Shown here: in pieces, positions 1 to 64,000 of the stretch
How positions within the stretch are numbered: the first letter of the stretch is position 1
Layout of the letters: each line of letters opens with the position of its first letter
Origin: Euprymna scolopes
Taxonomy: Eukaryota
Direction: 5' to 3' (one strand)
DNA: 64,000 nucleotides
Assembly (NCBI GenBank): GCA_053919585.1
Contig: CM132789.1
Notes under the pieces: generated by a model
What the model saw: the letters and a program-made list of their open reading frames with translations, nothing else
Told to the model about the DNA's origin: nothing
Database searches by the model: none
Position numbers and translations under genes: made by a program

Positions 1-169
1 GTCGGTCACTTTGGTAGTTGCATCGGTTCTTCAAATCTTGATAACTATCAGAGCATTCTTTCAGTTTGTCTTTCACAAGTTCAGCTTCGATGACATCCAT
101 GGACACACGGCTCAGGCGGGTAGGTTTCAGCTTGTCGGCTTTGAAAGCATCAATTTCCAATTTATGAAA
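1..169 (-). CDS. MACF1: Spectraplakin exon, spectrin repeat (continues beyond window edge)
   Basis: ttttcttctcag|TTT CAT AAA. Open frame FHKLEIDAFKADKLKPTRLSRVSMDVIEAELVKDKLKECSDSYQDLKNRCNYQSDR to position 1. Confidence 0.88.
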
Positions 170-289
170 CTGAGAAGAAAAGGATCATGGTTAATCATAA
201 TGAAAAACAAATTCAACAAATTGGATATATTTTTGCCTAGTTCTGGAACCTGTTCACATATTTAAGTAAGAATATTTTTATATCGTGAT

Positions 290-790
290 TGCAAGAGTTA
301 GGAGTGGGTGAAGTCGGTCAAGACACTTCTTCATGAGTAGAGCAGTTCCACTGTTGACCAAGGCATGTGTACATAGTGCAATGATGTATAGAAGTGAGGC
401 CTGGCCAAAGGAGATATATGATCTGCATTGTATGGAGAGCAATATGAAAATCATATAATGAACATGTAACGTGAGTCTTAAAGAAAAATTTAGATCTGAT
501 GACCTCAGAGGAAGATTAAATCTGAACAGTTTAGGAGATGTGAGCAGAACAGTTCATTTGTATGATTATGTTGAAAGAATGGAGTTCTCGAGTTAGTGAA
601 TGCAGACCAGTTTAGGGAGAAGGTCCAGTTGGTAGGGAAATACTAAGAAAAGCATGGGAGGAAATGATAAGGATGGACTTTAGATAAAGAGGGTTAAATA
701 AAAACCTGGCCAGAGATAGGTTAGCTTGGAAGTTAATTTCTAAAAGCTGTCCGACACATGTCAACATGTAAAACAGAAAATAATAATGAT
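290..790 (+). mobile_element. Decayed RTE-clade LINE 3' fragment
   Basis: Degenerate 'ACVHSAMMY.SEAW' and 'GRG..RKAWEE.I' coding remnants ending in an aat/gat-type tail. The reverse complement of the same family is at 4740-5460 and 57340-57640. Confidence 0.7.
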
Positions 791-1179
791 GAAATATTTA
801 ACAGAAACTTACATGCTTTCATAACTTATGTTGATGGTATTTGTAAGAGAATTTAAGTTTTGATGCTAGCAGTTTTATGCTGCAGGCCTCCATGAGAAAG
901 TACATCGTGCAACATTTCAACTGATATGGTCATATCAACCACTATCAGTTATCTGAAATGATCCAAAGTGTATCCCACATTGGTATTGATCACCCAAAGC
1001 CACGTGATAGGCCGAGAGAGGATCAGTTGATGACTACCTGATCCTTGTGGGCAGAACAAGTGAAATGGCAACATATATGAAAAGTTACAAGTTATTCATA
1101 AAACGTCTAACCTAAACATAAGATGATGAAAAATAAAAATGATGATTATTTGAAGAAAACTTATGTGGAAAATAATTAC

Positions 1180-1263
1180 CTTCGCTTCTTCAATGTATTT
1201 TTGAACTGCCATCGACATGAAACGAATATCTGCCTGATGACCCAGCACATCACTGATAAAGTC
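1180..1263 (-). CDS. MACF1: Spectraplakin exon, spectrin repeat
   Basis: aatttcag|GAC...AAG|gtaatt. 84 nt, phase 0/0, DFISDVLGHQADIRFMSMAVQKYIEEAK, similar to the MACF1 'FSEDVISHKGDLRYITISG..VLEAAK' segment as I recall it. Confidence 0.92.
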
Positions 1264-1650
1264 CTGAAATTAAAGGAATACATTTTGTAAGTTTGAAAAA
1301 CAAAAAAAAGTTGTATCTTAGCTAAATTGATTTTAGAACCCCACCCCTAAATACAACAAAATAAACCTTTTTCTGCATTAACATTTTTTTTTAATAGAAA
1401 TATTTTTTAACTAATTTAAAAAACAAAATGTTTTGCACCCTAATATGTAGCTTAAAGGCTCTCTTGCAGAATGTTAATTAAACGATTTAAAAATTTCTTA
1501 GCATGTGCAGATAAATTTATCTATTGTATTTATAACTTGAAAATGGAGACCCTCAATAACCACATATTTAACTTGAGATGCTAATTAGATTATTTAAAAA
1601 ATAAGATGCTATTTTCATGATGAAGAGTCTACGTCTTTTAAATCAATCAC

Positions 1651-1824
1651 CTTATTTTTGTCAACTACAGATGTGAGACCATCCAAATCTTTGACAACAA
1701 CTTTGAGTTCTTTCTCAGCAGTCATCATCCATTTCTTAAAGTTGTTCATCTCGTTTTCAAATTTGCCCAATTGTTCAGTGGCATTTTCCAAATGTTTCAG
1801 TCGATTTTCAGATGTCTTTAGAAC
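1651..1824 (-). CDS. MACF1: Spectraplakin exon, spectrin repeat
   Basis: ctcaatttag|GTT...AAG|gtgatt. 174 nt, phase 0/0, VLKTSENRLKHLENATEQLGKFENEMNNFKKWMMTAEKELKVVVKDLDGLTSVVDKNK. Confidence 0.9.
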
Positions 1825-2409
1825 CTAAATTGAGAAAAAGTGAAAAACAAGAACATGGAGGTTAAAAAAAAAGAGCTAAACATCAAAGATTTTAACTTAA
1901 AAACAATTTTTTTATATTAATAAAATTTTGTAGCTACTTGTATGCGCATCATTTTGAACACTTTCTCCCACCAAACCTACTATCAGACCATATACAGAAA
2001 ACTGTTGTCATATTGGTTTGGTGAATCTGTCCCATTAGAAAGTTCTTGATACGGAACAGAAACATAAAATGAAAAGGGAGAATGAAAAAAAGTGAAATGA
2101 AATATCCTCTTGTCAATACAACGCACGAAATCCTTTTTTCTTTCTTTCCTCAACTTGCAAAAACTTGTGTATTCAATATTATCAGCATTCATTCTTGTTC
2201 TAAGGTGTTCAAAAAAAAAAAAACCCAAAAAACAAAACCCAAAACAATAATAAAAAAACCCCCAAAAAACTCAACGCTCATGCTTTAGGATTCGTCCCTT
2301 TTAATATTTTAAATGCAAATTAATGGCATACGTTCACCAATGAACGACCTACAAAATTACATTGGTCTTTTCTTCTTTTCTACATTTTCTGTTGTCATTT
2401 TATAGGCTA

Positions 2410-2850
2410 AGCAAACAAGGTCGTTTGCAAAAGTGATAACTTGTATTGCACATATATAATGTGATTGGCCCCCCACACTTTCTTCTCTGCAACCTCTCTC
2501 ACAGTTATTTTTTCTATAAACACTATTATGGCATGTGTTCTTCAGAATTATCTGATCTCTTATCTGCTTCTTTTGTTCCTGCTCATTTGAACTGTTTGTC
2601 TAGTGGTCTTCATTAAATTCGTTGTTTTGATACCTCATTGTAATACAGCTTCCTATTCCAGTAGCTTCTTTCTAATAATGACAAGTTTATGGAACTCTCT
2701 TCCTGCTAACTGTTTTCTCCTTCCTGTAGCCACGGTCTTTTCAAGAATAAGGCCAATAGGTATCTCCAATCTTTGCAATAATCATCTTTTGTTCTTGTTA
2801 ACTACTTACATCAAGTAGTTTCATGACTTGTTTGGAGTGATTTAAAAAAT
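2410..2850 (+). mobile_element. Decayed CR1/L2-group LINE ORF2 3' end
   Basis: Remnants 'LQPLS..FYKHYYGMCSSELSDL' and 'IPHCNTASYSSSFF..TSLWNSLPANCF', typical of the CR1-like RT C-terminus. Confidence 0.7.
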
Positions 2851-3542
2851 TCTTGTTTCAACAGAATTATATATTTTTGTATTTTATTTATTAATAGCAG
2901 TGCGGGTGCCCAACCTTGCTGGTCGTAAAATATGCTTAATATATCTTAATATATTTTAATTCATGCAGATTTCATATTTATTTTTACAGAGCCAATTCTC
3001 TATTAAATATTATATTGTACCTAATATACGGTACGGATTTCAAAAGTAAAAATAAAGACTTCGGTGCCATCAGCTTGAATCGAAACCAAAACATTTAGTG
3101 CTCCAGCCGTGTTCACTACTGTTTGAGCTAACCCAACAGACAGATAAGTTATAAAATTACACCACTTAACTATGATTAGTTTATGCATGTGCAAACTAAT
3201 AGAATAAAAAGAAATTTGAAAGCATTTAAATTTAATGTATAGCAAGTCATTTTTAACTGGCTTTAAATTTTTCTTAGCAAACTCCCTTGTACTCAAAGAT
3301 TGAAAATTATATAAGCTATTTATATCTAATATTTATAAATTATTTGAAGTAAATATAAAACTATCCACTTTTATTAAGGTAATGTTTTAATTTTTATTCA
3401 TAAAATTATTAAATGTAAATAACTTCACGACTTCTGCATATGTCGAAACTCTGCAGAATAAGTTCTTTCCAGTTTATCTGTACTCTTTGTTGGATTATTA
3501 ACAATTCTCTTTATATCATTTTTACAGATTTTTAATGTTTTT

Positions 3543-3670
3543 TTGAGAATTTAAATTAATTTTCAATAAGATTTTTCTATTATATATATATATATATAAT
3601 AGAAAAATCTTATTGAAAATTAATTCAAATTCTCAATAAAAATTTGAATTAATTTTCAATAAGATTTTTC

Positions 3671-3704
<34 letters not shown>

Positions 3705-3736
3705 GAAAAATCTTATTGAAAATTAATTCAAATTCT

Positions 3737-3739
<3 letters not shown>
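3543..3739. repeat. Two tandem near-perfect palindromes centred on (TA)n
   Basis: ttgagaatttaaattaattttcaataagatttttctat-(TA)n-atagaaaaatcttattgaaaattaattcaaattctcaa occurs twice. Confidence 0.9.
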
Positions 3740-3770
<31 letters not shown>

Positions 3771-4260
3771 AAAATTCTTCTTTTATTAATATTATTTCTT
3801 TTCTTTGTACATATTTGTGAATTATTCCATGGATTTTGGCCTTTTGGATTATTTTGGACCATCTTCCAATTACGTGATTTCCTTGGATTTTATTTGTGCA
3901 AATGGAAACAATTAACTTTCTTGGAGTTATATTTTTGGATTTTACCATCATTGGATTATTCACCTTTCACCAGACTATCCATTCACGTGTAATCACCTTT
4001 TTCTTCATCATATTCCCTCTGCTTCACTTTTTGTTATCAAGTAAGATCTTTAACTTACTTGTAGTTTCATCAAATACTTTTGTATGCAAAATCCGATCCC
4101 GCATTTTGCTAATTCCTACCCTCTGATGAGGAAGAAAGTATTTCTTTGAAACTCAGCAGATTAAGGACTATCCACTTATCAAGTGTTTCCTTTTCAGATT
4201 AAATATGTTTTTAACTCTTTTTCAAAGTGTTTTTTTAACATGTTTTATTAACTGTTTGCT

Positions 4261-4262
<2 letters not shown>

Positions 4263-4306
<44 letters not shown>
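4263..4306. repeat. (TA)n microsatellite
   Basis: Direct read. Confidence 0.95.
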
Positions 4307-4307
<1 letters not shown>

Positions 4308-4320
4308 CAAATAAACATAC

Positions 4321-4476
4321 CTTTTCTAGAAGTTCCTTGACATTAGATGATACAGCTTTCAGTTCCTCAACCTGTTCAGGTGTAATTTCTTCTTGATAAT
4401 GTTCCAATATCTGTTCAGCTTGAAAGATGTGGGACAACACAGGCTGTTGATGACTTACAATATCTTCATGTTGACT
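4321..4476 (-). CDS. MACF1: Spectraplakin exon, spectrin repeat
   Basis: tttctctcag|AGT...AAG|gtatgt. 156 nt, phase 0/0, SQHEDIVSHQQPVLSHIFQAEQILEHYQEEITPEQVEELKAVSSNVKELLEK. Confidence 0.92.
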
Positions 4477-4582
4477 CTGAGAGAAAAAAAAAATATGAAA
4501 GATAAAAATTAAACTGGACAAATTTATTATTTTCAAAGAAATTTTCTATACCTTTATCTGGAATGAAAGAGGAAAGTTTTGT

Positions 4583-4658
4583 TTTTTACAAAACAAATCA
4601 TGATTCCTGATTTATGTAATTTTTTACAAAACAAATCATGATTCCTGATTTATGTAAT
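4583..4658. repeat. Perfect 38-bp tandem duplication
   Basis: tttttacaaaacaaatcatgattcctgatttatgtaat x2. Confidence 0.9.
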
Positions 4659-4739
4659 TTTTTTTTTTAAACGAAAAATGTTAAATGGCTAAAATTTTAG
4701 TTTCTTGCTAAGGATTTGTTTCAAATTAAATTCAGTTCA

Positions 4740-5460
4740 ACGTCCATATTACATGCTGGCATTAGTTAGACAGCTTTCAGAAATTGACTTCCAAACTAAA
4801 CTATCACTGGTCAAATCGTTCGATCATTTCCTTTTATGATTTTTTTTGGCTTTCCCCATCTGAACTGAAGCTGTTATCTCAACTGTTCTACATCTACTAC
4901 TCTAAAAACTCATCCATTTTTACAATGTGGCCATACCATCAAAGTCTCCTGTTCTACACAATCTCCATATACAGTTCAATCCTTTGAGATCAGATTTAAG
5001 CCCGTCTTGAATACTTGCATTACACATTCATTGTATCATTCTCTCATGTCTGTACACATGCCTGATAGACTCTTCTCTTCACTAAGAAAAGTGACGTTCT
5101 GTTCATTAGTAATGACAAAAGTTCCCTGGACTAACTTCATCCATTTCTAATTCTTGCTATCACACTAGCACAGATCCGTGTGCTCCAATGGTATCACCCA
5201 ATAAAAAGTAACTTTTGAAAAAGATCATTAGCCTTACCATCCAGATATACTTGCTCCATTTATGATTTCTCATCCATTTCCATCATCTTACACTTCTTGC
5301 ACACAAATCTGTTATACTCTCTCTCAACCTTGTTGTATACCCAATGCTTTCACGTATCACGAAGATAAAGTTGCATCAATGTCTGTTTACAAATCATCAT
5401 CAGAGCGTTTCACTCCATCCATCATCAGGCAGTATCCGGGGCACCCCTCATGTCCACATC
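4740..5460 (-). mobile_element. Decayed RTE-clade LINE fragment
   Basis: Reverse complement matches the 290-790 family and includes an 'FVCKKCK' zinc-finger-like remnant and 'LGDTIG...SVIARIR'. Confidence 0.65.
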
Positions 5461-6914
5461 AGAGCATGCCTCGCTTAGAGGACAGTCTGTGAGGATGTGT
5501 ATGATCATCTGCACATCGGCACCACAGAAATACCAGGCATCCTGTACATAGCTCCATTTGTGCAGGTTGTTTTGTATTTTGGCAACCTTCACTTAGGCCT
5601 GGTATGACGTGACTGTCTAGAGGATCGATATTGCTCCCCATTGGGGAGATCAAGACCACCTAAAACCCTCAGTAAGGATGGCCAATTATGCTGAGATTGT
5701 TAAACGTTGATTGAATCCCGGACAGCGGCGATGACCTATCAAAAGGTAGGAGTTTGATGTGTTTTGTAAAAACAGACATATATTTTATTGCTGAGAGAAA
5801 TGACAGAAAATGTCAGAATAATGTGGAACGAGATCATGCACTCGTTGGCCTGAGGAACACCTGCTCAGACGTTCTGGCTTTCTGAGTGACAATGTTGACC
5901 TGTTGGGGGCGTGGGAGTGGAAATTGAGTTTTGATTCCAGATACACAAGCTATCGCAGGTCTGGCAGGGGTGCACACATGAAAAAGAGTTGGAAATTCCC
6001 CATTTGACGTGTTGGATTCTGGTTGATCTGGTGGATTGCCCCGACCAACCCTTTTACCTTAGAACTTAAGCAAATGCTCAGGCCGATTTTGGCAGATTAA
6101 GCCAGACCTCCGGGGAGAGAGAACCTAACCAAGAGATATCACCCCTACCCGGCCATCGCCACCACTACCATCGTGGAGAACGAAGAATAAGATTTGGGAG
6201 AATCTTGATGTTTCTGGTGTAATTGAACTGAACGATGTACATATGTAAAAACTTGTAATTTTTGTGAAATTAACTTTTTTCTAGTTAGAACTCCCGAGTC
6301 TGTTTTTCTTTTTCTGGCGTGCATGCGAAGCTAATTGATTTTCAGTAGAAATCAACACGAAGCCTGAGACGCTGAGCATTTATGTGAAGTCCTCTCGGAG
6401 ATAGACGACCAACGGCCAGACCAGTTCAACAGGGTCAAAAGTCATCTGCTGACCTGGGCGAGAGGACCACACTGGTTGAATGTTACAGACTCTTTCCAAG
6501 AGAGTTCTGAGCCTGCTGAAAAGATTTTTAATACCAAAAGCGCCTTCTTGTTGTTGTTGTTGTCTTTGACTGATTCACTCTACAAACACCAGTAGAAGGA
6601 CGCTGGTATTGTCAACTTTATGAATGCTTCTATTTACAAATATATATTCATAACATTGATAATTAAAGCCAGTGTATGAAATCAATAATTATGGGTAAGA
6701 AATAAGATGGCCTGATAAGTTTTGTTTTTGTTTTATTATTTAAAAGAAACACTTCTTTATTTTAAAGAAATGTTTCTTTTAAATAAAACAAAAACAAAAC
6801 TTATTTTAAAGTTATATAATAAAAAAAAAGATGAGAAACTTTGCATGAAAATGAAAAGATTTTGTTACTTGACATCTTTCTATAAATCCAATATATTAAA
6901 TAAATGGATCAACC

Positions 6915-7090
6915 ATAGTTGATGGCAACCCAAAGGCTATCTTCCGTTTTCATTGGTTACTACACCAAAATGTACAAGAAGGTGCTACTCCTTTCTCTGG
7001 ATTGTTTCAATTACCATTGACTCCCACCTGATAATGCAGAATCTTTAGCAAGGAAACATCAAATACGATTCAAATCATTCCAATCATGCC
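6915..7090 (-). mobile_element. Decayed SINE-like interspersed repeat
   Basis: ggcaacccaaaggct...ctacaccaaaatgta...gctactcctttctctggattg...ataatgc...agcaagg resembles an abundant octopod SINE. Recognised from memory, not searched. Confidence 0.45.
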
Positions 7091-7219
7091 AAATGGATTG
7101 ATAATGCATTATTTTCATTCCTCCAGTGATCAATTAAGGGAAGATCATCCATAAAAACATTCAACTTCACAGACTACTAGTTGGTTAATGACTACAAATA
7201 AAATGGATAAAGTTATTAC

Positions 7220-7366
7220 CTTTTGTGCATCTCGCTGTTCAACAAGTTCTTTTAAGTCGCGACTGACTGTCGTATCTTCTTTGAGTAACTGTTCAGTATC
7301 TATAAACCAGTTTAATTCAGAGTTCAGCTCTTGCATGAGGCGATCATAGGAATCAGGTAAACGGCC
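7220..7366 (-). CDS. MACF1: Spectraplakin exon, first spectrin repeat of rod
   Basis: tgtgttttag|GGC...AAG|gtaata. 147 nt, phase 0/0, GRLPDSYDRLMQELNSELNWFIDTEQLLKEDTTVSRDLKELVEQRDAQK. Confidence 0.9.
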
Positions 7367-7919
7367 CTAAAACACAGGTAGGATAGATGACAATTAAAAA
7401 AAACAAAAAACAAAAAAAAAAACAAAAAACATTTTTCAATTTAAATCTTTTATTCAGTTATAGATAGATATTCTACTAGCCTAGAGCCCTGGATCAGTTT
7501 TATTTATTTCTATTTTAAATAAGTCTATTTGAGTAGTTCTGCAAATTTGGGGGTGGGGAAAGTAACCTGAAAGGAATGCAATTAGGTGGATCATTAGTTC
7601 TGTCCCACAAAATGGAACTGTTTCCAAAGAAAAAAGAAAAACCATTAAGAGTGCTGATAATTGGGTGCATCCTTGTTCACCACAATAATGTGCCTGTAAT
7701 TCAGATATTGGATTAACCATGTAAAACTGGCAGTGATAAACTTGTTTGTTGTGTCCAGAAAATGAAATTCAAATGTTGAGAGAGAGAGAGAGTAAGTGCA
7801 ATAGAGAAAAACTTAAGAGCAGATAAAAACATTTCATTGAGTGCAGCAGGCACAAGTGGTTCTTTTAAGCAGAGAAAATGAAAATAGAAACTAACAAATG
7901 TGATTTTTATAATTTAAAA

Positions 7920-8380
7920 ATTTTTGGTACTTATTTAGAATTACACTTATTTACAAACAAAAAAAAAAAAAGGAAAGAAATACAGAAAAATCTATGTATA
8001 TACTCATCACATGATATTTAAAAAATCATGTAAATTGATCATGTAGTTTTTTTTTTCTTTTCTTTTCCTGCTTAGAAAATCAAATTTTGTGACCAAGCGA
8101 GACGTAGGATTTTTGATTAGTCATGTTTTTTGATCAAGTATAAATAATGGGGAGACAACTTAATTCGAAATATTGAGATTAAAAAATGATATAATGAATA
8201 CATCTAGTGTTAAAAATTTCTAAAAATCGTAAATTTTTACTTTGTAAATCTAAAAAAAACTTGATCATTTTAAGTGATTTTCAAAATATGACATTTTCAT
8301 TCTGTGATGAGTACATATATAATGAAGATTTTTCTGAATTTTTTTTTTTGTAAATAAGTGTAATTCAAAGTAAGCACCAT
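7920..8380. mobile_element. MITE/foldback element with long imperfect TIRs
   Basis: ggtacttatttagaattacacttatttacaaa (~7926) pairs with tttgtaaataagtgtaattcaaagtaagcacc (~8347-8378); internal arms also pair (actcatcac/gtgatgagt). Confidence 0.75.
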
Positions 8381-8554
8381 TTTTTCCTTTTAATAAAACT
8401 TGAAATTCATTCAAAATTAAACTGCGTATAACCAGAATTAATTTTAAGTTTCAGATTATTATTTCTTATTTACTGGGCATTCTCCCACTAGTTATTATCA
8501 GTGATAACTCACTGCAGAAAACACACAAACAAAATTAAAAAAAATTAAAAAAAC

Positions 8555-8830
8555 AGACAGGTAGCATTCCCTGGAGTCCGAGTGACAAAATGTCTTCCCA
8601 GACTTCCAGTACTTGCAGCTGCTTTTGATCTTTGTATTATCGCAAATTCCTTTTAGCATCTAGTTCTTACTAGTAAAGGCTATTGGTTTCTTTCTGGAAT
8701 TTGAGTGACAAACGTGAGGATTCCAATACTCTCTGAATTTCCAGTGGAGGTTTGGATTGTGCTCTCCTTTTTGTCTTCCTATTCTTTCAAACTCTTCAAA
8801 AATATTTTTTATTGCATGCCAGCATTCTTT
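8555..8830 (-). mobile_element. Decayed R4/Dong-like non-LTR 3' end
   Basis: Minus strand reads 'TIQTST...' then gtactggaagtctgggaagacattttgtcactcggactccag, resembling the common octopod '...RVLET*GDLLSLRLQ' LINE tail. Confidence 0.5.
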
Positions 8831-9421
8831 TTTTTTTTTTTTCCTTTTATTATCTACTCACTACAGTTTTTGCACAGGTCATTAGTGCTATTATCACTTA
8901 TATGCTAAGACAATTTTATGTCTGTACATACATAATCACCCTCCAACACTTTTTAAAATATAGTATCACCTGATGATGATTAATCTGATGCCAATAGAGT
9001 TAAAAATCCTGACTTCACCCATTTTTAAATGAATTGTTCCAAAATCAAATTAGGTCATATCATTGACTAAAACCATACAATTTTAAATACATTCATTTCG
9101 AAAAGTGACCTTGTTTTATTGGTTTGAAGAATGTTTAGATGAATATATATTTTTTTTACTGTAAGAAGACAATATTTGTTTTAACACGATTTCAATTGGT
9201 ATAATTTTAAATGAATAGCAGATATATTAGTTTTAATCATTTAAATATTTAGCTGACAATCGTAATTATTTTTATGGAAAAAAGTAATTTGTTCTAAATA
9301 GCATTGACTCAGAGATATTTAACTATCTAAAAAGGAACATTATTAGTATTAAATAACAGTACATTGTAGAGATTAATGCAGAAGGCACTGTGGAATTTCT
9401 GTTAGTTATTCATTTATAAAT

Positions 9422-9449
9422 ATATTTGGGGATTGTGTAGTGAAACCAA

Positions 9450-9486
<37 letters not shown>

Positions 9487-9865
9487 ACAATAAATAAATA
9501 TTACCATAGCCAGTAAAAGTTACTTTTGTACCTACCTGGCTCATTTTTGTGTTTTTAAATAGTTTCAACTGTTCTTTACTTCAACTCTAATATTTGTTTT
9601 TTTTATGAAATGTTAGCAAAAAAGATGGCCTCCGATACATGAAAAAATGTTAGCAGCCATCTTTGCTGGCTAACATCTTGTAAAAACCGAATATTTGCAA
9701 TAAAATAAAAAAAAGAACATTTAAAACTACTTCAAAACACACACAAACTAATTATCCAGGTAAATAGAAAAGTAACTTATTGGCTTTGGTAACATTTTTG
9801 TATTGTATATTTGTTTTTTTTTCCCTTAGTTTTTTATTGGCTTACCCGCACAATCTCCAAATATT
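9422..9865. mobile_element. Foldback/MITE element
   Basis: atatttggggattgtg pairs with cacaatctccaaatat; taccatagccagtaaaagttactttt pairs with aaaagtaacttattggctttggta; tgttagcaaaaaagatggc pairs with gccatctttgctggctaaca. Confidence 0.75.
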
Positions 9866-10920
9866 TCCATATTTTTTTATAGTAACATTTTGTTAAGAGA
9901 ATACATGAAAAAATATTTTCAATTGTTAATAAAAAATAATGCTTATTTTATGAATTGTTGCTTTTCTTTGGTGTTAATCACTTCACTTCTAGTTAGAAAC
10001 TAGAAGGACTTTCCAGCACTTCATGAAGGAAGATTATGAACAAAATAGCAATAAAGGTTTGAATTTGTTTTATTTAATTTGATTTTAGCAATTTTGTTTC
10101 TCTGGATTCAATAACCGTAAAAATATAACCTTCTGAAATATTCCAGTCCTTTCAAAATTACAATATTGAATTGTGAATATTAGGCACATTTCTCTACACA
10201 AATCTAAATAAATATTAATCATATCTAAAAACAATTCATTGAAAAACAATTATATAAAAAAATTTATTAGAATTATTTAATTTTTAGGTATTTTAATGTC
10301 TTTCAAGTATTTAAGTATATTTTATTATAGTGATTGTGATTATACTAAAATGTCTAGTTTTTCCCATTAAATACAAATTTAGAGATTAAATATTATCAAT
10401 GCATTTCTTTTTAATAAATTCTGATGAAGGTACAAGATGAAATATTTTTATTAGATTTATTTTCTTTAAAAAATTATTTAAAGAAAGGAAACATTAAAAA
10501 AATTTATAAAACTAATTACATTATGCTTATAATTATTACTATGCTTATAAGAAATACTGTATAACTGTCTCTAAGCCTATGCTGCAAAAGATCTAGATTT
10601 CAAAATCCTATGTAATATACCCTTTGTGTCAACCAACAAAATTATTATCAACCCTGTCAAGAATCAAATGCTACTGAATGATGGTAGCAAGTGCTCACAC
10701 AAAGAGTAAACCTGTATTCAAGTAATTAAAAAGCAATGCCACAGTAAATTTGCAGCAAGTCCATGAATTACGACATTCCCTACTGCCATCAGTTTCTACT
10801 AAATTACATGACAACAACTAAGCATTTCTCCCAACTTAACATCGGACTTTCAGCATCAAAATGCCTCCAAGAGCATTAATCCTAAATTCAAAATGTGCAC
10901 ACTTATATTAACAGAATTAA

Positions 10921-11028
10921 TACAACAATCATGTTGATATACCAGTTTTTATTAGATCATCAAAGTTAAGCATTGTAGAGCTTGGTCAGTACCAGATGGG
11001 CGACTATTTAAGAATACCAGATGCTGCA
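10921..11028 (+). pseudogene. 5S rRNA-derived sequence (pseudogene or head of a 5S-derived SINE/LINE)
   Basis: catgttgatataccagtttttattagatcatcaaagttaagcattgtagagcttggtcagtaccagatgggcgac...gaataccagatgctg aligns by eye to metazoan 5S (box A agttaagc, box C gatggg..gac) with many substitutions. Confidence 0.75.
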
Positions 11029-14000
11029 TGTGGGAGGATAACAACACCTCTCTGCAAAAAATGTCATCTCCCATGACTGCCATTATATATATATATATGT
11101 GGCTGGAAACCATTTGTGAATTTAATATTTTCTAGAAACCTTCTTGTTTGGGAGGAAGCCAATACAACCTGATCCGGGTAAATGCCACACAAGGGTCAGG
11201 TGCAGGATTGAGTACACAGCATTACTATTGAGGGCATAATTTCAGGCCAAACCAAATTCCCTTTGTCACAGGTCAGCATGGTAAAAGGCACAAGCTGAGA
11301 GTGTCCTAATTTGACATATACTTGACTTGTGACAGCATTAACTGAGTTGGTTGAGCTAGCTCGCTCCCTTGAATTTACTGAGTCCCAAATGAGAGCTGAT
11401 CAAGCACAGTGGTCCATTGCCAACATTAAGACAAGTTATAGCTAATTTCCATTATTGAACACCAGAAATATGCGGATCAACAAGGAGTTTTGTCTCTTGT
11501 TTCACCATTCTACACATTTTGAGTTAGCCACCATTTCTTCCATCCCCAAAAGGAAACCAGATTGATGGCTTTTGTTGAATTTGTCTCCATGCCAGAGAGC
11601 GTGACCAAACCAGCAAACATGTTTTGGAAAAAAAAAAAAAAAAACTTGCAAAAGGGAAGGTATTTGGCCCTGTACACTGACCACCACATTAAAGATAAAC
11701 TGCTAATAGTGAATTCTGAGGATGTTATGCAGACAGTTTGCAGCTCAAACATGCCAGAACTCACGTTGATAGTTATAAACAAAACTTGATACTCAAATCT
11801 TTGAGACTAGCTTAATTGCTTGTGTGGACCACAATCAAAATTATAAGTGATAGAAAACAAGACAAGCATTTGCCAGCTGTTGTGTTGATCATAGGTCTTG
11901 GGTATATGTGACAGCATGCAAGTGTGCGTTTGTGCAGAAGACAAAAGTTAAGATTATAACTTTTCTTTTTAATTACTGGATTATTTTATGAAATAAAAAC
12001 TGAGGAATGACAGTGATACTTTTTGTAAGAGAACATTTAAATACAATCAAGATAAGAATTCTTGGTGATGTTATTAAACATAAAATAAAGCTAATAGATG
12101 TGAATAAGTGACTTATATGAAAACAAAATCAATGTCAGTTTTTTAATTTATTATTGTAATAAAGAGTGATATATATTTCATATGTCTATCAAAGCAGGTA
12201 AAAGACAGGTAAATGTATCACTTTACAATACTGGAAGTTTCAAAAGTCTAGACTTGGAATATCTCCAGAATTTAAATTTATTAATATTTTAATGAAATTA
12301 TTTTATTTTAAGATTTTTATATAAAATATGTATAGCATAACACACTATAAATCTCTTTATAGGAAGATAATTTTCATTTGGTTTATGGCACATCAACCAC
12401 CCATGGGTTATTTAATGTTGCATTAAGTTGTTAAATATAATTTTATAGATAGGATAATTATTTATATTCCTAGAATATATTTATCTAAGAAGAAAGTTTC
12501 ATAATTAAAACAGTAACATTACTTCCGGTATGGGAATTCTACTGAGAGAAGGAAACATTTCTTCCAGAAAATACCACGATAAGAAAATCAGTATTTTCAG
12601 AAAACATTACTCTTTCGCATTGGTAATCTTTGTTTTCAACATGATTGACCCTCAGCAACTGCTTTCTAGTATTGATTTGGGGAGGAAAATATAAATGAAA
12701 AAATAAGGTTTTGATTTTTTGAAAGAATCAGATCAAATAAAATGGTTGAGGATGAACTTACAGATAGTAGGGTATTATGTGACTAGGTGATTGATTGAAT
12801 TAGGCCCCTCAAACCTCCTGCCTAGCCAAAATAAGGGCCAAGGTAAACTAATGCTTAGCCACCAGGATCCTGTCTTACGACATCATGGGTCATCACCCAT
12901 GGCTAACATTGGCTCCATTTTCGGTGTGTGGTACCTCTTTACATTGGGTTGAAGTCAACGAATTTGTGGTTCCACCGCCACTGACGGCAGATATAAAATT
13001 AGGTTTCTATACATGTCTGTATATTCGTATACACAGAATTCACTTCTAAACTAATCATTATGAATTTTAGAACACAGCTGAAAGGTCTAAGGAGGAGGGC
13101 GTCATAATGTGGGCTATATTTACTTTTAGTTTTATGCAAAAGGGTAAAAAGAGTAGAAACACGTGAGAATTTAGCTGTTTTCTTTTTTGAAATTATAACA
13201 ATAGATATATTAGGCATGAATTAATAAATATTTCTCAAATTTCAGTTTCTTTGAAATATTTTAAAAGGGATTTTAAGAACATAATATAGGCACAACATTC
13301 CATTTTAAAAATTTATTTTAGATTTGCACTAAATTTGATGCATGACAATTAGACACCAATTATGCAAGATTCTTTAAATTCAAATTTCTTGAAACCTTAT
13401 AAGCTTAAATTTGTAACATTTTCAAGAATCAAAATCATTTAATGGATTTTGATTGAAACTGTTCTGTGGAATTTAGAGGTAAAGTTTAGCAGTATTAGGT
13501 CTTCTTTTTAATCTTTATTAAAAGGACAAATATGGCGTGAAAATATTCTGTACAGGGAATTAACGTTACCCATCCTGGGATGGGTAATTTTTTCTAATTT
13601 GTTAAAAATGTTAGAAAATTTTTATTTTAGAAATATTTTATCATTCCAGACTTTCTGGGACATCCTGTATTGCATAGCAATATATATATATATATATCTA
13701 CATTTCACATGATTTCGAAGAGATCCTATAAAATGCAAAACTTAATCAACGTTGCCAGTGTTGTTATTTTTTTTATAAGTAATGTTTTATTTGCAAGAAA
13801 TTTTAATGCCAGAATTTAATTTTTATTCAACAAATGCTTCCAAATTCTTTACAAAGTTTAAATGGTGCTCAAAATAATTCCTTGTTTTTCAACTATTAAG
13901 AAAAGATTAAAATAGCCGACTTATTTACAAAGAAACCGAAATACAATCCGGTTGATTAATGTAATTACATTATTTTTGTCTAAATAGAATTTAAAAAACT

Positions 14001-15025
14001 TGATTTATTTCATGCTATTGCATTTTTTATTTCAGTAATTGATTAATAAGAAATTTAAAAAATAAGGTATAAATAACAGAGGGAAGAAAACTCAACGCAC
14101 TAGAAATGATCACACTATTTTATTAATATAAAGATATAGGTCGTTTTTATTACAATAATGATTAACTAGAAAATTGGAATTTATTTAGTTTTATTATAAT
14201 TGAGCTTATTTAGTAAAACAAAGATGTCAGCTGATAATTGAACGGAAGAAAAAAATGTGCATATTTAATGAATGCCAGTTCATGCTTGATAAAAATGGAC
14301 ATGCAAAAAGGAAAGATTCGATTGAAATTAAAAAAAAAAAGACGAATGAACATCACAGCAGCTATAACCTACAATACAAAGCAAATTAATAAATTTAATC
14401 ATCAAATAAACATAAAAATGCATACATGATCAGAATTTGTTAGACAATGTTTAGAAATCCAATTAATAGTTTAGTTATTAATTAAGAGGGGAAGTTCAAG
14501 TTAAGATTTTCTCCAATACAATTAAAACAAAAGATCAGAAAAGCTGAAAAAAAAAAAAAAAAAAAAAAAAAATCCAATTAAGTACATGGTGTCTTCTGAA
14601 TATTGAAAGGAAGGCAATGTCTACAAAAGAAAAATATTTATTGAGTTTTATAAACCTAATCAGTTGGTGATCCGACTGGCAAAGAAAAAAAAAGTTTATT
14701 CAATATTCAGAAGACTTTTTTTGTATTTCTTTAAACACTGATAGAATGTTGAAAGGTAAGCAATTGGTGTCCATTGTATGATGCACATACACACAGAATC
14801 ACCATGAGATAGGCCGTCCTTACAACATGCTAGCTGCTTAGAGTTCACAAAAGAAATATACTATTATGTGCACTTAACAGGAAAGAGTAGGAGGAAGGGA
14901 AGAGAGTGAGTGAGTGAGTGAGGGACAGAAACTAAGGGAGATAATCACACAAAATCCCAAGGATACACCACGCTATCATGCAACAAAAAGAAATGCTGAA
15001 TTATTGAACCTTTAATATATAGATA

Positions 15026-15626
15026 CTAGTTGTATTAATTTGGCATTGCCCAGGTGGGGACACGTCAAATGGAGTGGGATTAGAGAAAACTAATTCCCTA
15101 GTCATATTTCTAATTTTTTCTTCATAAAAAAAAAAAACAAAAAAAAAAAAGCTTATGAAACAATTAATTCTAATTTTTCCTTAATTTATTTTTGAATTCA
15201 TTAAATATTGGATTAATAATAAATATAAAACAAAATAATTCAATGCTTAATTATCAAAGTTATATAGACGAGGCAGAGGCACACAAGACCTTATCAGGTA
15301 ATATTAATACTAAGATGATGAACAGTTTCTTGAGTAACGTTCAACAAGGTAGCTAAAATGAATAAAAAGGGCAAGTTTAATTTATGATAAATTACTCCTG
15401 TTAACATGTTTTGTTTTTTAATAAAATTTTTATAAGTTTGTTTTCATTTTGTTCTATTTAATTTTTGATTGTAATATTTGATTAATAGTAAACTCGATCA
15501 TTAGTTAATAAAATTTGATTAATAAGAGTAAAAAAAATAAAATAAAAAGATTAAATTTCTTTAAGTATAGACCAAAAATTCACACACAAGCACACATTAT
15601 CTTGTCTACAGTTTTATTAATACAGA
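15026..15626 (-). mobile_element. Non-autonomous Helitron-like element
   Basis: On the minus strand: A|TC 5' end at 15626, subterminal GC hairpin (tgggcaatgcca), CTAG|T 3' end at 15026. Confidence 0.55.
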
Positions 15627-16517
15627 TTTAATACCTAATCTATTCCAAAAGCCATATTCTTTACATTTAATGAGATGCAAGATTTCTTTAAATCCCCTAT
15701 TGAAAAAACTTCATGGCATCACTCAAGACAATAGCAATTAACTGTTTGTACCCAACATCTGTTCAAGGAACATATGACAGATTATACTAGGTTATATACT
15801 AAAAGCAGAGACCGGATAACCAAAAATTCAACATTGCTTATCATTTACAAGGCTAATTCTAGCAGCAAAGCTATTTGGCAGGGTAGATTTCTGCCATTGT
15901 CATCTCTAAACTGAAGACAAAGCTTTTTTATTTATAAAGTCAAAAGAGGGCATAATAGAACTAGAAGTTTTACTTTCAAACAGATAGATCTAGAACTAGC
16001 TGTACCTATCCAGAATTACACAGGATGCAGTGAAGTCATTTTAGCTTTTAAACTTTGTTTGCACATTTTGAATTTATACAGAAAAACAAATATAATTTAT
16101 TGTAAGGTAGACAACTCTTACTGTATTCTTCAATTACATTTCCTTGCAAGTACAGATTTTCCCCCCGTAGTTAAAAATGTTTCATAATATAGATATCCTG
16201 AGCCAGACTAAGTCATTTTTGTAATACATTGTAGCGAAGTATGCTATTATAATGATGATAATATGGTCCAATAATAACAAATGGAAATTTGCCAGTCAAA
16301 AACAAACTTTGATTTGTCAGTTAAAAACTGATTTTGAAAATTTGACTAGATAACTTAACAGATATAGATAATAAATCGCAGAAGATTTACTTGAAATTTA
16401 TAAACTTTGACTAATCAATATAAATTTAAATTTCTTTTCTATTATGTTTCTGAATTTTTGAGAAGAGGATTTATAATTTGTATTATTTGGTTTATTCAGA
16501 CTACTGTTTTTATTTTG

Positions 16518-16905
16518 AGTCTTAGTTTCATGTTTTGGCTAATATACCCTTACGTCTTCCAAGTGTAAATTGTTGAACTCTGGAATCTTTCTTTCAAAGT
16601 TGTGAATCTGCATGGAATTTCCAATGCCACAGGCCCTTGCATAACACAAAGTACTAGATAAAATTCAGTCCTAAGTAACACTTTTCTAAAGCTTGAAGGT
16701 TCAATTCCTCAGTGTGAATGATACCATGATTAAAATGGCTGCTGGAATGAATGAAAGCATACCTCCATGGATTATATAAAGGGTTCTGTTTGAATTTCCA
16801 TGTAGATCCTCGAATTTGACAGAAAAATTCCAAAGTTCAACAAGAAACACCTAAAGAAAGTCTAACATTATATCAGCTGAAACATTGTGAGAATAACGCA
16901 AGATG
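16518..16905. mobile_element. Penelope-like inverted-repeat element (degenerate)
   Basis: Arms tgttgaactctggaat...ctgcatggaattt and aatttccatgtagat...attccaaagttcaaca. The right arm ends cacctaaagaaag...gctgaaacattgtg...caagatgag, like the element at 59578-60054. Confidence 0.55.
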
Positions 16906-17168
16906 AGAACATTAGTGTGGATAATCTAAATAATACAATATTTCTTTCCTATTAGATGTTACAAAAAAATCAACCAAATTCTTAATTATAAACAGAACTT
17001 AAAAGAATGCGAAAATAAGTAAAAAAAACAAAACAAAAAAAAACAAACTTTGGAGCAAAGATATCTGTCCAAGCAATAAAACTTCAATAGTGATAAAGGG
17101 AGATAACCCAGTTGTATACTTCCATTATAAGGAATCTCTTTACCCATTTTTCAATGCTTGTTAAGCTA

Positions 17169-17900
17169 TAGTCGACAAATCGATATTTTAAATATATCAT
17201 CTTAAGCAAAAACAATATTATGTACTTAATTGTCATGTCGGAAATAGTAATATATCCAAAAATTATGAAAATTCACCGAGTAGAATAACTGCTATTGTAT
17301 TTTTTTCTACCCAGAGTGCCCCTTTGTGGGGACCTGAATTTTCCTCACATTAAAAAGCCAACCTTGTATCTAACTTTGCACTCATGGAGAGGCAAGTAAA
17401 TGGGAACTGCTATTGTGTTTTTAGTAAAATAAAGCCTATCGCTATAGAAAACAAATTTTATAGTTACGTCCCCTGCGTTTAGAATCCTACCGTCTACTTT
17501 ATAATATCTAAGAAAAATGTGATCTTACTCAAATTACCTTTAACTATAAACTTTCTCGGCCTTCGGACCGGGATCAAAGTGTAGTATCTGTTCTGCAGAT
17601 GCTGCACTTAAGATAATTTATACCAGTCAATGGAGGGGAAACCCTCTATACTGGGACAATTATAATTTTTGCTAACCAGAGTGCTCCCTTTTTACCTACA
17701 TTTAGGGGAGCTGGTTTTTACCCCACATTAAAAACAGCATTGTGCCAATTTGCTTTGGTGGGGAAGCAAATAAATACAATAAGCCTTTCTACTCGAAAAT
17801 TATTCGTAATTTTTGGATACATTACTATTTTCGGCATGATAATTAATATTGTTTTTTCTTAAAGCAACATATTTAAAAACAAAAATTGATCTGTTGACTG
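17169..17900. mobile_element. Tc1/pogo-type non-autonomous DNA transposon (MITE)
   Basis: ta|tagtcgacaaatcgat... and ...attgatctgttgactg|ta. ~130-bp imperfect TIRs, TA flanks, and an internal direct repeat (ccagagtgc...cacattaaaaa) at ~17310 and ~17676. Confidence 0.75.
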
Positions 17901-18655
17901 TATCTTTACAAGCACCCATTTTTCTTTACATTTTTATGTGTGGATGATTCTTAGCTTTATTCGATGCATACAGTTATGGCTTCACAATAAAAAAATTACT
18001 TGCTGATCTCAGATTTACTTTTAAAAATTGAACATTTCACAGTGAAAATAATTGTTTTTAGATGCTATCATCTTATGACGATGTGAAATAAAATCCATAA
18101 GTTAATGTTTAAAAAATTGTTTTTTTTTATTAAAACTAATCAGAAGGGAAGAATAGTGTTTAGACAATGGGCACGATGCACACATGCATGTGTAAATCCA
18201 ACCATCCATTTAATTAACACACTCGATACACTTACACACATGAAAAGGAAAAAAAAGGATAGAAGTTATCATGCAACATGTACTTAAAAATTTTTTTTTT
18301 TTAATTCTTGAATAAAAAAAGTCTAAGAAGCTGTTATTTGATAAAAATTGAGAAAACTATTTACAGTTGCTTTCTAATATCATTAGTACAAAAAAAAAAA
18401 AAAATCAATAAACTTCATTAAAAAAAAAAAAAAAAAGGAATCAAATGCAACGTATAATGAGATGAGGAAACAAACACAATCCACTCAACAGTTGACAAAA
18501 TCGTGAGCCAACCATTTTTTTTTCTTGCAGAACAAGTTGGTATGTCACGTGGTTAAAAACATGACTGCCCAATTTAAAGAGTTTATTGGTTAGTTGACAA
18601 ACATGAAGCGCAAAGCCAAAGGCCAGTAAGAACTCCATTCCAACGTCAAGCCTAC

Positions 18656-21600
18656 CTTACGGCTCGTCTGGTCCGAAAACTGAGTCCAAGATTTTGGTCG
18701 ATTTGTCATGTCTGCTTTTGAAGAAAGTTGCCTGAGAAACACTTCACTTTTGGCAGGTGTTTCTGCTGGCAACGGCATCACTTCTCCAAGAATCTGTTTC
18801 TCTTCAGTTCCATCAGTATCTGGTTTCATTGTACTTATCTCATTTGGCTGCTTGTCAGTAGATTTATCTCCTGATAATTCAATATAGTTTACAAGTTTTG
18901 ACTTGCTCGTTGGTAAATCCTTATTGGAAAGGTTTTCGATGTTACTTATGCCTTCAGAAGAACTCAATGTTTCTTTAGGAACAGCAACGTCTTCTGTTGA
19001 ATCACTTTCACGTGGCAACTTTCCTATAGTAGAAACTGGATCTTTTCCCAGAATGATATCACCTTTATTGTGAGTTGTTGTTTCAGCATCTCCAATTGGA
19101 TTTATGTGAATTGGTTTTGGATTTTTAATTGGTGGATTTACTGGATTATCTATCGGTGTTTTGTTTGGTGTCTTAGGAGAAGGCTGCTGGAATTTAGGAC
19201 TTGCACCATTTTTATTCAAGTCAATTACACTTTTCTGGGGTTCTGGTAACTGTGTGATAGGTTTAGTAAGTATATGATTTTCGGAATCCGAATCAGAACC
19301 AGTAGAATTAACATTAGTCAAAGAACTAGCCCTAGGTTTTTTGTCATTCAAATTCTTAGGATCATTTGGTAACTGATTACCATCTGCTAAATCTGAGTTA
19401 CTGGCATCCTTTAATCCCTCCCTTGCACTATTACTGACTATCAGCCCAGCAGCTATAGCTTCTCTATAGTTCAATCGCTTCCTTTCTCCTGGTGTGATAT
19501 AAGTTCCTTTATGAGGATCTATAATTCCACGAGAGATCGCTTCGTGCAAACAAATAATTGAATCTTGATTCAAGTCTCGAATTTCAGCAACACTTGCCGA
19601 GACTAAGCCATGTTCAATAACAGCAGCCAGGTCATCATTCTTTCCAGATGATGGATCAATGAACAAACCTGTCCTAACATTATAAAGACCTTGATCGACG
19701 GCACTGTATAAAGTAAGACCACTTGGACTAATGATAAAACCTTGCAGCAGAGCCTCGGCCAGTGTCATACATTCTCCGGTTTGGGGATTTCGAAACTCAC
19801 CAGTCTTTATATCAATTAATCCTAAACTTGCAGCTCTCCTCAATGTAATTGGCTGAACAGTGTCAGGATCTATAACCTGAGAATTAGAACGGCTCAACAT
19901 TCCAGATGCAAATGCCTCTTCCAACCTAATGTGTCCTTTGGCCGGGTCGTTCAAAGCAGAAAATTGTACAGCATTGTTCACTTGTTCCACAGGGCATGAT
20001 GTTGAATCCTGATCTTCAGTGCCATTGCTGAGTAGGAGGGTTTTGGATTTATCACCTTCTTTAACAAGCCACCCTTCTTTTTTGGCCTCGTATAAATTCA
20101 TGATAGCATTCGACACGGGATGTTTGAATGTCCCTTTCTCTAATGATAACAATCCAATTGAACTTGCCACAAGAATATTCATGCATTCTTGAGTTTGAGG
20201 ACAGACAATCTGATCAACCAAAGGGTTTAAAAGACCCATCTTAAGAGCATTCAATATCGTCATGGATTTATCTTGGTTTGGATCTTTCAAGTGACCCGTC
20301 GTTGGATCATAAAAGCCCTTCTCAAGGAAATCATTTAAAGTAATGTCTGGTTTGGAATGCTTCAAAGACAAAGGTAGCATCAGTTCAGAGAGTTCAGAAT
20401 TGTGTAATATAAGGGGACTCCGAAGGGATTCCTGCTGTGGTTTTGGGTTGCTAGCAGGATTTGAACGAGTGCTCGTAATTGATATATCTTGTACGACTAT
20501 TTTTGATCTCTCAGTTACAAGTACCTCTTCAGTATCTGGACAGTTTTTAATCAGCGACAAACTGCGTTTTTCGGTCCCTACAGTTGCACTTGGCTGTAAG
20601 ACAATGGATGTTGCTGTGTTTAAGCTCCCTTCAGAAACCAATTCCTGCAAATTATTGATGGAATCCATAGAAGCTGCTTGAGGAATCTCAAAAAGGATTC
20701 TTTTAGCCACAGCCTCTGTTAATGATAAATTTGACGTAGCAGTTCTAACAGTTCCAATGTTTAGATCAAAAACATGGGTTTCTACAGCTTCAGATAGAAA
20801 GAGATTTTGAGACTCGTCAATGGTTAATAATGTGCAATCGATTCTGATAAAACCAGAGTCTATACTTTCTTTTAACGATTGCCTCTCCCCAGTTGTTGTA
20901 TTAAGCATCTTATGAGATTCTTCATCAAACAGGCACTTACTAACAGCATCAGCAAGTTGTAATTGTTTTTCACTGATGTTCAAAATAAGGCCAGATTTCA
21001 TAGCTTTTTCCAAAGGGATTGTACTTTTCTTCTGCCGATTTAGCACAGAAACCGTTTTACTACTGACAATGCCTTTCTGCAGGGCTTCATTCAATGTGAT
21101 AACCAATCCAGTTTCTGGATGTTTCACTAGCGACTTGTTGCCATCAATCAAATTACTGGATAAAGAATCAATTAAATTCCTATAATTCTGGGTTCTTGGA
21201 TCCAAAAACATCCGACGCTGATGATCAAATATGCCATATTCACAAGCAGATTTAAGTCCAAATTTTGGAGACTTGGAATCAACAAGCAAACAGGTGTCCA
21301 ACGATTCTCGATAAGGGATGTAGCTACCTCCTGGTAAAGCGAGCGTATAATTATCAGGATTCAGGATTCTTTTGCGAATTGCAGCTTTACAAGGAATATA
21401 CGATTTAAGATGAGCATCCCAAACTAGAGGTTCCCTGAGACGATCTTGTATGCATTCCTCATCAGATTGGTTTAAAGAAAAGTCCTGCTTTTCTGATCTG
21501 TATAAATTGTTTGAGGGAAGAATCAACTGGGATTTTAGACTTTCTGTTATAGAAAGTTTTCCAAGTTGAGAGGAGAATTTCCCACTTGAATCTAGAACGT

Positions 21601-24600
21601 CTTTTTCGATTGCTTGCTTAAGAGTAAGAGGGTGAGAATGGCCATGAAATGAGAGCGGTTCATCCTTTATCAACATGGAATTGACGGCATCTGTAAGAGA
21701 CATACTTCCTCCTGTATATGGACTATAAACAGTATTTGAATGATCATCGTAGAGTCCGAGTTGCACCGCTTCAATAATAGACATGCCACTTGCAGAAATA
21801 TCCGTCATTAGATTCCTATTCAGAATGGAAGCAAGGTCAATATTGTCTCCGTCTGAATTATTAAGAGTTCCATTCATAGCAATAAACCAACCTTCATCAA
21901 TTGCTTGCTCTAAAGAGACATAAGGTGCATCCTGTGAACGCTTAACCAAAGTAATTTTTGGATCAATTATTCCAATGTCAATAGCGTCTTGGATGGTCAG
22001 TTGTTTGCCTGTTAGCGGATCTATGACATATTTGAATGTAGGATCAAAGAGACCTGCCTGAATGGACGTCATCAGGCTGACTGAACACTGATCAGTGGCA
22101 AGTCTTATGTAACCTTTATCGACTGCGGTTTTCAAATCGACAACTTCCTTCTCGGTATGAACTTGAGAAAGTTCAATGTCTAAAACTCCTTTGGTGACAG
22201 CCTCATCAAATGTTAGAAATTCTCCTTTATGAGGAATCTTAGTTAGGTTTGGCTTTAACATACCACTCAATACAGCATCCCGCAAACATTGGATATTACC
22301 AGTTTGTGGATCGATGAACTGGCAAGTCTTTGCATTATAGATTCCTTGTTTGACAGCTTCAATAAGACTTATTTCTGAAGCACCTTTATCCTGAAGTACC
22401 AAACCTTTCCTCACAGCTTCTTCCAATGGGTAGGTCTTACAACCGACATTGTAAGAGCCATCATCTGCATTCAAGATATTTTGATAAATGGCACCATCAA
22501 CAGTAAGAAGAGTTTGGCTATCAGGATCTCGTACAGTGATAGTGTCTTTATCTAAGAGTCCAGATTCCAAAGCGCAGGTGAATGAGCCAGAAAGTGATGA
22601 AGAAGGATCAAGGAATGTTCTAGAGCTAGGATCATAGATTCCTTCTTCAAATGATTCTTGGAGGGTTAGCCCCGGCTGAGAGGATATATCAATTATTAAA
22701 CCTTTCTGCAAAGCATTTACAAATGAAATCTCTTCATTTTCAGAAAAATAATTAGCTGTCTGAACATTAAATATTTCTCGACTGACTGCGCTCTCAATAG
22801 TTAAAATCTGACCCAAATCATCTCGGATCCGGATGAGATCGGTGTCGAGGAGTCCAATGTTAACAGCATCCGAGAAGGTCATTTCTTCATTATTGTCTGG
22901 ATTCAAGAACAGGTTATTAGACTCATCATAAAGTTCTTCATCAAAGATTTCTGTAAGAGACAGTTTCAAAGGAGCACGACATCTTGTAATCAAACCCTTT
23001 TCTAATGCGAAATTCAAAGCGATTGCTTGTCCAGATGAATTCATCATTTTACCAGAGTCAATGTCAATTATCCTTTTCGATATGGCTTCACTCAATGCCA
23101 TCAGGTCCCAGCTGACAGGATCTCGAACCAAAGATTCCATATGAATTATGCCTTCTTGCAAAGCTTTAGGTAATGGCATAGTCGATTTATTAACTGGATG
23201 GGTGACTGTATTATTCACAGAGTCGTACAACCCCTGCAAAATGGCCTCATCAAGGGTGATAGGTATATCATTGTTCTCTATACATGTTTGGTTAAATAAG
23301 GAAGCGATGCTTTCGCGTCTAGTTCCAGTCATTGATGCTTTTCTTTTAGTGGTCAGACTCGGCAGTGAAGATCTTCGTGTCAGAACATTCAAGGAAGGAA
23401 TCAAACCAAACTCTTGTCGATCAGAAGAAAAGGAAGCGCTTTCTAAGGTTGAATCAGAATCAGTGTCTTGTACAGAATCCAACGAATACATTTGCTTGCA
23501 TGATTTTAAAGCAGACGAGAAAGAACCTCTTTCGACTAAGTCTTTTGCTTCTGTGGAGATTTTATGAGATAAAAGAAATCCAACATCCACAGCTTCAGGA
23601 ATTGACATTTTTTTGTTGTTTTGAAGATCCAAAAAGTGGCAAGAATCAGAAGTGCAGTGAAGAATCTCTTTGGAAATGGCTTCACCAAGCTCAATAATAT
23701 CAGATGTTTGTGTATTAATCACTTCCTGAGAAGTTGGGCTTAAATATCGAAAAGCAACCATCTGAGTGAGAGACAACAATTCTCCGGTAGATGGCTCTTT
23801 AAATAGGCTAACTTCATCATTATAATTTCCATCATAGACAAGATCGGCAATGGTTGTTTCTTTTCCAGTTATTATAAAACCTTTTTTAACAGACTCAGCC
23901 CAAGAAAGCCACTCGTTATTTGAAGAATCTCTTATTTCGCCAGTTTTCGCATTGAAAAGTCTTTTTTGCGTAGCAGCAATGGCTAAGTTCACATACTGCT
24001 TATTTTGGACATCCAGCAATCGTGTCTGAGCACTTACCGCCCCTTTTGTTATGAGATCAAATAAACCGTGCCCTAATTTATCCTGAAAATCAAAGACATC
24101 AGATTCTTCCCTTGGATTGCACTGAATGAGGCCAACCTCAAATGCAGAGAGCAAAGAATAAGAGATTTTGCTGTTAGGAATTAAAATGTTTCCATTCTTA
24201 GGGTCAACGTAACCCATGTCAAAAGCTTTCTCCAAGTTCATAGAAGAACCAGACTGCAGCAATAACTGCAAGCCATTTGCTGGGAGGATATCAAAGTTCA
24301 GACTATCTCTCAAATTAAGTAAACTTCCTTTTACTGGATGAACAAACTGATGACTGACAGGATCCCAGAATCCTTCCAAAAGATGCTTCAAGTAAGATTC
24401 TAACATACAAACATGATCCAAAGTGCCATTTATTTTTGGACTGTCATTGTCAGATGGTTTGCAGGTTAGTAGAACAGAGTCCTCAGGATGTGGGTTCCAA
24501 GGTTTCAAAGTTGGGCTGGAATTATGAAAGCCATTAGGAATTGAAGGGTCATGGATGAATGTTGCTGCTGCTGCTACTTCTTGTCTCACAGAAACTACAT

Positions 24601-24646
24601 TTTCAGGAGACTGTTTGCCCTTCAGATTAGCAGAGACATTTTTAGC
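18656..24646 (-). CDS. MACF1: Spectraplakin giant exon 2: plectin repeat domains, 1,997 codons
   Basis: Covers the 1999-aa ORF. Acceptor gaatttcag|GCT AAA AAT at 24646, in frame 19 codons upstream of the ORF-track start. Donor CGT AAG|gtaggc at 18656. 5,991 nt, phase 0/0, many plectin repeats plus a Pro/Ser-rich tail. Confidence 0.92.
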
Positions 24647-26128
24647 CTGAAATTCAGAATCTAGATCTCAGAAAATATTGACAGAAAAGAAACTAGCCTA
24701 CTGAATCAATGACAAAAAATACATGAAAAGTGAGGAAAAAATAAAATAAAAAAAGTTGTACTTTTATATCATCAAGAACATGGAAATGTTTATTTGAATA
24801 AAATTACATATTTCATACTACAGGATTTTCAGGCTAAATTTTTATGTAAAAGTATTTTTTAAACAAATATCAAAATCACAATGGACAAAAATCTATTCAT
24901 AAACATGAGTATTTTTTAATGAATAATCATTGATTTTTCTTCATAAAATCCATTATCATCTAATAATAATAATTGTGAAAGAGATGAAAGTTGAAACAAC
25001 ATGTAAGCAGAATAAATAAAAGCAAACAGACAGACACAGACACTCAACAGAAAAAAAAAAAACATTACAGATACAAAACATGAAATGAGAAGTGCAAAAT
25101 GTTATATATAAAAAAAAGATTAATTTTAACGCGACTCCATTTGGGTGACACAAAATATAAATTCTTTTCTAAAAATATGATTAAGCTACTTTAGAAAATA
25201 TTACCTAAAATCTTCACAAAAATAATTATTATAAAAATCAACAACTTTGATCATATATAAAACTTAATAGAGAAATTCAGCAGAACCCACTTACTCGTAT
25301 AGTATTTCAAATAAATGTTTATGTGTTAAATGATTTATTATGCAAAAGTAGATAAGCTTAAATATAAAGAGGAAAGTGTTTTCATCTCAAAGTATGGAAA
25401 TATAAAAGGAAAATGCTGGGATCGTTTTTTTTCCTAATGTGTGGCGTCTAAAATTATGTGACAAGAGGATGATCAACCATTGGTTAATCAAATCAAGAGA
25501 TCATTAACACAAATAGCATGACTCACAAGACAAAATAACATGGATTTTGTGAAATAACTATTTCTACAAAGTACAAGCAGTGGGAAAGTAGATTCCACTG
25601 GTGCTGATGACCAACTAAAAATCGTTTTTCTGATTTGGAATATGGATATGTGCAAACATTTAATAGACATTTAAATTAAGTTGAATTTTAAAGATTTATT
25701 TATTCAAAGACTAAACTATTGGAATAAGAAATGTATATTGTGTAGTGATGCATGGGAAGGGATGGCTTATATGACAGAAATTAGGAATTATAATTTATTG
25801 TTTATAAAGATCTACATCAAGTAAATTAATCTAATATTTCTGTTTTAATATTTAGTTCTTGCTATTAAGCCTTAAAGAAATGAAAATACAGAATATATTC
25901 TTTTTAGATATAATAGGCTCTGTCCATCTGTCATCAGTTACACTTAAGCTTGAAACAGTAGATTAAATGCACTCAAGTATACCAGTTATTATATTAATAA
26001 ATTTGTAAATAACCAAATCCAATTTTGTATTAGAGAGAACTGGAGACCCCCCCCCTTAAAAAAAAACAAAACAAAAAAAACAATGAATATTTTCAAAATT
26101 ATAAGAGGTTGCTATAATCTGCTTGAAG

Positions 26129-26133
<5 letters not shown>

Positions 26134-26194
<61 letters not shown>
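26134..26194. repeat. (TA)n microsatellite
   Basis: Direct read. Confidence 0.95.
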
Positions 26195-26198
<4 letters not shown>

Positions 26199-26712
26199 TT
26201 GTTTGCCATACTTTTTGAATAACTTCAATTATTTATACGAAAGTGCAGTTTTATCTAAATGCGAGTTGGAATAATTTTCCCTTTGACTAATTTGGTACCC
26301 CCAAATGGGGAGCGCATAAGTATTGTTTTTAAAATATAATAAATGTGTGTGTGCATAGATAATTTATTTAATGTGGAAAGCTATAAGATAAAAGCAGGAC
26401 TGAAAACAAGATTAGACAAAGGTAAAAGTGAAAATAATTTTTTTTTTTTTCATGTTTAAAAACATGAGAAAAAATTATTAAAATGGTTAATAAATAAGTT
26501 AACTCATCCTTCAAAGAACTTATTTTCATTTTTACCTTCGTCTTGTCTAGTTTTCATTCCTGCTTCTAACATATTTTTCACATTGTAAACAGCCTTCTAT
26601 GAATTATGTATGTATTTCAAAGCTATAAATTAGTCTCATAATTTCATATAAGATTCATTTATAAAATTCTTGACAAAAACAACCATTTTTCTAAATTGAA
26701 ACAAACACTTAC

Positions 26713-26751
26713 ATCTGATACCAACAACAGCTGAACATAAGCTGGTGATTT
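26713..26751 (-). CDS. Candidate 39-nt cassette exon (KSPAYVQLLLVSD)
   Basis: gagcttttagaacag|AAA...GAT|gtaagt; phase 0/0; an internal in-frame CAG would give an 18-nt version. Confidence 0.4.
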
Positions 26752-27989
26752 CTGTTCTAAAAGCTCAGACACATGAACATGGCTTAGGGGATTAAGCAGT
26801 GCAACAATTTTGGCAAAAAATGTCTATGAATGGCATAAATTATTAAATACAGGTAAAGGTTTTATTATTAGGTCTGGAAAGATGTGTTTGTTTTGAATGG
26901 AATAATTCACTCATACAAATGCAAAAAACAAGAGGAAAAATTCACAATTAGGGACTGGAATAAGGATGTTCAGAAGGAGTAAGATCTTCTGTAAGCAAAC
27001 AAGCTGCTAGGATGATGGTGGTCACTAACCCTTTTATCAAGGGAGGTAAGTCAGTCAAAAGAATTTGCTGGAAGTTGTAAATTAGGTCATCACTACTGAG
27101 CTTTGATAGGTAACAGTGAATTGTTATTAAGAGAAATTAGGGATAAAATATCAATAAAATATCAATATTGACAGAGATAATGATAGCTACATGTGCTGCA
27201 TCAGAGATGCATAAAAATCTAAAATAGCACGTCAACTTGAAAAAAAAAAAAAAAAAAAATTATACATTGCGATGTACATGGAAAACTCATCAGGGGATGT
27301 GGATTTTCTTGTCACTTTTTTAAATTTATGGTATTTATGCAATTTAACGACCATGTTATCATCGGAATCATCTGAGCGGTTTATGGAAAATGCAGGAAGT
27401 TACTGAAATTCTAAGCAACTTAACCTGAACATGAAAAAAATCATAAGGACGTTTGCTTGCTATAATTGGTTTATTAAAAAAAAAAAAAGAAAAGAAAAAG
27501 AAAATCTAAATATTTACCTTGATTTGAAAAAAAAAAAAAAAAAAAAAAAATGATTTTTGTTTGCTATGAGTTAATATTCAAAAAAATATTAATTCATGAA
27601 ACTTGTTTTACAATGAATGATTTTTTTTTTTAATTTGAATTTTGATTTCCTAAAAGTTTCATAAAAATTGTCCAATTCAAGAATACTGGTTTCATTTTTC
27701 AATTAATTTTTCATTAAATTAGCTAATGTTTGCATGAAAAAAAATCATGAAACTTTTGTTTGGCGCCTTCTGATATTTTATGTAAAGTGCCTGGACAATA
27801 GCATAAGTACCTAATTTACTTTTCTCTGCCTCCTCCCCTCACACTGTTTCAAGCATATTCTAAGGACAGTCGCCACAACCTACTCTATTTTCATGAAACA
27901 CTTTCTGCCACATTTCTTGGTTGTACATACAGCTGGTTGTGAACAAAGATTCTCACCTCATTTCTCAAGAACAGCTTATTTTTTTGTAC

Positions 27990-28760
27990 AAGGGAATCAC
28001 CAATTATCAAGACCCAAAAGCAACCTGAGGATAATGGCTAATGAGACAACACCATAATGATCAGTAGTGGTGGAAATTAAGTAAAATTTGATTTAAAAGG
28101 ATGACTTAAGAACTTGATTACATTGGACTTGAAAACTACCATGCTGTAGTCAACTGGGAAGCATCCCTACAGTATCGAGTTCTATAGGCAGACAATTCTA
28201 GGAAAGAAACTTTGTTCATGGAATTTTCGTTTAATTTTAGGCATAGATAGAGAGTAGGGGAAATTGTTGACAGTGGTTGTAGCTAGATGAGTGTTTGTTG
28301 TGAATGCTTTAGAAAGGACAGAGGACCATAGATTGAAGCTCAGTCGAGCATCTGTCTAGCACAATGTCTCTTCTGTGAGAAAGAGATTGTAAGGAGGAGA
28401 AAAAGAACGTTGCCTACTAGATTTCAAAGCTGGTTTTGAACTTTATTAAGTTATAAGTTATTATTAGGGCTGTGACAACAGCATATTCTTTTCATTGTTT
28501 TGACTCTTGAGTATATATTCGTTAATATCTTATGTTCTTATATAGACGGATGTGGTTCTCAGTTGATTAAGTGTGTCTGTGTCTGATATATATACCAAAG
28601 AATCAAAAGAATGAAAAGAATATCCTGTTGTCGCAGCCCTAGTTATTATAATGGTTTTGAACTCTATTAAGGCATGAAACAGCGTTCCGAGGGGTAATCA
28701 TTCTTTGGAATCTAAATTCTTGAATGTTGGTTACATGTTGCCTTCTGGGAGAGAAGGATA
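27990..28760 (-). mobile_element. Decayed CR1/L2-group LINE 3' end (interrupted by hAT MITE)
   Basis: Minus strand reads 'SFFPRIVCL.NS...GCFPVDYSMVVFKSNVIKFL'. Confidence 0.65.
28465..28641. mobile_element. hAT-family MITE with perfect 8-bp TSD
   Basis: TIRs tagggctgtgacaacagcatattcttttcatt and aatgaaaagaatatcctgttgtcgcagcccta; gttattat at 28457-28464 and 28642-28649. Confidence 0.88.
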
Positions 28761-30636
28761 ACTCACATTTATATTGTTATATTTTTTGTTTTTATCTATA
28801 TAAATTAAATAAAGAGTTGTTTCTCTCATATTATTCTGAGTATAAGACATACATTTCCAAAGGACCCATTTGTGAGCCCTGGGGTTCACGAAACTAAAAC
28901 GCTACCAGCATCACCGAGTTGACTACAGAAAACAAATTATGATGAATATGTTAGCAATCAACACTTAATAAGTAATAGGGACTAAATTAATCTTATAAAA
29001 ATTGATTTCATTATATACTTTTAAGCTTATTTTTTTATTTATTAAAAAAAAGTTTTTCAAAGTCAACCCTATTTTTTAAAATTTATTTACATTTTTTTTT
29101 AATGAAAACCACTCTAAACAATGCATGAAGCCACTTGATATAAGGAGTTACTTTTTTTTTTTTTTTTTTAAATTTCAAGGTAAAAAACCAGCCAATGATA
29201 AGTGTTAGGATACATTCTGACACAAAACAGCAATTTTTCTCCTTTTGTCAGAAACATTGCCCATAAAATGAGTTATAAGGCTGCCAAAAGTAAACCCAAA
29301 ATCCACTTTCTTCTCTCTAACGTCCATTGTTTTGTTATAATAGAATATCCTGCAATCCCTTTTTTCTATATGGATCGACTATATTTAGAGTAAGCATGAC
29401 ATTGATAAGTGCTTTACTTCTGACATTAGTAAAAAAGTTTTTACTAATGTCTATTTTTCCATTATGATACTCTATTTCAATAAACCTTTCTTTAACAACC
29501 CTAGCCACTGTACCATTTTATCTATTTTATGAGAATCACATTTATCCATGTCATTACAAACGAAAAATAAAAATTATTTTTCAAATTTATAAAATCATGC
29601 TTACATATTGACAGTTTTTAAGTCCCCACTAGACGGATATGACATGATATCGTTAGGATGAAATAAGTAATTTATTCTGATTGACCAGAGTGAAGTTAAA
29701 ATAGAAAATAAAATACAATACAGTCTATAATATGAATATATTTCGATTATATAAAAAAAAAATAGTAAATAAAATATTTTTACTCAATGTAATATTCTTC
29801 ATACATTTCACGGAGTAAATATTTCTTTGCTTACTTTTTAGTAAGCTACTAAACATCTACAAATATTATTCTTTAATTACATAACTTTGCACATAATAAA
29901 CAATATATTAAAATGAAGAAATTACAAGAGATATTGCTTGCATGTCTGTAACCAAAACTATGTCAGAGTTCTAAAAACATGACATTTTTTTTGCATTTTT
30001 ATTTTCTTGAATATTAAGAATTTAATAGCAGCGAATATGTGTGTGATCCAGGCACATTCCTGCTAATCTTTATTATTGAATACTTAAACACTAAAACAAG
30101 TTTTTACAGACATTGACAAACATTGAGATTTTAAAGAAACCAAAACATTGATATGTTTAAAACAGTTAAAAAGCAATTTACATTTAAACAAAGCAACATA
30201 CAAATCATCTTTCCATTGAAATGGAATACAATTAAATAAATTCAATTTACGCGAGAAAAAGAAACATGATTAAATGTTCAATTATAGAATAGAGATCATT
30301 TAAAACTCATCTATTACATTTTATTTACACTGAAGCTTTTAAACTGTAGTCTTAGTTGAGTACAATTGTGATAGACTTTGTATCGTCTGCTGAAAGCCAT
30401 GTACTTTTAGTGAATATTATTAAATAATTACCCCCCCCCCCTTAATAAGCCATGATCATAAAACATTTCGCAATAGACTGAGACTACTAAGCTGTTTAGG
30501 GAATGCATAAAACTTAGGAATATCACGATAGTTAATCAATACAGAACTCCAGAAATGTGATAGTAATACATGTTCAGTCACAAAATTCTGAAGCAGCACG
30601 TTCAGGACTACAAAACACAATGCAAAAGGAGCTCAC

Positions 30637-30684
30637 CGGTACATCTGAGGAATTAATGTGAATGTATATCGATGCAGGTTTGGT
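30637..30684 (-). CDS. Candidate 48-nt cassette exon (TKPASIYIHINSSDVP)
   Basis: ccctgtgctgcggctgaacag|ACC...CCG|gtgagc; phase 0/0; lies in a non-repetitive, GC-richer island. Confidence 0.4.
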
Positions 30685-31318
30685 CTGTTCAGCCGCAGCA
30701 CAGGGCGGTATTTAAGCATTGTAACTACTGATTAATTATATTGTTTTTAACTCATTAAATTCCATCAATGTCAAAAAGAAAAAAAGTAGTTGATAATTTA
30801 ATAATTTTCAAACATGGTTGTCAGCGATTTAATTTAATAATTATCAAACATGGCTGCCAGCAATTTTATTTTTATTTTTTTTTTACTTAATGTTAAAATG
30901 TAGACTTTTAAAAGTAATTCAGGATTTTATTTATAAACTAAAAATACAATTTAAGCCTAACAAAATTTTTTCGCGAAGCCCTGCATGAAAAAAAAAAAAA
31001 AATAAATAAATAAAAAAATAAAAATAGACAGTCGTTTCAACTGTCCCTATTCTGCAATTGAAACATTGTAAAAATGGTTTTCTTGCAAATTACGAAAGTT
31101 TATAATAATTTGACAGCCACCGTTTCAGAGGATGAGAGCATCAAAATAAAGTGTTTTTATTTTAAAGCTCACATAAATCTAGTCAAAAGCATACAGTGAA
31201 TGGCAGCATGTCTTGTAAAGACTTTATGAACAAAATGGTGTCAAGTAGAAGATGATAAAATCAATGCAATAGGAATAAGGGAAAAGAGGGGGAATAAAAA
31301 AACATCAAAGTTACTTAC

Positions 31319-34300
31319 GGAATCTAAAGCATCAACCTCCAAAGCAGGTGGGGTCTGTCCTCCGATTACCTGAAGAGAACTGCTTCCTTCGACAGCCTCT
31401 GAAGAAACAAGTCCTGCAGCAATGGCATCCTTTAGTGGCATCACATCACCAGTCAGTTTGTTAACAACTTTACCAGCAGAGTCAATATAGAAACCTGGAC
31501 TAGTCACGTAGGTAGAGCTTGTAGCTAACGTCTGGATTTCTGTAGCACTCTTTGAGAGTAATTCGCCATTGACATAGTGCGAGCTCTCCTCTGGGCTGAA
31601 TGGAGAGCCTTCTGTGACAGTGACGTATTGATCTTGCGGTGCCACTTTTTTCTCCTTCAAACGTTTGTCTTTTTTGCTATCAACTTTGGCTTCCACGTAA
31701 CCGAGCTTTAATGCCTTTTCTAATGGCATGGTCACGTGACTGGCCGGATCAGTGTAAACCCAAGTGTTGCTATCAAGGTCTCCTTTTCGTAAAGCTTCTG
31801 ACAATGATATCGGTACAGCTTTATTAGAAGGTAATTCTTCATCTTTTGTTCGTCGGTCATCATGACTGGGTACTAAGAAACCGCACTGGAAGGCTTCATC
31901 AAGAGAAAGAGATTCATTTGTCACGGGGTGAGTAAAGGTGCCAGTTTTGGGATCAACGAGACCACATTTTGAAGCATCTTCAAAGGACATCAGTTCACTA
32001 GTGGTTGTGGGGTCACCGAGTAAACCACTTTTCACGGCTTCTTCGATACTTATATCCATCCCTTTTTCAGTATCCACATATCGTTTGCATTTCGGATCAA
32101 GAAGACCTTCATCCATAGCTTGTTTAAATGTTTTCCCCACAGCCAACTTAGTATCGGCTGGTAATTGAGAACCTTTCAATATCACAACAGATTCCTTCTT
32201 GGATTTCTTAGATCTGCCCAATTTCGGGGAGAGATATTTCTTATTGATTGCTTCTTGGATTCCGTAAGCTGTCTTTTTCTTTGGCTCAAAGAACATTCCA
32301 GTCTCCGGATCAATTAACCCAGAAGTAATAGATTCCTGGAAAGAAAGTGTTCGAGGAGATGGAGGACCTTCGAGAAACTTGAATGGCTCACCGTTTTCAT
32401 CGGAGAGAATCCCTAATAAGACAGCTTCGTCAATGGAATAGAAATTGGTAGAAGCTGGATCGGTGAACACACCAGTTTTACAATCAATCAACCGTTTAGT
32501 AAGAGCATTCTTAAAAGTCATTACGGGTTTGGCAGATTTGATATTTTCACTATCAACAATTTCTGCTTCGACAAGGCCTTTCTGAATGGCTTCTGTAATT
32601 GACAATGTTGTCTTACTCTTGATATCGACATAATTTCCAGCAGGGTCTAAGATTCCTTTCTCAAAAGCATCAGCCATGCTTATCATTTGGTTTGCTTCGG
32701 GATCAACAGCACCTGTAACATTATAAGTAACTCCTGGTTTCTGGGAGGAGACCGTTGTCTTCGTTGTGACAACTGACTGCACAGAGCCGGATATAAAGCC
32801 TTCTTTCATTGCATCTTCAAGGTTGTATACTTTGTTTGATGCTACGTCGGTGTAAGTCTTCTTTTCATTGTTGATAATGTTCTGCGCAATCGCTTCTTCG
32901 AGGGTCAGTTCTTTGCCCGTGAACGTATCTAAAACAGTTGAAACATTCACATGTCGAGATGTTCCTTTTTGAATATCACATTTTTTACCTTTCTTTGCTT
33001 CAAAGACCAGGTTCTTTTTGATGGCGTCGGCCAAAGATATAGTTTTTCCAGTAAGAGTATCTGTGAATAGTTTCTTCTCAGTATCTAAAATTCCAGCTTT
33101 AATTGCTTCTTCGACAGATAATATCTGGCCAGTCTTTGCATCAGTCACAGCGCTTAGAGAGGAAGCAGATTTTGCAAGAGAAAGTTCAGTGGGTGAGGTC
33201 GAAGCAACTTTAACCAGACCCTTTGTAACAGCTTCCTCGAGTCGTAGATGTTCACCTGTAGAGAGGTTAATCACCTCGCCTTTTCGTGGATCAAATATTC
33301 CAGCCTTAACGGCTTTATCTAAAGAGAACGTCTTTCCTGTCCGTCCATCGACGACCTCACTTACGCAGATCGTTTCTTGTTTCTGCACGCTGACAAGAGA
33401 GTCAGCAGCAGGCTTGATTGTTTTAACCAGATCTTTCTCAATTGCTTTCGAAATTGAAAACGTCTCATCCGTTTGTTTGTTGAAGTATTGACTCAGATTC
33501 TTGTCCACAATACCTTGTTCAATTGCCTCGGTAACGGTTAAGTCTTGACCAGTCTGAGTATTGACCACAAATTTAATCGGCAATAATTCAGAACCGTCAG
33601 CCTCAAGTGGAGTAGAAACTTTCTCACTCTGGCACAAACCTTTCTTTGCAGCTTCAGAAATGGACATTTTTTCGCCATCCTTATTTGTGTATGTGCCAGT
33701 CTGTAGGTCGACGATGCCTTTTTTCATAGCCTCTTCAATTGGAATAAATTGGCCCGATGCAGAGTCGAAAATGTTTTGAACTTGAAAAGTTTTCTCTGAA
33801 CCAGATGATGCAAGATCATCTTTAGGACAAGAATCGGTCTCTGAAATAAATTCTGATCCTTTTACCATTCCTTTTTTGAAAGCTTCTGTTAATGGTATCT
33901 GCTCTCCTGTCTTCCTGTTTCGAATAACTCCTTCCGAAAGATCAACCAGACCTCCTTCCACAGCATCACTTATTGGCATGACAGTGTGGGTCTGTGGATC
34001 GGTCACATGGCTAATACTGATAGAATGCCTCTTTGTAACGGTCACTTCATCTGTGGCACCACTGGGCTTGGTCTTACGAGGTTTCACACCTCCTTCTTCG
34101 GCAGAAATGTATCCTTTGCTAAGAGCTTCATCTAAACTCAAAGTTTCACCAGTTTTTTGGTTGATGAAAGTTTCCTGTTTTATGTTAAGGATTTCCTTTT
34201 GAACTGCCTCAGAAAGTGGCATTTTTTCTCCGCTCATCGGATCAGTAACAGATGAAATACAAATATCTTTCTGTTCAGAAAAGGAAATGGCTGCCTTGTA

Positions 34301-37300
34301 GCCTTCTCTTGTCTTTTCTTCTCGAGATACAAGACTGTCAACCATGCTCCCATGAATAAAATCACTACTCAGGGCTTGAGATAAGCTAAATGTTTGACCG
34401 GTGATGGGATTGGTATAAATTCCCTTCTCCACATTAACAATGCCTTTCTTTATAGCCGTTTTTAGATCAATAAACTGACCAGTGGAAGGATCCAAAACTT
34501 CATCAATCGATAACTTATCAGTTACCTTGATTGTGATCTTGCTTGATGAGTGGCTATCCACTGTAGACTCTTCAATATCTCCAGATTTTATCAAATCACC
34601 CAAAGTTGTTTTATTTTTTGATATAGGATCAATCAGTTGACCTTGATCATTGAGCAAGTCTCTATCCAATGCTTCTTGTAATGAATAGGATTCGCCATCA
34701 ATGGTCACCTGACCAGATGTAGGATATATAAAACCGGAGTCAATTGCTTCTTTAAGGGTAATTGAATTCCCAGAGCTTGGAATTTTGTACATACCAGTTT
34801 TAGGATTTAGGAAGCCACTGGAAATCGCTTCCATCAGGGTCATGGCTTCCTCATTGATGGGTGCAATTTGTTTGACTTTTACAACTTCAATGACATTTGG
34901 TAACACCATAGATGATTTGGTGACTTCAATAGCAACTGGTGCCGAACCTGGAGGAGGAGATGTAATCGAAGTATCTGGTTTCATCAAAGACTTTCGGGCT
35001 TTATTTACAAGAAGGCCTCCAGCAATAAGCGGTGCACCTGCAATGCCAGCCATTGCGATTAGTCCCATTTTGGCAGCATCTTTTAAACTGTGTTTCTGGT
35101 CGCCATCAATAAATTTCCCACTGGTTTTGTCAATCTTTCCTTTATCCAAACCATCTTGCAAGGTCAACATCTTCTGACTTTTGAGGTCATAAATTGCAGC
35201 TTGACCATTAATGAATCCGCGGTCAACAGCCTCCTCAAGGCTCATTTGTTGACCTGACATTGGTTCAGTGAACTTGTTGGTACTTTGGTCAAATAAGCCG
35301 GCATCAATGGCTGTAGTGAGACTCAAACTTTTCTTGGCACTTGGCTCAGGAGTTATTTCGAATTCTGTGCTTGGATCAATGAGTTGTTCTCTAATTGCAT
35401 CCAAGATCTCCATACGTGATCCAGTTTTAGGATCCGTGTATTGGTTTGCTGCCAAATCAATAAATCCTTGATCAAGAGCCTCAGCAAATGAGAGTCGCTT
35501 TGAAAGTTCTTGGGGTTCTTTCTTCTTACCTTCTCTATTTACAACCGGGATAGTCTCCTCGGGACCCATTTGTTGACCTGACATTGGTTTAGAGAACTTG
35601 TTCGTTTTCTGATCAAACGTACCAGCATCATTGGTTGTAGTGGGAGACAAAATCTTTTCACTTGGTTCAGGAGTTATTCCAGATTCCGTGCTTGGATCAA
35701 GAAGTTGTTCTCTAATAGCATCCAAGATTGCCATACGTGATCCAGTTTTGGGATCTGTGTATTGGTTTGCTGCCAAATCAAGGAATCCTTGATCGAGAGC
35801 TTCAGCAAATGAGAGTCTCTTGGAAAGTTCTTGGGGCTCACTTCCAGTGTTTTCTCTTTTATCTAATGGAGAGGAATCACCATTTTGGATTTTAGATGCA
35901 GTCACCTCCAATACCTTACTTCCTATTCCTGGTTTTTTAGGTACAACAGGTTTCTTCAAAGAGATAGTCTCTTTATTGAATTCTGCCGTATCAATTTTGG
36001 TCTCTTCTGTAACAATGACCGTCTTTCTGTCTGGTTTAGCAGGAGTTGGTGTTTCTTGAACAATATAACCCTGCCGAGGACGTTCAAATGAACTTGGTTC
36101 AAATTCTTCTCCTGCGCAATCAATTAATCCAAATTGGATGGCAGCAGCAAGCGACATTACATCCTTTGTTAATGGATCAGTAAATGTACCACTTTGTTTA
36201 TTAACTAATCCTTGATCAATTGCTTCTTTTAAAGAAAGACATTTTGTTGCTTCACTCGAAGGTTGCTTCGCACCATTAGACAGAGCAGATGAAATTGGCA
36301 GTCGACCAGAATCAATGTTGTCAGGCACAGCATCTGTTTCAGCTGTATCACCAGGGATCAAACCTTCAAGCAATGCCTCATTCAAAGGTATCCGTTCCTT
36401 GGTCAAAGTGTGAATAAGCTCCCCACTTTGGGGATCAACAACCCTTTCAGAAATAGCTTGATTAACAGTGAGTGAATTTCCACTTTTTGGGTCAATTATA
36501 ACAGAATTGTTCCCGTCAATTGTTCCACTACGGATTGCCTCTTTAATTGACATTGCATTTCCAGTTTTGGGGTCAAGAATTTTGCCTGTTTCAGCCACAA
36601 AATGACCCGCATGTATAGCATCATTTAATGTCATTGCTGGTTCTGATTGCGGCACTCCAGCTTCCCATGTTTGTTTTGTTTCAATATGAGTGACCGTTTC
36701 AGTTTTGGATACACTTTGATAAACTTCTGAAATAATGGTACCACTTGGACGTTTCTCCTCATCACGGGCAGCTCCTATGATATCTGACGGCAAACATTCC
36801 CCAGTAACTGTAGCAATAGTTTGAGCTGTTGATGTACTGATAAGGCCTTCATGTAAAGCTTGTTTGATACTCACAGACTCACCTGTTTTGCTATGTGTCA
36901 ATTGACCTTTTTCGGAATCGAAGGTCACATCATCTGATTTAGTTGAATGAGCAATGACCTGCTCTGCTAGATCTTCTACCATGTCTGTATTCAACAATCC
37001 TTTCTGGACAGCTTCAGTGACGGGCATCTGTACACCCGTTTGATTGTCCATTACCAAACCTTTCTCCCAATCGATAACTACACGACTGCCATCTTTCAGA
37101 CTTGCTTCGGAAGCCACATTAGAACTAACTTCTTCCCCTGCCAATTTGCCATTCTCTGTAGATGGAGCTGATTGATATGAAAACGGTTTACCCAATACTG
37201 ATTCTTGTGCACTTGAAACACCAGAATCAGACGATGGCGAATCACCAAATTTACTCTCAACAGATGGAGTTTTGATAAGGGATTGGTTTTCATTGGCAGC

Positions 37301-40300
37301 ACCTGGCAGACTTGGCTTGATTTTATCCTCTGGTTTTGCATAAACAATGGTTGTCGTCGGTTTTTCCGGTACTGTTGGACCTTTTGTTTCAGCTTTCTTG
37401 GTAGGCGTGGATGGCTTTGATGCTATTGTAGGGGTTGCTTGATTCTTCTCCTTTTGCAGAGATGGTTTTGGTGGCACTTCTGGTTTCTGTGGAGATTTCT
37501 TTTCATCCAGCTTCTTTTTCACTGCATCACAAACTGCCTTGCCCGCCAAAACTGGGCCAAGTATTGGAGCACCAACAACGGCAAGAAGTCCCATTTTCAC
37601 AGCTTCTTTAGCATTTAATTTCTGCCCACTTTTTGGATCAAGGATCTTCCCAGACTTTTGGTCAACGATCCCCCTTTCTATAGCCTCTGCTAATGGTACA
37701 TTTTCATTTTTTCTACTATCATAAACTTCCATGTGGGACCCAGAGTCCAGACCCTTTTTAATGACTGTGTCTACAGAAAGCACCTGTTGTGTTTTTGGAT
37801 CAAATATATTACTGGATCCCGGCTCGTACATGCTCTCAACAATGTGCCTGTCGATAGCAGACTTCAATGGAACTTTTTTCAGATTTTTTGTATCAGTTAC
37901 TTCTGCAGTTCGCTTATCAACTAATCCAAGTTTTAGTGCTTTTTCAAATGGAATTTTTTCATTGGTTGAAAGGTTTTCCACAGAAATAAAGTCAACGCTG
38001 ATGAAATTATTCTTTATGGCTTGCTCAAGTGTGAATTGTTGTCCTTTTTTGCTAAGGAAGAGACGTTTGTCGGCGTCAAAATATCCAAGAGCAACAGCAT
38101 CAAGAAGATTAATAGACTTTTGGTCCTCCTCTAGAGCCAAATCTTGCAGACGTGAGCGATCCGTTTCATTTTTAATCATTCCAGTGTTTGGATCAATTTT
38201 GTTGGTCTGGAAACATTCTTGCAGAGTATATTTGGCACCAGTTTTAGAATCGGTAATGGCTTCCTTCTCAATGTTAATAATTCCTTGGTCAATTGCTTCG
38301 GAAATAGTCATTGTTGTTCCCAAAGAAGGCACAGTGATCAATCCAGTATCTTGGTCGATAAGGCCTAACCGTGCTGCTTCTGCATATGAAATTCCAACAT
38401 TAAGAGGTTGGCCATCCTGTAATTCATCCAATTTAGAGAGACGTTCTCCCGAAGGAAGCAGAGAATCGTCAACATTTCTCTCAACGTCAAACTCAATATT
38501 TATGGATTCTGTAGCGAGAGATTGATTGCTAACACCCCCAGAAGCCGTGACACCAGATTTTTCTAGTTTCATATCGATGAGAGTTGGAGATTTTGGTGAA
38601 GTGGTACTCTTATCAAGAATTTCAGGTTGTGTAAGGGTAGTACTTTCTCTGTCTGCAGCTGTCGAAGAAGTAAGTTGGGAAATATCTGTAGTTTTAGACA
38701 TTTTGATGAAACCTTGTTTTAAAGCGTCTTTCAAATCCAAATGCTCTCGAGATCTAGAATCGAAGAATGTGTTTTGATCCACATCTACGATCCCTTCTTT
38801 CATGGCTTTTGATAGAGATATTTCTTTGCCAGTTCTCGGATCGACGACAGAAGTCACTTTACTCAGTGGAAATTCAGGTGATTCTGCCATGATACTACTT
38901 TTCAGAACGTCTTCCGTGTTTTGTTGTGAAGTCACCTCGCCGTGAATCAGGCCCTTTTCAAGAGCTGCTGTTATAGCCATAGTTTCACCTGTGGAAGGGT
39001 TTGTATAAAGACCCTTTTCAACACTGAGGACACCTTTTTCTACGGCACTATCGTAGGACACCATTTCCATAGTGACAGGATCAATAACGCTTGTAATGCT
39101 CAAGGTGACCGTTTTTGAAGCGACATCTTCCACTATGGTCGTCTCAAATGCCTCTTCATCTTCAGTGATATGGATGCTACTGATTTCGACTCTCTCTGTC
39201 TTTGGGAGCTCAGCAGTTTCTGTGAATATCAGCCCTTTGTGAATGGCATCATCTAATGATGAGATTTCACCTGTCATAGGGTTCGTGTAAGTTCCTTTAG
39301 CGGGGCTAAATATTCCTTCATTCATGGCTTCGTTGACAGACATCTTCTTTCCTGTTCTTGGATCGAGTACAGAAGACACTGCTACGGTTGTCTGCTTAGT
39401 AGTAATGATACGGTTGCCATCTTGTTCAATGGTTGGCACAATTGAAGAAAGTTCAGCATCAATAAGTTTCTTTTCAATTGCTTCCGTGATAAACATCTTT
39501 TCCATGGTCAAAGGGTTGACATAAAGCCCTCGACTTGCATCGATGATTCCCTCGTCGATGGCTTCAGCCACCGTCATTACCTCGCTTGTCACAGGGTGAA
39601 CAACACTGTTCAGGTTAAACGTTTTCGTTTCTCGTACCCAATCTGCTTTTATAGCTTGTGGTACGGAGCTCAAGTCTTCAGCTATAACAAGACCAATTTC
39701 AATAGCTTGACTAATCGGTATTCGCTTCTCCTTGCCATTTTCAAATCCAACATACTGGCCTTTGTCTTGATCTAAGACTCCTTGGTGAATAGCTTGGCTT
39801 ACACTCAACCGTTCCTTGGTGATTGGATCAAGGACTCCAGTGATTGAAAAGGCAACTGTCTCCTTGATCGGGCCTTCAGCCACTTGAGGTGGCTCACTTG
39901 TATATTCGGCTACGATGAAGCCCTTCTTCACAGCTTCATTTATTGGCAGCTTTGTGCCAGTCGTGAGGTCGGTGAAGTGACCAGAGGTTAAATCTAAAAT
40001 TCCATTCTCGATGGCTTCATCTACATCGATGGTTTTTTTAGTTCTTGGATCAACAACAGATTTTATGAACATGTTGCGAACTTCTGAAATAATGGCTTTA
40101 ACTGGTTTCGTCATTGCAATTTGGGTAAATGTATAGTTTTCAGCAGATTTACTGACAAAAGCTGATTCAATAATGGACTCCTGAGACCTGGCAGCATCTG
40201 GAGACGTTCGAGTGACAGGATCTTTCGCAGACTGATGAAAATCTGGTTTGGGAAGTGAATCGGTACTATCAAATCCTATTCCAGGAAATTGTCCTGGAAC

Positions 40301-42376
40301 ATTACTCGATGGCCATTGAGTGGATAAACAAAGTAATCCTCTATAAATAGCATCTTCAATCGTCATCATTTCCCCTGTATTCGGATCTTTGAATGTTCCG
40401 GCTTGTTCTGCTAGTAGACCCTTTGACACTGCCTCGGAGATGGTTATCGGTTTTGGCACAGCCTTTACAGGCTCAGACTCTACACAAGTTGTAACGGTCG
40501 TAGAAATGACTAGTGGACTAACTAAATCCAACAACATCTGTGCACTGTCTGGCGTCATAATCTGTTCTGCGACAGCACGCTGTACTGGCAACAGATTACC
40601 CGATTTATCTAATATGTTTCCAGATTCTATGTCTAAAATTCCTTCATTAATTGCTTCAACAACTGACAGCATTTTACCACTTGGATCTGCAATCATTTTC
40701 TGAGTTAGTCGATCAGCAATTCCTTCATCGATGAAACCATGCTTGGCTGCATCGATAATGGAGAGTTTCCTTCCTGTTTGAGAATCAACAAACTCACCCT
40801 GAGGTGTCAAAACACCGGATTGGAATGCTTCTGGGATGGACAAGAGAGAACCTGTATTGATGTCAAGTACAGTTTTAGGTGGGAAGGAAATATCTTCGCT
40901 GGCAATCTTGATATGACCTTCAGAGAGGGCATCATAGATTGAAAGCTTTTGTTGCGTGGCAGGCACGGTTATCTGCCCATTATAGTCCAGAATACCCCTT
41001 TGAAGGGCATCGTTAAATGAAAGGACATCATTAGTTTTGGTCATAATCAAACTTTTTGTATCGGCATTAAGAATTCCATTGTTGATGGCTGCGGCAAATG
41101 TGACTGTCTGGTTTGTGTTTGCATCGAATATTGAACCGTCTTCCCTGAGAGCACTTTTGTGCACGATATCCGACAAAGTCATAGGTTGAATGAGCAGCTG
41201 TCTGCGATGAGCCTCCGACAATGAAATCCACTTACTCGAATTCACATCCAGAAACTGTCCAGATTGTGGGTGAATAATACCCTTAGCGACTGCTTCTGTA
41301 AGGGAAATCAATGCAGCACCTTTTGTGGGGCGAATCTCTTTAAGAGAAGGATTAACGTAACCCTTCTCAACAGCCTCCAAGATCGTCATCTCCTGATCTG
41401 ATATAGGATCACATATTTTACACTTCAATTCATCATACATCCCCTTTTGCAGAATCTCTGCTAAGCCAAGCGCTTTATCAGCACCTGGGAAACTTTTAAG
41501 CCCAAACAAAGCTTGGGATTGAGTAATTTCGCTGACATTTACAGCTGGGCTTATGCCAAGCATGCTGGGTAATTTAGAGGAAATCAATCCTTGTTCATTG
41601 GCATCTTTGACTGGGATCATATTTCCAGTTAAAGGATCAACCACTTTGTTAGTGACTGGATCAAAAAGACCTTTCTGAATAGCTTCTGTTAGAGTGCATT
41701 CCTTGCCTGTGTTTGGATCAATAAGGCCACATGCCGTGTGTAATTGCTGCTGGATTTGGCCGCTGACGAAACCATGTTTGACAGCATCGGAAAGAGGTAT
41801 TTGGGCATGCGTCTTTGGATGGATGAACATGCAAGATTTCTTATCAAGTAACCCTGACTGGAATGCATCCAATGCCGTCATCTTTTGTTTTGTGATAGGA
41901 TTTAGAACAGCGGAGATTTCTAGCACGTTGCCCGGACTTGTTTCAACCTTTGACTTGACCACACTGATCACATTCTGTATTACTTTGCCTTTCGGCTTTG
42001 AAATATGTAAAGTAGTGTCAGAGGGCAGATTGCCATTCACAGAGGATACCTCTGGAGCTTCAGATATGTCGGATAAAGCTACACCTTTGGCATCTCTGCC
42101 GACTTTCTGGATAGATTTCACTGATGTTTTGGTTGTAGACGAGAAAGAGCTGACAGTGTCCAGGGAAGCTAACGGAGAGTGTTGGGAAATGGTAGACACA
42201 GATGAAGTTGATGTGGAACTCATGTAGCTGGCAGGGATGCTGCAAAGGCTATCAAATTCATTGAATTGCTGGAAAAACTCCTGCATATCTTCATCCACAA
42301 GCATGGATGAACGTTTTGCCAGTTCAGCACGGAATGTTCGAAGAAGAGGGATATTTTCGTCTATTACCATTTGAAA
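31319..42376 (-). CDS. MACF1: Spectraplakin giant exon 1: plectin (plakin) repeat domains, 3,686 codons
   Basis: Covers the 3709-aa ORF. Acceptor tttactttcag|TTT CAA ATG at 42376 and donor GAT TCC|gtaagt at 31319. 11,058 nt, phase 0/0. Dozens of 'DPxTGxx(M/L)S(L/I)xEAIxxG(L/I)(L/I)D' plectin repeats. Confidence 0.95.
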
Positions 42377-44726
42377 CTGAAAGTAAAAAAAAAAAAAAAG
42401 ACATAAAAAATTTTTGCCAGAATTATTTGTACATCATTAAAACCATCCAATATTTTTGTTTTCATTTAATCGATTGATGAAATATAAATAAGGCATTTTT
42501 TTTTTAACCATGATAAACATTGGAAAGGATATATCAATATTAACCAAATAGCCTGTCTTTTTGAGACGATCCTCCTCCATCCAATAAATTTAATTTGATG
42601 GAAGATGCAAGACAGCCTTCAGCATATTTTATGCTGCCAGCAGGCTGACTGCATTTCATTTACTATTCTCTACCAATGTCTCAGCCTGAAGTCTCTGCCA
42701 TCCGTCTTGCTGTAACAAAGTCTTGATAGTTTGAGCAGACAACTCATTGCCAGGAGAGGGAATTAATTTGTGATGTACGATGTAATTCTATATCCGTGTC
42801 TGGATGGTAAAAATGCATCAGCAGGCAGCTGAGGATGTGGGCAACAATCATCAGGAAAGATTTGTTCAAGTTCTGATTCTTAAGTGTTTGGTCTTTTATG
42901 ATGGAATCACAATAGGTTAATCTATCTTGCACAGGAGTGCAGGGCACGAATCAGCAATGTACGAGACACAATGCTGGCCAGGGAAGATTCTTGCTCAACT
43001 TGATCAAGGTAAATGCTGTTGCAACAACAACAAAATCAAGATTTGAAGTATGAGTAAATAAAGATATTTGTCATTTCTTTATTTGAGGAAAGATTTTATA
43101 GGCTGAATGTCCTTCCTAATGGCACCTACCCAGTGAGGTGATGTGGACAGTGATTTTATTGAGGCACAATTGCTAGATTATTGCTTACCAAGGCTAAAAG
43201 GCACTTCAGATGCACCTAATTATATTTTTTATTTGTTTTTCATTTAAAGAAAAAATAATTTTATTCACAAATTCTGTGCTCTGCTAATCTTCCATTAAAA
43301 ATATACCAAAGGGAAATTGCTAACACCTTTGTTGAGACATGGATATGCAGCCAGTATACTCTCACTAACCAGTTTTCAGTTACTGTTAGTTTCAGAATTA
43401 GTCCCCAAAAACTAATATTTAGCAACAGGAAGTGATCAAGTCTTGTTTTCTTGGTATGATTGACCCTCAGCTACTACTTTCTCACATCTACAAGTGATAT
43501 AGGGACGAATATCTGATTGAAGAAAGACCAGGTTTGATAATACAATGATTTTTTTTTTGTACAAAAATAATAAATAAATAAAAAATAAAGTTAAAAAATG
43601 AAAAAAAAAATAAAAAATACAATCAACCTTAAAGATGAATTGTTTAATTTTGAATGAAATGGTAATAAAATTCAGTCTTTAATAAAGTAAATAGATAAAT
43701 AATCACACAAAATAACACCCCGCCCTCCAAAAAAATTCTGTAACATTAAGAATTATGTCAAATTGGTTTAAATAAAAACGTAAAAAACATAAAATAATTC
43801 TTGATTAGAAAACAAGAATGAATATTCTTAAAATCTGTGCAATTACTCTGCATATTCAGTAACGAAAATGCTATTTTCAATTTTTTGAGCTGTTATATAT
43901 ATGTGCTGGTCATTTGATTACATTTGTAAAATTCAGCCTTTGTGCTACATTGGCTGATTTTATATTTTTATTCACTGGATCAAAAAGAAAGGAAATGGTC
44001 CCAAAATGTCTGGATCTTATTTACAAAGTTGAGATTTCTGATAGTTTAAGATTTATGAAAGATCTACTAGACCATAAAATTTTTCTTTCAATATGAACAG
44101 ATGTTTTGCTTCCAATTTATTCCAAATAATACATTTCTACCAATACAGACCAAGTAGGTTTTTGGAAAAAATACATCAAACATTTGCTTTCATATAAACA
44201 GAGATTGCAAGGCTCCATATTTTATGCCCCCCCCCTCCCCAAATCTGAATAAACAATATTTTTAAAGTCCAAGTTAGAATGCTTTGTAGCATGAGAAAAG
44301 TTACCCCTTACCTGTGGCCCAAAATAAAATATCCAATCAAGATTCATTAATGGATAGATCAACTATAGCTATAGAGTGAATGGGCATGTATGTGATTGGG
44401 ACCGTCAAAGATTATAGTTTGCTTGACAAACAAATGGCTGAAGAGGTTAAAACAAGTCAGCTTACCTGCACCTAAGATGTACTTATTTCTGTTATGGGAA
44501 GAGCATCTTATACCATCTACCATCATTACTATCTACTATCATTAGACAAATATTCATAAGTCTGAATATAGACTTGATGAAAGCTTCGATTTCACCATGT
44601 GACAAACAACCTGTGCGTCCAAGGTATAACAATCAAAAAAATGTCTTGGGATACATCGACTTATTATTGTTGCAATCACATACGCCATCAAATAGTCAAG
44701 ATGAAAATTACTTTTTCAATTCTTAC

Positions 44727-44945
44727 CTTCATGTCGACATTAGCTTCAGATAAAATAGCTGTTATGTCTTTTAGTCTATTGCTAGTCCACTGAACCAGAT
44801 TCATAAAAATAGAATTGAGTAGATCCAACTCCTCTCGAATAATTTCAGCACCAGATTGGAGGGACGGTTTCTTGGCATCAGCGACGGTTAACCAATCATC
44901 CAGTGCCACACTCTCTTTGTACTGCTTCAATTTCTTGTCATAAAT
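44727..44945 (-). CDS. MACF1: Spectraplakin exon, C-terminal end of plakin domain
   Basis: ttttatttcag|ATT...AAG|gtaaga. 219 nt, phase 0/0, IYDKKLKQYKESVALDDWLTVADAKKPSLQSGAEIIREELDLLNSIFMNLVQWTSNRLKDITAILSEANVDMK. Matches in pattern the 'YELQL...KR..QS..D.I.QE...L' end of the MACF1/DST plakin domain. Confidence 0.9.
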
Positions 44946-45779
44946 CTGAAATAAAACAAAAGCAAAAAAAAAAAAAAGTTAAGTTTTGTTTAAATAAATT
45001 TTGATCATTTTGAGACAGTATTAAAGTTACTAATAGTAATTTTTAACGATAATTATTTTCACCTTGCACGAGGAATTTGAAAGAAGTATAAAACACATGT
45101 GTATACATTTACAAAGCTAAACTATTATTTTAATAAGATATGCCTATGATAGACATCATTAGTGCAAAATACCATCATAAACTGAAATCCATAGGATATC
45201 ATTACAATGAAATTGTTCCTATAAAATTACAGTGTGATTAATAGAAAAAAATCAGTACATAGAAGGCAAACCATGAAGTCTATAAAAAGGACTCTAGAGA
45301 AAAAATTCCATGAAGAAAAAAAAAAAATTATTCTAGAATCTTTTAACAAACAACTTTTCAAGTTAATTAGTTTGCTTAAATATATTTAAGGAATGTCATT
45401 TTCATCTGATATAAAATATTTAACTGATTTAATGTTGAAATTTAATTCAATTTAATCTTAACACATCTCTAAAATCGATCTGGCATTGCCTGCCAGTATC
45501 TAGCCAGTACAGATCACTGGACTGTTTGTTCTAATTGCAAAGTGATAACTGGACACCATTTTAGAAAGCCACTAGGACCAGGTCTTAACCTATTTAGTAG
45601 TCAAAAGTTACAAAGCAATTGATGCTAAGGTTAAGCCCATTATTTAGTAGTTTCTATCAACCAACTTCAACGGAAACCAAGTTATTTTATTATAATAGAA
45701 TAGATAAACAAGAACATAAATCAGTCATGAAACTGCCTGACAATATAAGGATAGGCAAATAGTTTTATCTGTGCTTTAC

Positions 45780-46258
45780 ACATGACACACGTTTTATCTG
45801 TGCATACTACATGAAGTTATGCCATGGAATGTTCATAACTAAATCTATCTGACCAGGCTGAAATTTTGCATGGTGATTAATATTAGCAAATAGCACCAGA
45901 TCCCTACATCAAATTTTGAAAACAATCCCCTCCCCCCTAAAACAAAGGAAATTGGAATTCCATCCAAATTTCAACAATCACCAAACTTTTCAAGATAACA
46001 GATTTCATTGACTACAATATGGGTCAAGTACCAAGCCTCTATGATGAAAAGAACTGAAGTTATTGCCAAAAGTGTGACTTTCACCTTTTCCATTATTTTG
46101 ACCATAGACAGATATCCCAAAATTAGATTAGTTCTAAAACCATAGCCAATACTTTGACCAAATTTCGTTATGAGTGTTTAAGCGATGTGGACATTAGCCT
46201 GTACACTAATAGTGACACATAACCTAAAATGTAACCTCCAACTTGGTGAAAGTAATAA
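45780..46258 (+). mobile_element. Helentron/DINE-like non-autonomous element
   Basis: Motifs gaaattttgcatgg and accaaatttcgt, with a terminal hairpin-like aacctccaacttggtgaaagtaat. Confidence 0.4.
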
Positions 46259-46269
46259 TATAGTCATTT

Positions 46270-46270
<1 letters not shown>

Positions 46271-46346
<76 letters not shown>
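46271..46346. repeat. (TA)n(GT)n microsatellite
   Basis: Direct read. Confidence 0.95.
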
Positions 46347-46348
<2 letters not shown>

Positions 46349-46882
46349 AATAACAGTTTTGGAACTTACAAAAAGTGAAAATAAATAAACTTAAAATATA
46401 TTGGAGGCAAGTGCACTTCAGAATTGAGAAATATTAAATGGAAGATTTTTTTGCGGATCTTCATTGCTATTGATAAAACATCTAATGTCTCCTGTGAGAG
46501 TTTAAAAGTTGGAATTGAAAAGCATTTAATCAAACTTTGATTCTAACTAACCAATTTTTATTTGTTATTGTTGTATCAGGTTATTGGTAATGCCTTACAA
46601 TTTATTTTAAAATTATGACAGGAAAAAAAAATCAAAATCACCAAAGTGAATAATTCATTAATTAAATACAAAGAGTTGTCTACCTTAAAACTAAAGTTTT
46701 ATTATTTTGTATAAGTTTTAAAAATGTGCAGAGAAATATTTACAACTAAAATTACTTCACTGCACATTCCGATTAAGAGATAAATTTAAATTAAAAATAT
46801 TTTTATTGCCAATTCAGTTGTATTTGAACACACAGCATATTTAAGAGAGATGAATGATTTATAAAATCTCTAAGACGAAAGG

Positions 46883-46913
<31 letters not shown>

Positions 46914-47489
46914 CAGACGGATTATAGTTTGCTTTGCTAACATATTCAAATATTTTATTTTTCAATAGTTCTGTAAGAGAATTAACGGGGCTTCTTTAAA
47001 ATCACACCATCATGAAAAACAAAAACATTTTTTTAAATTTAAATTGGAGTCAATATGTCAATGGTGATAAACTCTTAAGAATATTGATGCATTTCAATAT
47101 CAAGTATTTAGTGTTTGTATACAGTAGCACAAAAAAATCATTAATTCAATGCTTAGGTTCATGAAGCATTAAAACTAAGGTTCACAAAGCAATTATGCAT
47201 CAAATCGTGATCATTTTGTGTTACCATAATTTAAATATGGAGAAAAACTATTGCAAACGAAAGTTGTTATTTTAATGGAAAAGTTTAAGTGACATCTAGA
47301 AGTCAAATGTGACTTCAGTAAAACGAAAGTCAGCAAAGTCATGTGAATTTCTCACTCTTTTTAGCGACCCTTAAGACAAAGATGTGAAGATCTGCATTCC
47401 CTATTTTAGCCTCATCAAGAGCAAGGGAGAGGGTGCACAACATAACCTAATAAGTATACAACACAGATCTCTCTCTCAATATATATATA

Positions 47490-47995
47490 TAAGCAGGCCA
47501 CCCGGTGTTGCCCAGTCGTAAAATATGGATAAACATATTTTAATTCATACAGAAACCGAGACATGTGCATGCAAGTATGTTTTTTTAACTAAACAGTTCA
47601 CTTCTTGTAAGTAAAAAAAAAAAATACTCAAGCTGAAATTAAAATCAAAAAGACAGAGTCAAGTATGATAACCATTAAGCCAGCTTGACGATCTTTAAAA
47701 TGTTTTCAAACCTACTTATTCTTAAAGAATCTGTCACGTGAACGATTCACACATGCACAATTGTGAAACAGTTGACAAACAGATAAAAATCCGACAACTC
47801 CCATGTACCAATTTTTCAATTTTGACCCCCTTAGCAGCTGCTTTTTCCAAATGAAAACTGATTAAAAAGTTTTCCACATGTCTGCATACCCTATATACCA
47901 AATTTTAAGTCTGTAGATCAAATATTCTTTGAGTATATAAGTTGAAAATTGTCCTCTCACACACTCACATTTCTCACTTTTATAAATAAAATATA
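47490..47995 (-). mobile_element. Helitron-like non-autonomous element
   Basis: Starts cccggtgttgcccagtcgtaaaatatg...atattttaattcat (a related copy is at ~2895-2970) and ends ctcacttttataaata next to a TA tract. Confidence 0.5.
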
Positions 47996-50947
47996 TATCT
48001 TGTATGCACATAACATCTCTGCTTCTACCTTTCTAAGAAATAAGCCTCATATATTAACATCAGTGTCAGTGACTTTTGTCTACAGATGAACCAGAACACG
48101 AGATTCCAACAACAGGTGTATAAAATTATACCTGCCTCGCTAAGTTAAAACATGTTAACATCTGTAATTGCATCATGTAATAAATTAAATTTCAAATTAA
48201 AAAATTATTATCGAAATTCATCAATAAGTTAATGAGTATCAGAATAGACATGCCTAAAATTGGCTCAATTTTCATGGTGGTGTTATTGTAAAGAAGCAGC
48301 AGATAAACCTTTTGGTTAGGAAGCACCGTTATATTATTAAGTAGCGAAATGAGTAAAATTTAAAAAAGGCTTCAAAATGAGATGAATGTGAAGCACTACT
48401 GGTTAACGACACAAAGCGATTAACAAAAAACAGAAGTCTTTCAGTTTGCCTATTTGATGGATATATTATTTGCAGATACAAATAAGAATCGAGAAATCAT
48501 TCAGAAAAGGATTTAAAAAAAATAAAAAATAAAAAAAACTGACAAAAGAAAATTTGATCCACAATGAACACATATCACATTCATTCAAATACCATTGTGC
48601 TAAAATCTAAAATTTGAATCCACCACAAAAAAAAAACCCTGAATTTTAATTCATCCTATAATAAAATGGCAGTAAAATTAATTTTAATTTTTGCTAAAAT
48701 TGTCTGCAAAAATGTGAATTCTTGTGATACTTCCTCATTACCTAGCATGCGACAATATTGCAGGCATTCATTGAATTAAAAAGGTGCAAAAAGTGACAAT
48801 GTAAAAGAAAATACAAAAAAAATAAAACACTTAGAACTGATTAATAAAAAAATATTAGGCTTTAAAGCAATTTTTCATCAAAGCCATTTAAAATTTATGA
48901 ATATATGTTTGAATATTTATTATTTTTACTAGGAACGTGCTACAATTAAATTACAAGAGGATTCATTAAAAAAAAAAAAAAAAAAAAAAAAAATCACGCC
49001 ACAAACTTAAACTGTAAAATCCCATAAATCCACAATGATACAATCATTATAATTACAGCGATTTGTAGCAAGTTATCCTTAATGAAGTGGAGTTAATAAC
49101 TTCACAGTGAACGGATCAGAAATCTAAACTAGTTCCCCTTCTGCTACCTCAGATTATCACTTCATTCATAGTTAAAAGAAGGAGAGATTGGTTTAATAAC
49201 TTCAGTACAAGGTATTCAACAATAGCAGCAGTTTTAAATCGGACTTGAACCCAGAATACTAAATACTAACCCAACTAGTGTTATCTATTAAAAAACATTT
49301 ACTTAAAATAGAAAAGTATACGTTTTTCAAAATACCTTTTAACCATTTTAGACTTGCTAACGTCTTTAACAGAAAAGTTGAATGAGAATACATCATTATC
49401 AATCAGAAGAATTATAAAAGAGGTTATATTATTGGATAGTTTCAAATTTTTTAAGATTTTGCCAAACGTTGGATCATAGAATCAGTTTGCTTCAAATATG
49501 ATTACTTCCCAAACAAAAAGTTAAAAAAAAGTTCAAAATGAAAAAATAAGTAAAAAATATGCAATGTTTTTTTATCATTTCGAAAAAAGAAAGATTTTTT
49601 TTGTATATAAAATAAATTTAACTCCAAATAAAAATATTTTTCTGGTGTAAAATAAATTTAACTACCAATAAGATTATATTTAAATCAAATTTCAAAACGT
49701 ACATATTTATTTGGTTTGGTTTCCTCACCTGCATTGCTGCCATTTTAATAATGCTTTGGCCTTATACTCTCTGACCATATAGTGACCTCATGAAATTTCA
49801 AATTGAAACCTTTTAATGCATTTTGATATATTGTCCTTCAATGTCGATTAGATATTGAGTATCAGTTATTTTTTCTCAAGGATTGAACTCAATCTCTAGA
49901 TTTAATTCATACTAAAATGAATTTTATAAAACACCTATATCCAGCGGGTTATGCTTTTGGTGGAACAAAACACTTTAAGAAGGCTGTAGAGCAGAACAAC
50001 TGAGACACAGAAAATGACAGCAACCAAGATGAGGAAAGACAGTTAAAAATATGTACAATTTCAAAATTATTCAAGTCAATTAGAAAATCGTTTCTAATCT
50101 TTAAAACACTTAGTCATTTTATAAAGCCAATCAAAATATTTAAAAAAAAAAAAAATACAAATATGATAATTAAACTCCTTCAAACTGATTAGAAAAAAAA
50201 AAAAAGATTTAAAAACTGTTTCACATTTAAAAACATTAATTTCTTTATTTCAGTAATCAACTTTAATCAAATAATTTTAAATGTTTTTTTTAATATTTAA
50301 TGTTTAAAAATAGTTAATAAAATAAAATTTTAATTGCATTCTTTTGATATTTTTAAAGTTTTGTCTTCAACGTTTATTTTTAAATCGTGTTGCCCGCTAA
50401 TGTACTTATTTGTAATTTGTTTTGATTTTCTTTTTTTTTTTTTTTTTAAACTATGCGATTTTGTCTCCCGCCCCGGAGATTTTTTGTTCCAATTAAATGA
50501 AAGTAACAATGGATGAATACAGAATTACATCTTTTTTTTTTTTTTTTTAAGATCGCAGAAATTTGAAAATAATTCCAACATAGACAGTGTTTTCTAGAAA
50601 GGATTAAATTAAATTATATTTTATTCTTAATATGTTGCAACAATCTATAAGAGAAACTGATGAATTAGAAACAAAATAAAAAAAACTATTGATGACAAAG
50701 AAACAATAACGGTACTGAATTTACTTTATATATTAGGAGATATTTGTTAAACAGAAGGAAACTAAATTACATAAAAATGGATTGCATTCAAATGTCAGGA
50801 TTTGTTTTAATATTGCTTTTGTTGTCAATTGTAAGAAAAAAAATTTATTCCAAGATTTTTTGTGAACTTAATAAATTAAATATTTCTATATTATTCATAA
50901 GGTTAATAATGAAAGCAACTTTCTGCTACCATCTCCATGGTAATTGA

Positions 50948-51025
50948 CTATCGATCTTTCAGTTCACTTTCGAACCATTTTGATTTCAAACCATTCATCT
51001 TAGCATATTGGCGATAAAGCTTCAT
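50948..51025 (-). CDS. Candidate alternative terminal exon (MKLYRQYAKMNGLKSKWFESELKDR*)
   Basis: Acceptor tctccctgcattctatatcaatttcatatgtag, phase-0 open frame of 25 codons plus TAG, AATAAA at 50844-50849 on the minus strand. Sequence-only prediction. Confidence 0.45.
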   Translation of the reverse strand: MKLYRQYAKMNGLKSKWFESELKDR

Positions 51026-51403
51026 CTACATATGAAATTGATATAGAATGCAGGGAGAAACAGATCAATGCTTTTCCTACAAAAAGCAAAACCGGCAATA
51101 CAAATATATACTGTATCCACAAATTCATTTTTCTTCCTTCAAAATAGCATCAATATCATTCACTAATCTACCACAGTTGCTATGCCATCACATAATTATG
51201 AATAGAAGAGAAAAAAACCCAACAAGATCCATTCAACTGTGAATTTGCATTGAAACAGCAGTGTTATAATTGATCCATAGTAATGACAACAGATCTAGAA
51301 GACTGCTGTTCGTCAGTATAAATAAGCTTATTACAGTCCTGCAGGTGTTGAAAAGTGGCAGGGTAAAAGACTATTAGCAGAGGAGGCTGATTTACATGGT
51401 TAC

Positions 51404-51418
51404 CTTGTGACTTGGATT
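51404..51418 (-). CDS. Candidate 15-nt microexon (NPSHK)
   Basis: caactaaaacaattggcactgctggttggctctttag|AATCCAAGTCACAAG|gtaacc; phase 0/0. Confidence 0.4.
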
Positions 51419-51911
51419 CTAAAGAGCCAACCAGCAGTGCCAATTGTTTTAGTTGAATCAAGAAAAAAACAAAACAAAAAAACGAACACTGTTGATCGGA
51501 CCTTTTGAATCAGTCACATGATAAACACGTAAAGTTCTCTACTACTTCTAGAATTCTCAACTAACAACCAATTTTCACAACAATTCCTATGCAATTTTGC
51601 TTGAATAAGAAAAGATTTAAAAAACAGAAGTTTTGATTTGGACATTTTTGTTGTGATCCAAAATGCCTTTATATGAAATAAAAAATAAAAAATCGTTTTT
51701 CTGATTTATTTATTTATTTATATGATTTTAGAAGAAAACATGTTTTATGAAATCATTGTCAATTTCAACTTTCAATTAAAAGTTTGTAGTTATTCTTAAA
51801 TAAGCATAGTTAATACTAGTTAATATTTAGCTTATAAATATTAAATGTTTCATCACTAAAATTTAAAAGAATAACTTTAGGAGGCAACTACAGCCTATAT
51901 ATATAGCACGG

Positions 51912-52385
51912 GAGGGAGATGATGCGATGGGGGAGAGACCATGGACGGGGAGATGACGCGATGGGGGAGAGACCATGGACGGGGAGATGACGCGATGGGG
52001 GAGAGACCATGGACGGGGGAGATGACGCGATGGGGGAGAGACCATGGACGGGGGAGATGACGCGATGGGGGAGAGACCATGGACGGGGGAGATGACGCGA
52101 TGGGGGAGAGACCATGGACGGGGGAGATGACGCGATGGGGAGAGACCATGGACGGGGGGAGATGACGCGATGGGGGAGAGACCATGGACGGGGGAGATGA
52201 TGCGATGGGGGAGAGACCATGGACGGGGAGATGATGCGATGGGGGAGAGACCATGGACGGGGAGATGACGCGATGGGGGAGAGACCATGGACGGGGAGAT
52301 GACGCGATGGGGGAGAGACCATGGACGGGGAGATGACACGATGGGGAGAGACCATGGATGGGAGATGACGCGATGGGGAGAGATA
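51912..52385. repeat. G-rich minisatellite, 33-36 bp unit, ~14 copies
   Basis: Unit ggagatgacgcgatgggggagagaccatggacgg; ccatgg recurs 13 times between 51939 and 52352. Confidence 0.97.
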
Positions 52386-55300
52386 ATGGGGGTGATGGGA
52401 TGAAATAGATGATGAGGTGGGTCTGACGTGAGAGGAAATATGATTGGTTGGTGGGGGTATGTAAATGTCAAAGTAGAAAGATTAATGATAGGTTGGATGG
52501 GAAAATAGATTAAGAGATAAAAGCTTCTTGTTGCTGCTACTAGATATGCAAACACAATTACAAAATGTGCAGCATCAAAAAGCAATAAAAACAAATATTA
52601 CAAACAATCATGCACGATAAAAACAAAAATGCAGACTAACATGCAAGTGCGATGATGGTTCCAACCAGAGATCCAGCAAATTTTTATTATTTGTGCTTTA
52701 AAACTGTCAATGCCACCAGCTGAGATATATCAGATTGACAATGGTTATAAAACTTACCCCAACAACATTTGAATTAAATTTTATTCATCCTCAAAATATC
52801 TTAAGATTTTTATTTTTACAATTATTAGTCATGTCTATGAAAGCTTTTATAAAAAATATTAAAATAAACCTATAAAAAAAGATTACCTAAAATGAATGAC
52901 TTAGAATTAGGAAAGTTTTTTTTTTTTGAAAACAGAACTGTATTATCCTGAGAATGATAAAATGTCTTATTTTGGCATTTACAAAACATACATATGTATA
53001 CATACATATTTTTTTTTTTTTGCAAGAAGTGTTTCTCTATCATTAACTGAGTCCATGTATTTCATATCAAGATTTTCATGTAAATATAGAAACTAACAAA
53101 TTTATCTTATTTCAGATTGGAAGGCATTTGCTTTTGGAGAATTTTCTTTTTCCCCACAAATTTTTCTTTAAGTACATATGTATTGTGGAAAGAGAAGGGA
53201 TACTGCTATGTGCATTATTATAATTTCATAGTTAAAAATAAATTGCAGGGAAATTATGGTCTATTAATACAACAAATATCAAATCTAAATAAGTACAAAA
53301 AAAATTATTTGTAAACCATTCCTAACACATTGATAAGAAATAAGTAAACATCTGTATAAGATTACCCAAATGCAAATCATGCACAACAACAATCGATTAG
53401 GTTATGATTGATAATCCAACATGGAACAATCTGTAACTATTGGAACAAAAGTTATAGTTTGTCGACTTAGAATGAGTGCTTTATGCCCAATCGATAGTTG
53501 AATATGCTTAAACTTGCGCTCATGTTTGCATTAACTACTAATTCCTATTAATCCCTAAATGTGCATTGAATGGATATCATAATTCTAAATTCGCTGCACC
53601 TTATCATAAGGATCCATATAAAATTTTGGCCAGATCAGCCTCATAGTTTGAAAGTGGAATGGACAGACAGACAGTAAGAGAATATAGATAGTTATCTTTG
53701 CCAAATTCTTCCTTAATATAGATGAGTAAAAGTAAAGTTTCAGATGTGATATTTCAGTAAAATCATAATACCTTTCAATAATGGAGAGATTTAATAACAG
53801 TAAAAACAAAAAAGAAAAAGATGTTTGTCTGTTATATAAGGAAGACATTTAAAAAAGATTAGAGGATAGTCTTGCGTAGGTTTTAAAATGAATATTACTA
53901 TTTAATGTTGAATATCACATGTCAATGCAGAGCTGCAATGCTTTACAACTGTCAAAATGTTGGTCCTAAACAACTATGCCTCTTTACAGTTTGTCTTTTG
54001 CAAGTCTCTTATCTGGTTTTATAATATAAAATCTTTGAGACTCTTCAAAGATGGCCAATTATGATGGATACCATCGTTTCCTTCATATTCTAAAAGTTCC
54101 CCAGTTTTTTTTTTCTTTTACAGTCTGTGATTGCTGAAACATCCCTACATAATCACCTTATTCTTGAAAATAAGATCTCATTGACTGGGTCAAATGGTTT
54201 CTTTTTACTGGATTCAATCCAAAGCATTGACAATAAATCGGATCAAGTGGAGAGAAACCACTTAATGACCTAACTGTCCAATTTGAGGAACAAGTGACAA
54301 TAAATGTGCGGTAGTTATTCTTACATTTGGATTGTCATTCTTTTTCAATTGACAATTTGATTAATCTTTACAAAAAGGTAAACAATAACCAGAATTATTC
54401 ACCATATTTTATCAAATTTCAGTTTATAAACTTATTTTCAAAGCATTAGCAATCATTTTGTATGTATTCTTTTCTTTGGAAATGACAAATTATGTAGACC
54501 TTTACGTATCTTTCTCCAATCTGACTACAGTGTGTCAGAATTCCTTTTTAGTTTAAGAAGTACCCAGAATATGTAACTATAGAGAATATACATGTCTCTG
54601 TGCCCTTGATGTTGTTGAATGAAGTTAGAAAAATCTTTTGAGGTGAAAAATAAGACAATGCACTTAGAAAAAAATCTTCATGCCTTTCAATAATTTCTTA
54701 ATTCAAAAACTTAATTTCATAAAGTGGATTTTAATAGATATCATTTGATTGCTATTAAAGAAAAACACATGCGCCAATACTTTTAAGTGTTTATGTGGGG
54801 TATTTTTTTTTAAGTTTAAATTAAACATGTCCCCAGGTGGAGATAACGTCTATCAATTGAGGTACAAAGGCTTATAGCTCTTCAAGACCAACATCTAATG
54901 GCTGTGTGAGTGGCCAGAAAATTTTCTGGACACTTTCTCTACTGTAAACTCAACCCTGTATTATATATTTCGACTGTAGAAATGCAATTAAATAACTAAA
55001 ACTTGATTTTTTTTTCCCACCCAAAACTGCAAGTGTTGCAAATACGTTTTTGCCTATATAAAGGATTGGCTATGTGAAATCTAGCTGACCAACTAGAAGT
55101 TTCTGTGTAGAAAAATTTGACAATGTTGTATACTAATAATATACAGAGGCTTATGAAAATAGGTAATTGTTAATAAAAAAAATCAAGTCAATGAGACTTA
55201 TTTAAAAAAACAAATAAAGTTTTAATGTTTTGGTTAAAAAAAAAAATAATTATCTTTCTCAATTAAAGAGATGAAAGTTTCATCTAAGTAAATCCAAAAT

Positions 55301-57202
55301 ATTAATATAGAGGAGTAATTTTGTTAAAAATTAAAAGGAATTATAAAAGTGTCTTTGAATGCGTTTCCTGATTCATATAAACTGATATGTTGAAGCATGC
55401 AAAGTGATTCAGTGGTGATTGCATTGTTGGTAATGTACAAGTGTGTTGAAGTATAATCACAAGTAAAAGGAATTGAAACTGATAAGCAGTGATTTGAGCA
55501 GAGAGTGAACAGCAGCAAAATGGAGATCTGAAAAACCTTAATGTTTACAAGATTCAGAAATTTTTTTTAATTAAAAAAGATTAAATTTCTAAATTTTTTT
55601 AATGGTCATTTTAAAAAAAAAAATCAAATAATCATGATTAAGTTTAGCAATCATCTCTGTACAAAAAAAAACAATTTTCTATCAACTAAGTTTCGCAATA
55701 TTTGAAATTCTAACATTTTATGAATACGTTATTTTAAATAGCTAAGTCCTGTTTTATATCATAAAGAAATGTGATACAAAGCAATTTTTGGGCTAATCAA
55801 TTTTATTGTTTAAGTTCTAATATTGAACATTAAATGAAAAAATATCAAATTAAATTGAAGTTTTAAACTTTAAAAAATGTTTTCTTAAAAATGAAGAAAA
55901 ATAACCCGATTATAAAATCAAGGTTCTTGGAATCAAGATAAATATCAAATGAGTAAGAAATAATGTGTATGTGTGGAGTATTTGATAGTTTTAAGCCTTG
56001 ACAATTAGTATATAACAGCTGGTGATTGATGATGAACGTGTGTAACCTTACCTACTGGAGATTGAACGTTGAACGAATTTGGCAAGCAAATATCAAATAC
56101 CTCAACATGGTTGAAGTCCAACATCAAGGTATATGAAGTTTTGGATTATTTTTTTTGTTGGCTTTATACTGTATTCAACAAAATAACTTGAAAACAAGTC
56201 ATCAAGCCAAGTCAACACAAGGGTGGAGAAATAAACACAAGAAAAAAAAACAACTCTAAAGATCCATACTGACACAATCATATCGAATACTGAAAGATTG
56301 AGATTATCTTCTGACATTTTGATTCAATTAGGCTAAAAGAAAAGAAACATTAAGATTTGCTGTCAGCCTAAAACATAAGATTGAAATAGACATCTAGAAA
56401 ATAAGATCTTTTTTTTTAAATTTTAAATAAATGTTAGTAAAAATCAACAAACATATTTGCTGAGATTGACATGGTTTTTTTCTTTCAGTCAATTCATTGA
56501 TAGTTGCCTGAAAATCCTTAAACCTGTTTCTATGTGATTCATTATCAACACAAAACATGAAAGCAAAACAGTAAAGGAGAGAAATTTTAAATGTTTTGAT
56601 AAATTACAATAATTTACGTGGGGAAAAAAAGAAATATATTTAGAAATTTTAATCCTGTATTTAAAATATATAAAATCTTAAATTACAGCAGATAGTCAAA
56701 TGTTCAGAAGTTCACATAGGTGTTTGGTTTGAGTGTGTAAGAGAATCTTGGTTAAATGGTTTAGTTTGGAAACAAAGATAACATTTTCAGATGCTTTCCT
56801 GAATAAGGATGCTTGTCAACATGCTTTAGACGGAAAAAAAAGAAAAGAGCACTAAACAAACAAGGTTTTTATATAAATAACAAATCAAATGAAACATAAA
56901 GGATTCTTTATGTCTCATTTTTTTTTCCACAACCAGTTTTTAAATATTAGAAATTTCAGACAGAAAAAAACAAACAAACAAACAACAAAAAACAAGTCAT
57001 TCAATTCTGGATAAGAAACAAACATGCAACGAGGTCTCAATCTGATCTTTAAAATTAAACATTCAAGACATTTACATGAGGGAAATTAAAACGTTTCATG
57101 CAACACTAACTGCAATACTGATCCAGGGCTGACGAGATTACATGAAAAGAAATTATCTTTGCTGATTTAAAAAGCAGAAACTAAAAAGTTGGAAAGACCT
57201 AC

Positions 57203-57286
57203 CTTAGCTTCTCGAATATACTGTCCACCAAGACGATTCACAGATTCTATTTGGTGTCGGCGCTCTCCAAGGGCATTATATATGTC
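57203..57286 (-). CDS. MACF1: Spectraplakin exon, plakin domain
   Basis: ttttcag|GAC...AAG|gtaggt. 84 nt, phase 0/0, DIYNALGERRHQIESVNRLGGQYIREAK, resembling the invertebrate Shot plakin-domain end motif. Confidence 0.9.
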
Positions 57287-57339
57287 CTGAAAATAATTAA
57301 GTTTAATTTACAATACAAATCATCATATTCGATTACATT

Positions 57340-57640
57340 ACATATGAGCAGGTGTTGAACAGCTTTTAGAAATTGACTTCCAAATTAACCTATCTCCGGC
57401 CAAGTCTTTATCGCTCAGTTTCTCAAGTTCATTCTCATCACTCCTTCGCATGCTTTCTCCTATGAACTTAGCCTGCTAACCTAAGAACTCCCATTCACGC
57501 TTTCAAAATGACTAAATCATCAAAGTCTCCTGTTGTATACACACCTTCCTATACTGTCCAGATTTAATCTTCCTCCAAGAGATATGTATATAATATCAAA
57601 GCTCAGAGATTGTATGCTTTTACTTGTAGCAGGACCCAAC
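57340..57640 (-). mobile_element. Decayed RTE LINE 3' fragment
   Basis: acagcttttagaaattgacttccaaattaacctatc...aaagtctcctgtt matches 4770-4960. Confidence 0.7.
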
Positions 57641-58251
57641 ATTGCCTAGTATTGACTGCCTCTTATGCTATTAGTTTTGTTTTGTCTTATTTTTTCAAAT
57701 TTTTAAATATCTAATTGTTGGGGTAAGTCATATTGAGGACATTAAGCATTGAGGAGAAATAAGTGAACAAACATTAAATATATTTTAGTAAATCCAGAGT
57801 TATCTCCCTTGTGTTTCCCAAGAATCCCTATTCCAATAATGCCAATTCCAATATGGGGTCTCTTTGCCACCAAATGCAACGCTCAGTTTATTATTTGTTT
57901 TTCTCTCATAGATACCCACACTTTGCATGCCAGAGGTGTGCTGCCACTTTTATAAGTAGCTTCTATTACATCAATACAGAACTGCATACATTAATTAAAT
58001 CTGTCACTAAATATGCTGTTAATTCTAACATAACTGAGCATTGAACAACCTTTACTAATCATTTGTTTACCTCTAGCTTATGCAAAGCCTATCAGACCAC
58101 TTATCGTAAAATACAAATTGTTTTTCTTAACAAGGTATTTCTCTTGCATTCATTCCAGGATAAATATAGCACTTGTGATACTTTGCTCAAGCATAAAACC
58201 AAATTGCACCCAGTCTATGGTTATCTAACTTATTTGCTAGTCAATTATATA

Positions 58252-58691
58252 AGAACACAATTTAAGACTGTAAATTATACTTTACAAGAATTTATTGTTC
58301 GACTGGATACTCAAATAAGAAATATTGAGACTTGCTTAATCTGTGGTGTTTCAAAGAAATGTGTTCTCATCAGAGGAAAGATATTAGCAAGTGAATATTA
58401 TATCAAAGCTATGAATTTGCTGGTAGTAATCTGAACTATTTGTGCTAAAACTTTTTCTTTTTGCATTCATGACTAGTTTTCATATAATGCTGTTTCAATT
58501 TATGCCAATACCAGCAAATTCATAGCTTCACTATAATATTCTAATATTCATTTGCTAATATCTCTTCTGATGATAAGACCTCATTTCTTTGAAACTTTGT
58601 GGATTAAGGAAATCTTAATATTTCTTATTTGAGTATCCTGTCCAACAATAAATTCATGTAAAGTAGAATTTACAGTCTTAAATTGTGTTCT
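58252..58691. mobile_element. MITE/foldback with ~180-bp TIRs
   Basis: agaacacaatttaagactgtaaatt...aagctatgaatttgctggta pairs with taccagcaaattcatagctt...aatttacagtcttaaattgtgttct. Confidence 0.85.
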
Positions 58692-59234
58692 ATAACAAGC
58701 TCTATTTCCTACTTTAGTCATATTGAGCTTTTTATTTGATTGGGATTACTATATAAATATTTGCTTTACAAAAACTTTGGCCTTTAAACTTAATTTTTAC
58801 TTTTTGATATATAACATTTTTTTTTTTTTTTTTAAAGTTGTGAACTTTAAAATAAATCATTGAAAAATGTTTTTATTATACAAATATATGGTTTATGTCA
58901 ACAATTAATTTTTAGCTGCATTTATAATTGACTGAAATACAATTTTGAGCATGTGACTCATATGTATATGGTGTAATTTAGAGGCCAAATTTTTACAAAC
59001 CCTGCACTGGCTAGATTTCAGTAATGATGCTCTGAATGTTGTCTTCCAAATGGCCTATTGTATCTAATTTATCAACATTGACATGGGACTTTCCCAAAGA
59101 AAATCTAATGGGGCTAAATTGCATGACTGGGGCGTTTAGTCCACCTCCTCCTCTCGCTCTAATTGGATGAATACAGATGTTCAATTTGTAAAAGTTAATT
59201 TTTGGAAAAAGAAACATGAACCACATTTACTTAC

Positions 59235-59394
59235 CATCGTTTCATCAAGCAAGCCTTTAACTTCTTGAACATTGGAAGTGAGGGGGGGTTGTGCATTTGC
59301 TTTGGCTGCCATTTGTTGGACCCATTGTTTCTCGGATTTGACACCATTATGGTAAAGAGAGAGAAGCTCAAGGGCAGAGTCTACACTGCGCAGC
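59235..59394 (-). CDS. MACF1: Spectraplakin (MACF1/dystonin/shot) exon, late plakin-domain spectrin repeat
   Basis: Acceptor ttgtcttccttgcag and donor ATG|gtaagt. 160 nt (phase 2 to 0) encoding LRSVDSALELLSLYHNGVKSEKQWVQQMAAKANAQPPLTSNVQEVKGLLDETM, a spectrin helix A with the conserved W. The upstream exon lies outside the window. Confidence 0.88.
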
Positions 59395-59577
59395 CTGCAA
59401 GGAAGACAAACATTTCATATTCACAGTACAATTCAAATTATCTTTTAAATTTATATTTCAGAAGTTGATGACGACATTCAAGAATTGAAAAAATTTAAGA
59501 TTTGAAAAAAAAAAAAAAAGAAATTTCTATTGAAATCCTTTGAGATAAGTAATTTGTATATTTATTTATGAACTGTA

Positions 59578-60054
59578 ATCCTCATTTTCATAGTTGTTGT
59601 TTCAAGATGTTTCAGCCAACTATTCCTTTGACTTTCTACAGGTGGTTAACGATGACGGGATAGGAATACTGAGTCTCTTTACTGTATCCTCAGTAATTAC
59701 TGCCTTTCATAGTTGTGAGAAAATAACTCTGTTCCGTCTGCCTGCTTCCCACCTGACTACAACTTGGATGTCTTCAAGTCCAATGTTAACAAATTCCTAA
59801 TGAACCGCCTCCTTAAGTAAACACTTCATCAAATCTCCACACTAACGTAATGTACTTGCAATAACCCTTATCCCTGAGTGGTTTCCGGGCCTTGATAAGT
59901 GGTGATCACTGTGTTAAAAAAAAAAAAAAAGGCAGTAATTACTGAGGATATAATTAAGAGAGTCAACATTCCTATCCAGTCACGGTTAACCACCTGAAGA
60001 AGACCAAAGGAATAGTTGGCCGAAATGAGAAACAACAACAACTAAGATGAGGAT
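59578..60054. mobile_element. Penelope-like inverted repeats enclosing a CR1-like LINE 3' end with poly(A)
   Basis: Arms 59578-59704 and 59931-60054 are reverse complements. The centre encodes 'NSVPSACFPPDYNLDVFKSNVNKFL' and ends in an A-tract. Confidence 0.7.
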
Positions 60055-60332
60055 AAATAAACAAAAAAGTTATATCATGTTCAGTCGATGCTTATTTATT
60101 AAAATCTTTAGATTTTTCTTGCCTTCCAAAATGATTAAGAGTTGTGTTAGCTTTTGACTTTTATAGATATATTTATATTCAAGCTGACATGGTCTTTGAT
60201 AGTGACGCGTCTTTATTGAACCATATTTGAGGTGAATAGGGCAATGCTTTTCCCCAAGCTGGCTAGTCTGGTTTGCTTTGGTTGTTTTGTTTTACAGCTT
60301 AACCGTTTTTCAAGTTACTTAATGCTGAATCC

Positions 60333-60521
60333 AATAATTTTGGAAAAAAAGTGTTTATGCTTCAAGTTCTTTATATATTCAAATATTTATTCATGTTTGG
60401 TAGTTTTGTTTCACAGCACAACTCTTTTTGGATTACTTAATGACGAACTCAGTAATTTTGGAAAAAAAGTGTTTATGCTTCAATTCTTTATATATATTCA
60501 AATATTTATTCATGGAAATTG
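60333..60521. repeat. Local direct duplication (~70 bp, period ~118)
   Basis: taattttggaaaaaaagtgtttatgcttcaa...tatattcaaatatttattcatg occurs twice. Confidence 0.85.
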
Positions 60522-60849
60522 GTTTAGTTGTTTTGATGGAGAAAATTTTTTTTTATTACTTTGCAGGACATAATTGAGTTTTGCAAAGGGAAAAGAAAAA
60601 AAAACATTAATGTTTGGTGCATTTTAGGTCAGAAAGCCAATATCTTCACACATGCAGGGATATAAGTTGCAGGGATACTATGTAGGAAGTTGAGCAGCAA
60701 AATATCTGTTCATCTTACTTGTCAGCTACTACCTTACCCTCTCCTGCTTTGTCCAATGTATGGTATGTACATTCAGAGATTACAGTTAAGGTTATCTGCT
60801 GTAGAACGGGCTTGCCTAAATCTATATTGTTTGTCGGTCAGAAGTTTAG

Positions 60850-61300
60850 CAACTGTCAGGTGATGGACTAGCTTGATTAATTATGGACTCAAATATTTTG
60901 GTGAAAATAGGAAGGGGGCTAATGAGTCAGTTCTTTCACCAGAATTCTTGTAAACTGGTATCACAGAAGCAGTTTTCCAGCAGTCAGGAAAGCAAGATTC
61001 ATTAAGGCATTTGTTATAAAATTTGGAGCGGACTGGAGCAACCTCAGCAGAGGATTTTTTTTTTTTTTTATAGTACAGCCGGCATGAGATTGTGTCCACA
61101 TGCTTTTGACGTGTAAATTTACGTTACTAGTGATCCTGTAAATTTGCATCCTTCATGTAAGTTCTGTCCATTTCTGAAGATTTAAAAGGTTTCTGGTTAG
61201 TTTTCAGTTTTGTATAACTGAACCCCTAAAGTGACATGATCAGAAGGTCCCAGACTCAGAAGCGTAGGAAGACATGTTGGTTCGTTTCATGTTGATCGTT
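60850..61300 (-). mobile_element. CR1/L2-group LINE RT fragment
   Basis: ORF 60881-61099: EVAPVRSKFYNKCLNESCFPDCWKTASVIPVYKNSGERTD, the canonical pre-RT domain-0 motif. Confidence 0.8.
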
Positions 61301-61599
61301 TGGCTGTTATTCAACATTGATAAATATATTTATTGGTAAAACATTCTATGTATGATCCTCAACAAAGACGTTGAGTTATGGGATCAGGGAGAAGCACCAC
61401 GCCTACTTTTAGGACCTGACAAATTAAGAATTAAGACATACGAAGAAAATGATTATTTAACATAATTAACTTGATTGGACTATTGAATTTGAAACAATTT
61501 ACTTTTTGACTTCTTGCACAATGTTCTTAGAAAATTGTTCAACTTTGATTCAACTATTATCTTTTTATCTTTATTATCTTTTTCTATGATCTTTGTTGT

Positions 61600-62290
61600 G
61601 ACAATAGAGTAGAGAGAGAGACTAGAAACATCTCTTGTGAGGAGAGACTGTGGCAAAGAGTAGAGATCATCCTCCACTAGATTGCAAAGTCAGTTTTGTA
61701 TTTTGTCAATGCTTTGAGTAACATTTCCTCAGATGTGATAGCAGAACTTCATCTTAGGATGTCTCTGACTTATACAAGTAAAGGATTGCATCAAAAGTTA
61801 AATACTTTCTGGAGTGGTGGTGAAATTATCCATTTTTTTCCAGCGACAATAGCAACAGATTTGACTTCTATTTTTCCATTTCAGGTTTGAAGCGAAAGTG
61901 AGTCAAAAGAGCTTCCTCAAGGAGAAAAGCATTCATTTCAACTACTGCAAAACAACCAATCATTTGTTATAAGTTAATGGTTTGTATTTCAGCATGGTAT
62001 ACATTACATTTTTTGTACTGATGAATCAAGGCTCAAATGCCACTTGAGGATAGGCGTTAATGAATTTGTCAAGTGAACGGTGAAACACCTTGAAAATTGA
62101 AGATGGTTGAAACGGAGTAGAATCTGATTATCTAATAGGACAACTCAACAAAAACTTGTTAACATTAGACTTGAAAATGATCATGTTATAGTTAACTGGA
62201 AAGCAACTCAGTATATTGTGTTCCATAGACAGGCAGTTTTTGGAAAGAAGCTCTGCTCACATAAGTTCAGCTTACCTTCAGATACATAAA
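61600..62290 (-). mobile_element. CR1/L2-group LINE remnants (ORF2 C-terminus and 3' tail)
   Basis: 'LPQSLLTRDVSSLSLY' (61600-61680) and 'SFFPKTACLWN...CFPVNYN..IFKSNVNKF' (62150-62260). Confidence 0.6.
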
Positions 62291-63639
62291 AAAATTACTT
62301 AGTATTTTCAGGTAAACAAAGTTTTACAAGTTAGAAAAGCATTTCATCCAAGGCATGAAAATTGTTAAACAAAATGTTTTTACTATAGGCTTTAAAAATA
62401 AAGGTACAAGATTCAATTTGAAATTTATTTATCTTCAAAGTGCACTTTTATAAATTTTACAAAGTAAGGTATAAAAATTTAATTTAAATTGAATCAAAAA
62501 ATTACCTTGGATTTATTTTATGTAATGTACATTCTGTTGCACTTTCAAAAAAAGAAAAAAAAAAATCATTGAAAATTTTATATCTATATTATTAATTGCT
62601 AGATGAATGATAATGTTTTTAAATTGCAACAAAATGCCTTGGATGAAATGCTTTTCTAACTTGTATCTTATCATTTTAAGATTATATTTTAAAGCTCTCC
62701 TTCTCTCTATTTCAGTTTGTATTTCTCCTCACACCACAACTCATTTTTTGCAACTCCCTCTTCGTAATACAGGTCTGAATAATGAGAAAATCTGAATTTT
62801 TTTTAACAAAAACTTTAAAATAACTTTTTTAGATAAAATTTTTTAAAACTTCTTTCAGAATAGAAAATCTTTAAAATTTAATAAGGAACATATTTCATAT
62901 CAGTTTCATTAACAAATATTCAGTACATAATGAGAAAAATAGAGATGGAAATTTCAAAAGGACTGTATAACTGGTTACGGTCAATAGTAGTCCTCGCCAG
63001 CAAAAGTCTTTGTTATTGTTATTCTATTATTATTATTATTTAAAACATTTTGTGTCTTGCTCTTTCACGCGAGGACTAATGAGAGAGATTAAAACAATAT
63101 TAACGAAATTATAGTTTTATATCAATTTGGTTCAAAGATTCAATGTAATGAATAATGATACCATAATTAAATGTTACTTTTTAAATCCTATTTTTGTTTC
63201 AAGAAATTTGGTAAAAAAAAAAAAAAAAAAAAATTGGCATCGTTAAAAAAAATAAAAAGCAAACAAAAATAAAACGCCTGAGTAACATGAGATACAGCTA
63301 GTTTACAATAATGAAGATAGAAAATTCTGTCTTTTCTGGTGTCTTTAACAGAAAGATTGATGAATTCTCATTCCTACTGTACACGACTAAGAAATTAACA
63401 GTAGAATAAAACCATGAAAATCAGTTCTATTTCAGACACCTGATAAGTGCCAATAACCAGAAAACGTTCTTGTCATGCAAATACATTGGCATCGTTAAAA
63501 AAAATAAAAAGCAAAACAAAAATAAAACGCCCGAGCAATTATTATTTAAAACATTTTGTGCCCTGTTCTTTCGCGCGAGGACTAATTTTGAATGCTTTAC
63601 AGAGAGAAACCAAAGATTGGAGCTCAGTAAAGCACTTAC

Positions 63640-63960
63640 CTTAGAAATAATGATAGAGTAGAGAAAGACTAACGACGTCCATTTGTGAGAAAGAGAAGAG
63701 GACATAATCCAATAGGGAGGTTATGTTTGGGATCATTTTTTTATGCCTCCGTTCAGTCTCAAAAGACAAAGGATTACCCCTGTAAGGACAGCTGCGCATG
63801 TAATTCTGAGGCAAGGATTGTGCAATCCCAACCATGCCTCTTCTGAATCGGCACTCTTTTGAATCCAGTGGCAAGAGGAAGTCCAGGACAACTGGAAACA
63901 ATACCGAAATAATCGGAAAGTGCATACAGCACCTGGAAGTCCCAAATGATCACCTATTTA
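63640..63960 (-). mobile_element. CR1/L2-group LINE remnant
   Basis: '...DVVSLSLLYHYF' corresponds to the 'RRDVASLSLFYRYY' motif near the ORF2 C-terminus. Confidence 0.5.
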
Positions 63961-64000
63961 GTACCGACGAGGTTTGTGATACATTCCATGAAGTTATTTT

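What the first reader, a model, noticed from the sequence alone, without database searches (positions are those of the whole stretch)
7366..57203. Candidate isoform switchboard: phase-0 micro-exons and stop exons at every domain boundary
Seen: the three large introns at the plakin/plectin-repeat/spectrin boundaries contain non-repetitive islands with AG..GT-bounded phase-0 mini-exons (51404, 30637, 26713, 14803) and stop-containing candidates (56168, 51025, 7566). There are also read-through stops followed by AATAAA after both giant exons. Inference: one locus could yield plakin-only, plectin/desmoplakin-like and full spectraplakin proteins. That would parallel C. elegans VAB-10A/B and BPAG1e/a/b, but be more modular. 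Caveat: short AG..GT segments and AATAAA arise often by chance in AT-rich introns.
Basis: inference. Interest (0 to 1): 0.7.

Follow-up and report, generated by a model that had tools for sequence, protein, structure and literature searches.

The report
Spectraplakin gene; proposed micro-exons are chance
This is a mollusc spectraplakin (MACF1/dystonin/Shot-type) gene with two giant in-frame plectin-repeat exons; the listed micro-exons and stop exons look like chance splice-site matches, and only a possible alternative end after the second giant exon has real support.

Summary
The window holds the middle of a minus-strand mollusc spectraplakin gene. In order it has plakin exons, two giant plectin-repeat exons (G1 42376-31319 and G2 24646-18656) and spectrin exons. 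A GAS2 domain lies 120 kb further downstream.

The three introns hold 645 open phase-0 AG..GT segments, against about 602 in shuffles. AATAAA occurs once per 300-650 nt.

- None of the seven candidate exons is conserved as an exon in relatives' genomic contigs.
- None adds residues in mollusc homologues.
- Candidate 30637 sits in a dispersed repeat with at least 1,500 copies.
- An unspliced RNA-run contig covers the upstream part of candidate 14803 and its proposed acceptor.

One part of the inference gains support, for G2 only.
- The 345 nt after its weak donor are 77% identical to a relative (84% over the first 100 nt). G2 third codon positions are only 63.5% identical.
- The AATAAA after the stop is conserved in place.
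- One contig, from a run whose library type is not recorded, reads from G2 through the donor and ends about 365 nt downstream.

G1 shows none of this. All exons B-G are phase 0-0. Mollusc gene models join G1-like or G2-like ends directly to the next spectrin exon.

The switch is therefore most likely inclusion or skipping of the giant exons, plus perhaps polyadenylation after G2 (about 50%). This is a new member of a known kind. The scan noted both features before, on this same DNA.

The parts
57203..57286 (-). Exon B (84 nt, phase 0-0), end of the plakin-domain region
   Evidence: Acceptor and donor read. tblastn to Mytilus DST and a Candidula protein. 85.6% identical to the relative's contig L003.
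44727..44945 (-). Exon C (219 nt, phase 0-0), last small exon before the giant exons
   Evidence: Conserved in L001 and L002. In homologues it follows exon B with no extra residues.
31319..42376 (-). Giant exon G1 (11,058 nt, 3,686 codons, phase 0-0), plectin repeats
   Evidence: Pfam Plectin at 741 bits. Boundaries. The GTAAGT donor is conserved in L001 and L002. RNA runs hold 70-90% of the sampled words of 30401-40400, which is mostly G1.
31156..31318 (-). G1 read-through tail (25 codons, TGA 31243-31241) and AATAAA 31161-31156
   Evidence: Present. The tail is not conserved and carries indels. The AATAAA is not conserved in place. Identity is 62-63% against 90% in the adjacent coding sequence.
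18656..24646 (-). Giant exon G2 (5,991 nt, 1,997 codons, phase 0-0), plectin repeats; weak donor AAG|GTAGGC
   Evidence: Pfam Plectin at 139 bits. Boundaries. The donor position (RK|V or RQ|V) is conserved in many mollusc G2-like ORFs. A Dreissena model joins the G2-like end to an exon-D-like sequence.
18291..18655 (-). Block after the G2 donor: 21-codon tail, TAA 18592-18590, AATAAA 18587-18582, conserved non-coding sequence. Candidate composite-exon 3' end.
   Evidence: 18655-18311 is 77.4% identical to L005, and the first 100 nt are 84% identical. G2 third codon positions are 63.5% identical. The first 30 nt are identical and the AATAAA is conserved in place. Single copy. X15 contig 15 reads from G2 through it to 18291.
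7220..7366 (-). Exon D (147 nt, phase 0-0), first spectrin-rod exon after the giant exons
   Evidence: 85% identical to L006.
51404..51418 (-). Candidate micro-exon '51404' (15 nt)
   Evidence: Among the 4 best chance-type segments. No match in the relative's intron. Homologues have no extra residues between B and C.
30637..30684 (-). Candidate micro-exon '30637' (48 nt, or 8 nt from the nearest AG)
   Evidence: Inside the dispersed repeat 30723-30450, which has at least 1,515 first-look copies. The surrounding 860 nt correspond to only about 66 nt in L002.
26713..26751 (-). Candidate micro-exon '26713' (39 nt; an 18-nt variant starts at 26730)
   Evidence: Two short blocks and a GTAAG are shared with L002. 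The segment lengths are 39 against 43 or 48 nt, and the peptide is not conserved. Single copy.
14803..14829 (-). Candidate micro-exon '14803' (27 nt)
   Evidence: Weak pyrimidine tract of 0.47. X5 contig 14813-15068 is collinear with the genome across its proposed acceptor. No GT..AG-type joint is listed. Its orthologue was not available.
56124..56168 (-). Candidate stop exon '56168'
   Evidence: It lies in the conserved single-copy island 56347-55981, but its acceptor AG is not conserved. No AATAAA or ATTAAA within 300 nt of its stop.
50948..51025 (-). Candidate stop exon '51025'
   Evidence: The relative shares only one isolated 15-nt match. The acceptor is not conserved.
7525..7566 (-). Candidate stop exon '7566'
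   Evidence: It has the best acceptor of the set (pyrimidine 0.76) and AATAAA just after the stop. The ORF and acceptor do not align with L006. Only branch-point-like blocks nearby are conserved.
55981..56347 (-). Conserved single-copy intronic island with a conserved GTAGGTAAGGTT motif
   Evidence: 69% identical over 388 nt to L003. Indels are not in threes and there is no conserved ORF. Single copy. Function unknown.
26837..27054 (-). Conserved single-copy island in intron G1->G2
   Evidence: Other collinear islands: 31136-31061, 30202-30116, 29006-28921, 25094-24986, 24869-24762 and 24708-24647.

Best explanation
The stretch is the central part of a mollusc spectraplakin gene, probably cephalopod, on the minus strand. 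The exons of the plakin-domain end (A, B, C) are followed by two giant plectin-repeat exons, G1 (3,686 codons) and G2 (1,997 codons). The spectrin rod follows (D-H and beyond), and a GAS2 domain lies 120 kb downstream.

Every exon from B to G starts and ends in phase 0. G1 and G2 can therefore be included or skipped singly or together without breaking the frame.

The seven listed micro-exons and stop exons are most likely chance AG..GT matches in AT-rich introns. Isoform choice more likely rests on two things:
- Cassette use of the giant exons. This is inferred from the phase structure and from gene models of other molluscs.
- Use of G2 as a composite terminal exon, at about 50%. If its weak donor is not spliced, translation would run on for 21 codons to a stop. 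The transcript could then end at the conserved AATAAA or further downstream. The product would be a plectin/VAB-10A-like protein without the spectrin rod.

Shown here: gene structure, exon phases, chance statistics, cross-species conservation, and one read-through contig. Inferred: actual skipping or inclusion in this species, and cleavage and polyadenylation after G2.
For: Gene identity.
- Plectin repeats in both giant ORFs.
- tblastn of Mytilus DST, Candidula and Gigantopelta MACF1 proteins maps exons A-C and D-H on the minus strand.
- Spectrin hits just downstream on the same contig and strand.
- GAS2 at C7:50843651 on the minus strand.
- Run labels say mollusc.

Exon phases. B, C, G1, G2, D, E, F and G all have lengths that are multiples of 3.

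Chance level.
- 645 open phase-0 segments against about 602 in shuffles, and 97% of AG sites meet a stop within 150 nt.
- 15 good-looking segments against 9.4 +/- 3.1 in shuffles, and 4 against 3.3 at a stricter cut.

No conservation of the candidates as exons. Candidate 30637 lies in a high-copy repeat. Homologues are contiguous over B|C and over D-H. An unspliced contig crosses the proposed acceptor of 14803, and no GT..AG-type joint is listed.

Cassette use.
- Gigantopelta MACF1 X10 joins a G1-end-like sequence to an exon-D-like sequence after a 17-residue linker.
- A Dreissena model joins the G2-like end (...EERQ) directly to an exon-D-like sequence.
- The donor position of G2-like ORFs is conserved across molluscs.

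G2 terminal use.
- 30 identical nt after the donor.
- AATAAA conserved in place.
- 77.4% identity over 345 nt, against 63.5% at G2 third codon positions and 67% in the last 300 coding nt.
- The tail begins VGL.LEW in three cephalopod-like ORFs.
- The block is single copy.
- X15 contig 15 (2,344 nt) has 0 mismatches over 18949-18448 and 3 over 18377-18291. It runs from inside G2 through the donor to 18291. X15 has almost no other cover of the intron outside repeats.
Against: Limits of the RNA evidence.
- Only one 6-kb stretch (12950-18949) could be laid with RNA-run contigs.
- Contigs drop rare isoforms, so absence of junctions is weak evidence.
- No spliced junction of this species was seen at all, so cassette use here is inferred from other molluscs' gene models.

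Limits of the G2 terminal-exon evidence.
- The library type of run X15 is not on record.
- Its contig passes the conserved AATAAA by about 270 nt and ends at a genomic A12 run. That would also fit oligo-dT internal priming on pre-mRNA.
- The other three runs did not cover the last 100-300 nt of G2.
- Conserved intron flanks are typical of regulated cassette exons. The 73 nt upstream of G2 are also 81% identical.
- The tail's frame and length are not conserved beyond 10 codons.

Candidate 26713 keeps two short conserved blocks and a GTAAG in the relative, so it is not fully excluded. The orthologue of 14803 was not available.
Confidence: 0.7

Rival explanations
1. The conserved block after G2 is purely intronic. 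It would be a splicing-regulatory flank of an alternatively included cassette exon. No G2-terminated mRNA would exist, and the X15 contig would be unspliced pre-mRNA or internal priming at the A12 run.
For: The upstream flank of G2 and several intronic islands are conserved too. The donor position is conserved across molluscs, and a Dreissena model splices it to the next exon. The contig runs past the AATAAA and stops at a genomic A-run. Run X5 shows low-depth unspliced cover all over intron 3, so pre-mRNA or DNA is present in such runs. The tail frame is not conserved after 10 codons.
Against: Conservation runs for 345 nt and is higher than in the adjacent coding sequence. It includes an exactly placed AATAAA. 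X15 shows cover of this block but essentially none of the rest of the intron outside repeats. Its contig passes the donor without a break.
Confidence: 0.4
2. At least some of the listed micro-exons and stop exons would be used to make plakin-only or linker-variant isoforms.
For: 51418-51404 is among the 4 best-scoring chance-type segments. 26713 keeps two short conserved blocks and a GTAAG in a relative. 56168 lies inside a conserved single-copy island. 7566 has a good acceptor and AATAAA right after its stop. Small cassette exons do exist in mollusc spectraplakins, for example a 21-residue cassette near the C-terminus that differs between Gigantopelta X8 and X10.
Against: Numbers equal chance. 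No candidate has acceptor, donor and frame all conserved. 30637 is in a repeat and absent from the relative. Homologues have no residues for them. Cover across the 14803 acceptor is unspliced.
Confidence: 0.07
3. The conserved single-copy intronic islands are functional RNA-processing or transcription elements. The main ones are 56347-55981, with a conserved GTAGGTAAGGTT, and 27054-26713, which ends near a GTAAG. They could be alternative first exons of internal promoters giving isoforms that start with plectin repeats, as the MACF1 'isoform 4' naming suggests. Or they could be recursive splice sites in the long introns.
For: The islands are collinear with the relative, are 67-77% identical where the rest of the introns does not align, and are single copy. 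A donor-like motif is exactly conserved in the first island. The Gigantopelta X8 and X10 models start inside the plectin repeats.
Against: No RNA evidence was obtained for these places. Conservation continues well past the donor-like motif, which fits an enhancer or a splicing silencer or enhancer as well. There is no conserved ORF or ATG. No Rfam family matches.
Confidence: 0.15

Closest known systems
Drosophila short stop (shot) plakin-repeat exon
   Same: A single very large exon encoding plakin/plectin repeats lies between the plakin-type N-terminal part and the spectrin rod. It is optionally included to give gigantic isoforms. The shot exon is 10,497 nt (PMC2173965). G1 here is 11,058 nt.
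   Different: Here there are two giant repeat exons (11.1 and 6.0 kb) separated by a 6.7-kb intron. Inclusion or skipping in this species was not shown directly.
C. elegans vab-10 (VAB-10A / VAB-10B)
   Same: One spectraplakin locus gives a plectin-like product ending in plectin repeats or a MACF-like product with spectrin repeats, EF hands and a GAR domain. It does so by joining a common 5' region to alternative 3' regions (PMC2199363). A G2-terminated product here would be the VAB-10A analogue.
   Different: In vab-10 the two 3' regions are separate sets of exons. Here the repeat exons keep conserved donors and can be internal, as the G1|D and G2|D junctions in mollusc models show. Termination would come from non-use of a weak donor in a composite exon, which is not proven.
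Vertebrate DST/BPAG1 (e, a, b) and MACF1 (a, b, isoform 4)
   Same: Modular isoforms with or without a plakin-repeat domain. The same domain set is present here: plakin, plectin repeats, spectrin, GAS2 (reviews PMC3352950 and PMC4914211, listed; the domain comparison rests on my own knowledge of these families).
   Different: No evidence here for a plakin-only product. The CH domains and promoters lie outside the window and were not examined.
Composite terminal exons / intronic polyadenylation (for example the IgM secreted-versus-membrane switch; general knowledge, not looked up here)
   Same: A weak 5' splice site, then a short in-frame tail, a stop and a poly(A) signal directly downstream of an internal exon.
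   Different: Cleavage and polyadenylation at this site were not observed. Only one read-through contig and sequence conservation support it.

Membership tests
Spectraplakin (MACF1/dystonin/Shot/VAB-10 type) | Plakin domain upstream of the repeats | tested here: met
   Exons A-C align to residues about 1040-1340 of Mytilus DST and a Candidula protein. Both carry CH, SH3_10 and spectrin-like Pfam domains. A direct SH3_10 scan of the genome found nothing, and its controls were silent too.
Spectraplakin (MACF1/dystonin/Shot/VAB-10 type) | Plectin/plakin repeats | tested here: met
   PF00681 at 741 bits in G1 and 139 bits in G2.
Spectraplakin (MACF1/dystonin/Shot/VAB-10 type) | Spectrin-repeat rod downstream on the same strand | tested here: met
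   Exons D-H align to the rod of Gigantopelta MACF1 X10. PF00435 hits at C7:50963318 and C7:50890935, minus strand.
Spectraplakin (MACF1/dystonin/Shot/VAB-10 type) | C-terminal GAS2/GAR microtubule-binding domain | tested here: met
   PF02187 at 72 bits at C7:50843651-50843770, minus strand, 120 kb downstream. That it belongs to the same transcript is inferred from strand and order.
Spectraplakin (MACF1/dystonin/Shot/VAB-10 type) | N-terminal calponin-homology actin-binding domain | not tested
   It lies upstream of the window and was not searched.
Composite terminal exon with intronic polyadenylation (G2) | Suboptimal 5' splice site followed by an in-frame stop | tested here: met
   The donor AAG|GTAGGC matches 7 of 9 consensus positions. 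TAA follows after 21 codons.
Composite terminal exon with intronic polyadenylation (G2) | Poly(A) signal, conserved | tested here: met
   AATAAA 18587-18582 lies within an identical 18-nt block in L005.
Composite terminal exon with intronic polyadenylation (G2) | Transcripts that read through the donor and end with a poly(A) tail | tested here: inconclusive
   One contig in run X15, whose library type is unknown, reads through to 18291 at a genomic A12 run. No tail can be seen in contigs. The other three runs have no cover there.
Alternative micro-exons / poison (stop) exons (the seven candidates) | Splice junctions in RNA | tested here: not met
   Only 14803 could be laid. It has unspliced cover across its proposed acceptor and no GT..AG-type joint. 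The other six could not be tested, because only one read-laying run is allowed.
Alternative micro-exons / poison (stop) exons (the seven candidates) | Conservation of splice sites and frame in related species | tested here: not met
   Candidate 26713 is partly conserved in sequence but not in length or frame. The orthologue of 14803 was not available.
Alternative micro-exons / poison (stop) exons (the seven candidates) | More such segments than chance | tested here: not met
   645 against about 602, and 4 against 3.3 at the strict cut.

The most novel reading that the evidence does not exclude
The locus would use its conserved, single-copy intronic elements as real switches. After G2 there would be a composite-exon poly(A) site giving a plectin-like giant protein of plakin domain plus about 5,700 residues of plectin repeats. 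The islands with conserved donor-like motifs (about 56050 and about 26713) would be internal first exons or recursive splice sites. Those would give products that start with, or consist only of, plectin repeats. One invertebrate gene would then cover the roles of plectin/desmoplakin, epiplakin-like and MACF1-like proteins.
Probability: 0.15. Interest if true: 0.55.

Novelty: new member of a known kind. Interest (0 to 1): 0.3.

Why it matters
Spectraplakins are the standard example of one gene making very different cytoskeletal linkers. Almost nothing is known about them in molluscs.

The useful results here are a clean exon map, with two giant in-frame plectin-repeat exons, and a short list of places worth testing. 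These are the conserved block after G2 and a handful of conserved intronic islands. They replace seven coordinates that chance explains.

If the G2 end is used, cephalopod-like molluscs would make a plectin-like protein from the spectraplakin locus through a composite exon. That mechanism lies between the fly arrangement (internal exon) and the worm arrangement (separate 3' exon set).

Tried and rejected
RNA evidence.
- Read laying is capped at one call of 6 kb.
- The laid stretch is noisy. Repeats at 13150-13350, 15350-15550, 16350-16550 and 17150-17950 draw contigs from other copies at depths up to 1e5. All listed joints lie in or between such repeats.

Spliced own-species proteins.
- The protein collection returned no own-species entries. 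The best hits were 75-83% identical relatives. No junction peptides of this species could be read.

Are the relatives' 6.5-kb G2 contigs transcripts?
- Five runs give contigs with the same ends. I rejected the transcript reading because both ends are homopolymer T runs and the acceptor-side intron is present.
- The same run also gives a 5.3-kb purely intronic contig. These contigs are therefore genomic-type and say nothing about RNA.

Is the post-donor peptide tail translated?
- In a second mollusc group the tail is conserved for about 8 residues and then diverges with indels. This is inconclusive.

Other negative or failed steps.
- An exact-ORF look-up of the island at 56317-56105 found nothing.
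- Three contigs had no DNA available.
- Rfam and tRNA scans of the whole window found nothing.
- RNA folding around the G2 donor gave z-scores of -0.15 and -0.34, so there is no significant structure.

Full report
WHAT IS IN THE WINDOW

The window has about 30% G+C and contains no N runs. Two very long open frames lie on the minus strand, and both are full of Pfam Plectin repeats: 741 bits and 139 bits. Run labels for sequencing runs that hold this DNA say 'mollusc metagenome' or a coded organism. The genome is 5.9 Gb, and the window is C7:50964001-51028000. A cephalopod origin is my inference from genome size and run labels, not a tool result.

Local tblastn with annotated mollusc proteins maps small exons on the minus strand on both sides of the giant ORFs. 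The proteins were Mytilus DST, two Candidula proteins and Gigantopelta MACF1 isoform X10. Reading the splice sites gives this exon map:
- A: 59394-59235
- B: 57286-57203
- C: 44945-44727
- G1: 42376-31319
- G2: 24646-18656
- D: 7366-7220
- E: 4476-4321
- F: 1824-1651
- G: 1263-1180
- H: starts at 169

Every exon from B to G has a length that is a multiple of three and starts in phase 0. Spectrin-repeat hits continue downstream on the same strand. A GAS2 domain lies 120 kb further on. The gene is therefore a true spectraplakin.

The middle one separates two plectin-repeat exons rather than two domain types.

CHECK OF THE OBSERVATION

The listed coordinates are the last base of a candidate micro-exon or the first base of a candidate stop exon. 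The motifs are there. The read-through stops after both giant exons and the AATAAA hexamers are also there.

Their number is what chance gives.
- The three introns contain 645 open, phase-0, AG..GT-bounded segments of 6-60 nt. Dinucleotide shuffles give about 602.
- 97% of all AG dinucleotides meet an in-frame stop within 150 nt.
- AATAAA occurs once per 297-645 nt.

Of 826 segments of 6-120 nt, 15 have a donor matching at least 7 of 9 positions, a modest pyrimidine tract and a pyrimidine at -3. Shuffles give 9.4 +/- 3.1. At a stricter tract cut the count is 4 against 3.3. None reaches the usual quality of the real exons, which mostly have donors of 8 of 9 and tracts of 0.59-0.94. Because all exons here are phase 0-0, 'phase 0' does not single out any candidate.

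CONSERVATION

Word searches with G1, G2 and exon D found genomic-type contigs of two related species. They are 76-82% identical in coding DNA. They are L001; L002 and L003 (two stretches of one 64.7-kb contig); and L005 and L006.

Most intron sequence does not align, but a set of collinear islands does.
- Intron B->C: 57133-56997, 56347-55981, 52750-52546 and 51893-51832.
- Intron G1->G2: 31136-31061, 30202-30116, 29006-28921, 27054-26837, 25094-24986, 24869-24762 and 24708-24647.
- Intron G2->D: 18655-18311 and 14567-14352, plus short blocks just upstream of exon D.

The candidates fare badly.
- 51404: no match in the relative.
- 51025: shares only an isolated 15-nt word, and its acceptor is not conserved.
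- 56168: lies inside a conserved island, but its acceptor AG is GCTG in the relative. No poly(A) hexamer follows its stop within 300 nt.
- 30637: lies in a segment of about 860 nt that corresponds to only about 66 nt in the relative. It is part of a dispersed repeat with at least 1,515 first-look copies in this genome.
- 26713: keeps two short blocks and a GTAAG. The segment is 39 nt here and 43 or 48 nt in the relative, and the peptides are unrelated.
- 7566: its acceptor and ORF do not align.
- 14803: the relative's contig starts 240 nt too far downstream, so its orthologue could not be read.

At protein level, mollusc homologues run from exon B into exon C, and through D to H, without extra residues.

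RNA EVIDENCE

Twenty listed runs, six of them on record as RNA, hold 70-90% of the sampled words of 30401-40400, which is mostly G1. G1 is therefore present in many transcriptome-type runs.

This stretch covers the end of G2, its read-through region and candidate 14803. It was also the candidate stretch with the fewest tandem repeats. All four runs are kept as contigs, so rare forms may be missing.
- None of the listed joints has the CT..AC ends that a minus-strand intron would show. All listed joints lie in or between high-depth repeats.
- Run X5 has low-depth pieces collinear with the genome all along the intron. One of them (14813-15068) runs unspliced across the proposed acceptor of 14803.
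- Run X15 has one 2,344-nt contig (record 15). It starts inside G2 and passes the donor (18656/18655), the stop and the AATAAA. It has no mismatch over 18949-18448 and three over 18377-18291. It skips a poly-T tract and ends at 18291, at a genomic A12 run.
- X15 has almost no other cover of the intron outside repeats.
- The other three runs do not cover the last 100-300 nt of G2, which proves nothing.

THE REGION AFTER G2 IS SPECIAL; THE ONE AFTER G1 IS NOT

Against L005, G2 coding DNA is 76.1% identical. Third codon positions are 63.5% identical and the last 300 coding nt are 67% identical. The 100 nt after the donor are 84% identical, and the whole 345 nt to 18311 are 77.4% identical. The first 30 nt are identical. 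The block around the stop and the AATAAA is identical over 18 nt. The block is single copy.

The read-through peptide begins VGL.LEW in this species and in two relatives, one of them only 48% identical overall. Its length and frame then differ. So most of the block is constrained as non-coding sequence.

The donor itself is real. In dozens of G2-like ORFs from other molluscs the conserved part ends in RK or RQ followed by V, which is the GT of the donor. A Dreissena gene model joins ...EERQ directly to an exon-D-like sequence. The donor is weak here (GTAGGC) and in another mollusc contig, L004, where it is GTATTT.

This pattern fits a composite exon: spliced on to the spectrin rod, or left unspliced and ended by polyadenylation. 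It equally fits a regulated cassette exon with conserved flanks. The 73 nt upstream of G2 are also 81% identical. I put the terminal-exon reading at about one half.

After G1 the picture is different. Identity is 62-63%, next to 90% in the coding DNA. Indels are large, the tail is not conserved, and the AATAAA is not conserved in place.

HOW THE LOCUS MOST LIKELY WORKS

The giant exons are symmetric cassettes. Gigantopelta MACF1 isoforms X8 and X10 join a sequence 47% identical to the end of G1, after a 17-residue linker, to an exon-D-like sequence. The Dreissena model joins the G2-like end to the same exon.

This parallels the optional 10,497-nt plakin-repeat exon of Drosophila shot (PMC2173965). 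If the G2 end is used, it also parallels the plectin-like VAB-10A product against the MACF-like VAB-10B product of C. elegans (PMC2199363).

A plakin-only product has no support. I did not build or search a joined (spliced) protein model. Exons were searched one by one by reference.

VERDICT

One 'non-repetitive island' is in fact a repeat. The switchboard of micro-exons and stop exons is not supported. The more general idea of a modular locus is reasonable and already known for this gene family. It gains specific, testable support only for a possible alternative end after G2.

The conserved single-copy intronic islands are the most interesting loose end. One of them carries an exactly conserved GTAGGTAAGGTT.

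The scan had already noted both the micro-exon pair at 50844-51418 (s1-295765) and the two giant phase-0 exons (s1-295633), on this same DNA.

Noticed in passing
window 55981-56347 (minus strand), motif near 56050: Single-copy intronic island, 69% identical to a relative over 388 nt. It holds an exactly conserved GTAGGTAAGGTT (an acceptor-like TAG next to a donor-like GTAAGG) and about 75 well-conserved nt after it. No conserved ORF. It could be a recursive splice site, an alternative first-exon donor or a splicing or enhancer element.
   Followed up: partly
window 51914-52383: Minisatellite with a 34-nt unit in 13.7 copies at 96% match, G-rich on the plus strand. Conserved islands flank it (52750-52546 and 51893-51832), and in the relative these lie only about 57 nt apart. 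The array therefore expanded in this lineage.
   Followed up: partly
window 30450-30723: Dispersed repeat of about 275 nt, with at least 1,515 first-look copies in the genome (40 scored at 76-85% identity). It is absent from the orthologous intron of the relative.
   Followed up: partly
window 13150-13350, 15350-15550, 16350-16550, 17150-17950: Intronic repeats that attract contigs from RNA-type runs at very high summed depth, up to about 1e5 at 17550-17749. Most contigs are 95-99% alike. These are expressed or very abundant repeat families, not this locus.
   Followed up: no
window 35243-35836 (inside G1): Tandem duplication of a 321-nt unit (107 codons), 1.8 copies at 85% match. This is a recent in-frame duplication within the plectin-repeat exon.
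   Followed up: no
window 60884-61123 (minus-strand ORF): A short ORF whose translation looks like a fragment of a retrotransposon reverse transcriptase, in the intron upstream of exon A. This rests on reading the translation only.
   Followed up: no
window 24647-24708, 24762-24869, 24986-25094: The 62 nt upstream of the G2 acceptor are 81% identical to relatives, and two further islands lie within 450 nt. This is the pattern expected for a regulated alternative exon.
   Followed up: partly
L002 9999-10001 (relative's G1): In the relative's assembly the G1 ORF is split into two adjacent called genes (6040-9999 and 10001-17632). The cause is a frameshift or an assembly error there.
   Followed up: no
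P0025 / P0148 (Gigantopelta aegis MACF1 isoforms X10 and X8): Both gene models start inside the plectin repeats, without CH or plakin domains. They differ by a 21-residue cassette near the C-terminus (around residue 5190 of 5,378). Small cassettes and repeat-first isoforms are thus modelled in another mollusc.
   Followed up: partly

What the first reader, a model, noticed from the sequence alone, without database searches (positions are those of the whole stretch)
18656..42376. Two separate giant, phase-0 plectin-repeat exons (11.1 kb and 6.0 kb) between the plakin domain and the spectrin rod
Seen: both exons begin and end on codon boundaries, as do the flanking exons (44727 donor, 7366 acceptor). 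Each can therefore be skipped or included independently, adding 0, ~2,000, ~3,700 or ~5,700 aa. Established: Drosophila shot, MACF1b and BPAG1b each insert plectin repeats at this position through one large alternative exon. Inference: two independent giant cassettes would give a tunable-length, combinatorial cytolinker, and the full isoform would exceed 6,000 aa within this window alone.
Basis: partly seen in the sequence, partly recalled or inferred. Interest (0 to 1): 0.75.

Follow-up and report, generated by a model that had tools for sequence, protein, structure and literature searches.

The report
Two ancient giant plakin-repeat exons
The two huge exons are real, expressed parts of a mollusc (apparently squid) spectraplakin gene, a giant protein that links cytoskeletal filaments; the two-exon layout is an old feature shared by other molluscs, and whether the exons are used independently is still unproven.

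Summary
Observation confirmed. On the minus strand, exon A (42376-31319, 3,686 codons) and exon B (24646-18656, 1,997 codons) lie between the last plakin-domain exon (44945-44727) and the first rod exon (7366-7220). All six splice sites are canonical and phase 0, and both exons carry plectin repeats.

The layout is not special to this genome. A second giant plectin ORF orthologous to B follows the A orthologue in four gastropod-clade loci, in two contigs of one bivalve-clade sequence, and probably in a nemertean. Exon B is under purifying selection (dN/dS 0.22).

RNA contigs contain both exons, but no splice junction was seen, so combinatorial use is unproven. Four hints suggest regulated use:
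- Intron flanks of B are 75-82% identical to a relative, against 50% at synonymous sites.
- One run holds A but almost none of B.
- RNA contigs stop at a conserved phase-0 donor at 18893, 237 nt before the predicted donor.
- A Candidula model joins A directly to the rod.

Against simple A-to-B splicing, one RNA contig runs unspliced through B's acceptor.

Verdict: a known gene kind (spectraplakin plakin-repeat insert) in an undescribed but conserved two-exon form. Moderate interest.

The parts
59235..59396 (-). Plakin-domain exon (approximate limits, from the protein match)
   Evidence: tblastn: Mytilus DST P0018 residues 1183-1236 and Candidula P0016 residues 1038-1098, 44-46% identity
57200..57283 (-). 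Plakin-domain exon (approximate limits)
   Evidence: tblastn: P0018 residues 1238-1265 (71%) and P0016 residues 1100-1128 (76%)
44727..44945 (-). Last plakin-domain exon, 73 codons, phase 0 at both ends
   Evidence: Acceptor ttcag|ATTTAT and donor ATGAAG|gtaaga. Matches P0018 residues 1264-1341, and the next residue of P0018 aligns to the start of exon A. Weak match to the end of the plectin plakin domain, 5j1i.
31319..42376 (-). Giant exon A: 11,058 nt, 3,686 codons, at least 68 plectin-type repeat cores. Positional counterpart of the shot plakin-repeat exon.
   Evidence: Orthologues of 3,300-3,800 aa in many molluscs begin with the same ..CAG|FQM(V/G)..PLLRTFR motif. RNA runs hold 0.74 of the words of 34951-44950, where the exonic share is 0.76.
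24647..24891 (-). Conserved intron flank upstream of exon B. Its first 67 nt are present in one RNA contig.
   Evidence: 75.4% identity to relative L010 over 240 nt, while the remaining 2.7 kb of L010's upstream sequence does not align. X1 record 8 runs through the acceptor to about 24713.
18656..24646 (-). Giant exon B, long form: 5,991 nt, 1,997 codons, at least 16 plectin-type repeat cores. Conserved blocks at aa 460-1020 and 1571-1754.
   Evidence: Orthologues: P0042 70%, P0043 49%. The core is 34-39% identical to the second giant ORF of L001-L004 and L007/8, against 21-24% to any A exon. dN/dS 0.215. RNA contigs cover it in X1, X12 and X14.
18656..18892 (-). Optional 79-codon tail of exon B, lying between a proximal donor (CTT|gtaaac, exon end 18893) and the distal donor (AAG|gtaggc, exon end 18656)
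   Evidence: No RNA contig of X1, X12 or X14 covers 18700-18876; the X1 contig ends at 18892 and the X12 contig at 18877. 24646..18893 is 5,754 nt = 1,918 codons. The donor and its phase are conserved in L010, and the segment is open in both species.
18581..18655 (-). Highly conserved start of the intron after exon B; contains TTGGAATGGA, GCTTCATGTTT and ACTAAC
   Evidence: Near-identical in the window, L010 and L009, although L009's exon B protein is only 49% identical. The downstream flank is 82.4% identical over 330 nt.
7220..7366 (-). First exon after the plakin-repeat region, 49 codons, phase 0 at both ends (start of the spectrin rod)
   Evidence: Acceptor ttttag|GGCCGT and donor CAAAAG|gtaata. 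tblastn to Candidula P0015 at about residues 3637-3690, directly after its A-like exon.
26..4470 (-). Further rod exons at about 4470-4318, 1824-1735, 1260-1162 and 175-26
   Evidence: tblastn to the part of Candidula P0015 after its A-like exon, 48-53% identity; the precomputed Pfam list for the whole protein includes PF00435 Spectrin.

Best explanation
The window holds the middle of a cephalopod spectraplakin gene (shot/MACF1/dystonin type) on the minus strand. Its plakin-repeat region, about 5,700 aa, lies between the plakin domain and the spectrin rod. It is encoded by two giant exons separated by a 6.7-kb intron.

Shown:
- Both exons are genuine, transcribed coding exons with phase-0 boundaries.
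- Exon A corresponds in position to the single 10.5-kb plakin-repeat exon of Drosophila shot.
- Exon B is a distinct orthologous unit. It is found directly after A in gastropod-clade and bivalve-clade genomes and probably in a nemertean, so the split predates the divergence of these mollusc lineages.

Inferred:
- As in shot, MACF1 and dystonin, the repeat region is an optional insert that lengthens the linker and adds repeat surfaces for junction or filament binding.
- B in particular is a regulated exon. It has two conserved phase-0 donors, giving 1,918 or 1,997 aa, and strongly conserved flanking intron sequence.
- A and B can therefore be present at different levels in different samples.

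Fully independent, four-way combinatorial use is possible but not demonstrated.
For: Structure and identity.

Conservation of A and its boundaries.

B orthologues next to A:
- L001-L004.
- L007/L008.
- Nemertean L006: ORF1 is collinear with A; ORF2 is weakly B-like and in collinear order.
- Clade assignment by tree.

Purifying selection on B: dN/dS 0.215, and 0.06-0.16 in the core.

Expression:
- RNA runs hold the exonic share of the words but not the intronic share.
- B is covered in 30/30, 29/30 and 21/30 bins in X1, X12 and X14, while adjacent intron is not covered.

Regulated use of B:
- Flanks are 75% and 82% identical against 50% identity at synonymous sites, and the distal intron is unalignable.
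- Contigs end at 18892 and 18877, beside a conserved phase-0 GT. Exon 7366 starts with G, which accounts for the contig end at 18892.
- X5 holds 0.71 of the words of the exon A stretch but only one 170-nt contig of B.
- The Candidula model P0015 joins its A-like exon directly to the homologue of exon 7366, and that locus has no B.

shot precedent: PMC2173965 and bioRxiv 10.1101/122010.
Against: - No exon-exon joint was recovered, so neither inclusion nor skipping junctions are shown.
- All RNA evidence comes from assembled contigs. These drop minor forms and carry no reliable depth.
- The X5 contrast could reflect coverage thresholds, and X5 is RNA only by a guess.
- The one contig that reaches B's 5' end (X1 record 8) passes the predicted acceptor without a branch, into sequence with in-frame stops. 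In that run the dominant form is therefore not A spliced to B at 24646.
- The proximal donor CTT|gtaaac is a weak consensus match (4 of 8), and the X12 contig runs 16 nt past it.
- One unnamed organism (P0063) has an A-like start and B-like blocks in a single 6,207-aa ORF, so separability is not universal.
Confidence: 0.6

Rival explanations
1. Plain two-exon insert. A and B are always spliced together, either as a constitutive region or as one optional block. The intron between them is just an old intron, and the conserved flanks serve ordinary splice-site recognition of very long exons.
For: - A followed directly by B is conserved across three mollusc clades and probably a nemertean.
- X1, X12 and X14 hold words of the exon A stretch and contigs on exon B.
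- P0063 carries A-like and B-like parts in a single ORF.
- The public Tubulanus annotation includes a 10,248-aa product that starts inside the first giant ORF and runs on through the next.
Against: - X5 has A but almost no B.
- Candidula keeps A but lacks B.
- The X1 contig is not spliced at 24646.
- Flank conservation is far above synonymous-site conservation and extends 240-330 nt, more than core splice signals need.
- There are two conserved donors at the end of B.
Confidence: 0.25
2. Exon B belongs at least partly to a separate transcript form. Either an internal start in the A-B intron or a retained 3' end of that intron precedes B. A-containing and B-containing RNAs would then be largely different molecules, for example an A-ending plakin-like form and a B-plus-rod form.
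For: - X1 record 8 (depth 12.5, similar to the other B contigs) runs without a branch from exon B through 24646 to about 24713.
- The 245 nt upstream of B are conserved in L010, whereas the rest of the intron is not.
- Internal alternative starts and plakin-repeat-terminated isoforms are known in dystonin and VAB-10 (and established knowledge).
Against: - An in-frame TGA lies at 24670-24668.
- The first three ATGs (24639, 24600, 24552) are out of frame, and the first in-frame Met is residue 81, which makes a poor translation start.
- This rests on a single contig in a single run.
- The contig end lies at a T-run, where assemblies often break.
- Phase-0 acceptors read ..FQ| in frame in the window, L001 and L004, which argues that B is normally entered by splicing.
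Confidence: 0.1
3. The giant frames are not functional exons but relics, a repeat expansion or an assembly artefact.
For: None beyond the unusual size. The last 177 codons of B have dN/dS 0.82.
Against: - Chance open frames are excluded.
- Pfam Plectin hits score 742 and 139 bits.
- Orthologues are kept open in many species.
- dN/dS is 0.215 overall.
- Both exons are present in RNA contigs from several studies, while introns are absent.
- Indels against L010 are multiples of three.
Confidence: 0.01

Closest known systems
Drosophila short stop (shot) plakin-repeat exon, Shot-PH isoforms (Roper and Brown 2003, PMC2173965)
   Same: One giant exon (10,497 nt, against 11,058 nt for exon A) lies between the plakin domain and the spectrin rod. 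It encodes dispersed plectin-type repeats that are not grouped into 4.5-repeat domains. It is optional by alternative splicing and gives isoforms up to 8,846 aa.
   Different: shot has one giant exon plus a small exon with 2 repeats (bioRxiv 10.1101/122010). Here a second giant exon of about 6 kb, with its own conserved blocks, follows the first. Orthology of A to the shot exon is positional only; sequence identity is about 25%, the level seen between any plectin arrays.
Mammalian MACF1b and dystonin BPAG1b internal plakin-repeat regions
   Same: A plakin-repeat region is spliced in between the plakin domain and the rod of a spectraplakin.
   Different: The mammalian inserts are shorter: about 20 repeats in MACF1, and 9-11 in each dystonin region. 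They are described as forming plakin repeat domains. The model of B aa 460-900 matches solved domains only locally.
C. elegans VAB-10A and dystonin BPAG1e (isoforms that end in plakin repeats)
   Same: Plectin repeats are used as an alternative module of a spectraplakin locus. This is the nearest precedent for the rival in which A-ending or B-starting transcripts exist.
   Different: In those cases the repeats are C-terminal through alternative 3' ends. Here both exons have phase-0 donors that lead on into the rod, and no terminal form was shown.
Spectraplakin loci of other lophotrochozoans: gastropod-clade contigs L001-L004, bivalve-clade L007/L008, Tubulanus polymorphus LOC141899052 with its neighbouring gene, Mytilus coruscus DST, Candidula unifasciata models
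   Same: The same A start motif, the same phase-0 boundaries, and a B orthologue 0.4-2 kb downstream of A.
   Different: - The intron between A and B is 6.7 kb here.
- Candidula lacks B.
- Public models are fragmentary. The Mytilus model ends inside A. The Tubulanus annotation splits one ORF between two genes.

Membership tests
Spectraplakin (shot / MACF1 / dystonin / VAB-10) | Plakin domain (spectrin-like repeats with SH3) upstream of the repeat region | tested here: met
   Exons at 59396-59235, 57283-57200 and 44945-44727 align to residues 1183-1341 of Mytilus DST P0018 and to Candidula P0016. Both proteins carry CH, SH3_10 and Spectrin_3/4 Pfam domains. The direct hit to the plectin plakin domain 5j1i is weak.
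Spectraplakin (shot / MACF1 / dystonin / VAB-10) | N-terminal calponin-homology actin-binding domain | not testable with these tools
   It would lie upstream of the window. It is present in the homologous proteins P0016, P0017 and P0018.
Spectraplakin (shot / MACF1 / dystonin / VAB-10) | Spectrin-repeat rod after the plakin-repeat region | tested here: met
   Exons at 7366-7220, 4470-4318, 1824-1735, 1260-1162 and 175-26 align to the part of Candidula P0015 after its A-like exon (37-53% identity). The precomputed Pfam list for the whole of P0015 includes PF00435 Spectrin. Pfam scans of the single small exons found nothing.
Spectraplakin (shot / MACF1 / dystonin / VAB-10) | C-terminal EF hands and GAS2-related microtubule-binding domain | not testable with these tools
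   It would lie downstream of the window.
Plectin/plakin repeat proteins (Pfam PF00681) | Multiple plectin repeats by sequence profile | tested here: met
   Exon A scores 741.8 bits and exon B 138.9 bits, against a cut-off of 20.5. A home-built core profile finds 68 repeats in A and 16 in B.
Plakin repeat domain (globular 4.5-repeat module that binds intermediate filaments) | Globular 4.5-repeat fold as in desmoplakin or envoplakin domains | tested here: inconclusive
   The AlphaFold model of B aa 460-900 has pLDDT 84.7 and regular hairpin-helix units. The top five Foldseek hits are all plakin repeat domains (5dzz, 1lm7, 1lm5, 4qmd), but with TM about 0.1. VIA-align finds no Z of 2 or more for the whole 441-residue model. 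The local motif is shared; the global packing is not shown.
Plakin repeat domain (globular 4.5-repeat module that binds intermediate filaments) | Binding to intermediate filaments | not testable with these tools
   This needs biochemistry.
Alternative cassette exon | Length a multiple of three, with matching phases at the flanking exons | tested here: met
   Lengths are 11,058, 5,991 (or 5,754), 219 and 147 nt, and all six or seven sites are phase 0. The phase is conserved in L001, L003, L004 and L010.
Alternative cassette exon | Both inclusion and skipping junctions observed in RNA | tested here: inconclusive
Only contigs were available.
Alternative cassette exon | Flanking intron sequence conserved above the neutral level | tested here: met
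   For exon B only. Flanks are 75.4% (240 nt) and 82.4% (330 nt) identical to L010, against 50% identity at synonymous sites, and the distal intron is unalignable. No relative's DNA was available for the flanks of exon A.

The most novel reading that the evidence does not exclude
The plakin-repeat region of lophotrochozoan spectraplakins is an ancient two-module system, predating the split of cephalopods, gastropods and bivalves. Its modules A and B would be switched separately: A-only, B-only, both or neither, plus short and long B tails and perhaps an internal start before B. This would give a graded set of cytolinker lengths, controlled by the deeply conserved intronic elements around exon B.
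Probability: 0.3. Interest if true: 0.55.

Novelty: new variant of a known kind. Interest (0 to 1): 0.4.

Why it matters
- Spectraplakins are studied almost only in flies, worms and mammals, where the internal plakin-repeat insert is the least understood part of the protein.
- A second, separately conserved giant exon with blocks up to 60% identical between cephalopod and gastropod shows that the insert has at least two parts under distinct constraint.
- Molluscs have cytoplasmic intermediate filaments, which arthropods lack (for arthropods; for molluscs this rests on my own knowledge). That makes them a better place to ask what these repeats bind.
- Public gene models of these loci are visibly broken, so exon maps such as this one help annotation.
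- The finding does not change the general picture of spectraplakin biology.

Tried and rejected
- Pfam scans of ten small flanking ORFs gave nothing useful.
- Sequence searches against solved structures were weak or empty.
- A word search with the last 250 aa of exon A, meant to catch junction-spanning protein fragments from RNA assemblies, found nothing.
- The exhaustive protein search with B aa 1-1200 found no annotated mollusc protein long enough to hold both A and B. The long hits were Drosophila shot (7,424 aa), Trichuris (7,296 aa) and unnamed ORFs.
- The Candidula locus has two large ORFs between its A-like exon and the rod. They are Ser/Asp-rich or tandem-repeat sequence without plectin motifs, so they are not a B orthologue.
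- An RNA-structure explanation for the conserved block at the 18656 donor failed. The fold is no more stable than shuffles (z = -0.23), and three sequences give no usable covariation.
- Donor 18661|gtaagg was rejected because it is phase 1 and out of frame with exon 7366.
- Genomic DNA contamination was rejected as the source of RNA coverage. The 2.35-kb intron 44726-42377 and the stretch 18700-18876 are not covered in runs that cover the exons.
- Paper searches for spectraplakin exon structure in molluscs found only a note that plectin repeats occur in mollusc spectraplakins (PMC9145010).
- DNA of the close relative's exon A contig and of two other contigs could not be fetched.
Full report
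**What is in the sequence**

The window has only two minus-strand ORFs of at least 250 aa: 31241..42370 and 18590..24589. Stop-to-stop, the frames run 42433-31244 and 24667-18593. With 6.8% stop codons in the adjacent intron, a chance frame of this size is excluded.

- Exon A: ag|TTTCAAATG at 42376 and GATTCC|gtaagt after 31319.
- Exon B: ag|GCTAAA at 24646 and CGTAAG|gtaggc after 18656.

The lengths are 11,058 and 5,991 nt, both multiples of three.

The upstream exon is 44945-44727 (73 codons) and the downstream exon is 7366-7220 (49 codons). Each is bounded by ag/gt in the frame that matches homologous proteins. All six sites are therefore phase 0. A competing donor at 18661 would be phase 1 and out of frame. 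Exonic G+C is 0.39-0.42 against 0.28-0.30 in the introns. The window has no N.

**What gene it is**

Both exons hit Pfam Plectin, at 742 bits (A) and 139 bits (B). A profile built from the window's own repeats finds at least 68 repeat cores in A and 16 in B, spread over their whole lengths.

tblastn with Mytilus DST (P0018) and Candidula P0016 places three exons of the end of the plakin domain at 59396-59235, 57283-57200 and 44945-44727. Both proteins carry CH, SH3_10 and spectrin-like Pfam domains. In both proteins the residue after the last of these exons aligns to the first residues of exon A.

The part of Candidula P0015 after its A-like exon places exons at 7366, 4470, 1824, 1260 and 175. 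The precomputed Pfam list for that whole protein includes Spectrin.

The locus is therefore the middle of a spectraplakin gene, and A plus B is its internal plakin-repeat region. In line with that, the tree of A orthologues puts the window, with a 75-83% identical relative, outside both the Mytilus (bivalve) clade and the Candidula (gastropod) clade.

**Is the two-exon layout unusual? No.**

Exon A has stand-alone ORF orthologues of 3,300-3,800 aa in many assemblies. All start with the same ..cag|FQM(V/G)..PLLRTFRAELAKRSS motif. Where the end aligns, they finish just before an in-frame 'VS', which is a gtaagt-type donor in phase 0.

I fetched the surroundings of five such ORFs:
- The four gastropod-clade loci L001-L004 each have a second giant plectin ORF (2,200 to over 3,100 aa) 0.5-2 kb downstream on the same strand.
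- The fifth ORF, from the bivalve clade, lies on two contigs (L007 and L008). Both show a 1,727-aa ORF 400 nt downstream.

These second ORFs are orthologues of exon B, not further copies of A:
- B's core (aa 460-1020) is 34-39% identical to them, against 21-24% to any A exon.
- B aa 1571-1754 reaches 60% identity with L001.
- B's end (..R(R)K|gta) and, where visible, its in-frame ..FQ| acceptor are conserved too.

In the nemertean Tubulanus, a 4,320-aa ORF collinear with A is followed after 390 nt by another plectin ORF. That ORF has weak, collinear similarity to B. The public annotation there cuts the first ORF between a 3,936-aa gene and a 10,248-aa neighbour.

One unnamed organism has an A-like start and B-like blocks in a single 6,207-aa ORF. 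Candidula has an A-like exon but no B between it and the rod.

The A|B split is thus old and widespread. My searches found no description of a second giant exon.

**Is exon B a working coding exon? Yes.**

Against the 70%-identical relative (L010), dS is 0.83 and dN/dS is 0.215. dN/dS falls to 0.06-0.16 in the conserved blocks and rises to 0.82 in the last 177 codons. Indels are multiples of three.

An AlphaFold model of aa 460-900 is confident (pLDDT 84.7) and shows a regular hairpin-plus-helix array. Its five best Foldseek hits are all solved plakin repeat domains, but only locally (TM about 0.1). VIA-align gives no Z of 2 or more. As Roper and Brown argued for Shot, the repeats may not pack into the globular 4.5-repeat domain.

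**RNA evidence**

Only assembled contigs were available. One run search and one read-laying of at most 6,000 letters were allowed.

RNA runs from several studies hold 0.70-0.74 of the sampled words of 34951-44950. The exonic share of that stretch is 0.76. Exon A is therefore expressed essentially in full and the 2.35-kb intron is not.

I laid four runs on 18700-24699:
- Exon B is covered in 30/30 bins in X1, 29/30 in X12 and 21/30 in X14. B is expressed.
- X5 holds 0.71 of the words of the exon A stretch but has a single 170-nt contig on B.
- No joints were reported.

First, no run covers 18700-18876. The X1 contig ends exactly at 18892 and the X12 contig at 18877. At 18893|18892 lies CTT|gtaaac. 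24646..18893 is 5,754 nt, or 1,918 codons, so this site is also phase 0. Exon 7366 begins with G, which would make spliced and unspliced paths diverge exactly after 18892. The site and its phase are conserved in L010. The 79-86 codons between it and the distal donor are open in both species, with chance P of about 0.004 each. I read this as a proximal alternative donor that dominates in these samples, with about 60% confidence. The site is a weak consensus match, and the X12 contig runs 16 nt past it.

Second, X1 record 8 runs from inside B through the predicted acceptor to about 24713 without a branch. The sequence there has an in-frame TGA, and the next three ATGs are out of frame. In that run the dominant RNA at B's 5' edge is therefore unspliced. 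It could be a retained intron end or an internal start. This remains unexplained, and the A-to-B junction is not verified.

**Conserved introns**

Between the window and L010, the 240 nt upstream of B are 75% identical and the 330 nt downstream are 82% identical. Synonymous sites in B are only 50% identical, and the remaining 2.7 kb of L010's upstream sequence does not align at all.

A block from about 18745 to 18581 spans the distal donor. It is nearly identical even in L009, whose exon B protein is only 49% identical, and it contains an ACTAAC motif. Flank conservation above the neutral level is a known hallmark of regulated exons (established knowledge from mammalian comparisons).

The block's predicted fold is no better than shuffled sequence.

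**Conclusion**

The thing is the plakin-repeat insert of a mollusc spectraplakin, in an ancient two-exon form. In-frame skipping of either exon is possible. Several indirect lines suggest that at least B is regulated: the conserved flanks, the two donors, the A-rich and B-poor run, and the evolutionary loss of B in Candidula. Independent combinatorial use is unproven, and the all-included chain is not excluded.

Noticed in passing
window 51914-52383: A 34-nt G-rich minisatellite of 13.7 copies at 96% match lies in a plakin-domain intron. It explains the 244-aa ORF at 52597-51866 and the G/C-skew spike in 52001-54000.
   Followed up: partly
window 35243-35836: A tandem duplication of a 321-nt (107-codon) unit, 1.8 copies at 85% match, lies inside exon A. 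It indicates recent repeat growth within the giant exon.
   Followed up: no
window 18581-18745: A block spanning the distal donor of exon B is almost invariant among three cephalopod-clade sequences, although the protein diverges to 49%. It holds TTGGAATGGA, GCTTCATGTTT and ACTAAC. In the window and L010 (but not L009) it also holds AATAAA, 70 nt into the intron just after the read-through stop. It could be a splicing-regulator site, or a stop plus poly(A) signal for a B-terminated form.
   Followed up: partly
window 24647-24713: An RNA contig of run X1 includes at least 67 nt of intron upstream of exon B. A second AG (24702-24701) and the in-frame TAG and TGA are conserved in L010.
   Followed up: partly
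L006 41571-54530 and 54916-59310 (Tubulanus polymorphus): The public annotation ends one gene (3,936 aa) at 49311 and starts the next (10,248 aa) at 49386. Both points lie inside one continuous 4,320-codon ORF, so this is probably a model split rather than two genes.
   Followed up: partly
L005 (Candidula unifasciata) 11031-11075, 23440-30825, 34617-39641: The annotated model bridges a frameshift in the A-like exon with a 43-nt 'intron'. The 30-kb intron after it holds two very long open frames of Ser/Asp-rich and tandem 'THEVDTGLVG' repeats on the gene strand.
   Followed up: partly
L003 20922-22661 and 22655-29263: The exon B orthologue is split into two overlapping ORFs in different frames. 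This is a frameshift, from assembly error or a real change.
   Followed up: no
P0063 (ENA, 6,207 aa): This single ORF starts with the exon A start motif (MPQLRTFRSEL) and carries B-like blocks in collinear order. It may be an organism with no intron between A and B.
   Followed up: partly
window 18700-24699: Contig differences from the window are shared among runs of different studies, for example 19155, 20979, 21002 and 24084. T>C on the + strand (A>G in the RNA) ties with G>A as the commonest class in X1 and is the commonest in X12. This could be ordinary polymorphism or cephalopod RNA editing, and contigs cannot separate the two.
   Followed up: no
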